This document shows, one piece after another, positions 1 through 64,000 of a DNA stretch of 64,000 nt. The stretch comes from a virus, in the IMG/VR virus record IMGVR_UViG_3300040816_000831; one strand, written 5' to 3'. The translations under genes and the position numbers were made by a program. Numbering within the stretch: the first letter of the stretch is position 1; every line of letters starts with the position of its first letter. The notes under the pieces are model-generated. The model was not told where the DNA came from. It ran no database searches and saw nothing but the letters and a program-made list of their open reading frames with translations.

Positions 1-590
1 TTTGATAAATCGTTATCTCCTATATAGTCAACATCTATTTTAGCTTCATCTATAGTAATAGTAGATTCATTGACAGATTCGTCTAAATCATCTTCTAACT
101 GACGTATTCCGTATTCTAAAGCATTTTGACCTTGAGATAATTCTTGATAAGAATCAGAATCTTCTATATCTTTAGATATTTTTCCAATTAAGTCTCCTGT
201 TTTTTCGATAGCTTTCTCTAAGTCTCTAACTAGTTTTTTCTCTTTAAAGCCTAATGCTTCTTTTACTACAGTACCGTCTTCCTTTTCTCCAACCTTTTTG
301 CCTTTATGCTTATCAGCAAAGTCTTTTTCACCAGAATCTTGTCCTAGTTTTCCAGATGGTTTTTGTGGTTGTGCTACTTCGTTCTTCTTATGTGTGTAAC
401 CTTTAGCTGAAAGAGCTTTATGCTCAGCTTCATCTTTAGCTACTTCCTTCTCACCAGTTTCAGGATGAAACATATCGTGTGGATATTTAACTTCCTCTGT
501 TAATATTGGAGCTTTACCATCAAGTACATCTTGTACTGCACTAGCAATGCTCGTTGTTATGTCGTCATTAAACATATTATTGTTGTTCAT
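1..590 (-). CDS. Probable internal head protein, 3' end outside the window (MNNNNMFNDDITTSIASAVQDVLDGKAPILTEE...)
   Basis: Not in the ORF track. ATG at 590 has a GGAGA RBS and the frame is open to position 1. Charged sequence with ILTEE and ESVNE gp21-type cleavage motifs. Confidence 0.6.
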   Translation of the reverse strand, partial: MNNNNMFNDDITTSIASAVQDVLDGKAPILTEEVKYPHDMFHPETGEKEVAKDEAEHKALSAKGYTHKKNEVAQPQKPSGKLGQDSGEKDFADKHKGKKVGEKEDGTVVKEALGFKEKKLVRDLEKAIEKTGDLIGKISKDIEDSDSYQELSQGQNALEYGIRQLEDDLDESVNESTITIDEAKIDVDYIGDNDLS

Positions 591-601
591 TTTATTCTCC
601 G

Positions 602-913
602 TTAATTGCTTAAATGAATTATATATTCCCAAGTTATCGCTGATATTAAACCAACTAATATAACCCAGAATATTCTATTTATTACATTAACCGTGCTCGC
701 ATTGCTATTCACTAATTGCTCCACTCGGTCTATTCTATTTATAAGACTTTGTATTTGTTCTGACTGTTGCTTATTAAATTCAGCCAGTGTTGAAATCTTT
801 TCCTCAGCTCTTGCTAGCGCTATTATCGCCTGAGTCATTTGGTCTAATTTCTCTTCAATTCTATCTAATCTTGCAGATTGTACTGTATATACTTGTTGCA
901 ATTCTCTATCCAT
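602..913 (-). CDS. Coiled-coil protein with C-terminal transmembrane helix (holin/XhlA-like topology)
   Basis: Heptad-rich N-terminus, hydrophobic IFWVILVGLISAITW near the C-terminus. Confidence 0.5.
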   Translation of the reverse strand: MDRELQQVYTVQSARLDRIEEKLDQMTQAIIALARAEEKISTLAEFNKQQSEQIQSLINRIDRVEQLVNSNASTVNVINRIFWVILVGLISAITWEYIIHLSN

Positions 914-1178
914 GTTTGATAATCCTACATTTAAGGTTATTATATCCTTTAATTAATCTATGATATTCTCCTTTTGGAATATCAAAAATCATTCCAGGCT
1001 CTAACAAATATGGCAAACAGTTTTCATATTGAAAACGCCATCCCTCGCCCTCGAGTATTTCAACTTCGCGTGGTTCATTATCACGATGCCAAACATATTC
1101 TTCATCATCTCGATCGAGGAAGAATTCTCTTATCTCACCGCCAATTATTTCTTCGGATGCAAAGGGTAGGTCTACCAA
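906..1178 (-). CDS. Small cupin-fold protein
   Basis: WHRD..E..EILEG..W and IPKGEYHRLI cupin-like motifs. Confidence 0.6.
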   Translation of the reverse strand: MVDLPFASEEIIGGEIREFFLDRDDEEYVWHRDNEPREVEILEGEGWRFQYENCLPYLLEPGMIFDIPKGEYHRLIKGYNNLKCRIIKHG

Positions 1179-1543
1179 AAGTAATTACCTCCGCCTTTTA
1201 ATCCTAAGTCTTTAGCGTACTTAGGTAATCTACAAGCCCAGTAACCCGCTTTCGTTTTATCAGTCTTTGTATCACAGTTATGTCTTGAAGCAAAGTTTCT
1301 TGCAGCATCACGGTCATTTATCTTTGATGATAAACCACCTTTCTTATCTCCAAAATTAATCTTCATTACATTACCTGTTTTTGGATTCTTTACGTATACA
1401 ACGTATTTACTTGGACCACCAGACCTTTTAGGTTTGTTTAATTCTGGTCCTTCAATCATTGGTTGTTCCAAAGGTACGTGTTGACCAGTCTCTTCGTATA
1501 AACCGAATGTTGTTGTGAACTCTTTAAAATTAACCAAACTCAT
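1172..1543 (-). CDS. Conserved T4-like virion protein (DUF6321-like) with CTS-like N-terminus
   Basis: NFKEF...LYEE leader; FASRHNC...AGYWAC motif. Confidence 0.55.
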   Translation of the reverse strand: MSLVNFKEFTTTFGLYEETGQHVPLEQPMIEGPELNKPKRSGGPSKYVVYVKNPKTGNVMKINFGDKKGGLSSKINDRDAARNFASRHNCDTKTDKTKAGYWACRLPKYAKDLGLKGGGNYFW

Positions 1544-1880
1544 GGCCAGCTACTCTCTTCATTTGTTTTGTATACTCTTTAAAATCTGGTTTAGACTTAT
1601 ATAACTTAATAGTTACTTCATCTCTGTCTTTACCTTTAATTCTCCAATTAAAACCTTTTTCTTTATGCTCAGGACTTGTTGTTTGTACGACTCTTCTTTT
1701 ATATCCATCTTCCCAAGTTTCTTTTTTACCTGAACCTTCTGATGCTTGCTTCATAGCCTTTGCTGTAGGAGCACCTTTCTCTCCTTTTTTACGCATTGGT
1801 CTACCACTCTTTCTTTTCTTATGAATATTGGCCCAGAGTCCTGCGCCTTTTTCATCTAGAAATGTCTTGAATGTTATCAT
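1530..1880 (-). CDS. Putative internal head protein
   Basis: MITFKTFLDE capsid-targeting-like leader; GLWANIHKKRK...GAPT basic motif common in aquatic T4-like phages. Confidence 0.6.
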   Translation of the reverse strand: MITFKTFLDEKGAGLWANIHKKRKSGRPMRKKGEKGAPTAKAMKQASEGSGKKETWEDGYKRRVVQTTSPEHKEKGFNWRIKGKDRDEVTIKLYKSKPDFKEYTKQMKRVAGHEFG

Positions 1881-2383
1881 TTTAACCTTCTATCTTTAAT
1901 TTTCATATCAGGATTTTTTTCAATTTGTTTTATTGTATCAGAAATTTTATCAAATGATTTAGTTATCTTTGCAATATCTGCTTTATACATTGCTTTTTCT
2001 TCTTTAGAGAGTTCATCAATCATTTTTCTTTCTGTTTCGAGTCTTAATCTTGCATCAATATAATGTACTTTTGCTGTTCTTAAATCTTCTGCTGATTTAG
2101 CTTTTTTCATAGCTTTTTCAGCTTTTCTAGTAGCTCTTGCTAGTTTGCTATATCTACCGTATAAGCCTGATATACTCCACTTAGTACCATAATATAATCC
2201 TTGGCCGCCCTTAACCATTATTTTAACTAAAATTTTAGTTATGTTCCATGTTATTTTTAAAACATCATAGATAAATTCTTGAACAAGAATTGTTGGGTCT
2301 GACGATTTAGCTAGAGTTCTTACAAGATCGCCTCTATCGTCTAAAAATTCTTTTATTTCTGAATGTTCTTTAAATGTTTTCAT
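1877..2383 (-). CDS. Putative internal head protein
   Basis: MKTFKEHSEIKE leader. Confidence 0.55.
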   Translation of the reverse strand: MKTFKEHSEIKEFLDDRGDLVRTLAKSSDPTILVQEFIYDVLKITWNITKILVKIMVKGGQGLYYGTKWSISGLYGRYSKLARATRKAEKAMKKAKSAEDLRTAKVHYIDARLRLETERKMIDELSKEEKAMYKADIAKITKSFDKISDTIKQIEKNPDMKIKDRRLK

Positions 2384-2616
2384 TTTTTTATGTCGTACCT
2401 AAATGTTTTATTTTTTTCTTGGCCTTTTTTCGTTATTTTAAATCCAGCATATTTTGCTAATTGTTGTATAAATGGATAATGCTTTTCAAAATTTCCTCTT
2501 AACTTATCTTTAAGAATTTTGTCGCGAATTTCTTTCCACAAAACATCTGCCATATCCATATCGGCCATTACTAATGGTCCTTCCTCTATTTTAGCATGCT
2601 CTTTGAAATTCTTCAT
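2380..2616 (-). CDS. Putative internal head protein (start revised to MKNFKEHAKIEE)
   Basis: TAATG overlap with the upstream stop at 2616; CTS-like leader. Confidence 0.55.
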   Translation of the reverse strand: MKNFKEHAKIEEGPLVMADMDMADVLWKEIRDKILKDKLRGNFEKHYPFIQQLAKYAGFKITKKGQEKNKTFRYDIKK

Positions 2617-2957
2617 TAATCTTCCAGTGTTACTTTTCCATCCCACTTACCATCTTCAATATCAATCATGTAATCATACAATGCCGCTTCTGCAGTAAAT
2701 AAACCATCTGTAATTTTAGCAGGGTCACCAGCTGCTCTATTATTATATTGAAATTTTGAATGAAAATCATGAGCCTTTTCAATCATTTTTAACATTTTTT
2801 TAATGTTTTTAAGTTCAAGTTTTCTATCAAAATCAGAACCTTTAAGCTCAGCTGGACTTTTAGAATGATACTTAAGTCTTTCGTTGACTATTTCTTCTTC
2901 TGCTTCTTCTTGTACAGGTTCTACTATGTTAATATATGTTTCTTTCCATCCTTTCAT
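2616..2957 (-). CDS. Putative internal head protein
   Basis: MKGWKETYINIVE leader and acidic EEEIVNE processing-like segment. Confidence 0.5.
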   Translation of the reverse strand: MKGWKETYINIVEPVQEEAEEEIVNERLKYHSKSPAELKGSDFDRKLELKNIKKMLKMIEKAHDFHSKFQYNNRAAGDPAKITDGLFTAEAALYDYMIDIEDGKWDGKVTLED

Positions 2958-2959
2958 GA

Positions 2960-3205
2960 TTAATCCCTCGGTGTTGGTTTAGACAAAATACTTCTTGCCT
3001 TTGCTTTATCTTTTTTTAACAGTTCACCTGCATCAGTTAAGTATCCTTCGGTCTCTCCATAAGAAAGTTTTCTCCAAGATTTACCATCTTCGTGTGCAAG
3101 CCATTTGGCTATTCTTAACCCATCGAAAGCGCCACCATCATTCTTAGTGTATACACCTTCGTTAACAAACTCATCAATATTTTTTCTTAGTTGTTTAAAT
3201 TTCAT
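2960..3205 (-). CDS. Putative internal head protein
   Basis: MKFKQLRKNIDEFVNE leader. Confidence 0.5.
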   Translation of the reverse strand: MKFKQLRKNIDEFVNEGVYTKNDGGAFDGLRIAKWLAHEDGKSWRKLSYGETEGYLTDAGELLKKDKAKARSILSKPTPRD

Positions 3206-4119
3206 TACGCAAAGTCCTTTAAATTATCATCTAACCAGTCAGTAAATTCATCAGGGTCGTCTGTTTTTATTTCACCGTTATCGAATGCGTACATATACAA
3301 GGCTTCTTCTGCGTCTGCAGGAAGTTCAAGGCTGCCTTTTGATAAAGCTTTTTTAATTACTCTTCCATACTTTCTTTTTATCTGTATTTGCGACATTTTT
3401 TTCATGATACCTTCATCAATAGATTCTGAAAAATTAACGCTAAGTCTTTTTGAATGTTTCTTTAACAAATCTATGATTTTCATGTTTTTATTTTTTGGAT
3501 TTGCAAATTCATCTGCTAATAAATCGTCTGATAATATGTAAGTATCTAATACTTCATCAAACTTTTGACCTTCTTTAGAACCTACCTTTTTATTACCGTC
3601 CTTTTTTAACATTTTTACAAGTTGTTGTTTTGCCTTTGCCCTTTCCTTTGGGTCTCTATCTTTAATACCAATAGCCATTGTACCTTCATTAACAGATTCA
3701 TTAGCAAGTCTTAATGCAGCTTCAACTTCTGGGTGGTCGCCTAAACCTCTTCTCATTCTTTCGATTTTTTTATAGGCGCCAGTCATGTTGCCACTCATAT
3801 CTTTAGCTATTTTAACAGCTCTTTTTATTAGACTTGATGAGAATGAAGCTTCTTCTATATATGATTCACTTAAACCTATAGAAACTGCAATCTTAGCTGC
3901 CTTCTCTTGGTCTGCTTGTTTTGTGCCAGGTCTTAAGTCTACTATATAATATTTTCCAATTCCAGCTTTTACAATGTTTATTGGCATACCATCTACTTTC
4001 TTTTGAAAAGTTTTTGCAGCTTTCTGTGTATCAAATGCGTAATGAACTCGTTCATTAACTGATTCGTATCTTAAAGCTTTTGATAAGAATTGCTCTCTTA
4101 GTTGTTTAAAATTTTTCAT
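3205..4119 (-). CDS. Putative multi-module internal head protein (start revised to MKNFKQLRE)
   Basis: ATGA overlap with the upstream stop; internal ESVNE/ESYIEE/ESIDE motifs. Confidence 0.55.
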   Translation of the reverse strand: MKNFKQLREQFLSKALRYESVNERVHYAFDTQKAAKTFQKKVDGMPINIVKAGIGKYYIVDLRPGTKQADQEKAAKIAVSIGLSESYIEEASFSSSLIKRAVKIAKDMSGNMTGAYKKIERMRRGLGDHPEVEAALRLANESVNEGTMAIGIKDRDPKERAKAKQQLVKMLKKDGNKKVGSKEGQKFDEVLDTYILSDDLLADEFANPKNKNMKIIDLLKKHSKRLSVNFSESIDEGIMKKMSQIQIKRKYGRVIKKALSKGSLELPADAEEALYMYAFDNGEIKTDDPDEFTDWLDDNLKDFA

Positions 4120-4355
4120 TTCATTTCCTTCTTTGCTTCGGCTGAACTTAAGCCGTATGTTCCTGTTAACCATTTCATTAAAGCTTTTGGCTCTCCTTCA
4201 ACAGTCATTTCCATTTTTGTTTTATTCCATTTAACTAAAAAGACTCCTTCTTCTTCCCAGTCAGGACTAAATTCTCTTGGGTCGCCGACATCAAAGTCAA
4301 GGGTAATCTTTTTAATACCTTCTTGTAGATTTCTAATTTCTTTAAATGTTTTCAT
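4116..4355 (-). CDS. Putative internal head protein
   Basis: MKTFKEIRNLQE leader, close to T4 IPI MKTFKEF. Confidence 0.55.
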   Translation of the reverse strand: MKTFKEIRNLQEGIKKITLDFDVGDPREFSPDWEEEGVFLVKWNKTKMEMTVEGEPKALMKWLTGTYGLSSAEAKKEMK

Positions 4356-4591
4356 TCTACTTTACCTTGGTCAACTTTATTTTGTAAAAAATCTTTAGCA
4401 GTATCTAAATAATCAGCAGCTTTTACTATTTTGTTAACCCACCATGATGGATATTCTGAGTCAGGTTTTACCTGAGCTAATAATTGTTCAGCATTTCTTT
4501 TTAAAGATGTTAATTGATTCTTCACATTAGCAGAATCAACGTGACCGTCTTCTTTTACTACTTGATTTCTATATGCTTCTTCTAAATTCAT
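4352..4591 (-). CDS. Small virion-associated hypothetical protein
   Basis: WWVNKIVKAADYL motif recurrent in T4-like head proteins; tightly coupled within the operon. Confidence 0.45.
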   Translation of the reverse strand: MNLEEAYRNQVVKEDGHVDSANVKNQLTSLKRNAEQLLAQVKPDSEYPSWWVNKIVKAADYLDTAKDFLQNKVDQGKVE

Positions 4592-5968
4592 TTATTTTCC
4601 TCTTACTTTTGCGGCTAAATCTTTATCGGCCTTTCCCCAAGTTCCACTTGATTTTGTTGTAAATGAATTAACTCTTGCTAATCCCCATTGAACTGCATTT
4701 GTTCCAGGTCTATGACCTGTCTTCCAAGCTGCAACTCCTCTTTGAAAAACTTTCTTTAAGATAGCTAATGGCATCCCTGACTTATCAGCTTTTTTCTTTA
4801 ATGCTGCGTCAGCGCCTTTCGCTTCTACTACGTAATCTTCGAACGTTAAATGGTCGGCCATTTCGCCAAACATTTGTTTAAACTTTTTAGTATGCTTAGA
4901 TGGTTTTGTTTTAGCTCTTGCATCTCCAGGAGCTGGCTTAGTTGATTTTTTATTAAAATGAGCTTTTCTTTTTGCTACTGTAGATTTAGATAAACCTGTA
5001 TGATATTTAGCTTGTGCAGTTATTGCACCTTCTTTATTTGCCTTTTGTAAAGCTTCTGCATCTTTAGAATGAGGAGCTAATGGGATATTACCACTAATTG
5101 GAGTATCTTTAAGATAACGAGCTGTCGTAGCATCTGTACCAAGTTCATTATATTCAGCTAATTCTATATCATCAATCCAATGTCTATTCTTACCAAGTTC
5201 TGATTCTACTATAACATAGTTTGTACCACAAACAATAATTTCACCGATTTTATTTTGGTTTTTAATATTAACAATATCGCCTTCTTGAAATAATTCACCG
5301 CCAACATATTCTTCTCTTCTTTGAGAAACTACTGGTAAATCGACATGCTGTCTAAAAGTATTTTCTAACTTTAAACCCATGCCTTTTCTTACAGCATTAA
5401 ATAATTCTTGTGGGTTGAACCCAGCTGGTAATCCTTTTGCAAAACCAGCTAGGTCATTTTGTTGAGCGGTCATTCGCATTTTCGATGCAGACATCCCGGT
5501 TGCTCCCTCAGCATCGGGGTCTCTTTCTCCTGCACTTACTACGTTAATAGCACCTTCGAAATTATAAAAGCCATGTTTAGCATCTTTACCGTTATATTTG
5601 TTTAATAATATATCAAACTCTCTTACACGGTCGCTACCAGCAACCATGCTAACTTTGGTAAACCCTTGGTCATACAATTTCACTGCAATATCCAGTACTG
5701 TACGAACATCTTTATCGGCCATTATATTACGAGCATGCTTTGGAAACATTTTACGTAAAAATTTTATTTTATCTTTAAATTGAAGAGGATTTTTCTTAGC
5801 ATCATTAGATTTAGATGCATATATTCTGTAATTACCACCACGTGATTGTTTTTTCAAAGCATCAAATAGTTTCTCATGACCAATCGTAGGCGGATTAAAT
5901 CGTCCAAAAACGAATGTTATTTCTTTTGTATTTTCAGTTAAATAATCACTGAATGATTTTATCGACAT
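4592..5968 (-). CDS. HIGH-family nucleotidyltransferase (cytidyltransferase/NMNAT-like) with C-terminal DUF5824-like domain
   Basis: FGRFNPPTIGH, VAGSDR and MSASKMR motifs; C-terminal RGVAAWKTGHRPG..QWGLARVNSF. Confidence 0.75.
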   Translation of the reverse strand: MSIKSFSDYLTENTKEITFVFGRFNPPTIGHEKLFDALKKQSRGGNYRIYASKSNDAKKNPLQFKDKIKFLRKMFPKHARNIMADKDVRTVLDIAVKLYDQGFTKVSMVAGSDRVREFDILLNKYNGKDAKHGFYNFEGAINVVSAGERDPDAEGATGMSASKMRMTAQQNDLAGFAKGLPAGFNPQELFNAVRKGMGLKLENTFRQHVDLPVVSQRREEYVGGELFQEGDIVNIKNQNKIGEIIVCGTNYVIVESELGKNRHWIDDIELAEYNELGTDATTARYLKDTPISGNIPLAPHSKDAEALQKANKEGAITAQAKYHTGLSKSTVAKRKAHFNKKSTKPAPGDARAKTKPSKHTKKFKQMFGEMADHLTFEDYVVEAKGADAALKKKADKSGMPLAILKKVFQRGVAAWKTGHRPGTNAVQWGLARVNSFTTKSSGTWGKADKDLAAKVRGK

Positions 5969-5986
5969 TTATACCCTTGGTTCCCA

Positions 5987-7228
5987 TTAGCCTGGATTAT
6001 CCCAGCCTTTTATAATATCTTTGCTGAAATTATTAGTAGAAAATTCTAATCTGTCTACTAATTTAACAGCACCACCTTCCATTCGATCAATAGCCACAAA
6101 GCCTTCAACGCCGGTGACTTTAAATCCGGATTTAGTTTTTACAAACGTACCCATATTATTGAGTTTGTTTAGTTTATTTATAATAATTAATTTGCTATCT
6201 GTCACGTAATTATGTAAATCAAATATTAATTTTAATTGGTCTAAGTTTTCTTTACTAAAAAACTCTAATAGCTCATTTCTTTTATCTATTTGTACTTGTT
6301 TACCTGCATCAGAAGTTCTTTTATCAATAGCTTTAGCATATCTATCATTAACAAACATTATTAAACCTTTGGCATGACGCGCAGTATTTGTAATTCTTTG
6401 ACCTTTTCTTACTTCTCTATTGTTATATACATTAATAATTAAGTTTAATTCTTTATTTTCTTCTATTTCTTTTAATGATTTAGAAGCAATCTTTTTAAAT
6501 ATCTTACCAGCTTCTGATAAATTTTTATTTAATTCTAATGTATCTTCACGAGTAAGAGTTGCTGTTCCTGATACATCTTTAAGCGTTGCGTCGTCCATCC
6601 AAACATCGCTAGTTCTTTTTAATTTACCAACTATATCTCTACCAAATTCAGCTTTCATTGTTTCAAATGATTTCCCACTATATGATGTATGCCATATAAT
6701 ACCAATCTTTGCTCTTTGTATCTCTTTTGCTAATTTCGTATTGAGAGGTACAGCATAGAGGATAGTATTAGGATGGAAAGTAATATGTCCAACTCCATTT
6801 ATATTCTCCTTTTTTAAATCGCTTTGGTCAAACATAAAATCGCCTTGTATCACATCTTTAATGCCAAGGTCTTTTAAATTATCAAAAGCCAGTTTTAATT
6901 TTTTACTTAAATCACCAGATGTATCAGCATCGATATCTGCATGGCTTTTATATACTTTTGGATTTGCGTTGAATATTCCTTTTTTAGCTACGAAAAATTG
7001 ACCATCATTTGGGTCTTCTCCACAGAATAAGGCGGGGGCTCCGTCCCACTTAACAGTAATGTCTATAGGTGCTTTAGCATTACCACTCAACATATCCCTA
7101 AGCGATCTTAGCGCTAGGATAGCTTGGCGAGCCCCCTTAACTCCACCGTCAAGAATTAAATCCTCAATATGTGTCATATGAGTATTTTTTCCTGCGGCCT
7201 CAGATAAGTATGTAGTTAATCGTTTCAT
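5987..7228 (-). CDS. DUF6267-like protein with ATP-dependent ligase/covalent nucleotidyltransferase motifs
   Basis: TVKWDG (motif I), IQGD (III), EGFV (IV), AVKLV (V); MKRLTTYLSE leader. Confidence 0.6.
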   Translation of the reverse strand: MKRLTTYLSEAAGKNTHMTHIEDLILDGGVKGARQAILALRSLRDMLSGNAKAPIDITVKWDGAPALFCGEDPNDGQFFVAKKGIFNANPKVYKSHADIDADTSGDLSKKLKLAFDNLKDLGIKDVIQGDFMFDQSDLKKENINGVGHITFHPNTILYAVPLNTKLAKEIQRAKIGIIWHTSYSGKSFETMKAEFGRDIVGKLKRTSDVWMDDATLKDVSGTATLTREDTLELNKNLSEAGKIFKKIASKSLKEIEENKELNLIINVYNNREVRKGQRITNTARHAKGLIMFVNDRYAKAIDKRTSDAGKQVQIDKRNELLEFFSKENLDQLKLIFDLHNYVTDSKLIIINKLNKLNNMGTFVKTKSGFKVTGVEGFVAIDRMEGGAVKLVDRLEFSTNNFSKDIIKGWDNPG

Positions 7229-8445
7229 AAGTATTCTTCGTAATCTTCTGGTTCTATACCAGCAAATGATACGCTTCCAGAAACAGCTTTCTTTTCTCCT
7301 TCTTTTACACCAAACACTAATATTGTTTTTCCAGTAGGTCCTTTAATATTTAAAGTAACTCTACCATTCGGGTCTTCTAATGTAATACCTTTTAAATCTA
7401 ACTCTGGGTGCTTAGCTATTATTTGACTTTTTTTATCTGTCGTAATTGCCATCAACATCTTAGTTTCTTTATCGTTAAAACCCATAATATCGAGAATTCT
7501 TTTACCAAATTCTTCTGTGCCTACTTGTGGATTTATAATATCATATACAATTGATGCTACTCTTGGGTTAATAGGTTTTCGTGCTTCTTTTCTTTCTGCT
7601 TCAATTTGTTTTTGGTCAAGCTGTTCTATTTGAGCATCTGTTAAACCTCTTAAAGATTTTAATCGATTTAATGCTTTTAAATCTCCTTTTAGATATTTTT
7701 TATGGTCTTGTTTAACTGCATTTAGTTTTTTTGCTTTATTAATAAGTTCTATTAGAATTTTATCATTCTTTGCTCTTTTAACAAAAGCATCTGCTGCAGA
7801 CTTTCCGCCTAGATGACCACATAAACCTTTTGCTGTTGTATTTGCTAAACCTACTGATTTTGATGAATATAGTTTTAATGAATAACCATCTAAAATTTCT
7901 TCGCCTTCTTTTATTACTGCAACTCTAATATCTGCTTTAAAATCAATACCATCTTGAAATGCTAGATTATCTAAATATCCACCTACAATAGTTCCTTTTT
8001 CGCTAACAGCGTTAGATATGAGATAGTTAGCCATGTCTGTGCTGCCTTTATTAATAATCTTAATATTTCCATTATAGTTTTTTGAATCAGCGTCTCTTAA
8101 TTGTTTATCCCATTTGCTAACTGTTGCATTAATATCTTTTCTAAACTTTTCGTATTTATCAGATATACTAACTCCAATACCTTTATAGTTATAAATGAAT
8201 TGCATAACTAAAGCTTCATTGTAGTTTCCTTTGATTGCTGCAACAGCTCCTTCTCTTAAGATTTTATTTTTACTCATAAAGTCTTCCTTAATTTGACCTG
8301 GTATTGTTATAATAACTTCATCAAACAGTTCAGCTTTTTTAACGTCTTTTTTAAATCCGCGCATTATAGCAGATTTTAAAGCGTTCCAAGTAGCTTTAAT
8401 TCTTCTTAGTAATTCTTCTTGTAGATAGGATTTAAAACGTTTCAT
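7225..8445 (-). CDS. PD-(D/E)XK nuclease-like late protein
   Basis: GNYNE...KADIRV...GYSLK pattern; MKRFKSYLQEE leader; late promoter directly upstream. Confidence 0.45.
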   Translation of the reverse strand: MKRFKSYLQEELLRRIKATWNALKSAIMRGFKKDVKKAELFDEVIITIPGQIKEDFMSKNKILREGAVAAIKGNYNEALVMQFIYNYKGIGVSISDKYEKFRKDINATVSKWDKQLRDADSKNYNGNIKIINKGSTDMANYLISNAVSEKGTIVGGYLDNLAFQDGIDFKADIRVAVIKEGEEILDGYSLKLYSSKSVGLANTTAKGLCGHLGGKSAADAFVKRAKNDKILIELINKAKKLNAVKQDHKKYLKGDLKALNRLKSLRGLTDAQIEQLDQKQIEAERKEARKPINPRVASIVYDIINPQVGTEEFGKRILDIMGFNDKETKMLMAITTDKKSQIIAKHPELDLKGITLEDPNGRVTLNIKGPTGKTILVFGVKEGEKKAVSGSVSFAGIEPEDYEEYL

Positions 8446-8450
8446 AGAAC

Positions 8451-8458
8451 TATTTATA
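8451..8458 (-). promoter_or_regulatory. T4 late promoter TATAAATA driving the internal-protein operon
   Basis: Exact consensus, 5 nt upstream of the ATG at 8445. Confidence 0.8.
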
Positions 8459-8463
8459 ATAGT

Positions 8464-8640
8464 TTATGTGTCAGTTTCAATATAGAATGGATTAGGTACT
8501 ATAGCACCATTTGTTCTTATGCTAATTATTTTTTCTTCGTGTAATTTTTTAACAGCCCTTTCAGCACCTTCACGAATTCCAAGCTGCCAAGATTGATATG
8601 CGCATAAAGATATACATATTCCTACTAAGAGATATTCCAT
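8464..8640 (-). CDS. 58-aa membrane-anchored protein (MEYLLVGICISLCAYQSWQLGIREGAERAV...)
   Basis: Below the ORF-track cutoff; TAATG overlap with the upstream gene; N-terminal hydrophobic helix. Confidence 0.6.
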   Translation of the reverse strand: MEYLLVGICISLCAYQSWQLGIREGAERAVKKLHEEKIISIRTNGAIVPNPFYIETDT

Positions 8641-8846
8641 TAGATTCTTTCTAATGTTGCAATATAACCTTTTTTCAACATTCCTAAATAGAATTGAGTT
8701 GCACTTTTTAAACTATCAAATCTATAGTCTGCAATAATTTTTGATTTTTGTTTAGCTATTACTTTAAACATTGGTTGGTCTCTGTTATCTTTGGTATACA
8801 TAAACATCCATTTTCTCCGCAAATTTAAGAGGTAATGACTGGTCAA
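8640..8846 (-). CDS. Hypothetical protein (true start may be 8771)
   Basis: ORF within the early operon. Confidence 0.4.
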   Translation of the reverse strand: MTSHYLLNLRRKWMFMYTKDNRDQPMFKVIAKQKSKIIADYRFDSLKSATQFYLGMLKKGYIATLERI

Positions 8847-9108
8847 AAGCTCTAGGATGTCTTCCTAAGGATTTTGCAATTTTAGTTCTAGGACCTCTTG
8901 CTTGACATTTAACATAGTATCTAGGAAGCTTTGTTGGTTGTGTGACAGAATAACCATTTTCAAATCTATATTTAGACCATTTTTCATTATCTTTTGCATG
9001 TTTATTAACTATACTTATAGACTTTCTAAGTGTTTGTAATTCAAGCATATCGCCCGCGCTTCCTGTATGTGCTGTCATGACATAACTTGTTGTTCTTGGA
9101 TTTTTCAT
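8785..9108 (-). CDS. Hypothetical early protein
   Basis: ORF, operon context. Confidence 0.6.
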   Translation of the reverse strand: MKNPRTTSYVMTAHTGSAGDMLELQTLRKSISIVNKHAKDNEKWSKYRFENGYSVTQPTKLPRYYVKCQARGPRTKIAKSLGRHPRAFDQSLPLKFAEKMDVYVYQR

Positions 9109-9109
9109 A

Positions 9110-9322
9110 TTAATGTATTGGCCTCCCGCCTAAAGTTTCTAAAAAGAATTGTCCTGGTATATTATGGCCAGTTCTTAATTTGACTGACTCACATAATTTA
9201 TCCCAAGATTCATTTAATGTTTTTGGATTTTTATCTTTAGCCCAAGCTAGTTCGACTAAATCCAATTCGATATCTACAGGTGTATTTGTAGCGATGTGTG
9301 TTAGTGATAATACGTTTTTCAT
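9110..9322 (-). CDS. Hypothetical early protein
   Basis: ORF with AGGAG RBS and ATGA overlap. Confidence 0.6.
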   Translation of the reverse strand: MKNVLSLTHIATNTPVDIELDLVELAWAKDKNPKTLNESWDKLCESVKLRTGHNIPGQFFLETLGGRPIH

Positions 9323-9540
9323 ACTCTTACTCCTGTTTTAAGTTCTAGTACAGTTTTCATATGAAGGTCTTGACTTCTTTTCTCTACTAGCTGGTCAATC
9401 ACTTTATTTCTATCAGTGAAAGCCACTCTCATATCGAATGATTCACAAAGTCCTGGTCTCATGCCACCTTCCAATTCTCTTAGAATTGAACCTGTGCTCA
9501 TAGCTTGGACTTCTTTTTGTATTTTTTGTAATGATGTCAT
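9319..9540 (-). CDS. Hypothetical early protein
   Basis: AAGGAG RBS; first gene after the promoter at 9576-9604. Confidence 0.65.
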   Translation of the reverse strand: MTSLQKIQKEVQAMSTGSILRELEGGMRPGLCESFDMRVAFTDRNKVIDQLVEKRSQDLHMKTVLELKTGVRV

Positions 9541-9575
9541 ATTTAACTCCTTATCTTATTTTTAAATATAGATAT

Positions 9576-9604
9576 ATTATAACATACTTTAAAGCAAATG
9601 TAAA
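9576..9604 (-). promoter_or_regulatory. Early sigma70-type promoter TTTACA-N17-TATAAT
   Basis: One of 12 matching promoters in the window. Confidence 0.8.
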
Positions 9605-9652
9605 CGATTATTTTCACTTTTTTTGAAAATAATTGTGAGAAAGTGTTGATGT

Positions 9653-9689
9653 GAAAGAAAAGGTGGGGAGCTGTGATGGCTCCCCCATG
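9653..9689 (-). terminator. Intrinsic terminator
   Basis: GGGGAGC/GCTCCCC stem followed by a U-rich run on the minus strand. Confidence 0.75.
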
Positions 9690-9710
9690 ATAATCATTAC
9701 TAAAGGAGTG

Positions 9711-9893
9711 TTATACTTCTTTTGCTATAAAAGTGTATACACCGTAAGCAAGGGCTACCCAAGCTACTAAGTCAACAAGTCCACCTAGTAATAGGTAGGA
9801 TAATGATAGGCCGACAATAAGTCCGCCGTCCCAAGATGTACGTTCTGCCCATCTTGCCATTAACCATGCTTTTGCTGTATTTAACATATTCAT
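9711..9893 (-). CDS. Small two-helix membrane protein
   Basis: ERTSWDG motif followed by hydrophobic segments; GGAG RBS. Confidence 0.6.
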   Translation of the reverse strand: MNMLNTAKAWLMARWAERTSWDGGLIVGLSLSYLLLGGLVDLVAWVALAYGVYTFIAKEV

Positions 9894-9905
9894 ATAGTTC
9901 TCCGT

Positions 9906-11291
9906 CTATAGTTTGAAGTCAGCAAACGAGTCATTACTTTCTCGCTCACCAAACTTATTTATCGGCTTATCTGGCACCATTTCTGTCATAATGTCTGATT
10001 GAGCCGATTCCTCTACATCATATAGTTTCATGCGGGAACGGTCCACACCAATTACAAATCTCTTGTATTTGGTTGGGTCGTTATATCTATTCTTCAATTG
10101 TTTTACTAGCAATTGACCTAATTCTTCAAGTTCCTCTGTTGAAATAAGAGCAAACATTAAATCAGCCGTTGCTGGTAAACCAAACGATTCAGATGTATCC
10201 TCAAGACCGACGTCAGTATTACTGAAACCAGACCTCGTGGTCTGTGTTGCCGATACTATTGGAACATTGAATTCCACAGCCAAACCGCGAAGTTCTTCCG
10301 CAATGGCTTTAATATAAGTATAACTATTTATACTTCCGCCCATGCCACGCATGCGACTTGAGGCACAAATATTTAAATAGTCAATATATATCATATCAGG
10401 CTTAAATGTCTTTTTGAGTTTAAGCTCATTAAGTAAAGCTCTGAAATGACCAGTATGTGCAGAACCAGTAGGATATTCTTTTACTATAAGTTTACCTACA
10501 GATGATTTTGCAATTTTTCCAATCTTATCATCGAATACATTTTTAGGTAATGACCCAAGAGATTCGATTGGAAGGTTCATAAGATTCGCATCAATTCTTT
10601 CAGCGATTCTTTCTTCTGCCATTTCCATTGTTATGTACAATACATTCTTTCCTTGATTAAGTACTCCTGCTGCACAATGACACATGAATAATGACTTACC
10701 TACGCCTGTTCCGGCTAAGGCAATGTTAAGTGTCTTATTAGGTAGACCACCTTTTGTTATTTTATTAAAATAATCTAAATCAAACGGTATTCTATCTTCT
10801 TTACGATTATAAAAGTCAAACCTTTGTTCACTATCATCAATATAATCATGACCTATTTGTTCGTCAAACGAAACACCAAGAGCTTCAGATAGTATTTCAG
10901 GTATAGCACCTTCACTTCTTTCTTTATCTTTGCCATCAATGATTCCTATTGAATCCATAATAGCATTATAAACTGCTCTTTCTTTACACCACTTTTCTGC
11001 TTCAGCAATTAAGTAATCAGTATCGACATCAGATTTATCGATAATTTCTGTGATTAATCTTTGAGCATTATTTAATACATCTTCAGGTGCTTGAATTTTC
11101 TTTAACTCAAGTTCTAAGATTTTTGATGTTGGTAATTTATTATGTTTGCTTACAAATTGGACTATAAGGTCGAACACAGTTTTATGTGTACCTTCAAAAT
11201 ATTCATTCTTTAAATAAGGTACAACTCTTCTGCAGAATTCTTCGTTATGTAGAAGATGATTCAGTATGTGTGTTGGTAACTGATTCGTCAT
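9906..11291 (-). CDS. gp41: DnaB-like replicative helicase
   Basis: Walker A AGTGVGKS, YITMEM, IDYLNI, KQLKNRY. Confidence 0.97.
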   Translation of the reverse strand: MTNQLPTHILNHLLHNEEFCRRVVPYLKNEYFEGTHKTVFDLIVQFVSKHNKLPTSKILELELKKIQAPEDVLNNAQRLITEIIDKSDVDTDYLIAEAEKWCKERAVYNAIMDSIGIIDGKDKERSEGAIPEILSEALGVSFDEQIGHDYIDDSEQRFDFYNRKEDRIPFDLDYFNKITKGGLPNKTLNIALAGTGVGKSLFMCHCAAGVLNQGKNVLYITMEMAEERIAERIDANLMNLPIESLGSLPKNVFDDKIGKIAKSSVGKLIVKEYPTGSAHTGHFRALLNELKLKKTFKPDMIYIDYLNICASSRMRGMGGSINSYTYIKAIAEELRGLAVEFNVPIVSATQTTRSGFSNTDVGLEDTSESFGLPATADLMFALISTEELEELGQLLVKQLKNRYNDPTKYKRFVIGVDRSRMKLYDVEESAQSDIMTEMVPDKPINKFGERESNDSFADFKL

Positions 11292-11607
11292 TTCCTATTC
11301 CTATTGTTGCTTGATTAGTTTCTTTAGCGTATTCTAAAGAATCTGTTATTATATATTGTAGTACTGAACCTAAGTAATTTTTAAACGATTCGTCTTTCTC
11401 AAGTTCATCTACACTAAAATCTGCTGGGTCTTGTACTGTAAAGTTAAAGCTTAATGTTGCTATATCTAAGTTAGGGTCTTCTTTGACTCCAACTTGTCCA
11501 TATACAACTATAACATTCTTCCAAGTACCAGTTTTAAGTTTTACTCCTTGAAACGCACTATTGTCGTTTTCTACAATTGAGTAGTCTTTTTCGCTTATGT
11601 TGTACAT
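11245..11607 (-). CDS. gp40-like head assembly chaperone
   Basis: Position between uvsX and gp41 as in T4; size; YGQVG...LSFNF pattern. Confidence 0.55.
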   Translation of the reverse strand: MYNISEKDYSIVENDNSAFQGVKLKTGTWKNVIVVYGQVGVKEDPNLDIATLSFNFTVQDPADFSVDELEKDESFKNYLGSVLQYIITDSLEYAKETNQATIGIGNDESVTNTHTESSST

Positions 11608-12659
11608 TATTCTTCAGTATCAATATCAAGGTCAATATCAATCATTGGTCTATGACCGACTGAATAATATGTTTTTACAAACTCTTTAAAGTTAGTATTT
11701 TCCAAGATTGGTTCCCAGAACTTTTTCTTAAGAGTATCTTTTTCTCTTACTTTTGGTTCTAGTATTTCTCCAGTTTCCATATCAACTGCGGCATACCAAC
11801 CAACATTTGGTTTAGTTACGTATCCACCAGCCATTGCAACATCGAGCAATCCACTATACTGTTCTATACCACCTTCCCACGTTACTGAGATTGGTACCTT
11901 TGATTTTTCTTTTACAAATCTAGATTTTTCTACATTGATTACAAAATGATACCCTTGTATTTCTGTACCTTTTTTATCTTGACGTCTTCCAATAATCCAT
12001 ATATTGTCTGATGAGTAATAGATACCTGTACCACCTGAAACAACTGCTTTAGGAAACAATCCAATTTCTTGATAAGTATGATTAACAGCAAGTAAAGGGA
12101 TATTCTTCATGGTTAGATAAGGAGTAATCATTCTGAATAATCCCTTTAATGCTTTAGCTCTTGACATGTCAGCGACTGACTTTTCATTGAGAGCATCTTC
12201 CAACTCTTTCTTAGAGGCTAAGTTTCCAATTGAATCAATAACAACAACAACTTTATCTCCTCTTTCGATATTTTCGAGTTGACCTACTAAATCGAACTTA
12301 AGTTGTTCGACATTTTGTACTGGAGTATGTAATACTTTTTCAGTATCAATACCAAATGATTCGAAATAAGATTGAGGTGACCCAAACTCTGAATCATAAA
12401 ATAACATTACTGCATCTTCATGCTGCTTTAAATAAGCTGCTCCCATAAGTAGAGCAAATGAAGTTTTGAAATGCTTTGAAGGACCGGCAAGAACTGTAAG
12501 TCCTGATGTAAGTCCTCCGTCAATATCACCTGATAATGCAACATTTACCATTGGCACCTCAGTGACAGTTATATCTTTTTCAGCAAATAAAACTGAATCA
12601 GATAGAATAGAAGTATCTTTGATTTTACTATTCTTTTTTAATTTATCCATTATAGACAT
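11607..12659 (-). CDS. uvsX: RecA-like recombinase (start revised to MSIMDKL)
   Basis: GPSKHFKT, FYDSEFG, IDSIGNL, NHTY; GGAG RBS. Confidence 0.96.
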   Translation of the reverse strand: MSIMDKLKKNSKIKDTSILSDSVLFAEKDITVTEVPMVNVALSGDIDGGLTSGLTVLAGPSKHFKTSFALLMGAAYLKQHEDAVMLFYDSEFGSPQSYFESFGIDTEKVLHTPVQNVEQLKFDLVGQLENIERGDKVVVVIDSIGNLASKKELEDALNEKSVADMSRAKALKGLFRMITPYLTMKNIPLLAVNHTYQEIGLFPKAVVSGGTGIYYSSDNIWIIGRRQDKKGTEIQGYHFVINVEKSRFVKEKSKVPISVTWEGGIEQYSGLLDVAMAGGYVTKPNVGWYAAVDMETGEILEPKVREKDTLKKKFWEPILENTNFKEFVKTYYSVGHRPMIDIDLDIDTEE

Positions 12660-12660
12660 A

Positions 12661-12927
12661 TTATCTTCTCCTGGCTTTTGACGGCCTATTAAATGCATCT
12701 AGCATTCTTTGTTGTTTACGACTTCTAGAAACTGCTTCAGCTTTTTTTCTTTTCTTTTTAGCTGTAGGTTTTTCATAGAATTCTCTTTTGCGTACCTCTT
12801 GTACAATACCTGCGTTTTCACAGGCTTTTTTAAATCTTCTTAGACCAACATCAAAAGGCATTTCTTTTGATGGTCTTTTGTCTCTAGGATTTTTATTCTT
12901 CCTTGGACGTAAATCTATACTTGGCAT
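12661..12927 (-). CDS. rpsU: 30S ribosomal protein bS21
   Basis: [32 protein letters not shown] matches the gammaproteobacterial S21 signature. Confidence 0.92.
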
Positions 12928-12956
12928 TGTTCTCCTTTATTTATTTTTATATATCT

Positions 12957-12985
12957 ATTATAACATAAAATCAGTGAGTTGTAAA
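12957..12985 (-). promoter_or_regulatory. Early promoter for bS21-uvsX, embedded in the last codons of the upstream gene
   Basis: TTTACA-N17-TATAAT. Confidence 0.75.
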
Positions 12986-14145
12986 CTGTTTTTTTCATAT
13001 TCATAGGTTCTTTTTTTATTATCCTGTATTAGGAATTTAGTATCAATCATTTCAAGCTGATTGTTTAAATATTTTTGAACCATTTTTGCAGCATGCTCTG
13101 CTGTAGTCACTGGCACATTTTGGCATATATGGTTAAGTGACCTTTTAGGTTCAAGCAATATAAAATCTTTTGGTAGTTTCATAAGAGATAAAGCTTCTCT
13201 TACTGTTAAGTATCTATCTTCATCCGGATGAGTTAAGCACGTTGGCATATGTCCAACAAATGCTCCTATTTTATCTTTAGGAATCTCTGTAGTTTTTCTC
13301 ATGATATTACCACCAGCTTTGAGCTTATGATATTGCCTATCGCATTTCTTTGCAACATTATCATATCCATTTTCTCTCATCCATTTAGCTACTTCTTTAT
13401 ATGTTGTTCTTTCTTCAATGTAGTCCATTGGGTTTGTTGTCTTTTCTATTTTATCTTGAAATTCACTATGTGATATACCACCTTCTAATACTTCAAGAAC
13501 ATATCGATAATATGGTTCTTCAGAAGGTTTCTTTTCATTACAAAGAATTTGACTCATTGGGTCATCATCTTTTCTTTCAACTTCTCTTATATCATCAGCA
13601 ATCATTGTAGGTCTTTCTAGTACATATTCAAATAATGGTACTTCATTACCTTTCCAAAAGAAATAGAATGTTCTATCTCGTACTTGGCTGAGTCCATGTA
13701 GTATAGATTTTGTTTTAAAGATACTAAAAGTATATCCATTATCTTCTCCTATCTTCCTCAATCTTCTTACAACGGGTTCTCCCATCTTACTTGCAAGCCT
13801 TGGTGCGTTCTCTCCCCAAAATACTTTTGGTTGTACTTCACTAAGTACATATTCAGCAGATGTAAACATCCATTCGTTCATAGGATTATTACTTGCAGCT
13901 GATGGACTAAGTGAGCTGAGCCCTGCACATGGGCATACAGTATTAATCACATTAACTTTTTCTGTGTAACTCGCTCCCTCTGAGAGGTTCAAATATGGGA
14001 CCTCATGGTTATAATGATTTAATAAGTGAGATTCATTAGCTTGAAAGCCTTCATATGTCATAATATACTTTGGTCTTTCTCCAAAGACATTTTCCATTGC
14101 TATTGTTTCTCCACCTATTAGTGGTACTATACTCGCATAACTCAT
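12958..14145 (-). CDS. DNA C5-cytosine methyltransferase homolog with atypical SAM-binding motifs
   Basis: CPCAGLS (IV), GENA (VI), QVRDRTF (VIII), RYLTVREA (IX); motif I reads VPLIGG and motif X reads CQNV. Confidence 0.8.
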   Translation of the reverse strand: MSYASIVPLIGGETIAMENVFGERPKYIMTYEGFQANESHLLNHYNHEVPYLNLSEGASYTEKVNVINTVCPCAGLSSLSPSAASNNPMNEWMFTSAEYVLSEVQPKVFWGENAPRLASKMGEPVVRRLRKIGEDNGYTFSIFKTKSILHGLSQVRDRTFYFFWKGNEVPLFEYVLERPTMIADDIREVERKDDDPMSQILCNEKKPSEEPYYRYVLEVLEGGISHSEFQDKIEKTTNPMDYIEERTTYKEVAKWMRENGYDNVAKKCDRQYHKLKAGGNIMRKTTEIPKDKIGAFVGHMPTCLTHPDEDRYLTVREALSLMKLPKDFILLEPKRSLNHICQNVPVTTAEHAAKMVQKYLNNQLEMIDTKFLIQDNKKRTYEYEKNSLQLTDFML

Positions 14146-15122
14146 GCAAAAAACTCCTCTAGTCCAGCCTTTTCAATTCCATTCCAATATGGATAGAACT
14201 CTCTGGATAAATGTATTGATTGTGGTTTCTCCATATATTTAAAATCGAGCTTACCTTCTTTATTAAAGAGATGACCGGTCCATCTTTTGATACCGTATTC
14301 TTTCTCTATGTAATCGTTAAATTTATTTCTTGCATCATTTCTTTCTGACCAAGAACCGTAAAATGGTTGTCCTTTATAATATCCTGATTGCGGTATTCTT
14401 CTACTTACATCTTCTATTGGAAGCAACTCATATATCTTTGCATTATACTTATGAGCTTCTTCAATATACCTATCAGCTAAATCTTCTATCTTTTGTCCTA
14501 GTCTAATTACATGATGTCTTATATCAATATTACCAAAATAGCATTCAAGCTCTTCATAATCGTAAGGAATGTATTTATCAAATCCTTCGTTTAAAGCTCC
14601 ATTTAAAGTTTTGAATGGAACACTGTTTACTGTCCAACCTGGTCGATACATGCAGATGGAATGACTATCACCAATAACTATTTTAGAAGTTGGATTAGGA
14701 TAGTCGATTCTTTCAGCTTCATTAAACATGCGTTCTAGATTTTTAAGGTCTACATCATGCCATTCCGGTTGAACCTCTTTCTTAGCCGATTCCAGTTTTG
14801 ATTTAACCATTTCGTGATACGGCGGGAAGTCGATTCCAATTGAAAAGACTCTGCCTTTGAACTTAGAAAAGTTGACAGTGTTCTTAACATAAGGAAAACC
14901 GTATACGCCACCAAACATATTAATTCCACCACTCCAATCAGTGCCGTGATAGACCCAAAGACTATCATAATCATTGTGGTCTTCAATTTCTCCACCGTAG
15001 TTAACATCGCAGTTTCCATATTTCTCCTTTATCATATCGCCATACATTACTCCTGCAGCTCCTCTATGAGAAGCAGCTCTCTTAGCTATTGGAATAAATG
15101 GACAATTAATTATATTTTTCAT
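14142..15122 (-). CDS. SGNH-hydrolase-like protein with C-terminal clamp-binding-like motif
   Basis: IGDSH, FGNID and SIHLS blocks; ends GLEEFFA. Confidence 0.55.
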   Translation of the reverse strand: MKNIINCPFIPIAKRAASHRGAAGVMYGDMIKEKYGNCDVNYGGEIEDHNDYDSLWVYHGTDWSGGINMFGGVYGFPYVKNTVNFSKFKGRVFSIGIDFPPYHEMVKSKLESAKKEVQPEWHDVDLKNLERMFNEAERIDYPNPTSKIVIGDSHSICMYRPGWTVNSVPFKTLNGALNEGFDKYIPYDYEELECYFGNIDIRHHVIRLGQKIEDLADRYIEEAHKYNAKIYELLPIEDVSRRIPQSGYYKGQPFYGSWSERNDARNKFNDYIEKEYGIKRWTGHLFNKEGKLDFKYMEKPQSIHLSREFYPYWNGIEKAGLEEFFA

Positions 15123-15129
15123 TAGATAT

Positions 15130-15158
15130 ATTATACCATACTTTTGTTCAAATGTAAA
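15130..15158 (-). promoter_or_regulatory. Early promoter (probably a leaderless transcript)
   Basis: TTTACA-N17-TATAAT, 7 nt from the ATG. Confidence 0.8.
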
Positions 15159-15163
15159 CGTTT

Positions 15164-16228
15164 TTATTCAAAGAATTCACTAAGGGTATTAGTCTTTTGT
15201 ACGCGCGCCACGCGTCTACGCGCGCATGCTCGCTCGTCTTCTCTTATCTGTAGGTATACACCAAACTGACATGACAACACTTCAGTTCCGTAGTATTTAA
15301 GAGAATCTTGTTCATATTGAAATAATTTACTACCGTCTTTCTTATTTATATTGAAAGCTTTTGGATGAAATACAACATCTTTTGTTAATCCTATTTCATC
15401 TGAATTTTCTCTCATATAGTATATTGCTTCGTCATACAATTTCTTTGGAGCTTCTGGCCACATTAATTGTATTGTATACACAGCTCCTGGACCCGGCGAT
15501 ACAAATCTTTGGTCATGATGATACTTCATTTGTGGTAATACAGATGAAGAAGCAGCTCCATGGAATCCGTAATAATGTCCTATGCCAGGTTGTTCTCTTA
15601 AAAGAGTATAAATCTCTGACATATGATTACATTGTTGCATTCGTTCTAAGAAACCAGTATCTCTAAAAGAAGATACCCATTCACAAACATCAACTGCATG
15701 AAACTTTCTATCTGGTTCGTTATACTTTTCACGACAATAGTTTCTAGCAGCAGTTTGTATAGATGTGTGTAATTCTGTTGTTCCCCAAATTGGTTGCTTA
15801 TTCTTTATTGCTTTATCTAAATTATTACGAACATATTGAATATAATCTTTATTTCCATTTGCTATTCTATCAAAATCAACAAAGACGTTATCTTCTCCTG
15901 AAGCAAGAAAATGAACTCCTCTTCCACCATAGAAATGAGATATAAAAGTATTACCTACAATATTCATTATTGTAGTATCTAGACTTGCTATCTCTTGACC
16001 AATAAATCTCATACGGTCATCAAGTGTAATTGTTGGATGAAAATATTCTACATCTTCGCCAAGACCAAAATCATTCTTGCCATGACGATTTACTGATTCA
16101 TATTGTTCTTTTGAATATCCAAGTTGTATATTAGACCTTTCATTAACTTTATATAGAAACCAATTGAACTCTTTCATGAGTTCTTTATCGTAATTCGACC
16201 AATCGTAATTATATTTAGTACTTGACAC
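15164..16228 (-). CDS. aGPT-Pplase1 / 5hmdU-DNA-kinase helical-domain-like protein
   Basis: ER..I, YF...LDDR, PGIG and FVSPGPGA motifs resemble this DNA-glycosylase-fold family; ends TLSEFFE. Confidence 0.6.
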   Translation of the reverse strand: MSSTKYNYDWSNYDKELMKEFNWFLYKVNERSNIQLGYSKEQYESVNRHGKNDFGLGEDVEYFHPTITLDDRMRFIGQEIASLDTTIMNIVGNTFISHFYGGRGVHFLASGEDNVFVDFDRIANGNKDYIQYVRNNLDKAIKNKQPIWGTTELHTSIQTAARNYCREKYNEPDRKFHAVDVCEWVSSFRDTGFLERMQQCNHMSEIYTLLREQPGIGHYYGFHGAASSSVLPQMKYHHDQRFVSPGPGAVYTIQLMWPEAPKKLYDEAIYYMRENSDEIGLTKDVVFHPKAFNINKKDGSKLFQYEQDSLKYYGTEVLSCQFGVYLQIREDERACARRRVARVQKTNTLSEFFE

Positions 16229-16628
16229 GTTCCTCGTTATCTCTCTTTAAATGAACAATTGATATATCAGGACATCTTTTTTTAATCTCTTTGATTTGAA
16301 TTGGGTCATCTTCGAAATGCATTTCTATTTCTACTCCCAAGTCTTTTAACATATTAATCATTTGTCCTTTAAAGATACCAGAAGCTTTTCTGCCATATAG
16401 TGGATTTTCTTTTACTCCATGAGTCACTTTATGATTTTTTAGTTTTCTTTCAAGTGGATTCATGTAAAGAGTATTATATATTCCTCTAGATTCTAGCATT
16501 TTTACTGTAGCTTCTCTATCAGCAAAAGGCCGCCCAGTAATGATGATGTCATCTTTACCGGGTCTTACGCCTGTGGTGCTTTCACCAAAATAGATTACTC
16601 CATCGATGTCAAACGAATTAATTTTCAT
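16215..16628 (-). CDS. HAD-superfamily phosphatase (start revised to MKINSFDIDG)
   Basis: FDIDG, ITGR, K and FEDD motifs. Confidence 0.85.
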   Translation of the reverse strand: MKINSFDIDGVIYFGESTTGVRPGKDDIIITGRPFADREATVKMLESRGIYNTLYMNPLERKLKNHKVTHGVKENPLYGRKASGIFKGQMINMLKDLGVEIEMHFEDDPIQIKEIKKRCPDISIVHLKRDNEERVKY

Positions 16629-17910
16629 AATCATTCTTCGCATCTTGGAAGGTGTGAGGCAAATCTGCTGCCTTCGGTCTATTCTCTTTGAGCTGTGGAG
16701 TAGTAATATCTGTCAATACTCTCCTAGCTAAAGCATCACATTCAAATTTGGCATCTTGAGTTTTGAGCTGTAATGGAGGAGTCTTTTGAGTCCATGCTGA
16801 TGGTCCTCTTAAATATCCTACAATGCCCATCTCTGAAGCTACCTTACAAAATCTAATTGCTGAAACAACAACTCCACCAGAGTTTGGAGAGTCTTGAACT
16901 GAAAGTCTAGCTGACATTTCATATCTTGCTCCTGCAAATCCATAAGCAACCATATCAAAGTTAGCTATTTTATTATCAGATGAGATATAATCTCCACCTG
17001 GTTTTTGTTGAACAGTAAGAGATGGACCAGCAAATAATGTCATACCTGCAGTTGATTCTCCTCTTACGCTGTTTTGTCCTTTTAAAACATTTTCTTTTGA
17101 TACATGTTTGTTATGTAATCTATATTGTTTTGCCATATTCAAGAAGTCAGTATTTGCTGTTCTTCCTGTTCTTATATGCTCTTGTCCTTGTGTAGAACCA
17201 GCAGCCATATTCATTTGAATGTGTTGTGTTACCATTAAACCTGAATCTAACATAGCACCTTGTAGAACTTCTGACATTCTTGAAGCTCCCCAGGCTGACC
17301 TCATATCTGAACCAACAATTGTAAGTCCTGCATCTATGAATCTTTGTTCAGTTATCATAGCATCTTCTGTTGAAATCAATGTCGGTATACAGTTTACGAA
17401 ATGTATTCCTGCATCTAACGCAACATCAATCCAGTATTTAGAAGCTTCTTCTGAACCAACTGGTAAATAGTTAATGAGTACATCTACATCATGATACTGT
17501 AGTAACTCAACAGTTCTTTCAAAAGATTCTGCTGGTACAGCTCCATTTACAAATGTGACTTCATCTGGATAATCATGCATGTGAGGAGCTATTCCGTCCA
17601 TTTCTGGAGCTGAATAGACCATTGCATCATTATTTACAGCTGAACTATTTGATGTAGTTGTTATTTTTTCGACATGGTCCATAGCGCAATTAGGTTGAGC
17701 TCTTAAAGCTTTTGCTAATTTTTTATTTACTTTCCTTTTATCGATATCAAATCCAATAACAAACTCGATGTCGTGTACTGAATATCCGCCGATATCTTCA
17801 TACATTAGACCAATTTTGTCTTCTGGATTTTCGTTATAATATTGTACACCTTCCACTAAAGACTTTGCACAACTTCCGACGCCGATTATTCCGGCTTTTA
17901 TTTTTGACAT
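16618..17910 (-). CDS. ino1: myo-inositol-1-phosphate synthase
   Basis: GVGSCAKSLVEG NAD fold, NYLPVGSEEA, FVNCIP, NTDFLNM, SK, DNK, DSPNSGG. Confidence 0.9.
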   Translation of the reverse strand: MSKIKAGIIGVGSCAKSLVEGVQYYNENPEDKIGLMYEDIGGYSVHDIEFVIGFDIDKRKVNKKLAKALRAQPNCAMDHVEKITTTSNSSAVNNDAMVYSAPEMDGIAPHMHDYPDEVTFVNGAVPAESFERTVELLQYHDVDVLINYLPVGSEEASKYWIDVALDAGIHFVNCIPTLISTEDAMITEQRFIDAGLTIVGSDMRSAWGASRMSEVLQGAMLDSGLMVTQHIQMNMAAGSTQGQEHIRTGRTANTDFLNMAKQYRLHNKHVSKENVLKGQNSVRGESTAGMTLFAGPSLTVQQKPGGDYISSDNKIANFDMVAYGFAGARYEMSARLSVQDSPNSGGVVVSAIRFCKVASEMGIVGYLRGPSAWTQKTPPLQLKTQDAKFECDALARRVLTDITTPQLKENRPKAADLPHTFQDAKNDYEN

Positions 17911-17972
17911 ATTATTCTCCTTATATCAGTTTATTTGAGTGAGAAATTTGACTGGCGTACCAGAGTAGCTCA

Positions 17973-18278
17973 CTATATACTATTAGTTATAACACTTATC
18001 AGACCACTTCCAAGGATAATGACTGCTGCTGTGTTTAAAATTATCAATGCTCTATCTTTCCAGATAAGAGCTACTATTAACCAACCGAATGTTCCAACTA
18101 AGGAAAACGCTTGGTCATAGAGAGCAAGGTCAGGATTAGACCTGCTTGCCATAGCAATTAAAAGAATAGCTGATGCTACCCATTTAATATACCAATCAAT
18201 TGTATACTTAGGAGTTGCGCTCTTAAATATACGCTTTGAATTTTTTATTTCTTGTTCGTTAAATTTCGGTGAATTCAT
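17973..18278 (-). CDS. Small multi-pass membrane protein (DUF6552-like)
   Basis: WYIKWVAS...W.DRALI.LN pattern; three hydrophobic segments. Confidence 0.6.
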   Translation of the reverse strand: MNSPKFNEQEIKNSKRIFKSATPKYTIDWYIKWVASAILLIAMASRSNPDLALYDQAFSLVGTFGWLIVALIWKDRALIILNTAAVIILGSGLISVITNSI

Positions 18279-18699
18279 ATTTTACATTAGCCTCTTTAAA
18301 TATTTCATGTGTTTTTTCTATTGCTTCTTTCCATCTATCTGGAGTATTTTCTGAAAGCGATACAACTCTAGATATTCCTGCTTGTATTATACCTAATGAG
18401 CAATGACCACAAACTGGTAAACCATAAATATATAATATAGAATCTTTTAAAGATATTCCATTTTCTGCAGCATTATATATACAATTCATTTCTGCATGAA
18501 CTACATATTGATACTTTGTTTCTCTATGATTATATCTTTCTTTACTATCTTCAATACCTTTAGGAAATCCATTATATCCTGTTGCTAATATTTTTCTATC
18601 TCTTACAGCAATTGCACCTATTTTTCTACTTGGGTCTTTACTCCATGTAGATATTTCACGAGCAATATCAAGAAATCTTTTATCCCACTTATTTAACAA
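18259..18699 (-). CDS. cd: dCMP deaminase (likely TTG start at 18699)
   Basis: SKDPS, GYNG, HAEMN and PVCGHC zinc motifs. Confidence 0.9.
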   Translation of the reverse strand: MLNKWDKRFLDIAREISTWSKDPSRKIGAIAVRDRKILATGYNGFPKGIEDSKERYNHRETKYQYVVHAEMNCIYNAAENGISLKDSILYIYGLPVCGHCSLGIIQAGISRVVSLSENTPDRWKEAIEKTHEIFKEANVKYEFTEI

Positions 18700-19366
18700 G
18701 GTCAAAGTGCCTCTCATACACATGTAAGTTTTGTACTTGCCAATAAATTTTACCACCACTTTTAAGTGGATGACCATTATAGTATAAATCTTTTTCTAGT
18801 TTTTCTAATACGTATTTTTGCCAAGCGTAATCATTTCGATAACCATATACAACGTCATTACTTCTCATTTGAACTACACAATGTAATTGTTCATCTCTTA
18901 TATAATATGTAACAGCATTTGTACAAATAAAATCATTCTTACCATCTTCTTTAAATTCGCGCCAGATACTTGGTCTTTGATATACCATTGAAGCTCTACG
19001 AGAATCTGGATTAATTTCACTTAGTTCTTTTACTACTTGATTATATTGTCTATGAAATTTTTTACTGAATATAAGATGACCATAATTAGAATTGATTTCA
19101 CCATAATCATTTGCAGAATATTCCCATGCTGCTGGCGACTTACCATATATTTCAGCAAGTTTATTAATATTAGTTGACCTAGAATTATACCATTCTATTT
19201 CAGCATCAATATATTCTTGATTGGGTTTACCAAAAATTGATGGCTTATCTGCTAGAAAAGACGCAGCAAATATTTCGATTGTTTTACAACCAGTCTTATC
19301 ATCGGTAAACTCTTTGTTTTTAAGTTTATCGATAAACGTATTTGCGATATCTTTAGTCTTCAACAT
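18689..19366 (-). CDS. gp42: dCMP hydroxymethylase (gp42-like, thymidylate synthase fold)
   Basis: DFICTN, MRSNDVVYGYRNDYAWQKYVL and LHVY closely match T4 gp42, including the dCMP-specifying Asp. Confidence 0.85.
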   Translation of the reverse strand: MLKTKDIANTFIDKLKNKEFTDDKTGCKTIEIFAASFLADKPSIFGKPNQEYIDAEIEWYNSRSTNINKLAEIYGKSPAAWEYSANDYGEINSNYGHLIFSKKFHRQYNQVVKELSEINPDSRRASMVYQRPSIWREFKEDGKNDFICTNAVTYYIRDEQLHCVVQMRSNDVVYGYRNDYAWQKYVLEKLEKDLYYNGHPLKSGGKIYWQVQNLHVYERHFDLVK

Positions 19367-19682
19367 TACTTACCTTTTTGTTGAACATATCTCTTGTTGG
19401 GTCTTGGCCTTCCATTTTACCTCGAGCATAAGCAACAGCAAAAGAACAATAGTTAATCATATCTTTATAAGTATCTTCAATACTTTCGAAGTTTGGGTCA
19501 TCGGCTGATTCAAGCAATGAAGTTGCTCTCATCATTTTACCAAGAATAATATCATGAATCGTATCAATGCCACGTCTATAATGCATGGCTTGGACTACTG
19601 TTGATTCAGAACTTTGATAGTCTTGGGATTTTTTAGTTTGTAGTTCTGCGCATTCTTGCAGGACTCTTAAGCTTTCTTTCAT
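19353..19682 (-). CDS. Nucleotide-modification-associated domain 1 (DUF1599/MazG-like)
   Basis: KKSQDY...K..R...ESIEDT..D..NY pattern. Confidence 0.7.
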   Translation of the reverse strand: MKESLRVLQECAELQTKKSQDYQSSESTVVQAMHYRRGIDTIHDIILGKMMRATSLLESADDPNFESIEDTYKDMINYCSFAVAYARGKMEGQDPTRDMFNKKVSNVED

Positions 19683-19711
19683 AATGTCTCCATAATTAAT
19701 TAGATATATCT

Positions 19712-19740
19712 ATTATATCATACTTTTGGTTAAATGTAAA
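19712..19740 (-). promoter_or_regulatory. Early promoter heading the nucleotide-modification operon
   Basis: TTTACA-N17-TATAAT. Confidence 0.8.
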
Positions 19741-19747
19741 CTGTTTT

Positions 19748-20170
19748 TTAATATATTTTACTACTTGTAAATTTTCGTAGTTCATCACCTTTACCTTTAA
19801 AGGTTGTTATCATTTTCATTTTACTTATTGGCCAACCACACATTACTCTTCCATCGCGTGTAGTTATTTCTTTTGTATCATTTCTATCAATACACTCCCA
19901 TAATATTGCATCAGGGGAGTTATCATATTCAACAAAGAAAAGACGGTCTACTGATTTACATTTTGGTACTTGATTTTTCCAAGCTGTATTTACAGTAAAG
20001 TAACCAAAGGGATGTCTATTTTGGCATTTAACTTCTGCTGTTTCATCAAGTATCATACCATCTTTTTTGCTATCATATTTGTCAGTACTTTGTTCACCAC
20101 TAAAGTAATCAAAAACTAATTGTTCGGCTAAAAAGCCCATCTTTTCTTTATTTGTTTTATATGTATTCAT
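19748..20170 (-). CDS. Small PD-(D/E)XK nuclease-like protein
   Basis: GFLAE...KDG...EVK. Confidence 0.55.
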   Translation of the reverse strand: MNTYKTNKEKMGFLAEQLVFDYFSGEQSTDKYDSKKDGMILDETAEVKCQNRHPFGYFTVNTAWKNQVPKCKSVDRLFFVEYDNSPDAILWECIDRNDTKEITTRDGRVMCGWPISKMKMITTFKGKGDELRKFTSSKIY

Positions 20171-20601
20171 TATCTACTAAGAGATTTATTGTATATAATA
20201 CCTTCTGATATTAATACTTCTCTATTCCACATGTGTCCTTTTTCAGTGTCATCTTTTGACTGACCAAAATAAGGAACTGCATGACAATCTTTTATCATTT
20301 GTTGATTAACACTAAAATTAGAATTACCTATAAAAAGTTCACCAAGTATTCTGCCAAACTTTCCTTTATCATGAGATTGTAATTGAACCTCTTGGTCTTT
20401 TAGTATTTTCTTTAAGTGAGCTTTTGAAGCTAAGCCATAAAACTTTTCTTCTAAATCTCTAGTTCTAGATTCTGGAGTATCAATACCCATCATTCTAACT
20501 CTTTGTTTTTTGTAGACCATTCCAAATCCTAAATCGATATCTACATCAACTGTATCTCCATCTACGACTCTTGTGACCTTTACGTTATATCTATAGCTCA
20601 T
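20170..20601 (-). CDS. Thermonuclease (SNase) family nuclease
   Basis: VVDGDT, RMMGIDTPE, GKFGRIL. Confidence 0.9.
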   Translation of the reverse strand: MSYRYNVKVTRVVDGDTVDVDIDLGFGMVYKKQRVRMMGIDTPESRTRDLEEKFYGLASKAHLKKILKDQEVQLQSHDKGKFGRILGELFIGNSNFSVNQQMIKDCHAVPYFGQSKDDTEKGHMWNREVLISEGIIYNKSLSR

Positions 20602-20864
20602 TAGTCTTCTCCTATTACTGCTTTAATGTGGTCAGCGTCTATAATAACAGCTGCGTTACCATCAACATTTACTGCCATTGACTTTGACCAATCTAAAAAG
20701 ACTCTTTGTCCTGTCATGACTTTATCTAAAGCTCCAGTACTAACTGCTAAAACTAATCCTGGTTTACTTGCGTTGTCAATATTTTCAGTAAGTATAATAC
20801 CACCGGCCGATTGACTTTCTTTTTGTACTTCTGTTACGAGTACGTTGTTTCCTAACATTTTCAT
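20601..20864 (-). CDS. GroES-like co-chaperonin
   Basis: LGNNVLV...SAGGIIL...GLVLAV. Confidence 0.8.
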   Translation of the reverse strand: MKMLGNNVLVTEVQKESQSAGGIILTENIDNASKPGLVLAVSTGALDKVMTGQRVFLDWSKSMAVNVDGNAAVIIDADHIKAVIGED

Positions 20865-20874
20865 AATATCTCTC

Positions 20875-21387
20875 CTATTTGTAGAATATGTGGTTATTTA
20901 TTATAACAGTTTGATTGAGCGAATCTGCCCAATAAGGAAGGACTCTATCATTGTGATAATGTGTTGACCCCTCTGTAATATCCGGATATGCTCCTTGTAT
21001 GACATCTCTTGCTATGTGTAATGATTTAAGCCATGTTGGACTATCTTCTGGGTCGTCTGATTTGCCATCACAAAACCAACTAAATTGGCATTGATTACGC
21101 ATAGGAATCATTTCGCCTAACCAGTTTTCTTTCCACTTAGCTTGGTAAATAACTCCACAAACATCCGTTGGATAATTTGGATGTTTTGTTCTATTTAGAA
21201 CAACATGAGCAACAGCTACTTTTCCAGCTAATGGTTGATTACCAGCTTCAAAGTAAATGTTTTGAGCCATACAATAAATATCATTGTTGGCGTCTGAAGC
21301 TTCAACCTTTGGAACAGCAAACATTACTGCACCTAGCATGAAACCAAATAACATTCCATATAGAAATGCTTTATATTCATCTGTCAT
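20875..21387 (-). CDS. Cell wall hydrolase (SleB/Hydrolase_2) with N-terminal signal or TM segment
   Basis: CMAQNIYFEA, VLNR, CQFSW, THYH, HIFY. Confidence 0.9.
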   Translation of the reverse strand: MTDEYKAFLYGMLFGFMLGAVMFAVPKVEASDANNDIYCMAQNIYFEAGNQPLAGKVAVAHVVLNRTKHPNYPTDVCGVIYQAKWKENWLGEMIPMRNQCQFSWFCDGKSDDPEDSPTWLKSLHIARDVIQGAYPDITEGSTHYHNDRVLPYWADSLNQTVIINNHIFYK

Positions 21388-22301
21388 ATATTATTTTTAA
21401 ACACGAATTCAATAGCTCGTGCTGCCTCCTTTTCTAAATCTCTTTTATTATACCACCCACCAGTATCAGTATCTAAATCTCTACAGATATATTCGATTTC
21501 TTTTGGTGTAATTGGATAACCTTTACTATGAGCATTACCAGCAGTTGTTAACATGATTTGATACATTTTTGCATACCAACCAGTTCCACTGATACCTTTA
21601 TATTCGTCAACTTGTTTTTTATTAACAAAAGGACAATCACGATATGATGTCCACGTATAATTTGTATTGTTCAATTCATTTCTTTTTCTTTCAAGTAACG
21701 CTTTTTGTATTGCTTCTGGAAAACGATCGAACATTGTTTGATTAGGTTTAACGTATGGATATTGTTCCATAAGTTTATGTGGGTTCATAATATCTCCATC
21801 GTGAGAAAATATGAAATTAAAACTGTTTTTGTATTTAGCAGGAACATAATACATTCTGCTTAAGTCTTTGGTTTGAGCATCAGCAATATCGCCAATCTCT
21901 TTGTTTAAAGCATACCAAAAATGCTTAATGTCTTCTTTATCAACGAATTCTGTTAATGGAAAGACGAGTCTAAACTTTGGTGATTCAACTGTAGATGATG
22001 CTGTTGAATAACATACATAACGATACTTATCATACTTTGATTCAATATCTTTCATATCGCCTTCATAATCATCAATATCAAGAATACCAAAGCCGGCCCA
22101 ACCAACAACATTATCATTTGCACGAGTAGTACTAGTTTGATATATTGCTGGACTTAAAAGCGGAGCATCTTTCTTTGTAGGATATTTAGTCGACTCAGAA
22201 AGCTTATAGAGAATAGCCTCGAACTCGTCGAAACTATTATAATCCATACGCTTATCTGTTTTGTTATCGTATATATTATCGAATATTGTGCAACTTACCA
22301 T
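21384..22301 (-). CDS. AEP-superfamily primase/polymerase-like protein
   Basis: ILDIDD, YSTAS..SPKFRLVFPL, D...KD.SRMYYVP; PriCT-like C-terminus. Confidence 0.65.
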   Translation of the reverse strand: MVSCTIFDNIYDNKTDKRMDYNSFDEFEAILYKLSESTKYPTKKDAPLLSPAIYQTSTTRANDNVVGWAGFGILDIDDYEGDMKDIESKYDKYRYVCYSTASSTVESPKFRLVFPLTEFVDKEDIKHFWYALNKEIGDIADAQTKDLSRMYYVPAKYKNSFNFIFSHDGDIMNPHKLMEQYPYVKPNQTMFDRFPEAIQKALLERKRNELNNTNYTWTSYRDCPFVNKKQVDEYKGISGTGWYAKMYQIMLTTAGNAHSKGYPITPKEIEYICRDLDTDTGGWYNKRDLEKEAARAIEFVFKNNI

Positions 22302-22689
22302 GATTTCCTTCGTGACTTGGTCCTTCCCAACCTTCTGGTTTGATTAGGTCTGGTAATCCTAGTGGATTAGGTCTTTCAGGTTTTACTCCTACTGTTTTAT
22401 TTAAGTTTGCTTTTAGAACTTCATCCCAAGCTTTATATGGGTCAATACCAAATGCATCAAGTGTTCCAATAGCAACAACACATATATCGATTAAACCATC
22501 GACAATTTCTTCTGCATCGTTATTGGTTAATGCTGCTTCAGTTTCCATAAGTTCTTCTCTTATAAATTTGATTCTAAATCCAAGATAAGCACGTAGCTTT
22601 TCAGCGTTGTCTTTATTATCATGAATCCATTTATGAACTCCATACTTATACTGCATGTCTTGAATATCTTTTATCCAGTTTTGGCTCAT
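22276..22689 (-). CDS. MazG-like NTP pyrophosphohydrolase
   Basis: EELME...EIVDGLID, ANLNK, LIKPEGW. Confidence 0.8.
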   Translation of the reverse strand: MSQNWIKDIQDMQYKYGVHKWIHDNKDNAEKLRAYLGFRIKFIREELMETEAALTNNDAEEIVDGLIDICVVAIGTLDAFGIDPYKAWDEVLKANLNKTVGVKPERPNPLGLPDLIKPEGWEGPSHEGNHGKLHNIR

Positions 22690-22973
22690 GTTATGATTCC
22701 TGATTTTGCTGTTACGATTCCACTATCCATTTGTCTTACCTGATCGACTAATTCATCGACTGGATCGACCATGAATACAACAAAGTTTTTAGGAATAGTG
22801 ATTCCTTCTTTTGCTTTTGTATAAGCCATGAAAGGCATAAATCCAATTTTGCCTTCTCCAGCTGGTATTAAAGAATAGCCATCGGTAATAGTAATGTCAC
22901 TGCCATTATCTACTACTTTGCCAATTACTTCCTCTCCTGAGGATAATCTTACTAGTTTCATATTTTTCTCCAT
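22686..22973 (-). CDS. Small Sm/SH3-like conserved T4-type protein
   Basis: LVRLSSGEEVIG motif. Confidence 0.6.
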   Translation of the reverse strand: MEKNMKLVRLSSGEEVIGKVVDNGSDITITDGYSLIPAGEGKIGFMPFMAYTKAKEGITIPKNFVVFMVDPVDELVDQVRQMDSGIVTAKSGIIT

Positions 22974-22981
22974 AGGTATAT

Positions 22982-23010
22982 ATTATACCATACTTTTAGT
23001 AGTTTGTAAA
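22982..23010 (-). promoter_or_regulatory. Early promoter
   Basis: TTTACA-N17-TATAAT. Confidence 0.8.
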
Positions 23011-23013
23011 CGA

Positions 23014-23586
23014 TTAATCCCAATTAATTGCAGGTATTTGTCCATAAAATCCTTGAGTTGCTTTTAATTGAGTAGGAAAATATTTAGAAAGCTTCTCAAT
23101 ATCTCCATGATCGTAATTTAATTTAGGCAATCTTGCCTCTTTCTTTTGAACTATAACAGATACATCATATCCATAAGTTCTCACAGCTGCATCTGAACAG
23201 TCAAATCCAGCTAATATAAGATTATATAATAATAATCCTGCATTCCATAATGAAACATGTCCACCAACAATATTGTGTCTAAGTGGTGGAACAGATATTG
23301 CAAGAATTCCATTTGTATCTATAAGATGAAATATCTTACTTAAAAAATGATGTACATTCAATTGATGTTCAAGTGTATGTGCACACCAAACACAATCAAA
23401 ATTTCTATCAAAGTCGATTGTATTAAAATCACCTTGATAATCTGATTCGAGTATATCTGTTGTATAAACTTTTTTACCTCTTTCTTTAAACATATTAGAA
23501 AACTTTCCATCACCTGCGCCAACATCAAGTACTGAATTAAATTGAAAATCTGTTACTAACTTTTCAAAGGTGAGTAAACTTCTCAT
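23014..23586 (-). CDS. Class I SAM-dependent methyltransferase (start revised to MRSLL)
   Basis: VLDVGAGDG, FDCVW.AHTLEH; ATGA overlap with the gp43 stop. Confidence 0.85.
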   Translation of the reverse strand: MRSLLTFEKLVTDFQFNSVLDVGAGDGKFSNMFKERGKKVYTTDILESDYQGDFNTIDFDRNFDCVWCAHTLEHQLNVHHFLSKIFHLIDTNGILAISVPPLRHNIVGGHVSLWNAGLLLYNLILAGFDCSDAAVRTYGYDVSVIVQKKEARLPKLNYDHGDIEKLSKYFPTQLKATQGFYGQIPAINWD

Positions 23587-26114
23587 CCGAAAAAATCCTC
23601 CAGGCTTGCAACTTCTTTCGAAGTCCAACCTACTGCTTCCAAGACCGGTTCAATAGGATCGAGGAATGTTTTTTGAAACTGTGTTTCATGGTCGATGTAT
23701 TTTCTTAAGCCAAACTCATCTGGAAGATAAGATGGGAAAGCAATTACATTTTCATGAATTGAATTTGGTTGACGAAGATATATGAACTTAATCTTTTCGC
23801 CATTGTTTATAAGTTCGTATTTCTTTTTAAGCTGATTGTCTTCAATTAGTTTATTGTAAAGAATAGCTCCACGAACATGTATAGGCGTTCCTTTTTTATA
23901 GAGGGTATTTCTATCTTGGAACTTTTTAACTTGAGTCACTCCGCGCGGAAATGCAATCTGGTCAGGTTCAAGAGTTTTGAAATAGTTCTTAAACTGTTCG
24001 ATAGCTTGTTGAACTGTATTTTCATCTTCTTTCATTATGACTTTGAATATATTTTTAAGAGCATCACGACATGGTTCAGGTGTAGAAGACTTAATTGCTT
24101 CAATACCCATAATCTTAAGCTTTGGCTCGGCATATCTCACGCCTTCGTTATCATGTACATTCATAATATATCTTTTCTTTGCAGTCCAAAGCGCACGGTC
24201 AGCGATTGCTTCACGTTTCATAACCATACGATTATCTACTCCACCAAGATACTTATACAATTGCTCATAAGACTTTTCAAGCTCTGGTTCAAGCGCTTCA
24301 CTAGCAACTTTATCTAGAAAGTCGATTGTATTTTCAGGTTTGAATTTTTGTACAAAGTCGTTTAAGCATACATACAGCGAGTCTGTGTCGATAGCAATAA
24401 CATAGTCTTTCCATTTTTCAGGTTTGAGCACTCTATTGAGATAGGTGTTAAGCGAATATTCGGCCCATCGAATTGTAAGTTGTCCGGTGAGGGTAATTGC
24501 TTCTGCGATTCTCTGGTCAAAGAATCGAAAATAGCGATTGCCAAGAGCGCCATACAAACTGTTAAGAAGAATCTTAATAGCCATTTGTCTGTTTTCGGCA
24601 ATTGCAATATCTCTTTCAATTTGATATAATTTTTGTTTGTCATTTTTATCTACCTTTTCTTTTTCTTTTTGAGCGTTAATCATTTCTTGTTTAATACCAA
24701 CACGCTCTTTATACATCTCATCGATAATGAATGGTATTATACCTGGCTTATCTACATTAAAATATTGTCCATTAGCTGCAAGAGCTTTACCTTTATTAGG
24801 AGCGATACGATGTTCGCTTATAGCACTATCAATATCGAATTGAGCAATCTCTCCATTAGCAATCGTTTCAGGCGACATATTGTATTGCATAATGATTGAT
24901 GGATAGAGAGAGTTTAAGTCAAAAGAAACAACGTTATCATGTATTCCTACTTGTGGGTCTTTAACAAAGCCACCTGGATAGTTAGACTTTACTTTATCTT
25001 CAACGAAAGGTATAGCAATATTGTTTGCAAATAATCTGCGATAGATAATCGTATCCCATATCATTGTAGTACCGAATGTATCGTTATAGTTAACGCCAGC
25101 TTTATATGCCATTGTCATACAAAGAGTAATCAATCCAAGCTTATCTTCGATTTTGTCGACAAGCTCAACGTCTTTGATATTATAGTCAATAAACTTTTGG
25201 TGATTATGCTTGTAAAGAGTATGAAGATTCGAATACTCATCATAAGATAGTTTCTTTTCTCCTAACACGACATGAGCAATGTTATCAAGTTTATAAGATT
25301 CTTGTGGTCCATAAGAATAACCAAACTTCTTAAATAGGTCGAGGTAATCAAGTTGAGATATACCTTTAAGTTCATAAGCAGTTTGAGTCCTTCCCATCTT
25401 AGTTACGTCTTGTCTATCAATCATTCCCCAAGGACTGAGTCTTTTTACGTAAGCTTCTCCAAGCATACGATTGATTCTATTCACAAGGTATGGAATATCA
25501 AAGAACCTTGAATTCCAGCCAGTCACGACATCAGGACAATATTGTTGAGATGACCAATGAGTAATAAAATTAATAAGCAAGTCATCTTCACGGTCAAACT
25601 TACGATATACTACCATGTGGTCTTTCATATAAGATTTGTCAGTATCATAATCACCTAAGCCCCAGACATAATAAGTATTGCCAATATTGTTTTTCATACA
25701 AATGGCTGTAATCTTATGGTCGGCTTTTTCAGGCTCAGGGAATCCATCGTCAGAAGCAACTTCAATATCAATTGTTGATACGTTGATTTTGTTTCGATCG
25801 AATTCGATATTACCAGGATAGTAATCATTAATGAATGCTGGAACGTACTTTGTGTTTCCATATATCTTTTTACCAGATACGCCTTTATTAGCTTGAACAT
25901 ACTCGTTAGCAGTTCTCATGGATTCGAACCTTTTGCCAGCATTTGCTACACCTACAGGATTTCCATCAAGCGATTTCCACTTGGTAGGAAGATTGGTAGA
26001 TGTAAAAAGGATTGGTTCGTATTTGACTTTCTTTTCAATTCGTCTTCCGTGGTCATATCCTCGTAAGAGAATCATATTACCATATCGAGACACATTAGTA
26101 TAGAATTTCATCAT
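23583..26114 (-). CDS. gp43: Family B DNA polymerase
   Basis: DIE exo I, FDLNSLYPS, KILLNSLYG, DTDS, KKRY; C-terminal SLEDFFG clamp peptide. Confidence 0.98.
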   Translation of the reverse strand: MMKFYTNVSRYGNMILLRGYDHGRRIEKKVKYEPILFTSTNLPTKWKSLDGNPVGVANAGKRFESMRTANEYVQANKGVSGKKIYGNTKYVPAFINDYYPGNIEFDRNKINVSTIDIEVASDDGFPEPEKADHKITAICMKNNIGNTYYVWGLGDYDTDKSYMKDHMVVYRKFDREDDLLINFITHWSSQQYCPDVVTGWNSRFFDIPYLVNRINRMLGEAYVKRLSPWGMIDRQDVTKMGRTQTAYELKGISQLDYLDLFKKFGYSYGPQESYKLDNIAHVVLGEKKLSYDEYSNLHTLYKHNHQKFIDYNIKDVELVDKIEDKLGLITLCMTMAYKAGVNYNDTFGTTMIWDTIIYRRLFANNIAIPFVEDKVKSNYPGGFVKDPQVGIHDNVVSFDLNSLYPSIIMQYNMSPETIANGEIAQFDIDSAISEHRIAPNKGKALAANGQYFNVDKPGIIPFIIDEMYKERVGIKQEMINAQKEKEKVDKNDKQKLYQIERDIAIAENRQMAIKILLNSLYGALGNRYFRFFDQRIAEAITLTGQLTIRWAEYSLNTYLNRVLKPEKWKDYVIAIDTDSLYVCLNDFVQKFKPENTIDFLDKVASEALEPELEKSYEQLYKYLGGVDNRMVMKREAIADRALWTAKKRYIMNVHDNEGVRYAEPKLKIMGIEAIKSSTPEPCRDALKNIFKVIMKEDENTVQQAIEQFKNYFKTLEPDQIAFPRGVTQVKKFQDRNTLYKKGTPIHVRGAILYNKLIEDNQLKKKYELINNGEKIKFIYLRQPNSIHENVIAFPSYLPDEFGLRKYIDHETQFQKTFLDPIEPVLEAVGWTSKEVASLEDFFG

Positions 26115-26120
26115 ATGTAT

Positions 26121-26149
26121 ATTATACCATAGTTTAGGTTAAATGTAAA
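26121..26149 (-). promoter_or_regulatory. Early promoter for gp43 (probably leaderless)
   Basis: TTTACA-N17-TATAAT, 6 nt from the ATG. Confidence 0.8.
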
Positions 26150-26169
26150 GGTTTATTTTCATTTATTTT

Positions 26170-26200
26170 CAAAAGATTGGGGGTAATTGCTTACCCCCGC
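26170..26200 (-). terminator. Intrinsic terminator
   Basis: GGGGGTAA-GCAA-TTACCCCC stem followed by a U run. Confidence 0.7.
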
Positions 26201-26220
26201 ATGATTTTGTCAATTTGGTC

Positions 26221-26361
26221 TTAAAATCCAGCAGCTTGAGCTATCATTAACGCTGGTGCTAATCCTAAGATTAGTCCTGTTGTTAACAAAGCTATAGTAA
26301 CAGTTTTTAAGGCCTCGGCAACGTCTTCATACTTATCCATAAGATGGATTATATGTTTCAT
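26221..26361 (-). CDS. 46-aa membrane peptide (MKHIIHLMDKYEDVAEALKTVTIALLTTGLILGLAPALMIAQAAGF)
   Basis: Not in the track; GGAG RBS, single hydrophobic helix, terminator downstream. Confidence 0.6.
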   Translation of the reverse strand: MKHIIHLMDKYEDVAEALKTVTIALLTTGLILGLAPALMIAQAAGF

Positions 26362-26418
26362 GTTGTTCTCCAGTAAATAGTTTATTACATATCTACTGAG
26401 TTGTCGCTGCTCGCCAGT

Positions 26419-26874
26419 TTACCCTTTCAAGTATTCTTTCTTCTTTGATGCCCCAGCAGACCCTAATTCGATCTTTCTAGGACGCTTCTCTTCTGGAAGT
26501 TCTACTCTGGCATACACCACTAGTATTCCATCCTTCAAATCAGCACCGTCTATTACAACAAATTCTGAGAGTCGAAATGATTTCTCAAATTTGCGGGACG
26601 ATATACCTTTATATGCGTATTCACGCTCAGCTGGCTCCACCTCTCCTTTGACTTTCAATATGCCATCTTTAAGTTGGATATCAATATCCTTTTCCTTAAA
26701 TCCAGCAATTGCAAGCTCGATGAGAAATTTCTCATCATCGATTTTCACAACGTTATGTGGTGGATAGTTATCAGTTCCAGACCTAGCACTTTGATGAATC
26801 CTTTCTAAGTCTTCAAACAATGTGTCAAATCCGACAAAAAGTGAACGCGGTACGTTCAAAGTATTTCTTACCAT
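26419..26874 (-). CDS. hsp20: Small heat shock protein (IbpA-like Hsp20)
   Basis: NYPPHN, IELAIAGF, YKGISSRKF, ADLKDGIL, PEEKRPRKI. Confidence 0.95.
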   Translation of the reverse strand: MVRNTLNVPRSLFVGFDTLFEDLERIHQSARSGTDNYPPHNVVKIDDEKFLIELAIAGFKEKDIDIQLKDGILKVKGEVEPAEREYAYKGISSRKFEKSFRLSEFVVIDGADLKDGILVVYARVELPEEKRPRKIELGSAGASKKKEYLKG

Positions 26875-26934
26875 TTTTATTTCCTCCTATTAAATAGCAA
26901 GGTTGTGGGAACCGGTCCAATACCGCATTCCTCG
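26875..26934 (-). promoter_or_regulatory. ROSE-like RNA thermometer in the hsp20 5' UTR
   Basis: CCUUGCUAU-uua-AUAGGAGG hairpin with a bulged G opposite the SD, plus an upstream hairpin. Confidence 0.65.
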
Positions 26935-26939
26935 TTATA

Positions 26940-26947
26940 TATTTATA
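26940..26947 (-). promoter_or_regulatory. Late promoter TATAAATA (hsp20)
   Basis: Exact consensus. Confidence 0.75.
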
Positions 26948-27050
26948 CAAGCTTTGTTGCTAGTTTAAATAAATTTTTTATAAGTAGATTTTTACTACTT
27001 TATTTAGTCTGCCTGCTTTCATAAATTTATGAAAATTCTTCCAGGCCTTT

Positions 27051-27485
27051 TTAATTTTTTTCTCCATTATTAGAGTTCCCTATGTTATACTTAGGGCATA
27101 GTTCCCATTGAGTTTTTTCCTTAAAAGGAATCACCTTAATTTGTCTCAATGGTGCTAAATCTTTAGAAGATTCAGGCTTCATAATAGTTACTAAACCCCA
27201 GTCGGCTAGTAATGTTGCAATTGTATTTCTACGTTGTACATCATTCTCAAGTAAACTAGATGGTTTTCCATCTAGTAAAAATAGTTCTTTAAAGTGAACT
27301 ATAAAATATCTACCTTGCTTATGTAATATATGGCAAGATTGAAAAAGCTTCTGGTCTTTCCTAGAAGCTACACCTATACGTGTTAATGTTTCACGTATCT
27401 TTAAAAAGTCGTCTGGTTCGTTTAGAGAGACTTCTAACATAGAGTTAGGAGTCCAATCTGTAATTTGTATGTTATTGTTTTCCAC
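27051..27485 (-). CDS. regA: Translational repressor
   Basis: DFLKIRETLTRIG, QSCHILHKQGRYFIVHFKELF. Confidence 0.97.
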   Translation of the reverse strand: MENNNIQITDWTPNSMLEVSLNEPDDFLKIRETLTRIGVASRKDQKLFQSCHILHKQGRYFIVHFKELFLLDGKPSSLLENDVQRRNTIATLLADWGLVTIMKPESSKDLAPLRQIKVIPFKEKTQWELCPKYNIGNSNNGEKN

Positions 27486-27849
27486 CTTTATAAATCCTTT
27501 GTTTCAATTGTTCAATATTTTCATTACTCATTAATGATAATGCAGATTTAGCCTTTTCGTCACTATACCCATAATTTTCTTTGATGAGTTCTAGATGGTC
27601 AATATCACTGGCCTTAATCCACTTAGACCATCTTTTCTTCTTTCTAATTATATTTATAAGAAAATCGAACTGAACGCGATGGTCTAGGTGATGATGTTTA
27701 TTCATTTCATTAGCATACAATACAGTGTCTTTAAAGAAAGAAAGACCACGATTTATAATGAAAGGATTGTATTCTTTCTCAGCAATGTCATCAACCATGA
27801 TATCTTTCTTGGTTTCATTAATTGCTTTTAAGTAATCGAATGGACTCAT
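27472..27849 (-). CDS. gp62: Clamp loader small subunit
   Basis: PFDYL, YNPFIINRGLS, ANEMN, YGYS..KA. Confidence 0.93.
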   Translation of the reverse strand: MSPFDYLKAINETKKDIMVDDIAEKEYNPFIINRGLSFFKDTVLYANEMNKHHHLDHRVQFDFLINIIRKKKRWSKWIKASDIDHLELIKENYGYSDEKAKSALSLMSNENIEQLKQRIYKGGKQ

Positions 27850-28046
27850 TGTTTATCTATGAACGTTTGAGCGTCTGATTTTTTGGTGAATGTTCTTTCA
27901 GAAATAATAACATTTGCAGAATTGAATTGAACTGCTCTATACTGTTCTTTTTGACTTTCAAAATGAACGGTTACTATATCCCATCTATTAGTCGTTTCTT
28001 GTTCTACGATTTCGCCACCAAATGGCAAGTTTACGAATTTTTTCAT
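27846..28046 (-). CDS. Hypothetical protein inserted between gp44 and gp62
   Basis: ATGA overlaps on both sides. Confidence 0.6.
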   Translation of the reverse strand: MKKFVNLPFGGEIVEQETTNRWDIVTVHFESQKEQYRAVQFNSANVIISERTFTKKSDAQTFIDKQ

Positions 28047-28978
28047 TTGAATTTTACTCCTGCCATTACTTCAGTTAAACATGCAACCATATTCAATTCA
28101 TGGTCTGCAACAAAACTGTTTTTATATTGATAATCAGCCAGAATAAGTACCAATTGCGGTATTGATTGAGGCTCTACGTATTCATTCATGTTATCGTATA
28201 CTTTACGAAACATTGATGCTGGTTCTATATCGATATTATCAGCAACCCATTGTCTCATTTTACGAAAGTCTTTTATTTTAAGAGCATTCATAAGAGTATC
28301 AAGAGCAATATCATTAGCATTGACTAATATACCACTATCGATTTTACCAAAGTTTGAATATCTTTGTAGTTCATTAAGTGTTCTTCTGAAATCTGGAAAG
28401 TATTTCATAATCAGTTCAGCAATAACAGCTGGTTCTGAATTTATACTTTCGACTGATAGTATCTGTTGAACTCTTTGCATAAACTGACCAGCAAGAGCTT
28501 CTTTCTCTTTCTTTGGCATCGCAAATTCGATAACACTGGTTCTTGAATGTAGTGGCTCGATTATACGATTCTTGAAATTACAAGTAAGTATAAACCTACA
28601 GTTAGATGAAAACTCTTCGATAAATCCACGCAAAGCTGGTTGAGTGGATTGTGGATTAAGGTAATCCGCTTCGTCCAAGATGACGACTTTGAGGCCGCCT
28701 GATAAGGAAACGGACGAAGCGAATTGTTTGATTTTGTTTCTTAGAGTATCAATACCTGATTCTTCTGAACCATTAATGATTATATAGTCTAAGTCAAGCT
28801 CGTTGCAAAGTGCTCTAGCAACTGTGGTCTTTCCTGTACCAGCAGTACCAGTGAACATCATATTCTGAAGTTCGCCTTTGTCTAAAACATTTTGGAATAT
28901 CTTTTTAAGGTCTAGTGATAATACACATTCCTCTACTTTTCTTGGGCGGTACTTTTCCACCCATAGGAACTCTTCCAT
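28043..28978 (-). CDS. gp44: Clamp loader large subunit (start revised to MEEFLW)
   Basis: WVEKYRP, GTAGTGKT, LDEAD, SR. Confidence 0.97.
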   Translation of the reverse strand: MEEFLWVEKYRPRKVEECVLSLDLKKIFQNVLDKGELQNMMFTGTAGTGKTTVARALCNELDLDYIIINGSEESGIDTLRNKIKQFASSVSLSGGLKVVILDEADYLNPQSTQPALRGFIEEFSSNCRFILTCNFKNRIIEPLHSRTSVIEFAMPKKEKEALAGQFMQRVQQILSVESINSEPAVIAELIMKYFPDFRRTLNELQRYSNFGKIDSGILVNANDIALDTLMNALKIKDFRKMRQWVADNIDIEPASMFRKVYDNMNEYVEPQSIPQLVLILADYQYKNSFVADHELNMVACLTEVMAGVKFK

Positions 28979-29235
28979 TATAGTACCTCCCAACCTTCTA
29001 CGGTATCTAACCTAAAAGACCTCCATGCATTTTTATCCAATGACCATACTGGAAATGCTTCCATTCCTGTCGCTGAATAATCTATTGATATTGTTACACC
29101 AGCCTCTTTTAGAGTTTCTGGTTTTAGAGTACACGGCATTATTCTTAGTTCGCCTGTATCTATTTTTTTGAATGTGACTGTGACTTGCCCTTTTTGTAAA
29201 GCCTCGAGCAATTTGGCTTTTTCATTGTTGTTCAT
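28978..29235 (-). CDS. WYL_2/Sm-like SH3 domain protein (start revised to MNNNEK)
   Basis: VTFKK..GELR.M.CTL...WRSFR. Confidence 0.75.
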   Translation of the reverse strand: MNNNEKAKLLEALQKGQVTVTFKKIDTGELRIMPCTLKPETLKEAGVTISIDYSATGMEAFPVWSLDKNAWRSFRLDTVEGWEVL

Positions 29236-29281
29236 AATATATCCTATAATAAAATTTGAGGGGACTTTCACCCCTCCCGTA

Positions 29282-29539
29282 TTAACCTTCGACTGATTCT
29301 TCATCAGCAACTTCTTCCACCGGTACTTGACCTTCTGGTGTTTCGTTGCCTTTGGAGGCCGCGTTTAGAAACTTAACTGTTCTGTTTCTTAAACCACCAA
29401 CTGCTTCAAGCTCAGGGCCTTCAAATCCACCTCTTTTAGAACAAATATCAATTATTTGTACCATTGTAGCGATGTCCTGTAGACTTAACTGGACGCTTTC
29501 TGCAGCTTCAGTTTCAACGTTATTCACTTCTTCTGACAT
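29282..29539 (-). CDS. Conserved acidic hypothetical protein (late)
   Basis: LSLQDI..IIDICSKRGGF.G.EL; AGGAG RBS; late promoter at 29610-29617. Confidence 0.7.
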   Translation of the reverse strand: MSEEVNNVETEAAESVQLSLQDIATMVQIIDICSKRGGFEGPELEAVGGLRNRTVKFLNAASKGNETPEGQVPVEEVADEESVEG

Positions 29540-29612
29540 AATTTTCTCCTATGCATAGTTACGAAAATAAGAAGACCTGCCCCATGCAGCATCTTCCATT
29601 CCTACAATATAT

Positions 29613-30284
29613 TTATACATCGTAGCTTGAGTTTTTCTCAAGAGCGATAAAGTAATCCACTGGGTAGTTACTATTAGTCCAGTTAGAGATAAGCTTTGAG
29701 CTAATGCTTACAAAGTAATCTCCTGGTAGTAACTTCAAGTTGGGTATACTTACCACGAAGTTAAACTCATTTTTACATGAGTTGTCTTTATCTAGTTCAA
29801 TCTCAAATAAGTTTGAAGTCGAGTCTCTTGTATCGAGTACAGAGGCTGTAATAACTCCAGAATTACCTGTGATTGCTAGTTCAGTATGACCAAGAACAGC
29901 AGCAGCTTTACGAATCTGATTTAGTTTATCTTCTTCGATATTAACTCCAACTTCTGGTTCTGGCATCTGAATATCTTTTTGAGGAGTGGTTAGGATATCG
30001 CTTTCAGAAAAGAAATATCTTATCTTTTGTCCACTACCTTGTACCAATACTGCTTTATCTTCAAACTCTAATGTAGGATTATCGATAAGACTTAAGACTG
30101 ATAAGAATTCGTTTAAGTCATAGACTCCGAATTCTTTAGGAAAGTCTTCCACTATTTCAGCAGAAGCTAGAATAGTTTTGGACTCTGAAATAGTCTTCAG
30201 TTTTTGTCCTGGTTTGAAAACAATATTTGGATTTATTGTTGCGAAGTTTTTTAACACATTCAAGGTGTCTGTTGATAAGTTCAT
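29613..30284 (-). CDS. gp45: Sliding clamp
   Basis: LKNFATIN, FGVYDLNEFL, YFIALE. Confidence 0.96.
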   Translation of the reverse strand: MNLSTDTLNVLKNFATINPNIVFKPGQKLKTISESKTILASAEIVEDFPKEFGVYDLNEFLSVLSLIDNPTLEFEDKAVLVQGSGQKIRYFFSESDILTTPQKDIQMPEPEVGVNIEEDKLNQIRKAAAVLGHTELAITGNSGVITASVLDTRDSTSNLFEIELDKDNSCKNEFNFVVSIPNLKLLPGDYFVSISSKLISNWTNSNYPVDYFIALEKNSSYDV

Positions 30285-30304
30285 ATTTTCTCCATTATAT
30301 AACT

Positions 30305-30333
30305 ATTATACCATACTTTCATTGTAATGTAAA
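30305..30333 (-). promoter_or_regulatory. Early promoter (gp45)
   Basis: TTTACA-N17-TATAAT. Confidence 0.8.
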
Positions 30334-30336
30334 CGA

Positions 30337-30618
30337 TTAGTTTTCATTTTTATCATGGCAATCCAGAGCGATTATAGCATAGTGCAAAATCTTGAGAAGG
30401 TCAGCTCTGTTATGTCCTTCTTTTTTACCATACCTTTGAGCGTACTTAAGTACGTTTCCTAAAGAAAAACCCATACCATGTCCACAATCAATAATGAATT
30501 CAGTTGATTGAAACTGATTCTTTGAATAGTGGCCGGCATAAGTTTTGTCTATATAACTCTTGAGCTCTTCAACAAGAGCTCCTTCGTTAAATTTGTAATC
30601 TATTTGATTAGACTTCAT
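30337..30618 (-). CDS. DUF3310-like protein (start revised)
   Basis: HYS...GFSLGNVLKYAQRYGKK...DLLKILHY. Confidence 0.8.
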   Translation of the reverse strand: MKSNQIDYKFNEGALVEELKSYIDKTYAGHYSKNQFQSTEFIIDCGHGMGFSLGNVLKYAQRYGKKEGHNRADLLKILHYAIIALDCHDKNEN

Positions 30619-31759
30619 AAGTTTCTTCAGCATTAATGTCTCCTGTCTCTTCGACAATTTCATCAGCATCTACTTTGCTGTATAAGTCAAGGAAAGCTTC
30701 TTTTGTATCAGAATCGAACCTTGAAATACATAAGTCAATTGCTTTGTCTCTTTTCTCAAAGATGGAGAACGTTTGAACAATGTGACATAGTCTTCTTGTT
30801 GAAATTAATTCATCGACACCATCATCATAAAAAGTCTTTCTGATAATATCAGCCCAAAGGACTAGCTTTTCAGCAAAGTCGATATCCATACAATTGAATT
30901 TCTCCATGTGTTTGAATACAATCTTTTTCTCTACATTAAGAGATGGGAACTGTTGGTCAACTGATATTGTAAACCTTTCAAGGAAAGCATCATCGATGAT
31001 TGAAGCTGCTGTGAACCTACCATCTTCTGAACCTTTACCTTTAGTATTAGCTGTTGCGATTACATTGAAACCTTCAGCAGGCTCTACGATTTCGCCAGTC
31101 TTTTTAACAAGTACTGGTTTACCTTCAAGGATTCCTTGTAAGCACATAATTTTGTTTGTTGCTCTATCGATCTCGTCAAGTAAGAGTATAGCTCCATTTT
31201 CCATTGCTTTAAGAACTGGACCTTTAGAGAAAACTGTTTCTCCATCGATAAGTCTAAAGCCACCAAGTAAATCATCTTCATCTGTTTCAGGATTGATTTG
31301 AACTCTGATAAACTCTTTGCCTACTTTAGCGCAAGCTTGTTCTACCATGAATGTTTTACCATTGCCTGATAGACCAGAGATATATGTTGGGTAGAACATA
31401 TTCGACTTAACAATTTTTACGATGTCAGTAAATGCTCCCCAAGGTACGAATGAGTTATCTGTTTTAGCGAAGGTTTTTTCTTCGTTAACAATTGACTGCA
31501 TTTGAGCTGCAGCTTGTGGCATTTGAACCACTGTGTTTGAAACCATTGTTTCTCTTAATGGTTCAATAAGACCGGCTAAGTCATAAGTACCAATTTTGAC
31601 TCTGTTATTTTTAGTCATCATTGGGTCCCAATCTTTACCGGTGTAGCCGAAAGATTTTCCAATCTCGACTATGATATTTTTTCTAAACTGAGTTGTATCA
31701 GGATATCTGGTAGCAAGCTCTTTTAGAATAATTTCGCTGGATTTTTTCAAGTTTTTCAT
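30608..31759 (-). CDS. MoxR-type AAA+ ATPase (phage CobS-like)
   Basis: GLSGNGKT, LLDEID, ATANTKG, FLERF, STRR. Confidence 0.9.
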   Translation of the reverse strand: MKNLKKSSEIILKELATRYPDTTQFRKNIIVEIGKSFGYTGKDWDPMMTKNNRVKIGTYDLAGLIEPLRETMVSNTVVQMPQAAAQMQSIVNEEKTFAKTDNSFVPWGAFTDIVKIVKSNMFYPTYISGLSGNGKTFMVEQACAKVGKEFIRVQINPETDEDDLLGGFRLIDGETVFSKGPVLKAMENGAILLLDEIDRATNKIMCLQGILEGKPVLVKKTGEIVEPAEGFNVIATANTKGKGSEDGRFTAASIIDDAFLERFTISVDQQFPSLNVEKKIVFKHMEKFNCMDIDFAEKLVLWADIIRKTFYDDGVDELISTRRLCHIVQTFSIFEKRDKAIDLCISRFDSDTKEAFLDLYSKVDADEIVEETGDINAEETYEV

Positions 31760-31792
31760 AATATTGTTTCCTTATCAATTTGTTATATGTAT

Positions 31793-31821
31793 ATTATACC
31801 ATAGTTCTTTGTAAATGTAAA
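31793..31821 (-). promoter_or_regulatory. Early promoter
   Basis: TTTACA-N17-TATAAT with A-rich upstream element. Confidence 0.8.
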
Positions 31822-31867
31822 GGTTTATTTTCACTTTTAGGTGAAATAATTAGCAGAATAGTGTTGT

Positions 31868-34075
31868 TCATTCTGCGACAGCTCTACCAAAGTTGGTTAA
31901 TAATGTTTTATTAAGTTTTTTAGACTTACTGTATTTTTTAAATGCTGATGTTAATTGCCCTTTAGTTGCAGTTGTATCAGGTGTAAAATCGTTTGCATCA
32001 GTGTTTAATGCATTCTTCCATGACTTAACAATATAAAGTTCATTGTATCCAAGCTTGTCTTTAAACGTAACACATTTGTTTTTTGAATACTCTCTGTTAT
32101 ATTGTTTCATGCCATCTCCCCACATGTCAGCTGCAGTATCGCAATCTGAAATTTTGTATTTAAAATTGTGGCTATTATCAGCAAGAAAGAATCCTATTGT
32201 TGTAAGACCAAATCGCTTTTGTAAATTCTCTAAAAGTCCAAGAGTAGCTTTTTTTCTAGTATCTTTTAGTTGAACGTTTTTGCCCATTATGTTTATAACA
32301 GCACCGCCCCATCTACTATCGTATTTAGTTCTTTTTACTTCTAATTCATAATCTTTAGCAACTCTTAAGCCATTTGCATCACCATCAGATATCACGACAA
32401 GGTTCATATTGTCAATATTGTTATCCCTTTTGAAACTATCAATCATCTTATGGCTGTGTATTAGAGCTTCATTTAGAGGGGTAGAACCATAATCTTCGTT
32501 TTTACTCATAACACATCTTTCTCTATGAGTATAATTATCTTGGCAAAGTTCTTTTCTTATGTATAAGAATTCTAATGCTTCTTCATAGTCTTTCTTTTTA
32601 AGAGTTGAAGCAATAAGCTGAGGAAGAGATATTCCACAATGGTCAATTTCTGAATCCATTGGGTTAAGCTTTCTATCAGCATTCCAACCGCCACCAAGCT
32701 GTACATTTTGATTAGTAAATCCATAAACATCGAATGGTATGTTAACTGTTTTACAGAAAACAACTAGATGAATAAGTTGCTCTAAAACATCTCCCATAAT
32801 ATCATTCATAGAACCTGAAAAATCGATTAGCATAAACATACCATGATTTTTAGCATCAGCTAATCTAGTAACTCGAGCAAATATATCTTCATTAGTTTTA
32901 TAAGACCATAATCTATTAACGTCTATAGAACCTGTTTTCGCTGTTTGAGCTCTTGAGTATCTGTAACCAGCTTTTCTCATTTCAAATTCTTTAACTGCAA
33001 AGTTGACATTCTTTTTAACACCTTTAATATATTGTTTGAAATTATCTCTAATTTCGTCATAAGTTAAAGCTTCAGCTTCGTAATAATTATTGACATTAAC
33101 AGTATTTAACCAGTCAATGTTTTCAGCAATTTTTTCTTTTCTTTCCTTTGCTAATTGTTTGTATGGTGTAACAATCTTGTCAGCAATTTCTTTTCTAAAT
33201 TCATTACCAATTAAAATTTGCTCACCATTTTCGTCAACATCTAAAAGAGTGTGTTCTTTTCTTCTGAATGTTTCATCAGTTTCAGATACATCTTCTTCAA
33301 CATTTCCTTTACTTTCAGCTTCTGTGTTTTCTTCAACTTCTTTATCTTCAGTTAGTTGTTTTGAATCATCGCCTCTTTGTTTCGATTCTGCTTGAGCTTC
33401 CTCTTCTTCTGATTTTTCCATATCGTCATGGCCCATTTGAGGTTGTTGCTCTTGTTTTTCTTCTTCACCTTCTTCTGGTAAATCAGCAACTTCAGGCTCA
33501 GGTGGATTTAATAACTCTTCTTGGTTATCTTTAGTATATTGCAATATATCTCTTACTAGGTTAGTGACGTCTTCAAAGGTCACTGTTTGCATAGCTCTAT
33601 CCATATATACTTGTTCTTCATCAGTGAATGGTACATCAAGTAGATTTCCTACTTTAGCGTGCAAATTGATTTTATCAATCAACTTTACTTTATCCCAATT
33701 AAGAGAAGCGGTGTCTCCAAAGAAACCATCATCAAACAATTGCTTATATCCTCTTGACATAGGACCAACTAAACCAACGTATGCTTCTTTTATATGTCTT
33801 TCGATACGAGCATCTTCAACAACATTAATATACGAACGAGGACAGCCTTCTAGCTTTTCAGGACTATCATGCCAACCTTCGAAAGGTGTAAAGAGTGCAT
33901 GTCCTACTTCGTGTCCAATTAATAAATCAGATACGTCTTTACCCATATCTTTCCACATAGGTAATCCAAGTGTTCTATTTTTAATATCGAACCAAGCTGT
34001 TTGATAATTACCATATTGCACAGTAATATTTTCTCTAGCCATTAGTTTCGCGAGGGTGCTTTTGTGTTTAATCAT
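31868..34075 (-). CDS. Metallopeptidase-like + VWA domain protein (CobT-like partner of the MoxR ATPase)
   Basis: HEVGH, NVVED.RIE, acidic linker, MIDAS DFSGSM, TP, SDG. Confidence 0.85.
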   Translation of the reverse strand: MIKHKSTLAKLMARENITVQYGNYQTAWFDIKNRTLGLPMWKDMGKDVSDLLIGHEVGHALFTPFEGWHDSPEKLEGCPRSYINVVEDARIERHIKEAYVGLVGPMSRGYKQLFDDGFFGDTASLNWDKVKLIDKINLHAKVGNLLDVPFTDEEQVYMDRAMQTVTFEDVTNLVRDILQYTKDNQEELLNPPEPEVADLPEEGEEEKQEQQPQMGHDDMEKSEEEEAQAESKQRGDDSKQLTEDKEVEENTEAESKGNVEEDVSETDETFRRKEHTLLDVDENGEQILIGNEFRKEIADKIVTPYKQLAKERKEKIAENIDWLNTVNVNNYYEAEALTYDEIRDNFKQYIKGVKKNVNFAVKEFEMRKAGYRYSRAQTAKTGSIDVNRLWSYKTNEDIFARVTRLADAKNHGMFMLIDFSGSMNDIMGDVLEQLIHLVVFCKTVNIPFDVYGFTNQNVQLGGGWNADRKLNPMDSEIDHCGISLPQLIASTLKKKDYEEALEFLYIRKELCQDNYTHRERCVMSKNEDYGSTPLNEALIHSHKMIDSFKRDNNIDNMNLVVISDGDANGLRVAKDYELEVKRTKYDSRWGGAVINIMGKNVQLKDTRKKATLGLLENLQKRFGLTTIGFFLADNSHNFKYKISDCDTAADMWGDGMKQYNREYSKNKCVTFKDKLGYNELYIVKSWKNALNTDANDFTPDTTATKGQLTSAFKKYSKSKKLNKTLLTNFGRAVAE

Positions 34076-34102
34076 AGGTTTCCTTATCCTGAATATATGT
34101 AT

Positions 34103-34131
34103 ATTATACCATAGTTCAGCGCAAATGTAAA
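34103..34131 (-). promoter_or_regulatory. Early promoter
   Basis: TTTACA-N17-TATAAT. Confidence 0.8.
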
Positions 34132-34188
34132 CGATTTTTTTGAAAATAATTTTTAAAAGGTGATAAGAGTGCTAATTATTTTCACATG

Positions 34189-34264
34189 TGGTGGAGCTAG
34201 AGGGAATCGAACCCACGACCTCCTGGTTGCAAACCAGGCGCTCTCCCAACTGAGCTATAGCCCC
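34189..34264 (-). tRNA. tRNA-Ala(UGC) with encoded CCA
   Basis: GGGGCTA acceptor stem with G3:U70, anticodon arm CCTGG-TTTGCAA-CCAGG, GTTCGA T-loop. Confidence 0.95.
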
Positions 34265-35980
34265 TCACTTGATTTTTGAGAAATTTCTTTCTTTAAAGAA
34301 CTCTATTTTACTTCTAAATTTGTTTTCGAGTACATCGCCTTTGTGAGATATAATAAACACATTGCTTCCATCATCAAGAGTATCGAGTATCTTTGTAAGA
34401 TTATCAACACCATCTAAATCTAAACTTGAATCAAACGTTTCATCCAATATCAGTAGATTTGATGCAGCACTATTTTTCATTTTAGCAATTTGTCTCCATG
34501 TAAAGAGAAGAGCTAAATCGATTCTTTGTTTCTCTCCTTCACTGAATGAAGCATAATTAAATGAATCACGATGCCTTGACCTAATTGTTTCATTAAAGTT
34601 TTCATCTAAATGGAACGATACAAAGAAGTCAAGTATCTGTAAATACTGATTAATCAACCTGTTCATCACTGGTAAATATTGCTTAATAACTTTAGTCTTG
34701 ATACCAGTGTCTTTTAGCATTTCACCAATAACTTCATTATAGGTTCTTTCTTCTACATACTCTAATTTCTTTTCAGTCGACTTATCTTTATTCTTTCTTA
34801 AATCAGTTAAATCTTTTTTAGCTTTCGAAACATCTCCAGTTTGACCTTGAAGATTGTCGATTTCTTTTTGGACTTTGTTAACTTCTTTTTGAAGAAGAGC
34901 TATAGCATCATTATTACTATTAATCTTCTGTTGTCTTTGGCGAAGAGCATTAAGACTATTTGATACTTCTTGTTGTTCTGATTTTAGTTCAGCAATACTT
35001 TTTGATAAGTCACCTTTTGCTGTTTGTATTTCCTTTGCCTTAAGTTTAACTGATTCAATCTTTTCTGTTTTAAGTTGTTCATCTATAGCTTGGTCGCATG
35101 TTGGACAGTTATCATTGTCTTCATAGAATCTACTTTCATCTACTAATCCTTTTATCTTATCATTAAATGACATGTCATAAGAATCTAGTTGAGACATTTT
35201 CTTTACGATTTCTGTACTATGTTTTTCTTCTGTTGATATAGCAACTGTAAGATTCTTTCCAAGCTCTTTACTTTCATCAAACAATTTGTTAATATCTTCT
35301 TTATGAGTATTAATCGATTCTCTTTTGTTTTGAATTTGGTCGTCGTTTAGTTCTTGTAAATCTTTGATATACTTACTTTGTGAATCCATCTTAGTCTTGA
35401 AAATATCTATTTGATGGTTAATATCAGTAAGTTCTTCTTTTATCTTAGAGTTTCTTTCCTTTAATAGCATATTCATCTTAGAAAAGATGTTGATATCTAG
35501 TAGGTCTTCAATAATATTTCTTCGAGACCAAACTGGTAATTGCATAAATGGTATAAAGGAAGATGAACCAAGTACAACTACCTGGTGAAATGATTTATGA
35601 TTTAGCTTTAGGATATTTTGTTCTAAGAACTTTTGATAATCTCTTGCATTTGAAGCCTGGTTTATAAGATTACCATTTTGATATATTTCGAACTTCCCTG
35701 GTTTTATACCTCTTACAATCTTAAAGTCATGACTTCCTATTGTCATTTCAACTGTAACGATAGTACCTTTTTTATTGATACTATTAATCATTTGGTCTTT
35801 CTTTATATCTCTATGAGGTTTACCAAATAAGCCAAACGATAAAGCATCTAATAAAGTAGATTTGCCTGCGCCATTTTGGCCAATGATTAATGTTGATGGT
35901 GTTCTATCTAATTGTATTTTTATTGGGTCACTTCCAGTGGATAGAAAATTCTTCCACTCACATGATTTAAAATGTATCAT
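34265..35980 (-). CDS. gp46: Recombination endonuclease ATPase subunit (Rad50-like)
   Basis: GQNGAGKS, CPTC zinc hook, FSEGE, LDE, ISH. Confidence 0.97.
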   Translation of the reverse strand: MIHFKSCEWKNFLSTGSDPIKIQLDRTPSTLIIGQNGAGKSTLLDALSFGLFGKPHRDIKKDQMINSINKKGTIVTVEMTIGSHDFKIVRGIKPGKFEIYQNGNLINQASNARDYQKFLEQNILKLNHKSFHQVVVLGSSSFIPFMQLPVWSRRNIIEDLLDINIFSKMNMLLKERNSKIKEELTDINHQIDIFKTKMDSQSKYIKDLQELNDDQIQNKRESINTHKEDINKLFDESKELGKNLTVAISTEEKHSTEIVKKMSQLDSYDMSFNDKIKGLVDESRFYEDNDNCPTCDQAIDEQLKTEKIESVKLKAKEIQTAKGDLSKSIAELKSEQQEVSNSLNALRQRQQKINSNNDAIALLQKEVNKVQKEIDNLQGQTGDVSKAKKDLTDLRKNKDKSTEKKLEYVEERTYNEVIGEMLKDTGIKTKVIKQYLPVMNRLINQYLQILDFFVSFHLDENFNETIRSRHRDSFNYASFSEGEKQRIDLALLFTWRQIAKMKNSAASNLLILDETFDSSLDLDGVDNLTKILDTLDDGSNVFIISHKGDVLENKFRSKIEFFKERNFSKIK

Positions 35981-37038
35981 ACTACCTCGAGGTTTTGTGC
36001 TTCTGTATATAGCTTTCTTAATTCAACTTTGATATGTTCTTTATCTAAGTCGGTATCTACAGCTTCAACATAAGAATCTAGAAGTTCATTTGTATCTTCA
36101 AGGGATATTTTCTCGTCTTGTACGCTTTCTCCCAGATACTCTTCAAAAGATTCAGCAATCTTTAATTCATATGTTTCAATGTTTTGTAATCTATCAACAA
36201 ACTTATCAAACATATACAAGTCATTTTTATTTATAACAATCAGCTTAATAAAATGTTTCTCAAACTGACTGACATCTATTTTGTCATAATCAGTTTTTAA
36301 GTCATCGTATATAACCTTTTTGAATATGGTTATTGGATTTCTTACAGCTTCGATTTCTCTTGTTTCAGTATCAAGGACATGAAAGTACTTAGGGTCATCT
36401 ACGTCAGCCCAGGTAAATTCCATTTGAGAACCAAGATAAGTCACATTTCCCTGGCTTGATTTAGTATGGAAATGACCTGATAAAACCATTTCAAATCTTG
36501 AAAATACATCAGCACTCATTCCATGTGGATTAGGCATCCCTGCCATCATGTCGAATCCTTTCAATTCCAAATGAGCTCCTAATATTGGAGCTTTGCATTG
36601 CATAGCCCATTTAGTATATTCTTGATAGTTTGCGTTATTAATCCAAGGTATAACTGCAACTCCAAGTCCATCATAATCTAATACAGTTGGCTTCATTACA
36701 ATATTGACATTAGAAGTAAAATAACCTAAGAGTTCTTTAAGTGAACATAACTCATTAGTATTCTTAAAATAAACATCATGATTACCAGGAATGATATCCA
36801 TAGTAATTCCAGCATCACGTAAAGGTTCTAGAAAATGTTTACGATTTTGATTAAGAGCTTTAAAGTTGACAAACTTACGATGTTCATAATAGTCTCCTAA
36901 GTGTAATATGTTCTTAATGTTATGTTCTTTTAGATAAGGAAAAAATACCTCTTCATAAAAGCGTTCTTGATATTGTAAAAAAATATCACTGCTATTCCTA
37001 ACACCACAATGAGTGTCATTCAATATTGCTACTTTCAT
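35977..37038 (-). CDS. gp47: Recombination endonuclease nuclease subunit (Mre11-like)
   Basis: DTH, LGD, GNHD, SGHFH. Confidence 0.96.
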   Translation of the reverse strand: MKVAILNDTHCGVRNSSDIFLQYQERFYEEVFFPYLKEHNIKNILHLGDYYEHRKFVNFKALNQNRKHFLEPLRDAGITMDIIPGNHDVYFKNTNELCSLKELLGYFTSNVNIVMKPTVLDYDGLGVAVIPWINNANYQEYTKWAMQCKAPILGAHLELKGFDMMAGMPNPHGMSADVFSRFEMVLSGHFHTKSSQGNVTYLGSQMEFTWADVDDPKYFHVLDTETREIEAVRNPITIFKKVIYDDLKTDYDKIDVSQFEKHFIKLIVINKNDLYMFDKFVDRLQNIETYELKIAESFEEYLGESVQDEKISLEDTNELLDSYVEAVDTDLDKEHIKVELRKLYTEAQNLEVV

Positions 37039-37238
37039 GTTGCTCTAGATGCTGCCACTTGTTTTGCGAGCTTACTCATTTTTCTTTGAGCTCTTGCAAT
37101 TCTTTTGTGTGACTGTTTGATTAATAGCATTTGAGCCATTACGTTATCTCTTCGTTCTTTTCTAAGAGCAGTTTTTCTAATTCTTTTTTTCATAACACGA
37201 ATGTGTCTTTGATTTTGTTGTGTACTTACTTTTTTCAT
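37035..37238 (-). CDS. Small, highly basic hypothetical protein
   Basis: Overlap-coupled to gp55 and gp47; K/R rich. Confidence 0.55.
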   Translation of the reverse strand: MKKVSTQQNQRHIRVMKKRIRKTALRKERRDNVMAQMLLIKQSHKRIARAQRKMSKLAKQVAASRAT

Positions 37239-37813
37239 TACATAAACAGCTCAAGTTTTTCTTTCTCTCGCTTCTTCTCCTCTTTTGCAAATTTCTTAAT
37301 AGCTTCATCTTTAGTACGTATAGTACCAATCCTTTGTCTTAATGTATCAACATAAGCCATCGTTTGTTCAGCGCCTTCATTGTCCATACCCATTTGTACA
37401 AAATCTTCAATACCCATTTTCTCAATGAATTTAAATTTGATATCTTGTTGTTTCTTTTCTTTAGTTATTCTACGTATAAAAGCAAAATAACATATTTGAG
37501 TGAAGTATGAAAATGCATTAGGTTTACCTGTTCTTGTAGCAGTTTCAATGTTATAGTTTCCTATTGCTCTTAAGCAATTTTCAACGGCATCCATAACCAT
37601 TTCTTCTCTATAAGTGTACCGAACGAAGTTCGGTCTGTGAGACAGTCCCTCTGATATTCTAATGAAACATTTTGCAATGTAATCAGGAACAGTAGGAACT
37701 TTTTTATCAGCCTTTCTGCATGCATGAGCTTCTACTGCATAATCCATAACGGCTTCAGAGAATTCTCTATTGTTAACGTAATGTGGTTTATCTTTTGGTT
37801 TGACCTTAGTCAT
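37238..37813 (-). CDS. gp55: Late sigma factor
   Basis: HYVNN, RPNF..YTYREEM..D, NAFSYFTQI. Confidence 0.95.
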   Translation of the reverse strand: MTKVKPKDKPHYVNNREFSEAVMDYAVEAHACRKADKKVPTVPDYIAKCFIRISEGLSHRPNFVRYTYREEMVMDAVENCLRAIGNYNIETATRTGKPNAFSYFTQICYFAFIRRITKEKKQQDIKFKFIEKMGIEDFVQMGMDNEGAEQTMAYVDTLRQRIGTIRTKDEAIKKFAKEEKKREKEKLELFM

Positions 37814-37835
37814 AATATTTTCTCCATAATATACT

Positions 37836-37864
37836 ATTATACCACATTTTGGCGTAAAAGTAAA
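37836..37864 (-). promoter_or_regulatory. Early promoter (gp55)
   Basis: TTTACT-N17-TATAAT. Confidence 0.75.
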
Positions 37865-37909
37865 GGAATAATTTAATTAAATTTATTTCACTTTTTTGTG
37901 AAAAAGTCC

Positions 37910-37938
37910 TTTACATTTGCCTGTTTTTATGGTATAAT
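37910..37938 (+). promoter_or_regulatory. Early-type promoter on the plus strand (antisense, no downstream ORF)
   Basis: GTGAAAAAGTCC-TTTACA-N17(..TATGG)-TATAAT. Confidence 0.7.
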
Positions 37939-37971
37939 ATATTAACACCCGGAGCGGTAGAGGATACTATA

Positions 37972-38370
37972 TTAATGTAGTGTTCTCTTTTTATCCAGCT
38001 CAATGAGTGGTTCCTCATCATATAAGTCAGTACCAGTTGCAAGACGAGACTCGTACTCTTGTAAGAGCTCTTGGTCTGTTTTGGTCTGAACTGTTTGAAT
38101 CGGATTATCCATTTTAAGAGCAAAGTTTACATACGTATCTTTTATAGTCTCTGCTATAGGTACGTGCTGTATTATATTATTCTTAAAAACTTTAAATTGT
38201 TTTGCTTCGCTGAAAGGAAACCATGCTACAAATTGTATACCACCCAACACACTTGGATTGAGTTTAACTGGTCTTTCAATGATAAAGTTATCATCATTCT
38301 TAATAGCGACAAGACCAATAATCTCTTCGCCATTCATTAATTTGAAGTGTCTTATATTTAATCCTTCCAT
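37972..38370 (-). CDS. Conserved Sm-like hypothetical protein downstream of uvsW
   Basis: FKLMNGEEIIG motif; late promoter at 38377-38384. Confidence 0.7.
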   Translation of the reverse strand: MEGLNIRHFKLMNGEEIIGLVAIKNDDNFIIERPVKLNPSVLGGIQFVAWFPFSEAKQFKVFKNNIIQHVPIAETIKDTYVNFALKMDNPIQTVQTKTDQELLQEYESRLATGTDLYDEEPLIELDKKRTLH

Positions 38371-38371
38371 A

Positions 38372-39868
38372 TTATATATTTATATCAAACATTTTGTAGT
38401 TAAATCGCTCCTTAGAATATATTTTAATTCTTTCAGCTGCATGTTGTAGGGTATAGTTCTTTTGATTTTTCCAGTGTAAGTCATCTGCTATATCATATAT
38501 CTTTGTATCTTGACCATCTTCACTCTTCCTTAATCCTCTCCCGATTGATTGTAGGACTCTAATTTGACTCTTGCTTGGAGAGGCAAATATAATATTATGA
38601 AGATTACGTATATTAATCCCAGTAGAAAAAGTCCCAATACTTGCGACAATAATCGCGTCTTTCTCTTTCTCGGTAATCTCACGGACTGACTCTCTTGTAT
38701 CGACATCGGTTTCTCCAGATACGTAAAATAGCTTTCTTTTTTCTGGCATTTTATCTTGCAACATTGAATGTAAAGGTTTGCCATGTTTATCCACATAATT
38801 AAAGAGTATCAATGTATTTCCTTTTTGGTCTAAAGCTAAATTACTTATAAAGGTATTTCTTGGTTCATATCTTACAATAAAATCTAGTTCTTGTTGATAT
38901 TTCTCTTTAACTATCTGCTTACAGTATTCTTCTTTATATTTTAATATAAGTATATTTATATCTAATTGACTTAAATCGTCATTATCCATTAATTCTTTTG
39001 TAGTTGTCACTTGATATACTGGACCAAATAATCCTTCCAATACAAGCTGATGAGTTTGAGTTCCGTCCAATGTTCCAGTAGTACCAATACGATATTTTGC
39101 TTCAGTACATTTCTCTAATATACTCGTTAACGACTTAGCTTTAAAATTATGTGCTTCATCTCCTATCACCATCCCAAAACCGGCGAACCAAGATTGTGGT
39201 AATTTATAAACTGATTGCCAAGTTGATATAATAACTCTCTGATTTACGTTATGTTTCTCTCTACCTGAATATATTCTATGGCAATTATCGGCATGAGACC
39301 AAGTATCCTTAGAAGAATAGTCTCCGAAATCAGAATACATTTGCTCTACCAATGATGTTGTAGGTACTATAAGCAAAACATTACCTTCAAAAACATCAAG
39401 GTAATATCGTATAGCCAAATATATGATTAAACTCTTCCCAGAAGCAGTAGGTGATAGCAATAACGTTTTTTCCTGAGAAAGCGTGTGCGACAGTCCCTCC
39501 AACTGATATGGGCGGGGTGTTATATCAGCTCCATTCACAGAAAGGGCCATTTGTGATAATAGCCCATTTATGTCAGGGCTGAGGGATGACTGCAGTGCAC
39601 CATAGGTAGGGGAATCAACCACTTCTAGGGTATAATCTCTCACGTCACAAAACTCCTGCAAATATTTGTGCAATCCTGTATATAATGTTTTCTTTCTAGA
39701 GTCAAATAATCTTATTTTGCCATCCCACATTCTATTTCTATATGCAGGCATAAACTTATAACCTGGAACAAAGAACTGGAAATGTTCTGATAGTTCCATC
39801 TCAATTGATGGGTCGCATTGGATGTTTAAGAAGACTTCATTCTTCTTTTGAATAGTGACAGTATCCAT
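38372..39868 (-). CDS. uvsW: SF2 DNA helicase
   Basis: PTASGKS, DEAH, TGT, QSIGRGLR. Confidence 0.96.
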   Translation of the reverse strand: MDTVTIQKKNEVFLNIQCDPSIEMELSEHFQFFVPGYKFMPAYRNRMWDGKIRLFDSRKKTLYTGLHKYLQEFCDVRDYTLEVVDSPTYGALQSSLSPDINGLLSQMALSVNGADITPRPYQLEGLSHTLSQEKTLLLSPTASGKSLIIYLAIRYYLDVFEGNVLLIVPTTSLVEQMYSDFGDYSSKDTWSHADNCHRIYSGREKHNVNQRVIISTWQSVYKLPQSWFAGFGMVIGDEAHNFKAKSLTSILEKCTEAKYRIGTTGTLDGTQTHQLVLEGLFGPVYQVTTTKELMDNDDLSQLDINILILKYKEEYCKQIVKEKYQQELDFIVRYEPRNTFISNLALDQKGNTLILFNYVDKHGKPLHSMLQDKMPEKRKLFYVSGETDVDTRESVREITEKEKDAIIVASIGTFSTGINIRNLHNIIFASPSKSQIRVLQSIGRGLRKSEDGQDTKIYDIADDLHWKNQKNYTLQHAAERIKIYSKERFNYKMFDINI

Positions 39869-40314
39869 TAGACTCCGCTAGTAAATTTTCTCCACTCAAT
39901 CATGTTTTTTATATTTTGGTGTCGCCATTTAACGTTTTCTAATATCTCTTTTAATGTACTACAAACTTCTTCAAGATACTGTATTTTTGCCTGATGTTCT
40001 TGTATCACTGGGTCGGCATTATAGTAATAGTCCATATCGCCTTTTAATACAGTGAGTCCATTTAATGGGTCATAGTCCCAGCCTTTTTCATCTATCTGTT
40101 CTTTACTCATTTTGCCATTATAATGCATCCACTTGTCTTTAAGTATAACCTTAAATTCAAGTTCAGCTTTCTTGAGTTTCATACGATTTATTGAAAGAAG
40201 TTCTAGGTATTTACCATGTAATTTAGCGGAATCTCTTGATGTCTCATCTAAATTCATTTCATCGATGATTGAGTCAGTTTTCCACATTTCTAAGATTTGT
40301 TGCAAATTATTCAT
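39868..40314 (-). CDS. uvsY: Recombination mediator
   Basis: LHGKYL, YYNAD, IKNMIEWRKF; early promoter at 40322-40350. Confidence 0.92.
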   Translation of the reverse strand: MNNLQQILEMWKTDSIIDEMNLDETSRDSAKLHGKYLELLSINRMKLKKAELEFKVILKDKWMHYNGKMSKEQIDEKGWDYDPLNGLTVLKGDMDYYYNADPVIQEHQAKIQYLEEVCSTLKEILENVKWRHQNIKNMIEWRKFTSGV

Positions 40315-40358
40315 AATATATATTATACCATATTTTAGTGTATTTGTAAACGGTTTTT

Positions 40359-40829
40359 TTACTTAAATTCAAAATAAGTGTAACCAAATCCAACATCCAT
40401 TTGAACAAATTCAACGCTTTCAGCTTGTGCGTTAAATTCTATAGGTGCCATACTTGTTGGAAACACTCCTTTGAATTCAACTTCTTTAACTACATTATTG
40501 TGGGATGTAAGTATAAGAAGAGTAGCATCGACCTTTAAATCTTCTGCATCTTTTTGCTGAGCAATTTTATGCATCCAATCAAAAGTCTCTATATAGTTAT
40601 CTAGGTTTTCTGTTATATTAATACGTAATGATAAATCATCAAATGTAATTCTATCACCTGTAAATGCTAAATTTACTCCACGATAACTTTGTTCGGCTTT
40701 AGTCATACTAAGACCTGGCAACGTAGCCGCAACAGCAAAATATTCTAAATTAGGATAAAGATTGCTGGAAATTTTAAATTGAAATCCTACTGGACTTAAA
40801 AAATTCTTATTTGTAGTTAACGTTGCCAT
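40359..40829 (-). CDS. gp3: Tail completion / sheath stabiliser
   Basis: NFLSPVGFQF, LPG, GD, ENLDNY, FPTS; late promoter at 40835-40842. Confidence 0.88.
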   Translation of the reverse strand: MATLTTNKNFLSPVGFQFKISSNLYPNLEYFAVAATLPGLSMTKAEQSYRGVNLAFTGDRITFDDLSLRINITENLDNYIETFDWMHKIAQQKDAEDLKVDATLLILTSHNNVVKEVEFKGVFPTSMAPIEFNAQAESVEFVQMDVGFGYTYFEFK

Positions 40830-40850
40830 ATATCTATTTATACGAGTTTA

Positions 40851-41066
40851 TTACTTACTATTAACAAATTCGTTTAATTCACCAGCAATTGCTATCACAT
40901 CGCCTGCGCTAATTGAAGCGGCTGGTAAAGGTTTCTTATCATCTGGATGATTATCGTTATGCATATAAATTGCATCGACTTTTCTCTGGATGTTTTGCTC
41001 TAATAAACCTTGAGCTTGGTGTAGTAAGTCGGCTCTTATTTCAAAGCCTGATTTTCCGTTTGACAT
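40851..41066 (-). CDS. Conserved small hypothetical protein
   Basis: GFEIRADLL..A...A.ELNEFV; AGGAG RBS. Confidence 0.7.
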   Translation of the reverse strand: MSNGKSGFEIRADLLHQAQGLLEQNIQRKVDAIYMHNDNHPDDKKPLPAASISAGDVIAIAGELNEFVNSK

Positions 41067-41122
41067 ATTTTTCTCCTGTGTGTATGTGTCTGTACTTTAG
41101 TGTACCTATTATATATACACAT

Positions 41123-41150
41123 AAAAAAAGGGTCTCCGAAGAAACCCTTT
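41123..41150 (-). terminator. gp23 terminator with C(UUCG)G tetraloop
   Basis: AAAGGGTTTC-TTCG-GAGACCCTTT followed by a U run. Confidence 0.9.
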
Positions 41151-41178
41151 AGTCGAATTAGATTTAACTAATTACAGT

Positions 41179-42504
41179 TTACACCATAATGTCGTCAACT
41201 CTGAAGATTCTGAAGTACTGGTTAGCACGGTTAGTACCGACGCCATCAGCAGCTACGAATGGATTTGCAACCATACCGTATCTTGTTTTGAATCCCATTC
41301 TTGGTTGGAAGTCGTTCTCACCCACTGCTTTAACCATAGTTAAAGGTACGTAAGGACAGTAGAACATACCAGCGTCATACGGGTTTGTTCCTCTATAACC
41401 AACACAAACAAAGTCTTGAGTAGCATAAGGGTCTATGTAAACTTTAACTCTTCCGTTAAGAACACCAGCAAAAGTATTACCTGTGTCATCAACGTTTAAG
41501 TTAGCTGATAAAGCTGGAGTATAATCCAACATTCCAGCAGCTGCTAAAGCTGAAGCAACGTCTGAAGAACAGATAACAAAATTACCTTTTCCACGTCTTG
41601 TTTCTTTAGCGATAACGTTACATTCTCTCTCTATTTGCATGATAAGACCTTTAAATCTCTCTACCATCCATCTACCGTCTGAGTCTGTGTTAACATCAAA
41701 AATACCTGAAACAGCAGTTGAAGTTTGTAAAGCACCAATTTTTGCTTTAGTTAGAATAGTTCTAACAACTTCTCTGTTGATTTCAGCTAAAATTTCAGCT
41801 GATAAGATATTAGCAAGTTCGCCTTCAGCGTCCAATCCATGAACTGCTTTAAGGTCTTGTGCTAATTCCATTGTGTACTCAGCTTTTAGAGCTCTTGACT
41901 TAGCTGTTACTGTTGATTTCTCGATTGAGAACGCCATCTCTCCGAAAGCGCCATCACCAGTTTCGCCAACTCCTAATCTTTCAGCCGCAGCTGTAGATAA
42001 ACCAGTACCGAATGTAGATACTGTATCAGCTTCGTCAGCGATTGTACCATCAGTATCAGCATCAGTTACACCACCTAAACCAGTTGGTTCAGCTTGATGT
42101 GTACCTGTTCCTGAGAAGTCAGTGTCAGCTTCATTAAATAAAGCTTCAGTACCGCCCTGAGTTGAGTATTTTGATTTCATTGCGAAGATAAGTCCTGTAG
42201 GACCACTCATTGGCTGAACGCCAGCGATATCATAAGCAATAAGGTTAGGCATTGCACGTCTGACTAAAGAGATTAATACTGGGTCAAATGAACCAATATT
42301 ACCGCCGCCAATGTTATTGGCTGCTGCAGCTTCAGAAATATAATTTCCTTGTGCTTGAACTCTTTCTTCTTGTAGTGCAATTTCTTGGTTTTCTAACAAT
42401 CTAGCTGTTACGGCTTTCTTGTAGTTATCCTGGATAGGTGATACTGATTCGTGATCGAGTACAGCACCCCATTTTTCCATTAAGTTTTTGTCTGCATTAA
42501 ACAT
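41179..42504 (-). CDS. gp23: Major capsid protein
   Basis: GVQPMSGPTGLIFAM, SRALKAEYT.ELAQDLKA.HG, GFKTRYG. Confidence 0.98.
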   Translation of the reverse strand: MFNADKNLMEKWGAVLDHESVSPIQDNYKKAVTARLLENQEIALQEERVQAQGNYISEAAAANNIGGGNIGSFDPVLISLVRRAMPNLIAYDIAGVQPMSGPTGLIFAMKSKYSTQGGTEALFNEADTDFSGTGTHQAEPTGLGGVTDADTDGTIADEADTVSTFGTGLSTAAAERLGVGETGDGAFGEMAFSIEKSTVTAKSRALKAEYTMELAQDLKAVHGLDAEGELANILSAEILAEINREVVRTILTKAKIGALQTSTAVSGIFDVNTDSDGRWMVERFKGLIMQIERECNVIAKETRRGKGNFVICSSDVASALAAAGMLDYTPALSANLNVDDTGNTFAGVLNGRVKVYIDPYATQDFVCVGYRGTNPYDAGMFYCPYVPLTMVKAVGENDFQPRMGFKTRYGMVANPFVAADGVGTNRANQYFRIFRVDDIMV

Positions 42505-42514
42505 TTTTTTTTCC

Positions 42515-43657
42515 TTAATTATTAAAGTTTGTTATAGCTTGTGTGTATTTAGCCATAGTGTCAGAAACGTCTGAATCGACAGTTCCTTCTCCTAATAAGC
42601 TATCTACTTCATCCACTGATTCACTAGACTCATTTTTAAAGTATGATTCTTTAACAGTTTTTACTTTCATTTCGAAAGATTCTTTGTTATCAAAATCGAT
42701 ATCTTCTACTAATGATGCTAATTTTTCAGCTTCAGTTTCTGCAAGCCCTGATGATTGTTCTCTTACTACAGCTTGTTTTTCAAATTCTTGAACTTTAGCA
42801 TGTAACTCAATATTATCATCTGTGGTTTTATTTAAAGTCTCTTCTAGCTCAGTAACTTGTTCTGATAAATCATCAACTAAGTCCACTTTACCTTCAGGTA
42901 CTTCTATGTAGTGTTCTTTAAACACCGCTTGTAATGAAGTCATAAACTCTTCAGCAATTTCAGTCCTAAGACCTTCTTGTACTTGGAGTTGGTTCTCTTC
43001 CATCCAACCTTCGACTACGTAGTTAAGATATGAATCTACCTTTTCTACAAGTGAAGAATGAACTTCTGAAACTTCTTCTTCTAAATTTTGCGCATATTCT
43101 GCTTCAAGTCTATCAACTTCTTCGCTTAACTTACTAGTAAGTACTGCTTCGAATATAATAGATGCTTTTTCACGGAATCCTTCGCTTAAAGTAGCTTCTT
43201 CTTTAATGATTGCATCTATATCATCTGAAAAGTCAATAGCCTCAACTGCAGCTTTCGCTTTAGGTTCTGGCATTTTGCTTGATACAGCATTTTCTGCATC
43301 CTTTTCTGATTTAATATTTGCAGGTTCACTATCGATAGTAACTAGCTTAGAGTAAAGTTTTTTTGCGTCTTCTGATTTAGCCTTCTTTAGCATATCAACT
43401 GTTGCTTGAATAACTCCAGCTTTAGTTTTTGGAATTTCAACTTGAGGTGCGTCTTCTTTGACTTCCTCTTCGTCTTCTTCTTCTTCTACTGGTTCTTCTT
43501 TAGAGTCGGAGTGTTTCATAGCATTAACTTTTTTCTTGTCTTTGCCATAAGTCTCTTCAAGTGATTCCTCATCTAAATTTTCATTTTCAACGAGAGCATC
43601 AACTTGCTCTTCTTCAACAGAGGATACTATTTCTGACTGATTTCTGTCGTCTGACAT
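42515..43657 (-). CDS. gp22: Prohead scaffold protein
   Basis: Acidic; LSEGFREKA..IFEA, KVDSYLNYVVE.W. Confidence 0.93.
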   Translation of the reverse strand: MSDDRNQSEIVSSVEEEQVDALVENENLDEESLEETYGKDKKKVNAMKHSDSKEEPVEEEEDEEEVKEDAPQVEIPKTKAGVIQATVDMLKKAKSEDAKKLYSKLVTIDSEPANIKSEKDAENAVSSKMPEPKAKAAVEAIDFSDDIDAIIKEEATLSEGFREKASIIFEAVLTSKLSEEVDRLEAEYAQNLEEEVSEVHSSLVEKVDSYLNYVVEGWMEENQLQVQEGLRTEIAEEFMTSLQAVFKEHYIEVPEGKVDLVDDLSEQVTELEETLNKTTDDNIELHAKVQEFEKQAVVREQSSGLAETEAEKLASLVEDIDFDNKESFEMKVKTVKESYFKNESSESVDEVDSLLGEGTVDSDVSDTMAKYTQAITNFNN

Positions 43658-43669
43658 AATAGTTTTCTC

Positions 43670-44326
43670 CTATTTTAGATTTAATTTAGAGAGGAAATTT
43701 TTAAACGCTCTTATTTCAGCTTCATGCAAATTTTTGCTAGGAGCACGTCTAATTTCAGTCTCAATTTCTTCAATATCTTGTTGTCTAATAAGGCCGTTAT
43801 CCCATACCCATTCAACACCTTCCATAACTCCATTTACAAACGCACTTGGAGCACTTGGGTCTTGAACGATATCTACTGTGGCCAACATAAAGTCGTCCCC
43901 CACGTAACTAGCGCCATTCTTTTGTACAAGACTTCCCATACCACGACTTGAAACACCAAGCTTAACTCCACCCTCGAGTAGTCCTTCGACTATTTTTCCC
44001 ATAGGGGTTTTAAGTATTGATGCCTTTCCTACAACATCATTTCCTTGCCAATGCAAATCTGTGATTTTGTGTGAAACTTTATCAAGGTTAACTGTTGGTC
44101 CTTCTGGATGATTTAACTCTCCAACAGCTCTCCCTGTTTTAACTTGTTCGGTAACGTATTTATCTACAGCTTTCTCTAATGAAGCTTTTTCGTAAATACG
44201 ACCGTTTCTGTTCTTTTTATTCGATTGCATGAACACACCTTCGATAAAATAGTCTCTAGAACCATCTTTCTTTTGTTCACAAATCGTTTCTATATTTTGT
44301 TCTACGTATTCTGTTATTAATTTCAT
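43670..44326 (-). CDS. gp21: Prohead protease
   Basis: NRNGR.Y, GELNHP, GVSSRGMGS, DPSAP.A. Confidence 0.97.
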   Translation of the reverse strand: MKLITEYVEQNIETICEQKKDGSRDYFIEGVFMQSNKKNRNGRIYEKASLEKAVDKYVTEQVKTGRAVGELNHPEGPTVNLDKVSHKITDLHWQGNDVVGKASILKTPMGKIVEGLLEGGVKLGVSSRGMGSLVQKNGASYVGDDFMLATVDIVQDPSAPSAFVNGVMEGVEWVWDNGLIRQQDIEEIETEIRRAPSKNLHEAEIRAFKNFLSKLNLK

Positions 44327-44346
44327 TTAAATACCTAGTGAGAGGA

Positions 44347-44535
44347 TTAATCCTCTTCTGTTACTTGTTCTTCTTCAGCAGTAACTGCAACACGCTGGTT
44401 AAGTCCTGACGCAATTTCTATTTTCTTTGCATCAAGAGCAGCTGTCATTTTTGCAGCCATAACAGTATTAAACTGTTTATTTGCTGAAACGTTATCTCCA
44501 TCTTGTAGATTTTTTATCAATTCATTTACATTCAT
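44347..44535 (-). CDS. gp67: Prohead core protein (gp67-like)
   Basis: Size and position between gp20 and gp21; late promoter at 44555-44562. Confidence 0.65.
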   Translation of the reverse strand: MNVNELIKNLQDGDNVSANKQFNTVMAAKMTAALDAKKIEIASGLNQRVAVTAEEEQVTEED

Positions 44536-44565
44536 TTGTTTATCCTTGTTTATATATTTATATTA

Positions 44566-46068
44566 TTATGCATCCCAACGAGGGTCATCTGCATCTGGAG
44601 TATCATTATCTCCACTTTTTGTCTCCTGGTCGATTTGTTTTTGAATTTCTTCAATCTCATCGTCAGTCTGACGTAATACGTTTTTACGTATCCATTCATT
44701 TGAAATATATTTGCCTACGTATTGGTCTAAAGAACTTAACATATCAAATCTTTCTCTCAACATTTCTGATTGTTTTAATTCAGAAAAGTAGTTATCTTCT
44801 ATAAAATCAAAGGCAATACTTTCTTTCCAATCTTTCCAATCACTCTCAGTAATAATACCTTTAAGTAATAATTGAGTTTTTAATAGTTGCATAAACAAAT
44901 CAGAGAATCTTTTTCTTAATCTGTCTATGAACTTCTTAAACTTTACTTCGTCTCTTGTAATCTCAGATGTTCTTCCAAGACTGAATTGAGCTTCTTGTTC
45001 TAATCTATTAACTGGAACATTCAATGACTTATACAATTTCTTCTGGAAATATATAATATCATCTATTTGTCCTAAGTTTTCGCCGCCTGGTAGCGTAGTG
45101 ATTTCAGTTCCTCTTCCACCTTCTCTTCGTGGTAAGAAGAAATCTTCCAACATACTCATATGTTTTCTGTCGTCTTTGATATCACCAGTCTTAGCATCAT
45201 ATACCAATTTGTTTCTATATTGATTCATAATACCTCTTAGGTATTCTTCAGCCTTACCTTTAGGTAAGTTACCAACATCAATATAAAATATCCTACGTTC
45301 TGGGGCACGTGATATTCTGTATATAACCAATGAATCTTCCATCATTCTAAGTTGATTTACTGGTTTTAATGCTTTATGTAAATAAGATAGAATTCTTTTT
45401 CTACCTGGGTCCATTACACCCGATGTACAATATGCAATTGCATCAGGATATATTTTTAAACCTTGTTCTGCGCCATTCATTGTCTTATCTTGAAATAAGA
45501 AAAACTCATCTACTTTCTTAATAAGTTTTGCGCCTGTCTTAGGGTCTTGTTGTTCCTCAATCTCTTTAACTTTTCTTAGTTTAGTTGGGTCAATGTACCT
45601 AAGTTCTTTTATTCCTTTCTTTGGATTTTTACTATCAATTATAATATGATATGGTAATCTACCATCTATATACCATTTACGATATATATCATGAGCATAA
45701 GCATTAAAGTTTAATAATTTTAATACTTCTTCAAACTCAAATTTAATAGCTTCTTTAATTTTATCTGATAAATCTAATTCATCTAATACTATATTAACAG
45801 GAGCTTCATCGTTATCTCCTACTATTGATTCATTTATTATATCCTCAACAGCTGCATCGCATTCTGGCTGTGATGCTATATCTCTATATTTTAATATTAA
45901 TTCAACTTCATTTTTGACCTTATCACCATCCATGTCGATGTATGCGCCAAAATGACCGCCAGCTTGTATAACACCTGAACCATCCTCGTCCGTTTTAGGG
46001 ACGAATGAAGGTAGCTCTTTCGCATTAGCTAATTTTCTTTTTATTTCAAAACCGAATAGTTCTGCCAT
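44566..46068 (-). CDS. gp20: Portal protein
   Basis: RAPERRIFYIDVGNLPK, LPRREGGRGTEI; late promoter at 46120-46127. Confidence 0.98.
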   Translation of the reverse strand: MAELFGFEIKRKLANAKELPSFVPKTDEDGSGVIQAGGHFGAYIDMDGDKVKNEVELILKYRDIASQPECDAAVEDIINESIVGDNDEAPVNIVLDELDLSDKIKEAIKFEFEEVLKLLNFNAYAHDIYRKWYIDGRLPYHIIIDSKNPKKGIKELRYIDPTKLRKVKEIEEQQDPKTGAKLIKKVDEFFLFQDKTMNGAEQGLKIYPDAIAYCTSGVMDPGRKRILSYLHKALKPVNQLRMMEDSLVIYRISRAPERRIFYIDVGNLPKGKAEEYLRGIMNQYRNKLVYDAKTGDIKDDRKHMSMLEDFFLPRREGGRGTEITTLPGGENLGQIDDIIYFQKKLYKSLNVPVNRLEQEAQFSLGRTSEITRDEVKFKKFIDRLRKRFSDLFMQLLKTQLLLKGIITESDWKDWKESIAFDFIEDNYFSELKQSEMLRERFDMLSSLDQYVGKYISNEWIRKNVLRQTDDEIEEIQKQIDQETKSGDNDTPDADDPRWDA

Positions 46069-46130
46069 ATATTCCTCACTACATTATCAGAGGGGACATA
46101 ATATCCCCTCTTCTAATATTATTTATATAC

Positions 46131-46658
46131 CTAAGAAGTAGTGTCAGATTCCCAGTATTGTACTTGGAATTCAACTGTGAACTCTTCAATAGTATTTTCT
46201 GAGTCATAACTTACTTCTATCTCAGAGATATTAGTTGGAAATAGACCTCTAAAGTCATATTTCTTCGTAACTTCTCCAGCTTTATTCAATTGTTCTACAA
46301 CTGCGTCAGCTTGATAGTCGGTAGGATTAGATAATCCTGTGTTTTCGTTATGTCCATTAATACCATTCATCCAACGTTCCATAGCGTTACGAACTGTGAA
46401 ATCAACATCGTTGATTACAGTAATTGTCCAAGGGTCAAATGTTCTGTCACCAGCTATTTGCAATGTTCTACCTCTGAATAATACAGGGATAGGTGCAATA
46501 ATTGATGCAGGCATTTGAGCTGTTTTACACATAAAGGATGTTTGTTCAACATCACCTCGTGCATAACTTGGATAGTTCATAGTCACCTTGAAAAGGTTAG
46601 ACCTTGCTCCACCGCCTACTAATTTTGATTTAAAATCGTCTACGCCTAATATTGCCAT
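46131..46658 (-). CDS. gp19: Tail tube protein
   Basis: GGARSNLF, AGDRTF.PW..T, IEEF.V. Confidence 0.96.
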   Translation of the reverse strand: MAILGVDDFKSKLVGGGARSNLFKVTMNYPSYARGDVEQTSFMCKTAQMPASIIAPIPVLFRGRTLQIAGDRTFDPWTITVINDVDFTVRNAMERWMNGINGHNENTGLSNPTDYQADAVVEQLNKAGEVTKKYDFRGLFPTNISEIEVSYDSENTIEEFTVEFQVQYWESDTTS

Positions 46659-46669
46659 GTCTTAATCTC

Positions 46670-48388
46670 CTATGAACCTGAGATCTCGGAGAATTCAACT
46701 CCGGACCTTGTTGCTACGAAGCTCAATGTAATAAAGTTAATACTTCTTGCAGGCTTGATAAAGATATCTGCTACAAATTTATTACCGTCAATTACTGAGC
46801 TAGTGTTGTTAGTGTTATCACAGATTACTGAAAAATCTGTAAGTCCACGTCTACCTTTGACGTCTCTTAAGAACGGTTCAACTAAGTTTCTGAACTGCGC
46901 TCTTGTAAATTCGTCGTTAAATTCGAATAGTTGCGCTTTAGCTGCTGTGCTAACCGCTTTTTCTAATACGATAAAGAGTCTACGTACATTTATTCTATCG
47001 AATGCTGAAGGTCTGCTTAATAAAGTTTTATCTCCAAATAGTAAAGTACCTTGTCCAGGTAATGATACTATAGGATTGACTCTTGCTTTATATAAAGAAT
47101 CCCTATCTGCTTTCTTAGGATTAAATGCTAATTTAGTTACTCCTAAAAGTTGACCCCTGTTTATTCCTGCTGGAGAGAACCATGCATCTGCTACTGAATC
47201 AGTATTAGCGCAAAGTCCTGCCATGTGACCAGAAGCTGCTATATATCTGTATTTGTCATTATATTTGTCATATACATATAGTGCTGTTGAATCACAAGAA
47301 GCATAAGATGTTGATGTTAAACCATCAGCAAAAGCTTTTACGCTTGCTGCTGGAGTAGCATTATTAACAGTGTCTTCTAATGGTGGTGAAATAAATGCCA
47401 TACAATCTTTTCTTGCATTTACAATAGATATTAAATCTTCTGCTATTACTTCATCGCCATCGGCGTCTGCAGCTGCAAAAAGTAAGTTAACATCTACAGT
47501 TTCAGCATCTTCTAAAAGATCGAATCCTGCGGCTATTTCGCCAGTTGTTGGTGTGTTATCATCAACTCCACCTGCAAGTGAAGCTTCAATTGCTGATGCG
47601 TGTGTGTGGAAGCTATTAGACGCTTCTGCGTCTCCTGTTCCACCAGTTACTGCTTTCGCTGCAACTAAAGTAAATCCTGCTTCTAGTAAGTTTGTATCAT
47701 GGTCAATCCATCTGATATAGTTAGATTGATTGTTAATAACATCCTTATAGTAGTTAGTACTACCGTCGTCTTTTTTAGCGTCAGAGGCTTGTGATACAAA
47801 TCCAAAAGTTTCTAATACTGTACCTGGTGTACCGCTTAATGCGCCATCTTCATCTATAACAGCAATATGCAGTTCGTCATTAGTGACTCCTGCTGCAGTT
47901 GCAGATGCTGATGTACCTGGTGCAGCATCAAAATTACTAGCATAAGTCCAACCACTGAATGGTGAAGCTCCTGCTGTTATCATTGATACCTTTATGCTAT
48001 TACCCAGTACTCCTGGATGTTTAGCTGCCCATGCCCCCAAATTAAGACTTCCATCTGCATAATTATTCAAATAATGTTCATTATTTTTTATCAGCTGTCC
48101 TGTACCTTGCGCGGTCGCGTTTAAATGACCTGAAGCTACTCGAACCACTTTAAGAGCATTACCATACTTTAAAAAAGATGCTGCTACTAGAAAGTGTTTA
48201 GCTGTGGAATCGTCTGGTGTACCAAACGTAGCTGCAAGTTCGTTTTCTGAACCTACCGTTACAATTTGTTCCACTGGACCCCAGTTGAATGCTCCTGCAA
48301 ATCCACCAATGCTGGTTGATACTGCTGGGACTACATTCGTGGCGTCGATTTCTTGAACCTGAACGCCCGGTGATACTTGAAATGCCAT
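46670..48388 (-). CDS. gp18: Tail sheath protein
   Basis: SPGV...E.D, WFSPAG..RG, FDRINVRRLF; late promoter at 48451-48458. Confidence 0.97.
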   Translation of the reverse strand: MAFQVSPGVQVQEIDATNVVPAVSTSIGGFAGAFNWGPVEQIVTVGSENELAATFGTPDDSTAKHFLVAASFLKYGNALKVVRVASGHLNATAQGTGQLIKNNEHYLNNYADGSLNLGAWAAKHPGVLGNSIKVSMITAGASPFSGWTYASNFDAAPGTSASATAAGVTNDELHIAVIDEDGALSGTPGTVLETFGFVSQASDAKKDDGSTNYYKDVINNQSNYIRWIDHDTNLLEAGFTLVAAKAVTGGTGDAEASNSFHTHASAIEASLAGGVDDNTPTTGEIAAGFDLLEDAETVDVNLLFAAADADGDEVIAEDLISIVNARKDCMAFISPPLEDTVNNATPAASVKAFADGLTSTSYASCDSTALYVYDKYNDKYRYIAASGHMAGLCANTDSVADAWFSPAGINRGQLLGVTKLAFNPKKADRDSLYKARVNPIVSLPGQGTLLFGDKTLLSRPSAFDRINVRRLFIVLEKAVSTAAKAQLFEFNDEFTRAQFRNLVEPFLRDVKGRRGLTDFSVICDNTNNTSSVIDGNKFVADIFIKPARSINFITLSFVATRSGVEFSEISGS

Positions 48389-48470
48389 CGCTTTGTCCTC
48401 TATTTTGAGTTAGTTAATAAGTTTCATAATAAGAATTATTCAATTACTATTATTTATAATAAAGTGTTTT

Positions 48471-49679
48471 CTAACGAGTTAACTCAACTGATTGAGAATT
48501 ATATTCTATTATAGGATTTTTGCCTGATATATCAATAATATTATGTTCATGCATTACCCCATTTTTTGACCACTTAACTCTATCTCCATCGAATTCCATG
48601 GAATCTGTTTGTATTTTATTTTCAAACATTGATATATATGTTGTTGGTTTTAACCAATAGTCTCTATTTTTAAATTTTTCTAAAACCTTTTTAGGTAAAT
48701 TTTCACCTGTTGCTTTTCTATAACCTTTTGTTCCTGGTGTTGAATTGATTTCAATAAACATTGGTGGTATCTTATTTCTATCTTTCGATGGGAATATATC
48801 TACACCTACCCATAAACCATCAACAGCTTTAGCTGCTTTTTCTACATGTTCTATTTCTAAATCTGTTAATTCTATTGGTTCAGGTTTTGAGCCTAAAGAT
48901 ACGTTTGTTCTAAAGTCCTTTGCAACTTGTGGTCTTTTTATTGCGCCATGAAACTTACCACCAATCACATGTGCACGAATATCGAATGTAAAGTCATCAA
49001 TCATTGTTTGTAATAACACACCCATATTCGGGTCTAACTTATGCATTAATTGTACAGTAGAATGTAATGAACTTTCTGAATCTACTTTAATAACACCAAT
49101 ACCTAATGAACCTGTAAGTGTTTTAAGAATAACTGGATATTTACCACCTAATCTTTTCATAGCATCAATTGCTTTTTCTGGATGATGTATTAAAACAGTT
49201 TTAGGTTGATTTAGTTCTGCTTCAGCAAGATACAAACTTGTTCTATATTTATCAGATGTAATTTCCATACATGCTCTTGTATTTACACATACAACGCCTG
49301 CTCTTTCTAATTGAGTTAAAAAGTCTGACCATGCTTTTCTTTTAGTAACAGGTGCTCTTACAAATACAATTGTATTATCATCAATTTTAAACTTTCTTTC
49401 TTTCTCTGCAATACCATCATAGATATACCTTACACCATTTTCTAAATCAGAATATGCACCTTGCACATCTACTTTAAACGCTTTAAGACCTAGCTTCTCT
49501 CCTTCTTTTATAAAGTCATCTGCAGTTGCCTCAGGGTCATCAGGGTCTTCTGGGTCATCATACCAGAGATATACGAATCGATATGTTTTCTCTTCTTCTT
49601 CAGACAATACTTCTATATCTTCCCACTGTTCTGTAGTATAGTTATATTTTCTTTTTCTATAATCGCTAAAATTTTGCAT
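48471..49679 (-). CDS. RimK-like ATP-grasp ligase (start revised to MQNFSDY)
   Basis: DKY, YPVILK..GS.G.GV, DIR, DFRTN, GVD, EINSTPG. Confidence 0.85.
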   Translation of the reverse strand: MQNFSDYRKRKYNYTTEQWEDIEVLSEEEEKTYRFVYLWYDDPEDPDDPEATADDFIKEGEKLGLKAFKVDVQGAYSDLENGVRYIYDGIAEKERKFKIDDNTIVFVRAPVTKRKAWSDFLTQLERAGVVCVNTRACMEITSDKYRTSLYLAEAELNQPKTVLIHHPEKAIDAMKRLGGKYPVILKTLTGSLGIGVIKVDSESSLHSTVQLMHKLDPNMGVLLQTMIDDFTFDIRAHVIGGKFHGAIKRPQVAKDFRTNVSLGSKPEPIELTDLEIEHVEKAAKAVDGLWVGVDIFPSKDRNKIPPMFIEINSTPGTKGYRKATGENLPKKVLEKFKNRDYWLKPTTYISMFENKIQTDSMEFDGDRVKWSKNGVMHEHNIIDISGKNPIIEYNSQSVELTR

Positions 49680-51282
49680 TTCCAGTCCACTCCTGTTCGA
49701 ACCAGATGTTTCCATCTTCGTCTTTAGTATATTTATCCTTTTCATAGTTCCCACTCTCAACGTAGCCAAATGGTAACATATCGTCTTGAATAGCTTTTAA
49801 TCTTTCTTTATATAACATATCTTTCATATCAATATTTGTTAATGATTGAAAAACATCTGTTGTTGTAAACCATGCAAATAATACTAAATTCATCATTAAG
49901 TCATCATGATTTGGAGCAACAGCCATATAAGTATTTCCTTTACTTACAAATGTACTCATTTCAACTATAGTATTTGCATCATTTATTTTTAATTTCTTTT
50001 GTTCTATTAAATCTTTTATACTCGAACAACCAATACGTTTTACTCTTTTTGTCATTGTAGCACCAAGAGCATTTGCTTTAATACTTGATTCTACAAACAT
50101 GTTCTCATATTCTAAATCATAATAGAGTCCATTACATACAACTCCACCTTGGTCATTACTTTCAATTACAACATAAGCTTCGTTATATGTATTTGCATAT
50201 TTGTATATAATATCTGGTAATAACATTGGAGATATATTATTATCTCTAAATACACAAACTTGTTCAAATGGTTGTGTAGTCACATCAATAATTGTAAATG
50301 TACTATAGTCTTGATTTCTTCCCTTTGAAACATCAACAGTCATGACATACTCATGTTCAAGTTCAGGTTGTTTGTATACAAATACGTTTTCTTTATAAAA
50401 TTCTGGTTCAATACTTTGTTGAGCTAATAAATAATTTGAACCTATTAATGTATTACCTCTTCCATGAAATGTATTACCAAATTCTTGCTCAAACTGTAAT
50501 TCCGAAGTATTAGATACAGTTTGTCTTTTCCACTCTTCATCTCTTCCTGGTACATCCCACCAATCAACTCTAAAAGGTTTAAACTCATTTGTTTTTTGTA
50601 CAGCACCTTCCCATAGTTTATGATATACATTACCTATTCCATTTGCCGTAGAAGTAATAATAACCTTTGTATCTTTACCAGATGAAACTACCGGATAAGT
50701 AGATGTATAAAACTGTGCGTCATTCTCTACAAAAGCAAACTCATCTAAAAATAATAAGTTAATTGATAAACCCCTTATTGAACTACCACTTGTAGCAGAA
50801 GCTATTATCTTACTATTATTACTAAACTCTATACTACCTTTATTTAATGCCTTACAACCTGGCTGTAAAAAGAAAGGTAAATTTTCTAGCGCAAGCGTAA
50901 TACGCGCGAGCATTTCTCTAGCAACTGCTCCCTTATTAGCTAATATAGCAATTGTTTTTTCTGGATGAAATACTGCATACCATAAAAGATATACGACTGA
51001 AGAAATTGATTTACCACTTTGTCGACAAGCTAATACAATACTAAATCTACTATCATTAAAGTGTTTAAACATCTTTTCTTGATATGGATATAAATCAAAT
51101 GGAACTAAACCTTCATCTAGATTAATAATTTTAATATAAGTTCTTGCAAAATATGCAGGATTTCTCATGCACTTTTGGTATTCTAGAATATCCTCTCTTG
51201 TGAATTCAGTTTCAACACCATCTCTTTTAACAGACGGGTTGCCTAGATAACCAAACTCATTATTCTTTAACTTTTGCATCAA
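49666..51282 (-). CDS. gp17: Terminase large subunit
   Basis: RQSGKS, LDEFAF, STANG, DVSKG, HDDL. Confidence 0.97.
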   Translation of the reverse strand: MMQKLKNNEFGYLGNPSVKRDGVETEFTREDILEYQKCMRNPAYFARTYIKIINLDEGLVPFDLYPYQEKMFKHFNDSRFSIVLACRQSGKSISSVVYLLWYAVFHPEKTIAILANKGAVAREMLARITLALENLPFFLQPGCKALNKGSIEFSNNSKIIASATSGSSIRGLSINLLFLDEFAFVENDAQFYTSTYPVVSSGKDTKVIITSTANGIGNVYHKLWEGAVQKTNEFKPFRVDWWDVPGRDEEWKRQTVSNTSELQFEQEFGNTFHGRGNTLIGSNYLLAQQSIEPEFYKENVFVYKQPELEHEYVMTVDVSKGRNQDYSTFTIIDVTTQPFEQVCVFRDNNISPMLLPDIIYKYANTYNEAYVVIESNDQGGVVCNGLYYDLEYENMFVESSIKANALGATMTKRVKRIGCSSIKDLIEQKKLKINDANTIVEMSTFVSKGNTYMAVAPNHDDLMMNLVLFAWFTTTDVFQSLTNIDMKDMLYKERLKAIQDDMLPFGYVESGNYEKDKYTKDEDGNIWFEQEWTGNAKF

Positions 51283-51670
51283 TCACATTATCTCTATCTA
51301 ATAAAAGTCTTTGCAAGTCAGTTGTACTACCTACAAACATATTATTATTTGTCACATTTTTTTGTTTTTCAGTCTCATCTGCTGTTAAGTCTTTCTTTTT
51401 CTTTTGTAAAGACATAAGCTTTTCAGTAGTATCACCAATATTTTTTATTGTTTGAGCAAGCACTTCAAAAGCTCTTGGATGTTCAGATTCTCTCGCAAGT
51501 TCTGCAAGTACGTCCATAGAGCGAGTACCTGTATATATTAAGTCTTTATAAGTTTTTCGTGAAAACTCATAATCATCTTTAATATCTTTATCTATTTTAA
51601 TAGGTCTGTTCTGTCTTACTTCTGGCAAATTCTTTTCTAAATTTGCAGTCATTTTTTCTTTTTTATCCAT
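51260..51670 (-). CDS. gp16: Terminase small subunit
   Basis: DYEFSR, HPRAFEV, FVGSTTDL. Confidence 0.93.
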   Translation of the reverse strand: MDKKEKMTANLEKNLPEVRQNRPIKIDKDIKDDYEFSRKTYKDLIYTGTRSMDVLAELARESEHPRAFEVLAQTIKNIGDTTEKLMSLQKKKKDLTADETEKQKNVTNNNMFVGSTTDLQRLLLDRDNVIDAKVKE

Positions 51671-52419
51671 TATCCACCTTCAGTAATAGTTTCCGTTACC
51701 GTGAAACTATCAGCATTATCAGAAGCACCAACAGTAAAATCTATTTCCTCAAACGTTCTACCTACGTTATCTTTTTCGTGGAAATCTAGATTGACTTCAC
51801 GTATTATTGCTTGGTCGGATGTTGGACCAAAAAACTTCATTTTCATTGTAAAGTCTAATTGATAGATTAATACTCTTCTTTCTGTAAAGTCTCCTTCATA
51901 TTGGTCGTCTATAGCAATTGAACCAAGTATTACAGAAACATCTTGTTTATAATCAAACCCTGTGACTGGCTTGATTGTGACATTATACTCTGGTTGAAAA
52001 TATGGTAATATTTGTTCTACTATTTGTAAACCATCATCTTGATTTTTTGCCATAATATATAATGACATTCCAATATCGTATGAAGTATAATGCTTTATTG
52101 TTTTCTTTTTAGTAACATCTGAAGCATGTGTTTCAGATATAATATTTCTTTTAGCTAACTTTTGAGTAGTATCTAAAGTAACGCCACTAATTTCAAAGGC
52201 CATTCTTGGTAATTTGATAGCCATTTGAGCATCAAATCCAGTTTCTTGGTCTAATCTAGCTAAAAACTTTTGTTTAGGTCCATACGCTAATGGAACTCTT
52301 ATTTGATTTAAAATACTACCATCAGCTGCAGTTCTTGCAACTTTTAAATTATTAAACAATGTACCAAAGACTGCAACAGACTTTCTCATTGTAGCATGAT
52401 AAAAATGGTCACCAAACAT
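51670..52419 (-). CDS. gp15: Tail terminator / sheath stabiliser
   Basis: FGTLFN, VPLAYGPKQKF, EQILPYFQP. Confidence 0.95.
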   Translation of the reverse strand: MFGDHFYHATMRKSVAVFGTLFNNLKVARTAADGSILNQIRVPLAYGPKQKFLARLDQETGFDAQMAIKLPRMAFEISGVTLDTTQKLAKRNIISETHASDVTKKKTIKHYTSYDIGMSLYIMAKNQDDGLQIVEQILPYFQPEYNVTIKPVTGFDYKQDVSVILGSIAIDDQYEGDFTERRVLIYQLDFTMKMKFFGPTSDQAIIREVNLDFHEKDNVGRTFEEIDFTVGASDNADSFTVTETITEGG

Positions 52420-53363
52420 TAGTATGTCTCCGATGGGTCGCCAAATGGATTTGATTCTGAGAAATCAATAAATCCATCAGCATTTATTTCAAAGTCTATA
52501 TTTTGAGCTTCTTCATCAGCAATCCAAGAGTTTCCTGTTAAATCAGTGACATCGCTATAAACTTTTGCTATTGTTCCAGTATATGCGCTTGTTCTACCTG
52601 TTAGTGTTCCACCTACAGTAAAGTCCTTTGCTGACGTTGAGCCTGATGTACCAATATTAGATACCCATAGTTTACTTAAAATATTAGATGGTTTCTTTCT
52701 TTGTTGTACTTCACCAAATACAATAACTGCTGGAGTATCTCCTACAGCTGCTGTAATAGTTTGTTCTACTATTTCTCCTACTGCAAAATGATTTCCACCT
52801 GATATCGTAACATCTATTGGAAGTTGATAAGCAGCTTTTGCTGTTGAAGTATCTATTGACTCAACACCTGTTTCAAAGTCCTCATCACTATATTCAAATA
52901 GTGAGCATTGCATTTTGTATACAGGTAAGTTAGATAATTGATAGAATGGTGATTCGTCTTCTACAAAAGTTATCTCAAAAAATGAATTGGTCATTGGTAA
53001 GAAGATTAAATCTCCTTCTTGTGGTCTTGGGTCAACAACATTATCTGAGAATGCACCAACTCTTGTTTCCCATCTTCTTCTTGATACGATAAAGGTAGCA
53101 TCGTCTCGTATTTCTAAACCAAATTTAGAATATAAATCTCCAGCACCTTCAAACCCTTCAGTATTTTCAATGTACATTTCTAAGAGATATGCATCATCAA
53201 ATTTTCCTGCAGGGTCTTCGTTAAGTATACTATCTCTATTTACAAGAGTACGTGGAATGTAATAAACATCTTGTCCATATATTCCTAATGATTCTATTAT
53301 CAGGTCTTCGTATAAGTGTTGTTCACTTTTGACGGCCTGAGAAAAGTATACGTTTCTCGGCAT
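52419..53363 (-). CDS. gp14: Neck protein
   Basis: YG.DVYYIPR, PQEGDLI, FSESNPFG. Confidence 0.94.
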   Translation of the reverse strand: MPRNVYFSQAVKSEQHLYEDLIIESLGIYGQDVYYIPRTLVNRDSILNEDPAGKFDDAYLLEMYIENTEGFEGAGDLYSKFGLEIRDDATFIVSRRRWETRVGAFSDNVVDPRPQEGDLIFLPMTNSFFEITFVEDESPFYQLSNLPVYKMQCSLFEYSDEDFETGVESIDTSTAKAAYQLPIDVTISGGNHFAVGEIVEQTITAAVGDTPAVIVFGEVQQRKKPSNILSKLWVSNIGTSGSTSAKDFTVGGTLTGRTSAYTGTIAKVYSDVTDLTGNSWIADEEAQNIDFEINADGFIDFSESNPFGDPSETY

Positions 53364-53366
53364 GTT

Positions 53367-54116
53367 TTATCCTGTCATGAAGTCGACTGGTTGTTCCCAA
53401 TTAAGCCTAGCTTCTTCTTCTAATTTTACTAATTCTTCGTTTGCGTCATCAAACAATTGACGACCATTGAACGTTACTCCACCTGGCATTACCATACCTT
53501 CAAACTTAATTAAGTTTTGTCCCCATTGTCTTTTTAATAGTGCAGTACAATATCTTTTTAAGAAATAATCGTTATAAACATCAGTATATGTGTCAGGGTC
53601 TATTACTCTATAACATTCTACAATTAAGTAATCACCAACAATAACTTCTTCAGACCAGTCCATAAATATTTCTAATCTATTTTTATGTCTTTCAAAGTTG
53701 ATATGTTTTTCATCTGAATCGACAACAACATCTAATAAAGATAAGAATTGTCTTGACATTACGTATTCAGTTAAATTACCCATAAAGCCGACTGAATGAA
53801 TATCGTTTAAATGTATTTGATATCTTATATCAAACATATCAGTTGATGTAACAGAATCTCTGATAGGCATAACTCTTACAACATCTGTAATTAAGTCATT
53901 GATTGCAATATATTTATTATCGATATCTGTTTGAGTGACTTGATGTTTTAAATAAAATTTTTCAATTGAATCTGCGTGATATGTTTGATAAAATTGTAAA
54001 GCTTCATCAACTCTGTCATCAATTTGGTCATCATCTATATTAATCTCAATCACTGGTGCACCCAATGACCTTAAACAATAATCGATAAATGTTTGTTTAC
54101 TATTTGGTTTTGCCAT
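53367..54116 (-). CDS. gp13: Neck protein
   Basis: LGAPVIEIN, QWGQNL.KF.G..MPGG; late promoter at 54137-54144. Confidence 0.94.
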   Translation of the reverse strand: MAKPNSKQTFIDYCLRSLGAPVIEINIDDDQIDDRVDEALQFYQTYHADSIEKFYLKHQVTQTDIDNKYIAINDLITDVVRVMPIRDSVTSTDMFDIRYQIHLNDIHSVGFMGNLTEYVMSRQFLSLLDVVVDSDEKHINFERHKNRLEIFMDWSEEVIVGDYLIVECYRVIDPDTYTDVYNDYFLKRYCTALLKRQWGQNLIKFEGMVMPGGVTFNGRQLFDDANEELVKLEEEARLNWEQPVDFMTG

Positions 54117-54160
54117 ATTTAATTCCTATTATATTCTATTTATAATAGTTTTACCCTTAC

Positions 54161-54766
54161 TTATACACTTAGTGTTCCGGAACGTAAGGCATAAAGTGTG
54201 TAGCCATATTCCTTAATTCTATTATTTGATGGGTCGGTAGTTTCAAATCTTACACCATAATGTGAATTAAACCTATTATGTACTCCAGCTCCACCAATAT
54301 GCGATGCTAAAGAAGTGGAAATTCTATGGGTTCCATGCCACCAAACATTTGGAAAAGCATTACCTGTACCTCGTGTTGGGTCAGAAATATTAATTGTATA
54401 ATTGCCCATATAAGCGTTGAGTTCATTACCTGTTTTTAAAGCCGTAATTGGAAATCCTCTACGATTATTAAAGCTTAAATCATTATTACTAATATCTCCA
54501 TTACCTTCTCCATGAGAATAATAACCTCCATAACATCCAATTGTGTCTAGTGTATTTGCAGCACTCATTGGTGTCATAAGTAGTGCATACCCATTAACTT
54601 CAACATTATGTAATTCGATTATAAATCTACCATAACCTGCATTTCTAGCACTGGAATATTCAACATCAAAATGAGATACACTAGTACTTGTATAACCACT
54701 GCTCCAAACTACTCCAGGACCTTCTGATTTTTTAGCAGTTGTTCCGTCTGTAATATATAAAGGCAT
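54161..54766 (-). CDS. Putative tail-fibre tip/accessory beta-rich protein
   Basis: Coupled by TAATG to the upstream fibre gene; G/S/N/Y-rich. Confidence 0.45.
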   Translation of the reverse strand: MPLYITDGTTAKKSEGPGVVWSSGYTSTSVSHFDVEYSSARNAGYGRFIIELHNVEVNGYALLMTPMSAANTLDTIGCYGGYYSHGEGNGDISNNDLSFNNRRGFPITALKTGNELNAYMGNYTINISDPTRGTGNAFPNVWWHGTHRISTSLASHIGGAGVHNRFNSHYGVRFETTDPSNNRIKEYGYTLYALRSGTLSV

Positions 54767-57700
54767 TAGTCTGTTACCTCCGTAAGATTAAATTTATATT
54801 TTTTACCATTTCTTCTATTAATTAAGAATAAATCATCAGCACCTTCTTGTATTGTCCAAGAACCATTTGTTCCATCAACTTCATTGCCTTCTCTTGTATA
54901 TGCATTTCCTTCCATATCCTCGCCTTCCGGTGGCATATTTGATAAGTTAAGGTCATTAGTATAGATATTTCTATAACCAGATGAAGCAGAACCTAAATCA
55001 AAAGTATTATTTACTCTTGGAAGTTGATGACCGGCTTCTGTCCAAATAGTATGGTAATCTGCCATTGTATCATTACCTATACCAAAGTTTCTATTACCGG
55101 CCCCATAAGGATTAATGCCCATTACAACTTTATAAGCACATGCTGGGTTTGCATCATTTAAAAAATCAGATTCAGTAGCACCATTAATAAATGCCATACT
55201 TATTTCAGCGTCTGAAGTATTAGCTATTCTAAAATGACCCCAACTTGCATAAGAGTTAGAGGCTATTACTCCCATTCTACCACCACTTACATGTAACTTT
55301 CCTGTAGGACTATCAGTTCCAATACCAACGTTGCCGAGATATGGTTGTAATACTAAATTATATGCGGCAGTAGCATTGTAGTTACTAACATCAATATAAT
55401 ATGCGCCTGTACCATTATCCATAGCACCTATTCTAAGAGCATCACTTCCGGCGATATTTCCGTTAAAGTAAGCTACTGCACCAGAGACAATAGTTGCTGA
55501 ATTTGTTACTGCACCACCACCCGCTCTTGATACATAAAATGGTAAACGTGCTGTCGTGTCGGCAACAAGAGCCCTTCCAGCAACTTGAAGATTCCACGAA
55601 GGTGAAATTACTCCGATACCAACGTTGCCGTTTGTATGAATACGCATACGCTCTGTATATGATCCACCACCCATAAACTTAACAGGAGCATTTGCAGACC
55701 AGCCGTATTCTAATTCATTACTACTATTCGCCCGCATAATTGTGCGAATAGTTCCGCCAGTATCTTTAGTTCGTATCTCTAGTGCGTTATTTAGGAGTAT
55801 ATTACCTCCTGATATGTGCAGTTTTTCTGCTGGAGAACTTGTTCCGATACCAACGTTGCCTGAGCTATTAATTCTTATTCCTACATTAGAATCAGAAAAG
55901 CCTATCCCATGCAATATTTTAAATTCGTCATCCGTATCAACACCCCATGACCACCATTGGGCAGCATCATTTGAATCAGTAGAAGCAATTAAATTAAGTG
56001 CTTTTTTCGATGTGCCAACTGCACTTAATTGAGTTAATCTATCTTGTGTAGGCTCAGCACCTTTAATATGTAATGATGCATCTGCAGTACTACCTTCAGT
56101 TGCTCCTGTATTTATGATTTGCATTGAAGCATTATAGATATCAAGTTTTGAATTATTACCTACATTATTTGTTCCAATTCCAATACTTCCATTACTTAAA
56201 TCCATTGTCAATATATTATTTGTAATAAAAGAATTTCCAGCATCATTTAATGAACCAAATTTACCAATTCCTCCATCTACAACAAAATTTAAATGTTTAT
56301 CATCTGTAGAACCTGAGTAATCAATTAAATCTAAATGAGCTCCATCGCCACCATTTATTACAATCCTTGCTCTTTGACTTGTATCTTGTACTTGTAAAAC
56401 AGTGGCTGCATTATCTGTATAACTTGCCCATGAATTAGGACTATCAGTTCCAATTCCAACATTGCCTAAACTATCAATACGCATAGCTTCTGCTGGAGTT
56501 CCTGCATGATTAGTCCAAAACACCAAATTTGTTGGATTACCACTAGCTGCTGTGTTTTCAGCATAAAGACCAACACCACCATTAAACGAAACAGTTCCAC
56601 CATTACTTGAAACAGTATAAGTAGTACTTGTAGCTCCTAATCCAATTCCTGATGCCTTTGGATAAGTTCCAGTAGTGCTGTGATTTACATTTAAAACACT
56701 ACCACTATTAATAGTTCCTGCAAAGGTAGCATTTTGTGATGCATCTAGTGTAAGAGCACTAGATGCACCAGTGAAGAAACTCATTGTATCTCCATTAACA
56801 CTTACTCTATTGCCATTATTTGTTGAGCTACTATCTTCAATAATTATAGCCGCACCTGCATCTGTTGATTCAAATTTAGCAACATAATCGTATGGTGTGG
56901 AAGTAACTAAAGGAAAAGAACCAATAGAATTGGAAAATATTCCTGTATTAGTAGTAGTTGTAAAAACGCCCGCAGAGATAGTTCCTGTTACGTCTATGCC
57001 TGTTGAGGTGGCGGTTAGTATATCGCCTGTACCATTTAAATGTATCCTGTAACTACCATCAGAAACAGCTCTGTTATACCAAGGCTGATTAGAACCTTGC
57101 TTTATACCAAACTGGTAATCTGAGCCTGTTAAATCTAATCTCTCTTCACTTGCATCCCAAAAGAACTTAGCCGTAGTTCCTGTATCTTCGTAAAAAGAGA
57201 TGTCTCCGTTGTTGGCTATGTTTAGCCTAGTATCCCCATCAGTATATAGCCTTACAGCCCCTGAGCCTGTGCCTGACTGATAAACAACAAAATCTTCCGT
57301 TGAGTCTCCACTTACGCCAACGTACCAAGGAACAGACGATACTGCACTTTCAAAACTAATTTGAGAGCCATTGTTTGTACTATTAATAGCGATACCAGTA
57401 AGACTGGTTGTGTTTACAGCTATAGCACCATCAACAGTCAAACCATCCATTGTGGCTGTACCTGTTACATTAATATCTTTATTAAAGTCCCATTCGTCGT
57501 TAGTACCATCATAGATAATTGTGGCTGATGCTCCATCTACTGTAATTCCAGCGCCATTAGCTGCAGCCGCATTGGCTGCTCCTGATGCTAATGTGAGATT
57601 TAAATCATCTACTGTCATTGTAGTAGAATTAATTGTAGTTGTTGTACCATCAACTTGTAAATTACCAGCGATAACGACTGTTCCAGTATTGTTTCCTACT

Positions 57701-58164
57701 GCAGCCGGGTCGATAGTAAATGTTGCTGGACCTGCTATATATCCAGTTGTTGTAATATTACCAAAGGTCGGAGTAGCAGACGTTCCTACATCTTGTCCTA
57801 TTGCAATAGCACCTGATGAATATGTAACTCCAGTTCCACCAGATAAATGCGAATCTATTCTTGCATTTGTGAAATATAAATTAGTTGAGCCTTCTGTTAA
57901 ATCATCTGTTGTCGCAGCTGCAATTCGAGCATCTGCTCTTGCATCCGTATAATAAAGATTAGTACTTCCTTCTGATACATCATCAGTATCAATTGAAGTT
58001 AAATTACTTGTTGATACGGTAAACGAGGTATGCAACATTGCAGCAGTAATAGTATTATCTGCAACATGGTCGCTTGTAATATAGTCATTCGGTATTTTAC
58101 CAGTATTTAACTGACCATTACCATCTACTAATTGTGCTAATCTTCTGTTTATTGTATATGCCAT
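54766..58164 (-). CDS. Tail fibre protein
   Basis: Repeated GNVGIGT..P units, EGSTNLY repeats, C-terminal IYTNDL...WTIQEG..DLF..N...GKKYKF domain. Confidence 0.85.
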   Translation of the reverse strand: MAYTINRRLAQLVDGNGQLNTGKIPNDYITSDHVADNTITAAMLHTSFTVSTSNLTSIDTDDVSEGSTNLYYTDARADARIAAATTDDLTEGSTNLYFTNARIDSHLSGGTGVTYSSGAIAIGQDVGTSATPTFGNITTTGYIAGPATFTIDPAAVGNNTGTVVIAGNLQVDGTTTTINSTTMTVDDLNLTLASGAANAAAANGAGITVDGASATIIYDGTNDEWDFNKDINVTGTATMDGLTVDGAIAVNTTSLTGIAINSTNNGSQISFESAVSSVPWYVGVSGDSTEDFVVYQSGTGSGAVRLYTDGDTRLNIANNGDISFYEDTGTTAKFFWDASEERLDLTGSDYQFGIKQGSNQPWYNRAVSDGSYRIHLNGTGDILTATSTGIDVTGTISAGVFTTTTNTGIFSNSIGSFPLVTSTPYDYVAKFESTDAGAAIIIEDSSSTNNGNRVSVNGDTMSFFTGASSALTLDASQNATFAGTINSGSVLNVNHSTTGTYPKASGIGLGATSTTYTVSSNGGTVSFNGGVGLYAENTAASGNPTNLVFWTNHAGTPAEAMRIDSLGNVGIGTDSPNSWASYTDNAATVLQVQDTSQRARIVINGGDGAHLDLIDYSGSTDDKHLNFVVDGGIGKFGSLNDAGNSFITNNILTMDLSNGSIGIGTNNVGNNSKLDIYNASMQIINTGATEGSTADASLHIKGAEPTQDRLTQLSAVGTSKKALNLIASTDSNDAAQWWSWGVDTDDEFKILHGIGFSDSNVGIRINSSGNVGIGTSSPAEKLHISGGNILLNNALEIRTKDTGGTIRTIMRANSSNELEYGWSANAPVKFMGGGSYTERMRIHTNGNVGIGVISPSWNLQVAGRALVADTTARLPFYVSRAGGGAVTNSATIVSGAVAYFNGNIAGSDALRIGAMDNGTGAYYIDVSNYNATAAYNLVLQPYLGNVGIGTDSPTGKLHVSGGRMGVIASNSYASWGHFRIANTSDAEISMAFINGATESDFLNDANPACAYKVVMGINPYGAGNRNFGIGNDTMADYHTIWTEAGHQLPRVNNTFDLGSASSGYRNIYTNDLNLSNMPPEGEDMEGNAYTREGNEVDGTNGSWTIQEGADDLFLINRRNGKKYKFNLTEVTD
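57426..57813 (-). repeat. About 130-codon segment duplicated at about 61343-61730 in the neighbouring fibre gene
   Basis: Near-identical peptide GQDV..S.TPTFGNITTTGYIAGPATFTIDPAAVG...WDFNKDINVTGTATMDGLTVDG with many synonymous differences. Confidence 0.9.
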
Positions 58165-58172
58165 TTAACTAT

Positions 58173-58526
58173 TTATCCCTCTGGTTTTTCTGGCCACACA
58201 ACATCATCTAAGGATGTATATGTTTCAGTTATATCTCTTAATGCTTGACGATATGTTTGCCATGATAACCTAATGTCTTCTGGTATATCTGAATTTTGTG
58301 TCCAATCACAACTACTCAATAACATATTTCTTTCTGCTCTTAGTCGTTTTAATTTTATGCTATTTTCAGCTGATATTCCCCATTCATCTAATTGTTCTCT
58401 TGTAGGCGGTTCTGAATCTTCATTCCATTCTAATATATTACCTCGCAAAGTTATATCTAATTCATGACCTCTGTTATTCATTATTCCTATAAACTGTTCG
58501 TATGTTATATTTTCTATCTTAATCAT
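58173..58526 (-). CDS. Tail fibre assembly chaperone
   Basis: LRAERN.LL..CDWTQ..D...W..YRQALRDI...WP.KP. Confidence 0.88.
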   Translation of the reverse strand: MIKIENITYEQFIGIMNNRGHELDITLRGNILEWNEDSEPPTREQLDEWGISAENSIKLKRLRAERNMLLSSCDWTQNSDIPEDIRLSWQTYRQALRDITETYTSLDDVVWPEKPEG

Positions 58527-61500
58527 TAGAACGTTCCTTGTAATATTTCTGTTGCAACAAATCCATACGGTTGTACAGGATAAGCATCATCACTACCAAA
58601 ACCATTAGCTACACCAATTTGAATAAATGAATTGCCGCCGGCGTGATATAATACTAACCTATATGCTATTGTTTGGCCTTCATCACTAAAGTCTGGGTCA
58701 TCAATGATACAAGAATATTTAGAAGTTGTTCTATATCTATCTTGTTGTGACATATAGGTATTAGGGTCTGTGTTGTCAGAACCAACTCTTGGCGGCGATA
58801 ATTCTATATGAGCTTGTTGTGCTCCTTGACTGAAACCATCAACTCCTAAATCACTACAATCAGTCCAAGTACCACCATTTATACTTCTTTGCATTCTACC
58901 ATATCGATATGGATTTTGATTTTGATTTCCACCATTAGCATCATCTGTCGTATTTACATTACAAAAAATATCTATTTTAAAATGACTATTTTTACTCATA
59001 GGTGTATAAGTAGCACTTGTGCTTAATACTACAGCACCTGTAGAGGTTGTATTCATAGGTGAAGTTTGTATACCATCAATTAAAATTCCTTTAGGGTCAC
59101 GATATACAGCTTTTGTTCCATTACTATAACCAGACAATGATGATAAAGTACTCATTGACCAACCAACTGCATAGTTTTCAAGTACATTTTGAAAACCTTG
59201 TACAAAATCAGTGACTGCTAATTCGCACCTTGCAACACCACTCGTAGTTCCTAAAAAGACTGTAACCTTACCACTAGGATTAGTTAAAAATTGTATTTCT
59301 CCTACCCATTCTTCTGGCATCGTTCCTTGAACAGTTGTATTATAAAAATTATTTTCGCCAGAATAGCAACCTAAAACCATATCAATGGCGCCACCATTAT
59401 TTGAGTTATACCAATATCCTACAACTCTAAATGAAAACATATTAGCATTACCGGATTGGTTATGGCCAGGTATATTTGTATGAATAGCTACACCGGTATC
59501 AGAAGATGAATAAAAACTGCCAGTACATAAATGAGTATAAAAATTAGTTCCAGAATCTGTTGAAGAATGAATAGGCTTCTGCACATCAACTACTCGTGTA
59601 GGTTGTAAACTAATATCCATGCCTGTATTTTGTGCTTCTATTACGAAATGTGATTCTTGATTAAGTTCAACAGATTTACTAGTAGATGTATTTTGTAATC
59701 TAAGTGTTGCAGTGCCAGCTTTTTCTATTTCTAGTCCTTCGCCAGCTGTAAAACTAGCCGCACCACCACTTCCAATTTTAAGGTTTCCATCATAATACAT
59801 TCCGGGATTTCCACCACCTCCACCATACCATCGATATGACCCTTGGTTTGTGTTAAAGAATGCATAGTTAGAAGCATTAGAACTTATTCCTGTATTAAAA
59901 AATCCACCATCTTGACACACATATTGAGTGTATGTTTCAGCTGCAGAATCTTCGTTTTCCAGTCTTATTAATAAAGCTCCGGAATCATGTTTAATGTGTA
60001 ATTTTTCACTAGGATTAGTTTCACCAATACCAACATTACCGTCATACCTAAGTGTTAATTTTTCTTGTCTAATATTACCAGCTTCAGTTACATAGAAATG
60101 TAAATTTCCATCTTCAGAGCTATTAGTATTATCAACTATACTAGCACCTATTCCACCATATTCTATTTTTGTATCTGAACTATTTTTTAAAGAGAAATGA
60201 AGATTCGAACCACCACCAACTGTATTATGAGCCATGTGCAAATCTAAAATACCATATTCTTGAGATGCCCCAGTATAATTAGACTTTGTTATAACAAATG
60301 GAACTGGTGTATTGGACCCTGTATGCTCAAACAACGTTTGTTCAGCGCCATTACCCACATCAACATAAAACGCATTATTAGTTGCACCGTTATTATTAAC
60401 TACAAAAAGCGCCTGTGGGTTGTCTTCATTAATACCAACATAACCATTAGACTTAATTACTATTTTATCACTATATACTGCACTAGCATATCTTGTAATT
60501 CTAAAGGTATCATCACCTTTAACTGTATATAATCCCCATGCATTTGAGGTGTCATATTCTTGTAAATGAATTCCAGTATTAGTATCATAAGGAGCTTTAA
60601 CTGTAAGTGTAGCATTATCTAATGGTGTTGTACCAATAGCAACTTTGCCCGATGAGTCGATGGTCATACGAGCGAGTCTGCCATCAGTGTTTGATGTGGC
60701 AAAAACTATAGGTGAACTAGCAGTATTGGCATTTCCAAAAATTTGCGACTCAATTCTAAACTCATTAGAATTGTCATATATTCTATATACGTTATTCCCT
60801 GATGAGTAATTTTCGGAAACATAAAGACCCGTACCATTTGTTCTTACAGCACCTTCAACATCTAACTTAAAGGCTGCATTAGGACTAGTCGTTCCAATTC
60901 CAACTCTGCCAGTTGACCTAACAACCATTTTATAGCCGCCATCTGCATAAACACCCATAACAGTTGCATCATGCGCTGCTGTGGCATCTGACCTAACTAA
61001 TAATCCTTGTGCGTTTGCATCTGAACCTGTGTTATATATTCTTGAAATCCATGTATCTTTATCTGCTTCTACAGTCAAACCATCAGCAACAACTGTACCT
61101 GTTACGTCTATACCAGATGCAGTAACCCTCATTCTTTCACCACCATCAACATTAAGAACCATCTCATTAGTTCCAGTGTCGTCTAATAGTAAATAATTGT
61201 TAGTGCTTTTTAACACAACACCATTTTCTGCATCAATAGTTAAACCATTACTTACGTAAGTGTCATCTGTGTAGATTTTGTTTACAGGAGTAGAGCTAGT
61301 ATTAAACCGAAGCTCATTACCTTCAGAATTAAAAAGAATATTGCCATCAACAGTCAACCCATCCATCGTGGCTGTACCTGTTACATTTATGTCTTTATTA
61401 AAATCCCACTCATCATTTGTTCCATCGTATGTAATAGTTGCACTTGCACCATCGACTGTTATTCCAGCACCATTTGCTGCTGCTGCATTTGCCGCACCAC

Positions 61501-62137
61501 TCGCAAGAGTAATATTTAAATCATCAACTTCCAATGTGGTTGAATTAATTGTGGTTGTTGTACCATCAACCTGAAGATTACCTGCAATAACAACTGTTCC
61601 TGTATTATCGCCTACTGCGGCAGGGTCAATTGTAAATGTAGCAGGTCCTGCAATATAACCTGTGGTTGTAATATTACCAAATGTTGGTGTTGATGAAGTG
61701 GCAACATCTTGCCCTATTGATATTGCTCCACCCGATACAGTAACACCTGTACTACCAGAGATTGCTCCCTGTGCTCTTGCATTTGTGAAATATAAATTTG
61801 TTGAACCTTCTCCAATATCATCAGTATCAAGTGTGACTGAACCTCCTAATGATACAGAGTTTGAATTAACTGTTAATGAACTATTTGTTAAACTGGCATT
61901 TGGTATGGAACCAATTTGAATGACTCCAGTACCTGAATCATAACTTAAACCACCACCAGTAACAGATACAGAACCTCTGGCTCTTGCATTTGTAAAATAA
62001 GTATTAGTACTACCTTCACTGACATTATCAGTGGTAATACTACTTAAACTAGAATGTGTTACAGCACCCGAAGCAAGATGGTCACTTGTGACTGCTCCAG
62101 TTCCGATAACATCTGATGTGATTTTTGTTAGTGCCAT
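58526..62137 (-). CDS. Tail fibre protein
   Basis: MALTKI N-terminus, GNVGIG repeats, segment shared with 54766-58164; late promoter at 62143-62150. Confidence 0.85.
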   Translation of the reverse strand: MALTKITSDVIGTGAVTSDHLASGAVTHSSLSSITTDNVSEGSTNTYFTNARARGSVSVTGGGLSYDSGTGVIQIGSIPNASLTNSSLTVNSNSVSLGGSVTLDTDDIGEGSTNLYFTNARAQGAISGSTGVTVSGGAISIGQDVATSSTPTFGNITTTGYIAGPATFTIDPAAVGDNTGTVVIAGNLQVDGTTTTINSTTLEVDDLNITLASGAANAAAANGAGITVDGASATITYDGTNDEWDFNKDINVTGTATMDGLTVDGNILFNSEGNELRFNTSSTPVNKIYTDDTYVSNGLTIDAENGVVLKSTNNYLLLDDTGTNEMVLNVDGGERMRVTASGIDVTGTVVADGLTVEADKDTWISRIYNTGSDANAQGLLVRSDATAAHDATVMGVYADGGYKMVVRSTGRVGIGTTSPNAAFKLDVEGAVRTNGTGLYVSENYSSGNNVYRIYDNSNEFRIESQIFGNANTASSPIVFATSNTDGRLARMTIDSSGKVAIGTTPLDNATLTVKAPYDTNTGIHLQEYDTSNAWGLYTVKGDDTFRITRYASAVYSDKIVIKSNGYVGINEDNPQALFVVNNNGATNNAFYVDVGNGAEQTLFEHTGSNTPVPFVITKSNYTGASQEYGILDLHMAHNTVGGGSNLHFSLKNSSDTKIEYGGIGASIVDNTNSSEDGNLHFYVTEAGNIRQEKLTLRYDGNVGIGETNPSEKLHIKHDSGALLIRLENEDSAAETYTQYVCQDGGFFNTGISSNASNYAFFNTNQGSYRWYGGGGGNPGMYYDGNLKIGSGGAASFTAGEGLEIEKAGTATLRLQNTSTSKSVELNQESHFVIEAQNTGMDISLQPTRVVDVQKPIHSSTDSGTNFYTHLCTGSFYSSSDTGVAIHTNIPGHNQSGNANMFSFRVVGYWYNSNNGGAIDMVLGCYSGENNFYNTTVQGTMPEEWVGEIQFLTNPSGKVTVFLGTTSGVARCELAVTDFVQGFQNVLENYAVGWSMSTLSSLSGYSNGTKAVYRDPKGILIDGIQTSPMNTTSTGAVVLSTSATYTPMSKNSHFKIDIFCNVNTTDDANGGNQNQNPYRYGRMQRSINGGTWTDCSDLGVDGFSQGAQQAHIELSPPRVGSDNTDPNTYMSQQDRYRTTSKYSCIIDDPDFSDEGQTIAYRLVLYHAGGNSFIQIGVANGFGSDDAYPVQPYGFVATEILQGTF

Positions 62138-62205
62138 TTATCTATTTATATCCCAGAGTTTTCATTTGCTGTTTTTTTAGCTTCTTTTATTGCCATTGTT
62201 TATCC

Positions 62206-62532
62206 TTATGCTTCCGGTGTTATATTAAACCCGTCGGGGTATGCGTCAATTGTCGCTTCTATTTCTGCTTTCATTTCGTTTAATCTTGTACTTCCTACTC
62301 TTGTTTCTATCCATGATTGTAAAGTTGTTTTATTAATTGAAGTTATCTCAGAAAAAGTATCAGTTGATACGCCTTGCTCTACGTTATAGTCTAACGCACC
62401 CCCTAGAGTGGCAGACTTGCCATCCTTTGTTCCTGTAATAGTCCAACCTATTTCTTGTATAAGGTCTCTTTGTTGACTTTCTATATTGTAAGGAACTATT
62501 TTATTTATTTTTATATTCCATGTGTATTCCAT
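62206..62532 (-). CDS. Fibre-associated small protein
   Basis: YTWNI...IGW...G...F..I....L..WI pattern typical of genes beside aquatic phage fibres; AGGAG RBS. Confidence 0.6.
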   Translation of the reverse strand: MEYTWNIKINKIVPYNIESQQRDLIQEIGWTITGTKDGKSATLGGALDYNVEQGVSTDTFSEITSINKTTLQSWIETRVGSTRLNEMKAEIEATIDAYPDGFNITPEA

Positions 62533-62541
62533 ATTTTTCTC

Positions 62542-64000
62542 CTATGATATAGTGACCGTAAGGTCTTTAAAATCTGTTTCATGGTCACTGCTAGTGTCCC
62601 CTGCTTTTGTAATTCTATAGTAAATTGAGGGGTGAATATAAGCAGGAATATCTATATCAAAGTAGAATCCTTGGTGAGATATAGTTCCATAACTAACTGA
62701 ATGACTACCACTCGATCTTATAATTGTTGCTTCTGATAAAGTTATACTGTTATTAGTATACCCTGAAAGCATTGCACTACAGTATTTTCCTTGATAACCT
62801 GATATATAAACTTCTAATTGAAACCCACCCCAAGCATTTCCTGATGTACCTGTTGGAGCAGGAACAGTTACTCTTACATTTCCACTAAAAGTACCTGAGC
62901 TACCACTCGAGCCAAAAAACGTCCAGTAATTACTAAGATGTCCTGCATCCTTTATTCCGGCTGACGACTGAGCGCACCCATTGATAAGTAGACCACCTTT
63001 TTTAACATGTAAACCAGCAAGATTATTAGGCACAGCACTCTCATTACCAACAGTCATGTATCTATCTGAATCAATAAGTACTGCCTGACTTCCTCCTACA
63101 GATATTCCTAACTTATCAGCAGCTGGCCAATATACACCAGTATTTTCATCATCATATGAAGCAAGACCCGGTAGATTTGCTGCAGTATCGCCTGATGAAT
63201 ATTGATTTGGCCTAATTGAACCACCACTTCCTGTTCTTTTCCATTCTCCTGCAACCGTATCGTTTAGATAAAACTTCATTCTAGTTGCCGTTGTTTGGTC
63301 AGTTTCTATACGATTGTTCATCGTGGTATGAAACCCTAAACCATCTGCACCTACTTTTGCGCCATCTGAAGCAAAAGAGAGTTTTCCATTTCCTGCCGCC
63401 ATTAACCAACCAGTTTGTGAACTAGCCGCATTTATAGTTATACCACCTGCATAAACACCTAAATGATTAACTGTATAAGTCCCTGCAGTATTTGGATAAA
63501 CGTGCCCTACACTTACCGAACCACCAATTCCAACATTGCCTGAATTATCCAATACTAAAACATCAGTAACATTAGAAGCACTACCACTACCACCACCATC
63601 AGCATAGTTAAAATATAGTCCTGAACCTTGAGCAACTGCAAACCAGTCTCTAGCCTGACCAGTATCGCTCCAAACTATTGCTGGTGAACTAGTATCTTGA
63701 ATTACTAAAGCTGCTTGTGAATTAGCGTAACTTGTAGGATTACTCGTATTAATTCCAACGTTGCCTCCATTAAAATAACTAACACCAGCAGTATATATTT
63801 GAGCCTTAACAGTTCCTGCGTCTGATAGTTGTAATATACCATAGTCCTCGGCACCACTACTACCTGTACCTAAAAATGCAATTTCATTAGTTGTATTATT
63901 CTTAACAATGTTAAGGGCGGCGTCTGCTCCGCTTCTATCTATTGTTAACCCTCTTCCTGGATTATCTGTTCCAATACCAACGTTGCCTGAAGAATCTATG
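62542..64000 (-). CDS. Tail fibre protein, 5' end outside the window
   Basis: Frame is open from 63999 to the stop at 62542 (longer than the track call); GNVGI repeats. Confidence 0.8.
   Translation of the reverse strand, partial: IDSSGNVGIGTDNPGRGLTIDRSGADAALNIVKNNTTNEIAFLGTGSSGAEDYGILQLSDAGTVKAQIYTAGVSYFNGGNVGINTSNPTSYANSQAALVIQDTSSPAIVWSDTGQARDWFAVAQGSGLYFNYADGGGSGSASNVTDVLVLDNSGNVGIGGSVSVGHVYPNTAGTYTVNHLGVYAGGITINAASSQTGWLMAAGNGKLSFASDGAKVGADGLGFHTTMNNRIETDQTTATRMKFYLNDTVAGEWKRTGSGGSIRPNQYSSGDTAANLPGLASYDDENTGVYWPAADKLGISVGGSQAVLIDSDRYMTVGNESAVPNNLAGLHVKKGGLLINGCAQSSAGIKDAGHLSNYWTFFGSSGSSGTFSGNVRVTVPAPTGTSGNAWGGFQLEVYISGYQGKYCSAMLSGYTNNSITLSEATIIRSSGSHSVSYGTISHQGFYFDIDIPAYIHPSIYYRITKAGDTSSDHETDFKDLTVTIS

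Follow-up and report, generated by a model that had tools for sequence, protein, structure and literature searches.

Why is one tetranucleotide, GATC, nearly absent from this phage DNA, and why do its few remaining copies stand in such similar surroundings? We addressed this question in a 64,000-nt stretch (referred to here as the window) of IMGVR_UViG_3300040816_000831, the marine metagenomic genome of an uncultured ocean T4-like phage. The window contains exactly 17 copies of GATC; a manual scan in the preliminary description of this DNA had missed none of them, and all of its coordinates match the computed count. Markov models predicted 194 (order 0), 191 (order 1), or 195 (order 2) copies (observed/expected ratio, 0.09), and shuffling of synonymous codons, with proteins and codon usage kept, gave 168.6 ± 9.2 copies, with a minimum of 142 in 1000 shuffles. 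The observed count is thus far below computed nulls of 169 to 195, which agree with the 150 to 200 copies first estimated from base composition. GATC has the lowest observed/expected ratio of all 256 tetramers in the window, and no other word among the 4-, 5-, and 6-mers compared was depleted to a similar extent.

The loss could be read directly at codon junctions. Ahead of a codon beginning with C, Asp was encoded by GAT 11 times and by GAC 117 times, compared to 965 GAT and 275 GAC codons at other positions, which substantiates the earlier remark that GAC is used at these junctions despite the AT bias. Similarly, Ile following a codon that ends in G was encoded by ATC in 3 of 155 cases, compared to 205 of 1199 elsewhere. 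These data support the conclusion that GATC was removed by selection acting via synonymous codon choice. GATC in the window therefore shows two hallmarks of restriction-site avoidance, namely, a word count far below composition- and codon-aware expectation and loss by synonymous change at codon junctions.

The surviving sites were filtered by their context. Fifteen of the 17 read CGATC or GATCG, 12 of the 17 overlap TCGA, and only those at 46682 and 55661 lack a flanking CG; a recount of the flanks was identical to the counts first reported. GATC without a CG flank was found twice (134 to 150 expected), and GATC with a CG flank but no TCGA overlap was found three times (21 to 28 expected), an ~9-fold depletion. 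GATC overlapping TCGA was found 12 times (13.5 to 17 expected) and was not depleted. Enrichment tests supported a filter far beyond chance, both for at least 15 of 17 sites being CG flanked (P = 4e-9) and for at least 12 of 15 overlapping TCGA given a CG flank (P = 0.0015). The word TCGA itself was not avoided (173 observed versus 153 expected under an order-2 Markov model and 153 ± 10 after codon shuffling). The preliminary description had proposed that GATC is spared at CG or TCGA. Its TCGA half stands, with a context filter beyond chance and TCGA-overlapping sites at expectation, but its CG half needs narrowing, since sites with CG only are depleted. For the window lineage, the exemption belongs to TCGA rather than to CG at large.

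Comparison with relatives showed how individual survivors arose or were kept. The site at positions 1112 to 1115 overlaps TCGA at each end (TCGATCGA), as does that at 25796 to 25799 inside the DNA polymerase gene, for which the only non-purged relative that aligns carries ACGATCAA. At 21725 to 21728, GATC lies in ACGATCGA, and purged relatives have TCGATCGA or no GATC. The site at 6085 to 6088 reads TCGATC; its flank was converted to TCGA, since non-purged relatives have ACGATC there. TCGATC is also found at 26470 to 26473, 31169 to 31172, and 62714 to 62717. GATCGA is found at 42453 to 42456, inside the gp23 capsid gene, where 5 of 7 purged relatives retain it, and at 47518 to 47521, where non-purged relatives have GATCAA or GATCGA. 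Four survivors are clustered in a variable segment (22742 to 23660), with GATCGA at 22742, 22763, and 23657 and GATCGT at 23109; this cluster contains a small SAM-methyltransferase gene (23014 to 23628) that is missing from the nearest relative, G001. Sites with a CG flank only include GATCGC at 2326 to 2329 and GCGATC at 7104 to 7107, the latter being GTGATC in most non-purged relatives. The two unflanked survivors are AGATCT at 46682 to 46685, near the 3′ end of the sheath gene, and TGATCC at 55661 to 55664.

We then compared conservation of GATC between the window and non-purged relatives with a neutral baseline. For sites without a CG flank, conservation was 1.8% in the window (baseline, 20.6%); for CG-flanked sites without TCGA, it was 2.2% (baseline, 18.9%); and for TCGA-overlapping sites, it was 6.3% (baseline, 12.2%). 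Roughly, only the TCGA class is conserved near the neutral rate, and sites with CG alone disappear at the same pace as unflanked ones. The pattern was replicated across 61 purged loci of the clade, which hold 54 distinct survivors: 28 GATCGA, 10 GATCGT, 4 GATCGC, 0 GATCGG, and 12 without a CG flank, for which the baseline fractions are 0.10, 0.09, 0.05, 0.03, and 0.73, respectively. Clade-wide retention of the GATCGA class was 17-fold above that of unflanked sites, and sparing across relatives followed the order GATCGA > GATCGT ~ GATCGC > GATCGG, with GATCGG no better than unflanked. Sites that are ACGATC, GATCAA, or GATCTA in non-purged relatives had become TCGATC or GATCGA in purged genomes. 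The doubly flanked TCGATCGA made up 6 of 37 TCGA-class survivors, compared to a 3% baseline (p = 7e-4), a dose effect. In seven of eight purged sublineage samples, every remaining site had a CG flank; the eighth, the window sample, has two sites without one. Counting against the reading favored below, the TCGA class in pooled relatives was partly depleted compared to Markov expectation (observed/expected ratio of 0.34, from redundant loci).

The context filter did not extend to a sister phage or to other purged T4-like lineages. The syntenic sister phage G002, which carries a glycosyltransferase cassette, has no GATC in 62.8 kb (184 expected), and its TCGA-overlapping class is likewise empty (0 versus 12 expected). 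Nine other purged T4-like loci showed no exemption (18/233 for unflanked versus 3/74 for CG-flanked sites). One phage with a different cassette, G006, showed some sparing of CG-flanked sites (8/23 versus 13/121), which counts against the reading favored below. Together, these comparisons support a context filter that is specific to the window's phage clade. Protection is site specific rather than global, as had been proposed at the outset, because the filter belongs to this clade and is missing in the sister phage and other purged lineages. Purge state changed at least 6 times on the tree of the clade's methyltransferase gene (described below); such repeated flips among near-identical relatives indicate that GATC nucleases of ocean hosts may exert selection that is strong, rapid, and local.

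Restriction-site avoidance has long been known; avoidance that halts at an overlapping second word would let a protective mark with sequence specificity be read from its footprint. We judge it slightly better than an even bet that the phage makes a TCGA-directed modification and that this protects overlapping GATC against a GATC-directed nuclease of the host. From the sequence footprint we infer the modification itself, the modified base, its maker, the nuclease that drives the purge, and the chemistry. Under this model, hosts of the sublineage would carry a GATC-directed nuclease whose pressure removed nearly every GATC, by GAT-to-GAC changes before C and by ATC-to-ATT or ATC-to-ATA changes after G. 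The mark would be centered on TCGA, weaker at TCGT and TCGC, and lacking at TCGG. Within GATCGA, TCGA shares its T and C with GATC, and on the opposite strand the A of GATC doubles as the A of TCGA; wherever on TCGA the mark sat, the overlapping GATC would thus contain one modified base. Hemi-modified GATC would have to suffice for protection; marked sites would then escape cleavage and, no longer under selection, remain as frequent as expected. The phage would thus combine two anti-restriction layers, erasure of GATC and a site-specific mark on TCGA.

The gradation among flank classes, the conversion of flanks, and the surplus of doubly flanked sites would also follow if the nuclease itself were responsible for the exemption, i.e., if the host GATC enzyme cuts poorly before GA and less poorly before GT or GC, leaving such sites harmless even when unmodified. 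Flanking sequence is known to affect the cleavage rates of Type II enzymes, and the window genes yielded no modification enzyme with established specificity for TCGA, both of which favor this explanation. However, an ~50-fold exemption at a self-complementary 4-mer, on either side of the site, resembles a second recognition event and not a flank effect, and we know of no characterized GATC enzyme that behaves in this way. The exemption is also lacking in G002 and in the other purged marine T4-like lineages, and it tracks the phage clade through the changes in purge state. We regard a nuclease property as an unlikely source of the pattern.

A modification of adenine would place the shield differently. 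TCG(m6A)TC blocks MboI, a textbook case of overlap chemistry, and an M.TaqI-type N6-methyladenine at TCGA, the exempt word itself, would leave GATC hemimethylated and an MboI/DpnII-type enzyme blocked. The adenine methyltransferase could be encoded outside the window, which shows only 64 kb of a larger genome, or the mark could come from a common host methylase. No window ORF has a (D/N/S)PP(Y/F/W) motif or an N6-adenine methyltransferase family match, however, and a host-borne mark would not be reliably carried from host to host; by a loose analogy only, 5hmdU DNA is poorly modified by M.TaqI. We consider this alternative rather improbable. Least plausible, and in our estimate very improbable, is self-avoidance, in which the phage would have cleared its own genome of sites for a GATC nuclease of its own, used, e.g., for degradation of host DNA. 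The lability of the purge state among close relatives is what a mobile nuclease gene would produce, but the MutH/Sau3AI family (PF02976) had no match in five related records (fragments, 272 kb in total) or among the Pfam-scanned window ORFs, and the TCGA exemption would go unexplained unless a modification were added.

If the favored reading of a phage-made TCGA mark holds, its likeliest source would be the phage's own 5hmC hypermodification cluster, on the minus strand at positions 12958 to 19682. Pfam matches identify the products of the genes at 17973 to 19682 as a DUF6552 protein, a dCMP deaminase, a dCMP hydroxymethylase of the gp42 type, and a DUF1599/Nmad1 protein, a set implying that the phage DNA probably contains 5hmC. 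The hydroxymethylase ORF (18689 to 19366) matches the T4 gp42 structure 1B49 (E = 1.1e-67) and keeps RNDYAW, with Asp at the cytosine-specifying position, where the D179N mutant structure 6L18 reads RNNYAW. A MazG-like pyrophosphatase is encoded nearby. The adjoining genes at 16215 to 17910 (matches to phrog_415 and to PDB 1GR0, E = 5.7e-49) encode a small protein that weakly matches the polynucleotide kinase family and a myo-inositol-1-phosphate synthase homolog, and those at 14142 to 16228 encode a 326-aa protein with no assigned function and a 5-hmdU-DNA-kinase-like protein (Pfam PF18723, E = 1.2e-11). A single family, phrog_17781, covers both of the latter ORFs, which are fused in some phages.

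The last gene of the cluster (12958 to 14145) encodes a divergent C5-cytosine DNA methyltransferase homolog of 395 aa (Pfam PF00145, E = 1.6e-15; 57.9 bits against a cut-off of 22). Its predicted model has the C5-methyltransferase fold (pLDDT 84) and matches 8YF3 (CmoX), M.HhaI, and M.HaeIII, its top hits, as well as DNMT1 with a Foldseek probability of 1.0; the best PDB match by sequence reached an E value of 1e-3 with a single sequence and 1e-6 with a profile. The catalytic motifs C71-P72-C73 (IV), E112-N113-A114 (VI), and Q154/R156/R158 (VIII, QxRxR) are invariant in 17 homologs. The SAM-binding motif is degenerate, with PLIGG in place of FxGxG in motif I. In motif X, the Asn of GN is absent, and an invariant Gln342 occupies the cofactor-contact position in a profile alignment, aligned with the Asn of M.HaeIII GNAVP and with CmoX Arg350, which has been equated with HhaI Asn304 (PMC12783734); known enzymes have Asn (SAM) or Arg (Cx-SAM) at this position. 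More than 2,500 homologs of this gene were found in ocean metagenomes. The G002 homolog is 44% identical overall and only 34% identical in the target-recognition region; that G002 carries a homolog yet spares no sites counts against the favored reading. Orthologs that are 84 to 91% identical are present in relatives with normal GATC content, and the gene therefore predicts neither the purge nor, alone, the exemption.

This homolog is a candidate for the enzyme that makes or guides the TCGA-directed mark; sequence selectivity could come from it or from a context preference of the kinase-like enzyme. Phage C5-methyltransferases set the context of post-replicative hypermodification (PMC8256090; bioRxiv 10.1101/2023.12.21.572611), and 5-hmdU DNA kinases have dinucleotide preferences (PMC7653180). 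The characterized hypermodification-linked phage C5-methyltransferases favor GpC, not CpG, which counts against the favored reading. Because the homolog adjoins a gp42-type dCMP hydroxymethylase, the DNA is probably 5hmC substituted and plain C5 methylation is doubtful; fully 5hmC DNA would offer no substrate to an ordinary C5 methyltransferase. A bolder and doubtful proposal is that the homolog is not a methylase but reads TCGA and acts on 5hmC with the kinase-like and inositol-phosphate enzymes, installing a bulky, undescribed cytosine hypermodification only at T-hmC-G-A. DNA containing 5hmC or glucosyl-5hmC is fully cut by TaqI, which leaves TCGA as a gap for a dedicated mark to close. If true, the phage would have three defenses: global 5hmC, a TCGA adduct that also closes the TaqI-like gap, and mutational erasure of those GATC that cannot be covered.

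Overlapping methylation is known to block GATC enzymes: Sau3AI is blocked by GAT(5mC) arising from CpG methylation, and MboI is blocked by M.TaqI 6mA at TCGATC. Here, too, a CG or TCGA mark would fall on a one-strand base of the overlapping GATC; however, that blocking is an in vitro enzyme property, whereas we propose an evolutionary filter on a natural genome, with chemistry probably based on 5hmC-derived bases rather than 5mC or 6mA. Staphylococcus phage K, which is GATC free, exemplifies restriction-site avoidance. Avoidance of short palindromes in lytic phages has been surveyed generally (PMC4687349), and the window resembles it in the strong, lineage-specific, synonymous loss of one 4-base palindrome with no cognate methylase needed. 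Unlike in that avoidance, the purge in the window stops at TCGA overlap, flanks are converted, and doubly flanked sites are in excess; our literature search turned up no report of an exemption by context of this kind. The defensive value of site-specific hypermodification has been questioned in print. Under the favored reading, it could truly protect overlapping sites, with mutation handling the rest, and TCGA is the predicted target of an uncharacterized modification system in a very abundant clade of uncultured marine myophages. Applied across whole genomes, the same logic could reveal modification motifs with no data beyond the sequence.

The cluster resembles the C5-methyltransferase, TET, and glycosyltransferase systems (PMC8256090) and CmoX/CmoY (PMC12783734) in placing an enzyme of the C5-methyltransferase fold within a hypermodification cluster, with modification of a short context. 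In those systems the enzymes favor GpC; the window footprint instead indicates TCGA, in which the C lies in a CpG. The window cluster also differs in having no TET or CmoA and in a precursor that would be made at the nucleotide level by the gp42-type hydroxymethylase. With the T-even 5hmC system (gp42, gp56, and the alpha- and beta-glucosyltransferases), the window shares the gp42 homolog, the dCMP deaminase, and the MazG-like pyrophosphatase. Global modification evidently fails to protect GATC, because GATC had to be purged. Unlike the T-even system, the cluster carries the inositol-phosphate synthase, the kinase-like enzyme, and the methyltransferase homolog, and no T4-type glucosyltransferase match was found among the ORFs scanned with Pfam, up to ~40.8 kb. 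The 5hmC-tailoring island was hypervariable, with at least three different cassettes.

A recount of the window gave exactly 17 GATC sites, in number and in every coordinate as the preliminary description had them, against 194, 191, and 195 expected under Markov models of order 0, 1, and 2 (observed/expected, 0.09). Synonymous-codon shuffling, which preserves every protein and the codon usage, predicted 168.6 ± 9.2 sites, with a minimum of 142 in 1000 trials. GATC therefore lies far below both kinds of null (17 versus 168.6 to 195), bearing out the depletion first noticed by eye. It has the lowest observed/expected ratio of all 256 tetramers in the window, where no other 4- to 6-mer was depleted to a similar degree. 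The removal is visible in codon choice: ahead of a C-starting codon, Asp is encoded by GAT 11 times and by GAC 117 times, compared with 965 and 275 elsewhere, confirming the earlier remark that such junctions favor GAC despite the AT bias, and Ile behind a G-ending codon uses ATC in 3 of 155 cases, compared with 205 of 1199 elsewhere. Chance and composition were ruled out as causes by the four null models.

The loss was strongly dependent on flanking sequence. Two sites without a CG flank were observed (150 expected from Markov models and 134 from codon shuffling), and 3 had a CG flank without TCGA (26 to 28 and 21, respectively), while 12 overlapped TCGA, as TCGATC or GATCGA (14.5 to 17.4 and 13.5 ± 3.7); with 12 sites against 13.5 to 17.4 expected, this last class is not depleted. 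The probability of at least 15 of 17 sites being CG flanked is 4e-9; among the 15 CG-flanked sites, the probability that at least 12 overlap TCGA is 0.0015. The TCGA word itself is not avoided in the window (173 observed versus 153 expected). Codon usage and amino acid constraint were excluded as the source of the flank pattern, since the shuffle keeps both and yields 20% CG-flanked sites versus the 88% observed.

For each GATC of non-purged relatives (aligned at 70 to 86% identity), we asked whether the homologous position was GATC in the target genome. Sites without a CG flank were shared by 20.6% of positions in non-purged targets, which serve as the neutral baseline, and by 1.8% in the window; the values were 18.9% and 2.2% for a CG flank without TCGA and 12.2% and 6.3% for TCGA overlap. 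Among the three flank classes, only TCGA-overlapping sites turn over at a roughly neutral rate. The exempt context had been proposed as CG or TCGA; the TCGA part stood, while the CG-only part failed in the window lineage (3 versus 21 to 28). Generic CpG shielding was rejected for this lineage, as CG-only flanks are ~9-fold depleted and are lost at the pace of unflanked sites.

The window (34.2% GC, with all long ORFs on the minus strand) carries a T4-like myophage gene set comprising gp23, gp20, sheath, gp43, gp41, uvsX, uvsW, uvsY, gp44/45, and regA. Its capsid protein is ~61% identical to those of Pelagibacter phage HTVC008M and Methylophilales phage Melnitz, and a search of cultured phages with the window DNA gave no near-identical match; cultured-phage homologs of its methyltransferase-like gene are only ~30% identical. 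Its close relatives are marine metagenomic contigs, and 283 related loci were gathered around four window genes. Contigs of the clade with the same gene order as the window were either purged (observed/expected ratio of <0.1) or normal (~1). This split persists even at 84 to 94% identity of the methyltransferase-like gene, whose tree requires at least six changes of purge state. Total erasure of GATC costs only ~0.3% divergence, which points to rapid purging or to its spread by recombination. Presence of the methyltransferase homolog was rejected as a predictor of purging because orthologs 84 to 91% identical occur in genomes with normal GATC. In one locus (L107), GATC observed/expected is 0.93, versus 0.00 to 0.04 in two others (L108 and L109) whose methyltransferase-like genes are a few percent apart from its own.

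Seven of eight purged sublineage samples retain CG-flanked sites only, mostly GATCGA; the window sample retains two unflanked sites. Removal of homologous duplicates by alignment left 61 purged loci with 54 distinct survivors: 28 GATCGA, 10 GATCGT, 4 GATCGC, no GATCGG, and 12 without a CG flank. An empirical baseline was required because GATCGT exceeds Markov expectation 2.5-fold in non-purged relatives; the Markov expectation alone was unsafe here and was replaced by 1193 distinct GATC sites in 95 non-purged loci, with fractions of 0.099 (GATCGA), 0.094 (GATCGT), 0.045 (GATCGC), 0.034 (GATCGG), and 0.728 (no CG flank). Relative to unflanked sites, GATCGA was retained 17-fold and GATCGT and GATCGC ~6-fold, while GATCGG was never retained among purged-locus survivors. 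The excess of GATCGT (equivalent to ACGATC) over the first-order Markov model in non-purged clade loci may come from codon pair usage, e.g., NAC-GAT-C or GAT-CGT. Twenty-five distinct GATC sites of purged relatives have no GATC counterpart in the window: TCGA overlap accounts for 11, other CG flanks for 9, and an adapter artifact for 1, with the remaining 4 lacking a CG flank. The lone apparent GATCGG survivor (L001, position 5980) came from Illumina adapter sequence at the end of a contig and was discarded. That end reads AGATCGGAAG, the start of the adapter, left untrimmed in a public viral contig.

At positions where non-purged relatives carry ACGATC, GATCAA, or GATCTA, purged genomes either lack GATC or carry TCGATC or GATCGA (window sites compared: 6085, 7104, 21725, 22763, 23657, 25796, and 47518). 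The alignments indicate that these flank changes around surviving GATC represent compensatory flank evolution. The doubly flanked word TCGATCGA accounts for 6 of 37 survivors in the TCGA class versus 3% of the baseline (P = 7e-4), and CGATCG accounts for 13 of 60 versus 7% (P = 2e-4). Four of the 17 window sites lie in or beside a variable segment at 22999 to 23573. A small class I SAM methyltransferase gene (23014 to 23628, Methyltransf_23/11) is not present in the nearest relative (G001), which joins window positions 22998 and 23574 with just 7 bases between.

An intrinsically flank-sensitive nuclease would leave the same footprint. We disfavor it because the exempt word is palindromic and because control lineages speak against it. 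The syntenic sister phage G002 (62.8 kb, ~73% nucleotide identity to the window) has no GATC versus 184 expected and no TCGA-overlapping GATC versus 12 expected, with a normal TCGA count (153 versus 161 expected). Nine GATC-purged T4-like loci of other lineages (92 kb) likewise had no exemption, retaining 18 of 233 unflanked and 3 of 74 CG-flanked sites. The exemption is thus not general to GATC purging in marine T4-like phages and tracks the window's clade. In the partly purged relative G006, CG-flanked sites are spared (8 of 23 versus 13 of 121). A TCGA adenine methylase encoded in the host or outside the window is a possible source of protection; none was found in the window. A phage-borne GATC nuclease with self-avoidance found no support, as five related records (272 kb) and the window ORFs scanned with Pfam gave no MutH/Sau3AI family match. 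A literature search yielded no description of such context exemptions. In G002 (loci L285 to L288), GGCC is in excess (111 versus 67 expected) and GCGC is in deficit (14 versus 30).

The reading that we favor, by a modest measure of confidence, is that a phage-made, TCGA-directed modification shields overlapping GATC from a host GATC-directed nuclease. In the GATCGA/TCGATC duplex, TCGA shares its T and C with GATC on one strand and its A with GATC on the other, so that any TCGA-directed mark would place one modified base inside GATC. In TCGATCGA, each strand would carry one such base, in line with the overrepresentation of sites flanked on both sides. The candidate marked base may be the C, T, or A of TCGA, each being compatible with the sequence. 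A gp42 homolog implies that cytosines in the window DNA are already 5hmC, making plain C5 methylation unlikely; the mark could instead be a 5hmC-derived adduct whose placement depends on either the methyltransferase homolog or a preference of the kinase-like enzyme for CpG. Dinucleotide preferences are on record for 5-hmdU DNA kinases. Published digests of 5hmC DNA (T4gt) showed resistance to DpnII, MboI, and Sau3AI and complete cutting by DpnI and TaqI (PMC7653180 supplement). These digests suggest that global 5hmC would leave TCGA exposed and that the threat to GATC may come from an m6A-dependent, DpnI-like enzyme that cuts once host Dam has methylated the site, against which one blocked strand would suffice.

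Candidate modification genes form an overlap-coupled run on the minus strand (12958 to 19682), upstream of uvsX. In order, they encode a DUF1599/Nmad1 protein, a T4 gp42-type dCMP hydroxymethylase (E = 1e-67 to 1B49, with the cytosine-specifying Asp retained), a dCMP deaminase, a DUF6552 protein, a myo-inositol-1-phosphate synthase homolog (E = 6e-49 to 1GR0), a small protein with a weak polynucleotide kinase family match, a 5-hmdU-DNA-kinase-like protein, a 326-amino-acid protein without assigned function, and a C5-methyltransferase homolog. Family phrog_17781 (795 positions) spans the 326-amino-acid protein and the adjoining kinase-like ORF (14142 to 16228), indicating that the two genes are fused in some phages. 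The methyltransferase homolog (12958 to 14145) is predicted to have a C5-methyltransferase fold (model pLDDT, 84), with CmoX (8YF3), M.HhaI, MET1, and M.HaeIII as top Foldseek matches. Its PC, ENA, and QxRxR motifs are invariant, and motif I is PLIGG; a regular-expression scan of the window for PCQ or DPPY motifs gave no match, the homolog having PCA. In profile alignment to 8YF3 and M.HaeIII, an invariant Gln of the family aligns with the Asn of M.HaeIII GNAVP and with Arg350 of CmoX. The CmoX paper equates Arg350 of this carboxymethyl-transferring enzyme with M.HhaI Asn304. A Gln at the position contacting the transferred group suggests that the cofactor or the reaction may be unusual.

Cassettes at this locus differ among relatives, with the methyltransferase homolog next to each. 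The window has the inositol-phosphate synthase, kinase-like enzyme, and 326-amino-acid protein; the G002 cassette (L287, 7827 to 12954) encodes a TET-associated-type glycosyltransferase, an epimerase, and a UDP-sugar dehydrogenase; and that of G006 (L291, 79 to 3907) encodes a 492-amino-acid nucleotidyltransferase. Gene content marks the interval from gp42/dCMP deaminase/DUF6552 to the C5-methyltransferase homolog as a hypervariable, putative tailoring island, with the homolog as its constant partner. The G006 homolog is 54% identical to that of the window. The G002 homolog is only 34% identical in the putative target recognition region, which makes a different specificity plausible. Just downstream of the cluster lie a staphylococcal nuclease homolog (20170 to 20601) and a cell wall hydrolase (Hydrolase_2; 20875 to 21387).

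Follow-up and report, generated by a model that had tools for sequence, protein, structure and literature searches.

The closest described systems are the thymidine hypermodification pathways of phages ViI, M6, PaMx11 and PhiW-14, which combine a dUMP hydroxymethylase, a 5-hmdU DNA kinase and an amino-acid:DNA transferase (AADT) of the aGPT-Pplase type (PMC8989533, PMC5889632, PMC11472151). A separate P-loop kinase installs the phosphate that aGPT-Pplase/AADT enzymes displace, and the Cys and Glu of the Glu-x3-Cys motif are essential in M6 gp51 and ViI gp247 (PMC8989533). The latter uses a serine hydroxyl as O-nucleophile to form an ether (PMC8989533), which sets a precedent for the linkage proposed below. 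The phage locus analysed here resembles these systems in that a hydroxymethyl-pyrimidine would be formed before replication, a helix-hairpin-helix-type enzyme with the Glu-x3-Cys motif is predicted to act on the polymer, and the genes form modular, recombining cassettes. It differs in having a hydroxymethylase of the dCMP-specific gp42 type and, where a P-loop kinase would be expected, a two-domain SGNH protein. In addition, the supply genes would make a cyclitol rather than an amino-acid derivative, the transferase-like protein of 354 aa matches PF18723 and not the AADT family PF18724, and a C5-methylase homolog is attached.

With the T4 gene 42/beta-gt locus, which produces glucosyl-hmC, the locus shares the position between gp43 and uvsX-41, the gp42 enzyme and presumably the decoration of 5hmC after replication; on the T4 map, beta-gt lies between gp42 and uvsX. 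Here, in contrast to T4, no glycosyltransferase or nucleotide-sugar gene scored above threshold, and the candidate decorating enzymes are AADT-like and SGNH-like, with clamp-type tails.

The arabinosyl-5-hydroxycytosine clusters of RB69 and DLP3 occupy the same T4-like genome region and likewise place a thymidylate-synthase homolog beside a route to a free sugar-type molecule, consisting of a sugar-phosphate enzyme and a small HAD phosphatase (PMC13326640). However, RB69 gp48 is a 5-hydroxy-dCMP synthase with only 26% identity to the gp42-type enzyme here, the later steps there involve a kinase, a nucleotidyltransferase and GT-B transferases, and the two HAD proteins are not detectably related. 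Our literature search found no paper describing an inositol-modified DNA base or a pathway for one.

Layout of the gene cluster

The source is an uncultured marine T4-like myophage with AT-rich DNA (34% GC), represented by a window of 64,000 nt, the whole stretch that was analysed. Nine mostly overlapping minus-strand genes (19682–12958) form a probable DNA hypermodification island at the position of T4 gene 42 and beta-gt (Table 1). The coordinates and nine-gene run given in an earlier note on this DNA were both borne out by the ORF positions, as was the described coupling by overlap: where neighbouring genes overlap they share 4–38 nt, and gp42 and the deaminase 89 nt when the longest ORF is used. 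The note had also proposed two early promoters; near-consensus sites do precede the first and the 326-aa genes, and a third promoter-like site lies before bS21. Downstream follow bS21, uvsX, a 120-aa ORF (11245–11607) and gp41, so the order claimed earlier was recovered, with the supposed gp40 corresponding to the 120-aa ORF, for which the Pfam search gave no match. The remark that no glycosyltransferase is recognisable agrees with our Pfam-type profile search, in which no such family exceeded the threshold within the cluster. A second MazG-like protein is encoded outside the cluster, at 22689–22276.

Table 1. Features of the cluster in order of transcription; promoter-like sites were called from the consensus match alone.
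Feature	Length	Position	Strand	Evidence
Promoter-like site TTTACA-17-TGnTATAAT		19712–19740	-	11/12, extended -10; intergenic, upstream of first gene (19682)
Nmad1/DUF1599, candidate dCTP-clearing enzyme	109 aa	19353–19682	-	PF07659 E 1.5e-7; phrog_1485
dCMP hydroxymethylase, T4 gp42 type	225 aa	18689–19366	-	PDB 1b5e (T4 gp42) E 1e-67
dCMP deaminase	172 aa (longest ORF)	18259–18777	-	PF00383 E 3e-19; phrog_174 E 7e-46
DUF6552 small membrane protein	101 aa	17973–18278	-	PF20189 E 1.5e-17; hydrophobic segments in sequence
MIPS homolog	430 aa	16618–17910	-	M. tuberculosis Ino1 (1gr0) E 6e-49
Small HAD-type phosphatase	142 aa	16215–16643	-	phrog_415 E 5.6e-7
AADT-like DNA transferase	354 aa	15164–16228	-	PF18723 (HMUDK_hel) E 1.2e-11; tail LSEFFE
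Second promoter-like site, identical to first		15130–15158	-	11/12 with TG; 41-nt gap before 326-aa gene
Two-domain protein	326 aa	14142–15122	-	alpha/beta N-domain and SGNH/GDSL domain; tail LEEFFA
C5-cytosine methyltransferase homolog	395 aa	12958–14145	-	PF00145 E 1.6e-15; tail LTDFML

Predicted functions of the cluster genes

Each of the earlier family assignments was reproduced by profile or structure comparison. The gp42-type enzyme retains FICTN, with the catalytic Cys, and RNDYAW, with the cytosine-specifying Asp179. It is preceded by Nmad1 and adjoined by the deaminase in most relatives, while the DUF6552 protein is confined to close ones. The Nmad1/DUF1599 family is reportedly (Iyer et al. 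2013) an all-alpha MazG-like NTP pyrophosphatase, and its member here is a candidate for clearing dCTP.

The homolog of myo-inositol-1-phosphate synthase (MIPS) scored 31.3 bits against PF01658 (cut-off 27), and its motifs D202, NTD255F, K268..SK272, DNK314, DS341 and K376 are invariant across five phage lineages. Its fixed partner is the HAD phosphatase, found at most 1.5 kb away in 136 of 163 viral loci, whose motifs DxDGV, TGR, K92 and E111-D112-D113 are kept in 15 diverse homologs. These two genes are referred to below as the inositol kit.

The 354-aa protein was modelled (pLDDT 90) with a helix-hairpin-helix glycosylase-like fold. Its top match was 8z2n, the 5-PmdU glycinyltransferase gp46 of PaMx11, with Z 10.9 over 220 aligned residues, a value in the range that a shared arrangement of helices can by itself produce. 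A single Glu-x3-Cys motif (E316-x3-C320-Q) is invariant in 33 homologs and also occurs in the bona fide PF18724 AADTs of Cr30 and L147; its counterparts in gp46 are Glu243 and Cys247 (PMC11472151). Sequence-profile comparison between the 354 family and PF18724 AADTs was not significant. The aGPT-Pplase1 protein had been proposed as a DNA kinase, but the motif and the gp46 fold match indicate a protein of AADT-like transferase type, and no P-loop kinase was found in this cluster.

The 326-aa protein was modelled with pLDDT 84 and contains, at residues 140–314, the SGNH fold suspected earlier (Z 10–12.5). Invariant in its family are G151-D152-S153-H154, G197-N198 and H304. SGNH enzymes are mostly esterases. 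Across 89 loci, the 326 family was always accompanied by the 354 family and never by a kinase, and in Aeromonas phages 44RR2.8t and 31 the two form a single fused protein. This complementary distribution and the fusion make the 326-aa protein a candidate for activating the hydroxymethyl group.

The C5-methyltransferase homolog comes after the 326 family in every syntenic locus that is long enough. Its family keeps the catalytic motifs PC, ENA, QVRDR and QNVP and has throughout an atypical motif I, IVPLIGGE. An L..F[FLM] C-terminus is found in only 5 of 74 minus-strand ORFs, namely gp43, gp55, the 354-aa and 326-aa proteins and the C5-methyltransferase homolog; the hypergeometric chance of all three cluster enzymes being among the five is about 1.5e-4. 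The T4 DNA polymerase gp43 and gp55 dock on the sliding clamp.

Distribution of the inositol kit in viral genomes

A sample of 163 viral loci was retrieved through MIPS alone. Base-modification genes were present within 3–7 kb of MIPS in 155–156 of these (95%) and in 23 of the 27 clusters into which MIPS falls at 70% identity; many of the counted loci are closely related, and independent events are therefore fewer than the counts suggest. This bears out the co-occurrence of MIPS with DNA-acting genes that the earlier note had suggested checking and whose absence it would have taken as a refutation. Dozens of IMG/VR contigs, with identities as low as about 50%, show synteny for this gene set, and in more distant contigs its members stay clustered although their order is shuffled, so the arrangement goes beyond chance. 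Comparative genomics strongly supports the prediction that the inositol genes feed the DNA-acting genes.

Three mutually exclusive architectures, all with MIPS and the phosphatase, were distinguished in the 89 loci flanked on each side by 4 kb or more: gp42 with the 354 and 326 families (these two families in 50/89), TET/JBP with AADT and a P-loop kinase (15/89), and 7-deazaguanine genes with neither AADT-type enzyme nor hydroxymethyl group (19/89). Within the 89 loci, gp42 and TET never occurred together, nor did the 354 family and AADT. The second type includes cultured Caulobacter phage Cr30 (TET/JBP, AADT E 1e-52, MIPS, HAD, kinase) and the L138 and L147 contigs; cultured phage RP13 has an AADT-like protein, HMUDK_hel (E 3e-47), MIPS, HAD and an HMUD2 kinase. 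These clusters share with ours the MIPS-HAD pair beside an AADT-type enzyme (MIPS identity 38% in Cr30, 59% in RP13, 74% in L138 and 76% in L147), but there a dioxygenase would make the hydroxymethyl group on DNA and a P-loop kinase would activate it, and the 326 family, gp42 and the C5-methylase homolog are lacking.

In the third architecture, the genes are always arranged as MIPS-HAD-QueC. Since these loci have no AADT-type enzyme, the kit has a role independent of the 354-aa-type transferase. The earlier proposal of inositol-decorated hydroxymethyl-pyrimidine DNA therefore holds in part: MIPS is linked to modification genes, but a nucleophile for hydroxymethyl-pyrimidine is not the whole story.

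Alternative explanations

The inositol genes could be an auxiliary metabolic pair with no connection to DNA that merely shares an accessory hotspot with the modification genes, as they lie between gp43, uvsX and gp41 in this window, Moby, L129 and L147, and unrelated genes are often neighbours in phage early regions. This is very improbable, considering that the linkage persists away from uvsX, gp41 and gp43: MIPS clusters C1–C4 (94 usable loci) have adjacent modification markers, whereas these three genes mostly do not lie within 7 kb. The set also stays together despite reshuffling, and the observed co-localisation far exceeds a chance estimate of at most about 15% (15–25 kb neighbourhood, genome of at least 150 kb). 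We give equally little credence to the 326-aa protein being a very divergent T4 beta-glucosyltransferase (BGT) relative, with ordinary glycosyl-hmC in the DNA. The gp42-uvsX interval is the T4 beta-gt location, Pfam T4-Gluco-transf aligns to residues 29–94 (E 0.087) and Foldseek gave whole-length matches to T4 BGT entries (probability 0.57–0.95); however, the Pfam match reaches only 13 bits where 27 are required, and the BGT alignments have an rmsd of 15–18 Å and a TM of about 0.3. The best 50 matches in both VIA-align searches are SGNH-type proteins or SGNH-based designs (Z at most 12.5), with no BGT among them, the GDSH and GN motifs, both invariant, correspond to SGNH blocks, and the cluster has no NDP-sugar synthesis genes.

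The identity of the base and of the adduct requires closer weighing. The deaminase could turn hydroxymethyl-dCMP into hydroxymethyl-dUMP, so that the AADT-like enzyme acts on 5-hydroxymethyluracil (hmU). Several MIPS clusters keep Nmad1, gp42 and the deaminase as a group (in T4, cd is not known to adjoin gene 42), and the TET/JBP sister architecture has no nearby C5-methylase, consistent with T being oxidised to hmU. Moreover, all characterised AADTs and 5-HMUDKs work on hmdU (PMC8989533). Decorated hmU nevertheless seems unlikely to us: the deaminase belongs to the ordinary dCMP-deaminase family, an AT-rich phage needs dUMP for dTTP regardless, and the C5-cytosine-methylase homolog suits a cytosine context better. 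It is likewise doubtful that the kit serves DNA modification without providing the adduct, its product being a cofactor, a nucleotide-activated inositol phosphate carrier or a protectant or regulator of modified DNA, with the 354-aa and 326-aa proteins attaching an amino acid, an acyl group or the like. Such a role would suit the 7-deazaguanine clusters and the variants with an added small cytidylyltransferase (L147, L154, L134) or GT1 glycosyltransferase (L086, L138), and known AADTs take free amino acids without dedicated supply genes (PMC8989533). On the other hand, besides the transferase-type enzyme the kit is the sole element common to both pyrimidine architectures and therefore looks like payload supply. 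Furthermore, in 326-family relatives its place is taken by different supply genes for small molecules: 44RR has an SGLT/SMIT-type symporter, phage 25 a UDP-galactopyranose mutase and L076 a PLP enzyme.

Proposed pathway

We lean towards the attachment of phage-made inositol to 5-hydroxymethylcytosine in DNA as the probable function of the cluster. By homology, Nmad1, possibly assisted by the MazG-like protein at 22689–22276, and the gp42-type enzyme would convert dCTP/dCMP to 5-hydroxymethyl-dCMP; 5hmC would enter DNA through replication and the deaminase would supply dUMP. MIPS would cyclise glucose-6-phosphate to inositol phosphate, from which the HAD phosphatase would free myo-inositol. The 354-aa and 326-aa proteins and the C5-methyltransferase homolog may then work on the sliding clamp, held by a gp43-like L-x-x-F-F/M tail. 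There the 326-aa protein would activate the 5-hydroxymethyl group in place of a P-loop kinase; our guess, from its Ser-His SGNH site, is that the activated form is most likely an acyl ester. Cys320 of the 354-aa enzyme would attack C6 and expel the leaving group to give an exocyclic methylene, to which an inositol hydroxyl would add, leaving an ether-linked inositol on the C5 methyl carbon, equivalent to the reaction of ViI gp247 with the serine hydroxyl. The C5-methyltransferase homolog, optional in relatives, may protect residual C or perform similar Cys-C6 chemistry.

An inositol kit within a hydroxymethylcytosine gene set, recurring in viral contigs, points to a putative inositol-bearing DNA base, and the cultured phages Cr30, RP13 and Moby put this idea within experimental reach.

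Gene organization and affiliation of the phage

By its DNA polymerase, the phage is a marine T4-like myophage without a close cultured relative. The polymerase was 52% identical to that of 'Phage C48C1' and ~47% identical to those of T4-like cyanophages, and gp55 shared 58% identity with C48C1 and 45% with Pelagibacter phage HTVC008M. The window is AT-rich (GC ~34%), with nearly all genes on the minus strand. The run of nine genes described in the earlier note was recovered at the same coordinates and with the same families, on the minus strand, and overlaps of 4-38 nt join most of the adjacent genes. Upstream of the cluster are gp43, a class I methyltransferase, a second MazG-like protein, primase and others, while bS21, uvsX, a 120-aa ORF and gp41 follow downstream. 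This ORF had been proposed to be gp40; a Pfam search with it gave no match. Three identical promoter-like sites (TTTACA-17-TGnTATAAT, each 11/12 of the consensus) precede Nmad1, the gene for the 326-aa protein and bS21. Only these three are considered noteworthy, because promoter-like sites in the region as a whole were not in excess over shuffled sequence. The position of the bS21 gene after the cluster is kept in most close relatives.

Features of the cluster and of other genes in the window
Feature	Coordinates	Strand	Evidence or remark
Nmad1/DUF1599	19682-19353	minus	cluster gene 1
Thymidylate-synthase homolog (gp42 type)	19366-18689	minus	PF00303, PDB 1b5e
dCMP deaminase	18777-18259	minus	family match
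DUF6552 membrane protein	18278-17973	minus	family match
Myo-inositol-1-phosphate synthase (MIPS)	17910-16618	minus	PF01658, PDB 1gr0
HAD-type protein, 142 aa	16643-16215	minus	HAD motifs in homolog alignment
354-aa protein with HMUDK_hel domain	16228-15164	minus	PF18723
326-aa protein	15122-14142	minus	structure model, SGNH fold match
C5-methylase homolog	14145-12958	minus	PF00145
Ribosomal protein bS21	12661-12927		Pfam E 2.8e-17; directly after cluster, own near-consensus promoter-like site
120-aa ORF	11245-11607
Second MazG-like nucleotide pyrophosphohydrolase, 137 aa	22276-22689		between primase and gp43
Class I SAM methyltransferase, 204 aa	23014-23628		between primase and gp43
458-aa protein	4592-5968		weak cytidylyltransferase-like N-part, DUF5824
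DUF6267 protein	5987-7228		adjoins 458-aa protein

Nucleotide supply

The thymidylate-synthase homolog (PF00303, E 6.5e-14) matched the structure of T4 gp42 (1b5e) with E 1e-67 over residues 15-224, and is predicted to be a gp42-type dCMP hydroxymethylase. Its RNDYAW motif aligns with RNDYAW of T4, which reads RNNYAW in the D179N mutant chain 6l18. In place of Asn177 (E. coli ThyA numbering), the residue that selects dUMP, the motif has an Asp, which selects cytosine, and the context of the catalytic Cys, DFICTN, aligns with DFMCTN of T4. Weak matches (E 6e-8) were obtained to the PDB chains 9iqu and 9iqc, which the PDB labels as thymidylate synthase only and which we presume to be of the 5-hydroxy-dCMP synthase type. 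The roles of the Asp/Asn selector and the catalytic Cys in this fold have been described, and the homologs of RB69 and DLP3 were recently shown to produce 5-hydroxy-dCMP instead (PMC13326640). For this reason, a comparison with RB69 gp48, the flavin-dependent 5-hydroxy-dCMP synthase, was of importance. Since identity to it was only 26%, 5-hydroxymethyl-dCMP is the expected product of the gp42-type enzyme. Nmad1 and the second MazG-like protein would be candidates for the removal of dCTP, and either this MazG-like protein or the 204-aa methyltransferase could serve the nucleotide side of the pathway.

Predicted inositol synthesis

The synthase matched Ino1 of M. tuberculosis (1gr0) over its whole length (residues 3-389, E 5.7e-49) and exceeded the PF01658 cut-off (31.3 bits against 27), while the five-membered-cyclitol synthase 6k96 (Ari2 type) matched more weakly, with E 5e-25. 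The motifs DD/SD-x-K/R-S, N-x-D-F, K-x-x-S-K, D-N/R-K, D-S and K-x-P-P are all present and are invariant across five phage lineages; their Asp and Lys residues would be catalytic, as in the yeast and archaeal structures.

The small HAD-type phosphatase is the fixed downstream partner of MIPS in the relatives. It gave no match in Pfam or in PDB sequence and sequence-profile searches, and it matched phrog_415 (polynucleotide kinase, E 5.6e-7). All HAD motifs are there, namely I (DxDG[TV]), II (T/S), III (K) and IV (acidic pair). Among 15 diverse homologs, D12-x-D14-G-V, G37-R38, K92 and E111-D112 are invariant, while T36 and D113 occur in 90% or more of them. No similarity was found between this protein and RB69p051, the phosphatase of the arabinose pathway; the two phosphatases were recruited independently. 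Together, MIPS and HAD, hereafter the inositol kit, should make free inositol from glucose-6-phosphate.

Predicted DNA-acting enzymes of the cluster

A structure model of the 354-aa protein (pLDDT 90) had its best fold match in 8z2n, PaMx11 gp46, a 5-phosphomethyl-dU glycinyltransferase (Z 10.9, rmsd 4.0, 220/288 residues), a Z score that helical folds can reach by arrangement alone. DUF2419 (Z 8.7) and base-flipping helix-hairpin-helix glycosylases (Z 6-8) followed, and the fold is classed as helix-hairpin-helix glycosylase-like. The sole E-x3-C of the protein, E316-V-L-S-C320-Q, is invariant in 33 homologs. A Glu-x3-Cys is common to the PF18724 amino-acid:DNA transferases (AADTs) of phage Cr30 and the comparison locus L147, the RP13 proteins and an Aeromonas fusion protein. 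In AADTs, this Cys and the Glu four residues before it are essential: attack on C6 by the Cys is followed by loss of the leaving group, and the exocyclic methylene then takes up a nucleophile (PMC8989533, PMC11472151). With ViI gp247 the nucleophile is the hydroxyl of serine, which yields an ether (PMC8989533). The earlier note had implied a kinase role for the 354-aa protein. Because of the gp46-like fold, the Glu-x3-Cys and the lack of a P-loop, it is instead classified as a probable transferase. Homologs of the P-loop 5-hydroxymethyl-pyrimidine DNA kinases of L147, Cr30 or RP13 were not found within the window. The only Pfam match of the protein was PF18723 (HMUDK_hel), and the curated AADT model PF18724 was not matched. 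When the 354 family was compared by hhalign with two PF18724 members, the second profile consisting of these two sequences only, the result was not significant, and a PDB sequence-profile search with the family gave nothing usable. As PF18724 was not matched and the profile comparison was not significant, we describe the protein as AADT-like and not as a member of the AADT family.

In the model of the 326-aa protein (pLDDT 84), residues 140-314 form an SGNH/GDSL fold (Z 10-12.5, rmsd ~3 Å over ~150 residues), and the best 50 rows of two fold searches were SGNH-type entries or designs on this fold. G151-D152-S153-H154 (block I, with the nucleophilic Ser) and G197-N198 (block III Asn) are invariant in 23 homologs. 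The H304 of block V is also invariant in the family, but there is no Asp three residues earlier; E298 and S302, close by, are invariant. The N-terminal domain (residues 1-139) is alpha/beta, and with it an ESM Atlas search returned one viral cluster only, at 0.75. A fold search in BFVD gave only family members and SGNH proteins, and the sole PDB sequence-profile match of the family was a weak one to Oskar OSK (E 0.2). The database search returned 912 proteins of this family.

A hidden glucosyltransferase was considered as an alternative identity of the 326-aa protein. Comparison of its model with T4 beta-glucosyltransferase gave a fold probability of 0.57-0.95, but at an rmsd of 15-18 Å, and the Pfam model of the T4 enzyme scored 13 bits, below its cut-off of 27. 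The likeness is faint, and with SGNH-type entries or designs on that fold filling the best 50 rows this assignment was set aside as unlikely.

The C5-methylase homolog (PF00145, E 1.6e-15) belongs to a family that conserves CPCAGLS (IV), GENAP (VI), QVRDR (VIII), RYLTVREA and QNVP (IX-X). In C5-methylases, the FxGxGG of motif I and the acidic residue of motif II hold S-adenosylmethionine. Throughout the subfamily, including the homolog of cyanophage S-TIM61, motif I is (I/V)PL(I/V)GG and not FxGxGG, and the position of the expected motif II Glu is variable (E, D, K, S, G). In S-TIM61 and the S-TIM5 group (L298 6989-8206, motif I IIPLVGGS), this atypical methylase occurs without the clamp-type tail described below and without the other cluster genes; the subfamily is therefore able to act alone.

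The three proteins end in similar tails, LSEFFE in the 354-aa protein, LEEFFA in the 326-aa protein and LTDFML in the C5-methylase homolog. T4 gp43 and gp55 dock on the gp45 sliding clamp, and here the tails of gp43 and gp55 are LEDFFG and LELFM. An L-x-x-F-F/L/M end was found in 5/74 minus-strand ORFs of at least 80 aa: gp43, gp55 and the three DNA-acting cluster enzymes (chance of all three being among the five, ~1.5e-4). Alignments showed that the tail is kept within the families; the nucleotide and inositol enzymes of the cluster do not carry it. By their tails, the three enzymes would be clients of gp45.

Relatives and co-occurrence of the genes

Homologs of the 326-aa and 354-aa proteins occur in cultured T4-like Aeromonas phages that also carry gp42, and a fusion of the two families into one 795-aa protein is present in 44RR2.8t and phage 31. 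In a marine variant (L074, L076), MIPS-HAD gives way to a PLP enzyme and an unknown protein of 459 aa. The Aeromonas and marine variants thus point to a conserved DNA-acting core beside exchangeable small-molecule supply genes.

Several features of these variants were also observed. The 44RR2.8t fusion (L004 5408-9388, ORF234c-ORF233c) adjoins a sodium:solute symporter of the SGLT/SMIT type, and the attached molecule may be imported in this phage, not made. In Aeromonas phage 25 (L005 4776-8047), the 326 homolog adjoins a UDP-galactopyranose mutase and a 358-aa unknown protein; a mutase 37% identical to it is present in L074/L076 (L076 about 1182). At L076 5688-9978, the 459-aa protein, the PLP-dependent (PALP) enzyme and YopX stand in place of MIPS-HAD. 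The 353-aa protein of L076 has the E-x3-C motif, yet does not match the 354-family profile.

In cultured phages without the 326 and 354 families, MIPS-HAD was always found among base-modification genes. Cr30 carries TET/JBP, AADT (E 1e-52), a TAGT-like protein, MIPS, HAD and a kinase; RP13 an AADT-like protein, HMUDK_hel (E 3e-47), MIPS, HAD and the HMUD2 kinase; and Moby and the 129-kb viral contig L129 carry FolE, MIPS, HAD, QueC, DpdA and QueE. Between MIPS-HAD and the HMUD2 kinase, RP13 has a gene of the Acb1 anti-CBASS family (ORF132, L001 12631-13221, E 9e-15). The order MIPS-HAD-QueC is fixed in the 7-deazaguanine clusters (Moby L002 9001-11482, L129 9998-12435, L240, L242), whose MIPS is only 44-47% identical to that of the window; this type makes up 19/89 of the loci tabulated below. 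A TnpB/IS605-type gene lies on the opposite strand within the FolE-DpdA-MIPS-HAD-QueC cluster of L129 (8557-9828).

To survey these neighbourhoods, IMG/VR loci were fetched with MIPS as the only criterion, using three query alignments that differed in their order, and neighbouring genes were marked by BLASTP with proteins of the families established in this analysis. This gave 475 confirmed MIPS relatives among 595 pattern matches. For the 163 loci flanked by 6 kb or more, a base-modification marker was present within 3-7 kb in 155-156, which bears out the co-occurrence of MIPS with DNA-acting genes anticipated in the earlier note, among loci selected by MIPS. The pyrimidine type accounted for 133-134 loci and the 7-deazaguanine type for 22, and HAD was located within 1.5 kb of MIPS in 136/163. 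Gene order varies widely among lineages, while the gene set stays together.

The architectures were tabulated from the 89 loci in which MIPS is flanked by 4 kb or more on either side. The 326 family and a kinase were found together in none of these, nor were the 354 family and a kinase, the 354 family and AADT, or gp42 and TET. Many of the counted loci are close relatives and not independent events, but the pattern recurs across distinct MIPS clusters.

Marker genes near MIPS in the 89 loci
Architecture	Loci	Remark
354 + 326 families	50/89	30 also with gp42, 28 with methylase homolog
TET/JBP + AADT + kinase	15/89
FolE + QueC	19/89
AADT only	2/89
354 family only	1/89
No marker genes	2/89

A small 146-aa cytidylyltransferase-like gene was observed in some MIPS clusters (L147 10588-11028, L154 about 7934, L134 about 691), between Nmad1 and gp42 in the case of L154. 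It is absent from the window; in the variants that have it, a nucleotide-activated polyol phosphate may be involved. A 275-aa cytidylyltransferase of L129 was considered as an inositol activator and set aside; its homolog in the window, the 458-aa protein (E 1e-13), is encoded away from the cluster. Our guess is that both are NMN-adenylyltransferase-like.

Proposed pathway and alternatives

Both pyrimidine architectures appear to follow one three-step logic, realized with different parts. A hydroxymethyl group would be made by gp42 or TET/JBP, activated by the 326 family or a kinase, and substituted by the 354 family or AADT. The common extra of both is the inositol kit, which looks like a payload supply; we therefore judge an inositol ether of 5-hydroxymethylcytosine (5hmC) to be the most likely product. 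In the kinase-free route, a clamp-tethered SGNH-type enzyme would activate the hydroxymethyl group of 5hmC, for example as an ester, and a clamp-tethered, Cys-dependent AADT-like enzyme would then replace the leaving group by a hydroxyl of inositol. The 326 family is a candidate for the activating step only by its distribution and its fusion to the 354 family.

Other explanations were considered for the same genes. MIPS-HAD might stand beside modification genes as a hotspot effect only, as in the window, Moby, L129 and L147 they lie between gp43, uvsX and gp41; the linkage to markers was seen in 23/27 MIPS clusters (70% identity), including clusters that are not near these genes. The target might be hmU, reached via the coupled deaminase: we know of no precedent for AADT action on cytosine. 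The product of the kit might also be a cofactor or carrier and not the adduct. The 7-deazaguanine clusters are a counterpoint to the inositol ether, as they have the kit but no AADT-type transferase, while both pyrimidine architectures combine the kit with a transferase-type protein. The full proposal, in which 5hmC is converted to an ether-linked myo-inositol base on DNA by kinase-free SGNH activation and the kit is reused on hmU (Cr30, RP13) and on 7-deazaguanine DNA (Moby), is put forward tentatively, as a possible but rather doubtful reading.

Significance

Literature searches combining inositol with phage DNA modification, pelagimyophages, Cr30 and RP13 gave nothing relevant, and no paper was found that links inositol synthesis to phage DNA modification or describes a cyclitol on a DNA base. 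Such a base could have been overlooked, because its mass would equal that of glucosyl-hmdC. Versions of the kit are present in three cultured phages (Cr30, RP13 and the Menderavirus group), which makes the question directly accessible to mass spectrometry.

From the comparative pattern, three testable predictions of enzyme roles follow: gp42 would be the counterpart of TET/JBP, the 354 family that of AADT and the 326 family that of the kinase. The pattern also suggests a possible ATP-independent activation of 5hmC. Hypermodifications of phage DNA determine how restriction, CRISPR and type IV defence turn out, and useful enzymes for DNA labelling and sequencing have come from them. If true, the proposed pathway would represent both a novel natural DNA base and a novel means of activating hydroxymethyl-pyrimidines. 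Given the abundance of the cluster family in marine viromes (912 proteins of the 326 family, 475 MIPS relatives), the base would be common in the DNA of ocean viruses.

Follow-up and report, generated by a model that had tools for sequence, protein, structure and literature searches.

Three adjacent enzymes encoded by a phage end in the same kind of short peptide as the DNA polymerase (gp43) of that phage. We propose that they are probably post-replicative enzymes of a pathway of hydroxymethyl-pyrimidine hypermodification, each with a gp43-type C-terminal docking peptide, and that they work from the gp45 sliding clamp. Among the explanations weighed below, gp45-tethered, replication-coupled DNA hypermodification is the most likely reading. 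It is poorly understood how phages manage to modify all target bases in a genome that replicates fast before host nucleases encounter it. A polymerase-type tail on three unrelated enzymes suggests a concrete and testable way in which hypermodification could be coupled to replication. Our search of the literature found no description of clamp-docking tails on such phage modification enzymes.

The window analysed here is a 64,000-nucleotide stretch of viral DNA (IMG/VR record IMGVR_UViG_3300040816_000831) from a marine, T4-like phage. A nucleotide-level similarity search returned no match between the gene cluster and known phages. All of the genes listed are on the minus strand, and ORF translation gave boundaries and C-termini identical to those of an earlier, sequence-only reading of this DNA. 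The features are as follows.

12957–12985, minus strand: sigma70-like promoter match by consensus (TTTACA-17-TATAAT, with TG), overlapping the last MT395 codons and upstream of bS21
12958–14145, minus strand: MT395, a 395-aa enzyme of predicted DNA C5-cytosine methyltransferase fold (PF00145, E 1.6e-15), ending ...NSLQLTDFML
12961–12981, minus strand: C-terminal tail of MT395, QLTDFML (translation)
14142–15122, minus strand: U326, a 326-aa enzyme with an N-terminal domain and an SGNH/GDSL-fold domain at residues 141–314 (phrog_13881, phrog_17781), ending ...KAGLEEFFA
14145–14165, minus strand: C-terminal tail of U326, GLEEFFA (translation)
15164–16228, minus strand: K354, a 354-aa HMUDK_hel-family enzyme (PF18723, E 1.2e-11), ending ...TNTLSEFFE
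15167–15187, minus strand: C-terminal tail of K354, TLSEFFE (translation)
16215–16643, minus strand: HAD/PNK-phosphatase-like upstream pathway gene, without tail
16618–17910, minus strand: MIPS-like upstream pathway gene, without tail
17973–18278, minus strand: DUF6552 upstream pathway gene, without tail
18259–18777, minus strand: dCMP deaminase, upstream pathway gene, without tail
18689–19366, minus strand: thymidylate-synthase/gp42-like hydroxymethylase, upstream pathway gene, without tail
23583–26114, minus strand: gp43 DNA polymerase (phrog_262, full length), ending ...ASLEDFFG, with the tail SLEDFFG at 23586–23606
27472–28993, minus strand: clamp-loader genes gp62 (27472–27849; phrog_225) and gp44 (28043–28993; phrog_168), with a 66-aa ORF between them
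29613–30284, minus strand: gp45 sliding clamp (phrog_223, E 6e-73)
37238–37813, minus strand: gp55 late sigma factor (phrog_234), ending ...EKLELFM, with the tail KLELFM at 37241–37258

The sequence-only reading had drawn attention to the likeness of the three enzyme termini to those of gp43 and gp55, which the translations confirm. A terminus of the form L-x-[DE]-F-[FM]-x is found in 4 of the 83 ORFs of the window: gp43, MT395, U326 and K354 only. The same four proteins are the only carriers of the strict pattern L.[DE]F[FLM].?$ among the 167 ORFs of a 128-kb relative (G007), for which shuffling gives an expectation of 0.017. The looser pattern L..F[FLM].?$ retrieves 6 ORFs from that genome versus 0.21 expected, the additional two being gp55 and a baseplate protein that ends in LQSFFT, lacks the acidic residue and was taken as a chance match. 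Sharing of the tail by gp43 and the three enzymes is far above chance.

Conservation of the terminal motif in homologs, which the same reading had proposed as a check, was found in all three families. One loose pattern matches 114 of 120 and 115 of 120 members of two families and 74 of 120 members of the K354 family, in which the remaining members have other hydrophobic or aromatic tails; distant K354-family members carry lineage-specific versions (SLF, LLEF and LIVF). At the level of residues, the tails of 120 MT395 homologs retain L (97%), F (98%) and M (97%), with Q preceding the L in 94%. The U326 family retains L (97%), E (87%), x, F (95%) and F (92%), and the K354 family ends in LxxF[FLM] after a variable linker. 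All three proteins keep their tails across 51 syntenic IMG/VR loci, and the gp43 tail in related loci reads [SN]LEDFFG; the MT395 version, QLxxFM[LVI], is the most divergent of the three from that of gp43. The soluble precursor enzymes had been predicted to lack the motif, and the MIPS, HAD, dCMP deaminase and gp42-like proteins never carry it in the window or the 51 related loci, where it is also absent from DUF6552, bS21 and UvsX.

Constancy at a C-terminus could also reflect conservation of nucleotides, with the last codons acting as a promoter, ribosome-binding site or translational-coupling signal for the next gene. The genes lie close together, and the stop codon of U326 and the start codon of MT395 overlap in ATGA. 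The earlier reading had cautioned that the QLTDFML codons, which double as the bS21 promoter, are partly constrained by it. The overlap of a sigma70-like site (11/12) with the MT395 tail codons stands, but the constraint is minor: F and M fall in the spacer. The MT395 tail persists in loci without a downstream bS21 gene (L042, L043 and L045–L048), and promoter overlap fails to explain its conservation. Contrary to a nucleotide-level signal, the Leu, Glu, Asp and Phe codons of the tails change synonymously while the residues stay constant and the x positions vary; the tail is kept where the downstream gene differs, is found at a new C-terminus in a fusion protein and, in other lineages, changes in step with that of the polymerase (see below). 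This explanation is largely refuted, and we regard it as highly improbable.

The anatomy of the termini is that of short docking peptides, to judge from alignments and structure models. The folded domain of U326 ends at YPxWxG and is followed by a high-entropy linker of 4 to ~25 aa and then the tail; that of K354 ends at RRxVAR, again followed by a variable linker and the tail. Linkers of these two families are rich in entropy (2–3.5 bits) and indels before the nearly invariant L/F/F, and the MT395 linker is short. In AF2 models, MT395 has a pLDDT of 90.6, with values below 50 only at residues 386–395, and U326 has a pLDDT of 90.5, with 49 for the last six residues. The hydrophobic–acidic C-termini of gp43, gp55 and gp33 are interchangeable gp45 ligands on divergent linkers of variable length (PMC2988020), and the enzyme tails look like epitopes of this gp55/gp43 type.

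The three carriers are unrelated to one another. MT395 scores 57.9 bits against PF00145 (cut-off, 22), although the match begins only at residue 59, and a profile of its family retrieves M.HaeIII, M.HhaI and DNMT1 from the PDB. Invariant residues include P72-C73, E112-N113, Q154/R156/R158 and Q342/V344, corresponding to the Pro-Cys, ENx, QxRxR and C-terminal Q/GNxVP motifs. By this match to the catalytic core, MT395 is assigned a DNA (cytosine-5) methyltransferase fold. Its N-terminus, VPLIGGE (P8, L9, G11 and G12 invariant), is unlike the textbook FxGxG AdoMet-binding motif I.

K354 matches PF18723 over residues 136–278 (45 bits; cut-off, 25), as do nearly all of its homologs among the matches listed. 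This family, HMUDK_hel, comprises helical domains of 5-hmdU DNA kinase and of hypermodification enzymes of the aGPT-Pplase/AADT type, and K354 probably acts on DNA. A Pfam scan found no kinase-domain family in K354, and PDB sequence searches found no solved relative of its family.

For U326, a Pfam scan returned no family; nonetheless, the previous description of this protein as SGNH-like proved correct for residues 141–314. Foldseek matches this protein to SGNH/GDSL structures (E 2e-6), and VIA-align superimposes the domain on GDSL esterases and O-acetyltransferases with Z 12–13 and an rmsd of 2.6–3.0 over 140–157 residues. The domain has the three-layer alpha/beta/alpha architecture and the GDS(x) block I serine, with G151-D152-S153-H154 invariant; D200 and H204 are also invariant, and N198 and H203 nearly so. 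The N-terminal part was considered as a relative of T4 beta-glucosyltransferase, for which the matches fall below threshold (PF09198, E 0.087; Foldseek rank 30, TM 0.28), and we make no such claim. In Aeromonas phage 44RR2.8t, the U326 and K354 families are fused into one protein, whose junction lacks the motif and whose new C-terminus carries the only tail. The fusion supports a shared substrate for the two families, and U326, too, would act on DNA.

Judged by their sequences, the enzyme tails track that of the cognate polymerase: we found four versions of the motif, each like the local polymerase's. Aeromonas phages have a polymerase ending in NLFDMFDI and enzymes ending in TLELFDI and SLDGLFAI. 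In a lineage of uncultured phages (lineage B), the polymerase ends in S[TA]SLF or ALF and the enzymes in ..N[SA]LF and ..xSLF (15 of 15 loci). The polymerase of a 359-kb phage ends in TIIEF and two of its enzymes in QLIVF and PLIEF; the pattern [LI][LIV][EDV]F$ occurs in 3 of the 530 ORFs of this genome (0.19 expected), namely, those three. Lineage E has a polymerase without a hydrophobic tail and enzymes that also lack one, with an MT395 homolog that ends before the tail position; these contigs are fragments, so this negative control is only suggestive. The matched enzyme–polymerase pairing was the best of 24 permutations, with 1/24 being the smallest p value possible for four independent lineages.

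Some other C-terminal role, with a chance likeness to gp43, would be an alternative: a degradation tag, a localization signal or an oligomerization or assembly peptide of a multi-enzyme complex. The tail is common to three enzymes of one pathway, and hydrophobic C-terminal tails can serve other partners. The small subunit of ribonucleotide reductase (RNR) in lineage B, for example, ends in ..DLF, and R2 subunits carry an R1-binding tail at this position. Such a role leaves unexplained why the tail follows that of the polymerase through four motif versions and vanishes where the polymerase has none, and why it is restricted genome-wide to gp43, gp55 and the three enzymes; we consider it quite unlikely. 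The additional ..LF tails of lineage B were considered as candidate clamp clients and rejected, because they belong mostly to the RNR small subunit, besides a small CobA-like protein.

Co-variation with the polymerase tail would also be compatible with a shared partner other than the clamp. The peptides could be genuine docking peptides for another replisome hub (SSB, helicase or a phage-specific scaffold) or, for MT395, for the host beta clamp, given that its QLxxF somewhat resembles the bacterial QL[SD]LF motif and retains the Q in 94% of tails. Searches with the window gp45 as query and with two Pfam models (PF09116 and PF02768) found no match to a gp45-type or beta-type clamp in the contigs of lineages B, C, D and E, so lineages B and D are without a clamp recognizable by these queries. 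The polymerase tail was therefore used as a proxy for co-variation with the clamp, and its binding to a clamp is assumed in lineages B and D. The 359-kb phage encodes a gp44-like clamp loader; its gp55 homolog lacks the tail and thus cannot be used as a second reference. Against a different partner, the C-terminal peptide of the T4/RB69 polymerase binds gp45 (PMC2988020; RB69 clamp entries 1b77/1b8h), the established clamp client gp55 has the same kind of tail in the window, and both gp45 and gp44/62 are encoded there. The window gp45 is a full-length homolog of RB69 gp45 (1b77/1b8h) and T4 gp45 (1czd). A partner other than gp45 is unlikely in our view; by analogy with gp43, gp55 and gp33 of T4 and RB69, the tails would bind gp45.

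All of the sequence-level predictions of clamp tethering that we examined (conservation, anatomy, co-variation and tail-less precursor enzymes) held. We envisage that gp44/62 would load the trimeric gp45 clamp during replication and that the enzyme tails would enter the same hydrophobic site of gp45 as those of gp43 and gp55, docking on unoccupied subunits of the ring held by the polymerase or on clamps that stay behind the fork. Tethering would keep the enzymes at newly made phage DNA, such that bases would be modified quickly and along the DNA, and would restrict modification to DNA that is clamp-loaded and thus replicated. Confining modification to clamp-loaded DNA could explain selectivity for phage over host DNA.

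Whether clamp tethering is a general, lineage-tuned rule of phage hypermodification, in which unrelated enzymes repeatedly gain the C-terminal peptide of the cognate polymerase, is in our estimate evenly balanced. If so, the tail would be a cheap sequence marker that flags orphan phage enzymes (for example, the SGNH-fold protein) as DNA-acting and allows clamp-docking proteins to be predicted in uncultured phages. On the same view, a three-enzyme, clamp-riding line of this phage would act on hydroxymethyl-pyrimidine DNA and add a modification that may be inositol-derived. In enzymology and biotechnology, reconstitution of such enzymes in vitro may require both the clamp and its loader, and tags at the C-terminus could abolish their activity.

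Sliding-clamp ‘tool-belt’ clients in general have been reviewed (PMC9690074). Like the gp43, gp55 and gp33 epitopes of T4 and RB69, the tails described here are hydrophobic–acidic L-x-D/E-F-hydrophobic peptides at the extreme C-terminus, after a divergent, flexible linker (PMC2988020); unlike those epitopes, they are carried by base-modification enzymes rather than by a polymerase or transcription factors, and their binding to the clamp is predicted. The only precedent, the interaction of T4 alpha-glucosyltransferase with gp45 (Sommer et al. 2004, pmid 15381072, as cited in PMC6024577), is now disputed: a 2025 preprint, working with C-terminally His-tagged enzymes, did not reproduce it (bioRxiv 10.64898/2025.12.06.692756). 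Both proposals place a T4-type DNA-modifying enzyme on the sliding clamp immediately after replication; the evidence here is of another kind, a tail that is conserved and co-varies in unrelated enzymes.

Enzymes of post-replicative thymidine hypermodification (5-hmdU DNA kinase and aGPT-Pplase/AADT) are named in PMC13229309. Our locus shares with these systems the HMUDK_hel domain (in K354) and the pairing of a hydroxymethylase with DNA-acting enzymes, and differs in its partner genes, which are MIPS-like, HAD, SGNH-fold and C5-methyltransferase-like. We found no report of clamp tethering in the searchable literature on thymidine hypermodification systems. Eukaryotic DNMT1, which carries out maintenance methylation, binds PCNA via a PIP box. 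MT395 would be similar in that a short clamp-binding peptide may recruit an enzyme of C5-methyltransferase fold to newly replicated DNA. The clamp family and motif are different, the PIP box of DNMT1 is internal and N-terminal whereas the tails here are C-terminal, and the process proposed here is phage anti-restriction hypermodification rather than maintenance methylation.

The three enzymes lie within a T4-like marine myophage gene arrangement, in which all genes of the region are on the minus strand and which encodes both a clamp loader and a full-length homologue of the sliding clamp, gp45.

Gene layout around the three-enzyme cluster (coordinates, strand, product)
9906-11291, minus, gp41 helicase
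11607-12698, minus, UvsX
12661-12927, minus, phage bS21 ribosomal protein (PF01165), directly downstream of the 395-aa methyltransferase-like gene
12958-14145, minus, 395-aa protein
14142-15122, minus, 326-aa protein
15164-16228, minus, 354-aa protein
23583-26114, minus, gp43 (DNA polymerase)
29613-30284, minus, gp45 (sliding clamp)
37238-37813, minus, gp55 (late sigma factor)
same region, minus, primase, gp62 and gp44 (clamp loader) genes
16215-19366, minus, HAD/PNK-phosphatase-like, myo-inositol-1-phosphate-synthase-like (MIPS), DUF6552, dCMP deaminase and thymidylate-synthase/gp42-like genes

The 395-aa protein falls in PF00145, the DNA C5-cytosine methyltransferase family; a profile of it matches M.HaeIII, M.HhaI and DNMT1, and it retains the Pro-Cys, ENx, QxRxR and QNVP catalytic motifs. 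In the N-terminal motif I region the sequence is VPLIGGE, and Pfam similarity begins only at residue 59, so the enzyme may depart from plain methylation in both cofactor and reaction. The 354-aa protein carries a HMUDK_hel domain, as in 5-hmdU-DNA-kinase-type hypermodification enzymes. The 326-aa protein matches no Pfam family; an SGNH/GDSL fold is predicted for residues 141-314 (AF2 pLDDT 90.5; VIA-align Z 12-13).

Translation confirmed the C-termini on which a sequence-only reading had drawn: QLTDFML (395 aa), GLEEFFA (326 aa) and TLSEFFE (354 aa), with SLEDFFG on gp43 and KLELFM on gp55. A terminal L-x-[DE]-F-[FM]-x occurs in just four of the window's 83 ORFs, namely gp43 and the three enzymes. 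The same four are the only strict matches among the 167 ORFs of a 128-kb relative (G007, 71% complete), for which shuffling predicts 0.017; a looser pattern (0.21 expected) adds gp55, a known clamp client (PMC2988020), and a baseplate protein without the acidic residue. Three further window proteins have ends that may be other short docking tails: a 322-aa protein of no family (3205-4173; NLKDFA), the gp41 helicase (9906-11291; SFADFKL) and the gp61 primase (21384-22301; IEFVFKNNI, kept in relatives).

Alignments of around 120 metagenomic homologues for each family bore out the proposed conservation of the terminal motif and revealed one order in all three: folded domain, linker, motif. In the 326-aa family, YPxWxG closes the domain and is followed by 4 to ~25 indel-rich residues (entropy 2-3.5 bits), then L (97%), E (87%), x, F (95%) and F (92%), with 0-1 further residue. 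In the 354-aa family, RRxVAR closes the domain and a linker of variable length leads to LxxF[FLM]; in the 395-aa family tail, conservation is 97% for L, 98% for F and 97% for M. In the AF2 models, confidence is high throughout the 326-aa and 395-aa proteins and drops only over the final 6-10 residues. This linker-plus-motif anatomy agrees with the published T4 clamp epitopes, the C-termini of gp43, gp55 and gp33, which are hydrophobic–acidic, interchangeable and joined to the protein body by divergent linkers of variable length (PMC2988020; also PMC9690074).

The strongest evidence is co-variation with the polymerase tail. Across 51 close loci, gp43 ends in [SN]LEDFFG and all three enzymes retain their tails; MIPS, HAD, deaminase and gp42, said earlier to lack the motif, are never tailed, and neither are DUF6552, bS21 and UvsX. 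Aeromonas T4-like phages also have the 326-aa family; there a split gp43 ends NNLFDMFDI, and the phage 25 homologue ends KTLELFDI. Aeromonas phage 44RR2.8t encodes both families, 326-aa and 354-aa, as one 795-aa fusion protein (ORF233c, L001:6001-8388), which has a Lys/Pro-rich junction without the motif and one tail only, SLDGLFAI, at the new C-terminus. A profile search for distant 354-aa-family members yielded 80 further loci. In lineage B (15 of 15 loci), the polymerase ends LIYS[TA]SLF or ALF, one enzyme ..N[SA]LF or ..QTLF and the other ..xSLF. A complete 359.5-kb phage has ..TIIEF at the end of its polymerase and ..QLIVF and ..PLIEF on two enzymes; these three alone among its 530 ORFs match [LI][LIV][EDV]F$ (0.19 expected). 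All three enzymes end ..LL[EDSG]F in lineage C, which comprises fragments without a polymerase gene. The lineage E polymerase ends without a hydrophobic tail (..EEYKETN, ..KEKATI), the enzymes likewise have none and the methyltransferase homologue ends just before the tail position. Over four independent lineages, the true enzyme–polymerase pairing scored highest of all 24 permutations.

Other proteins at these distant loci also have suggestive ends. An extra ~400-aa protein of lineage C (L078:8031-9233, L091:3433-4626, L101:9633-10847), whose likeness to T4 beta-glucosyltransferase is weak and below threshold (PF09198, E 0.003), ends NLLEF, SLLEF or QLLKF; since this is the lineage C tail, the protein is a possible fourth enzyme with a clamp tail. 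A lineage C HAD-like protein (L072:13419-13841, L091) ends ..RHLEF or ..RHYEF, a partial likeness to LLEF that may be chance because other lineages have RHLE as a conserved domain end. The lineage B ribonucleotide reductase (RNR) small subunit (PF00268; L096:9697-10692 and similar genes) has an acidic ..E[ED]DLF end, placed where R2 subunits have the tail that binds R1; a hydrophobic tail at the C-terminus is thus not always a clamp motif.

The tails could instead be a nucleotide-level signal, given the earlier caution that the QLTDFML codons double as the bS21 promoter. The overlap itself stands: a sigma70-like consensus match (TTTACA-17-TATAAT with TG) lies upstream of bS21 and overlaps the final codons of the 395-aa gene. 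However, the F and M codons of the tail fall in the spacer, synonymous changes occur across the 51 related IMG/VR loci in the Leu, Glu, Asp and Phe codons of every tail while the residues are unchanged, the 395-aa tail is retained in loci without bS21 and the tails change with lineage. These four observations disfavour a DNA-level explanation, which the single C-terminal tail of the fusion also contradicts. A degradation or assembly tag leaves the tracking of the polymerase tail unexplained. The enzyme tails are, as read from these patterns, short linear docking motifs for a partner common to the polymerase C-terminus, which in T4 and RB69 is gp45 (PMC2988020). A different shared partner, or in the case of the QLxxF tail the host's beta clamp, is possible but less parsimonious.

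We infer gp45 binding, by analogy with T4 and RB69, as well as DNA activity and chemistry: most likely, all three enzymes would attach to gp45 rings sitting on newly replicated DNA and there modify hydroxymethyl-pyrimidine bases. Soluble precursor-making enzymes would not need a tail, and have none. On the basis of the fusion protein and conserved synteny, we argue that the SGNH-fold and HMUDK_hel proteins share a substrate. In Aeromonas phage 25, the 326-aa family member and a gene for UDP-galactopyranose mutase (GLF, PF03275) lie two genes apart (L002:3776-4840, L002:6001-7047), and in 44RR2.8t a gene for an SSF Na:solute symporter, a family of sugar and inositol carriers, adjoins the fusion gene (L001:4408-5931); these neighbours hint at a sugar or polyol donor.

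The DNMT1–PCNA pair offers a eukaryotic analogy. Full-text literature searches found no account of hypermodification enzymes with clamp-binding tails; the closest precedent is a reported T4 alpha-glucosyltransferase–gp45 interaction (Sommer 2004, as cited in PMC6024577), which was not reproduced with C-terminally His-tagged enzymes (2025 preprint, bioRxiv 10.64898/2025.12.06.692756). Lineage-specific co-variation of the tails adds new support, and known clamp-epitope biology most likely extends to DNA hypermodification enzymes.
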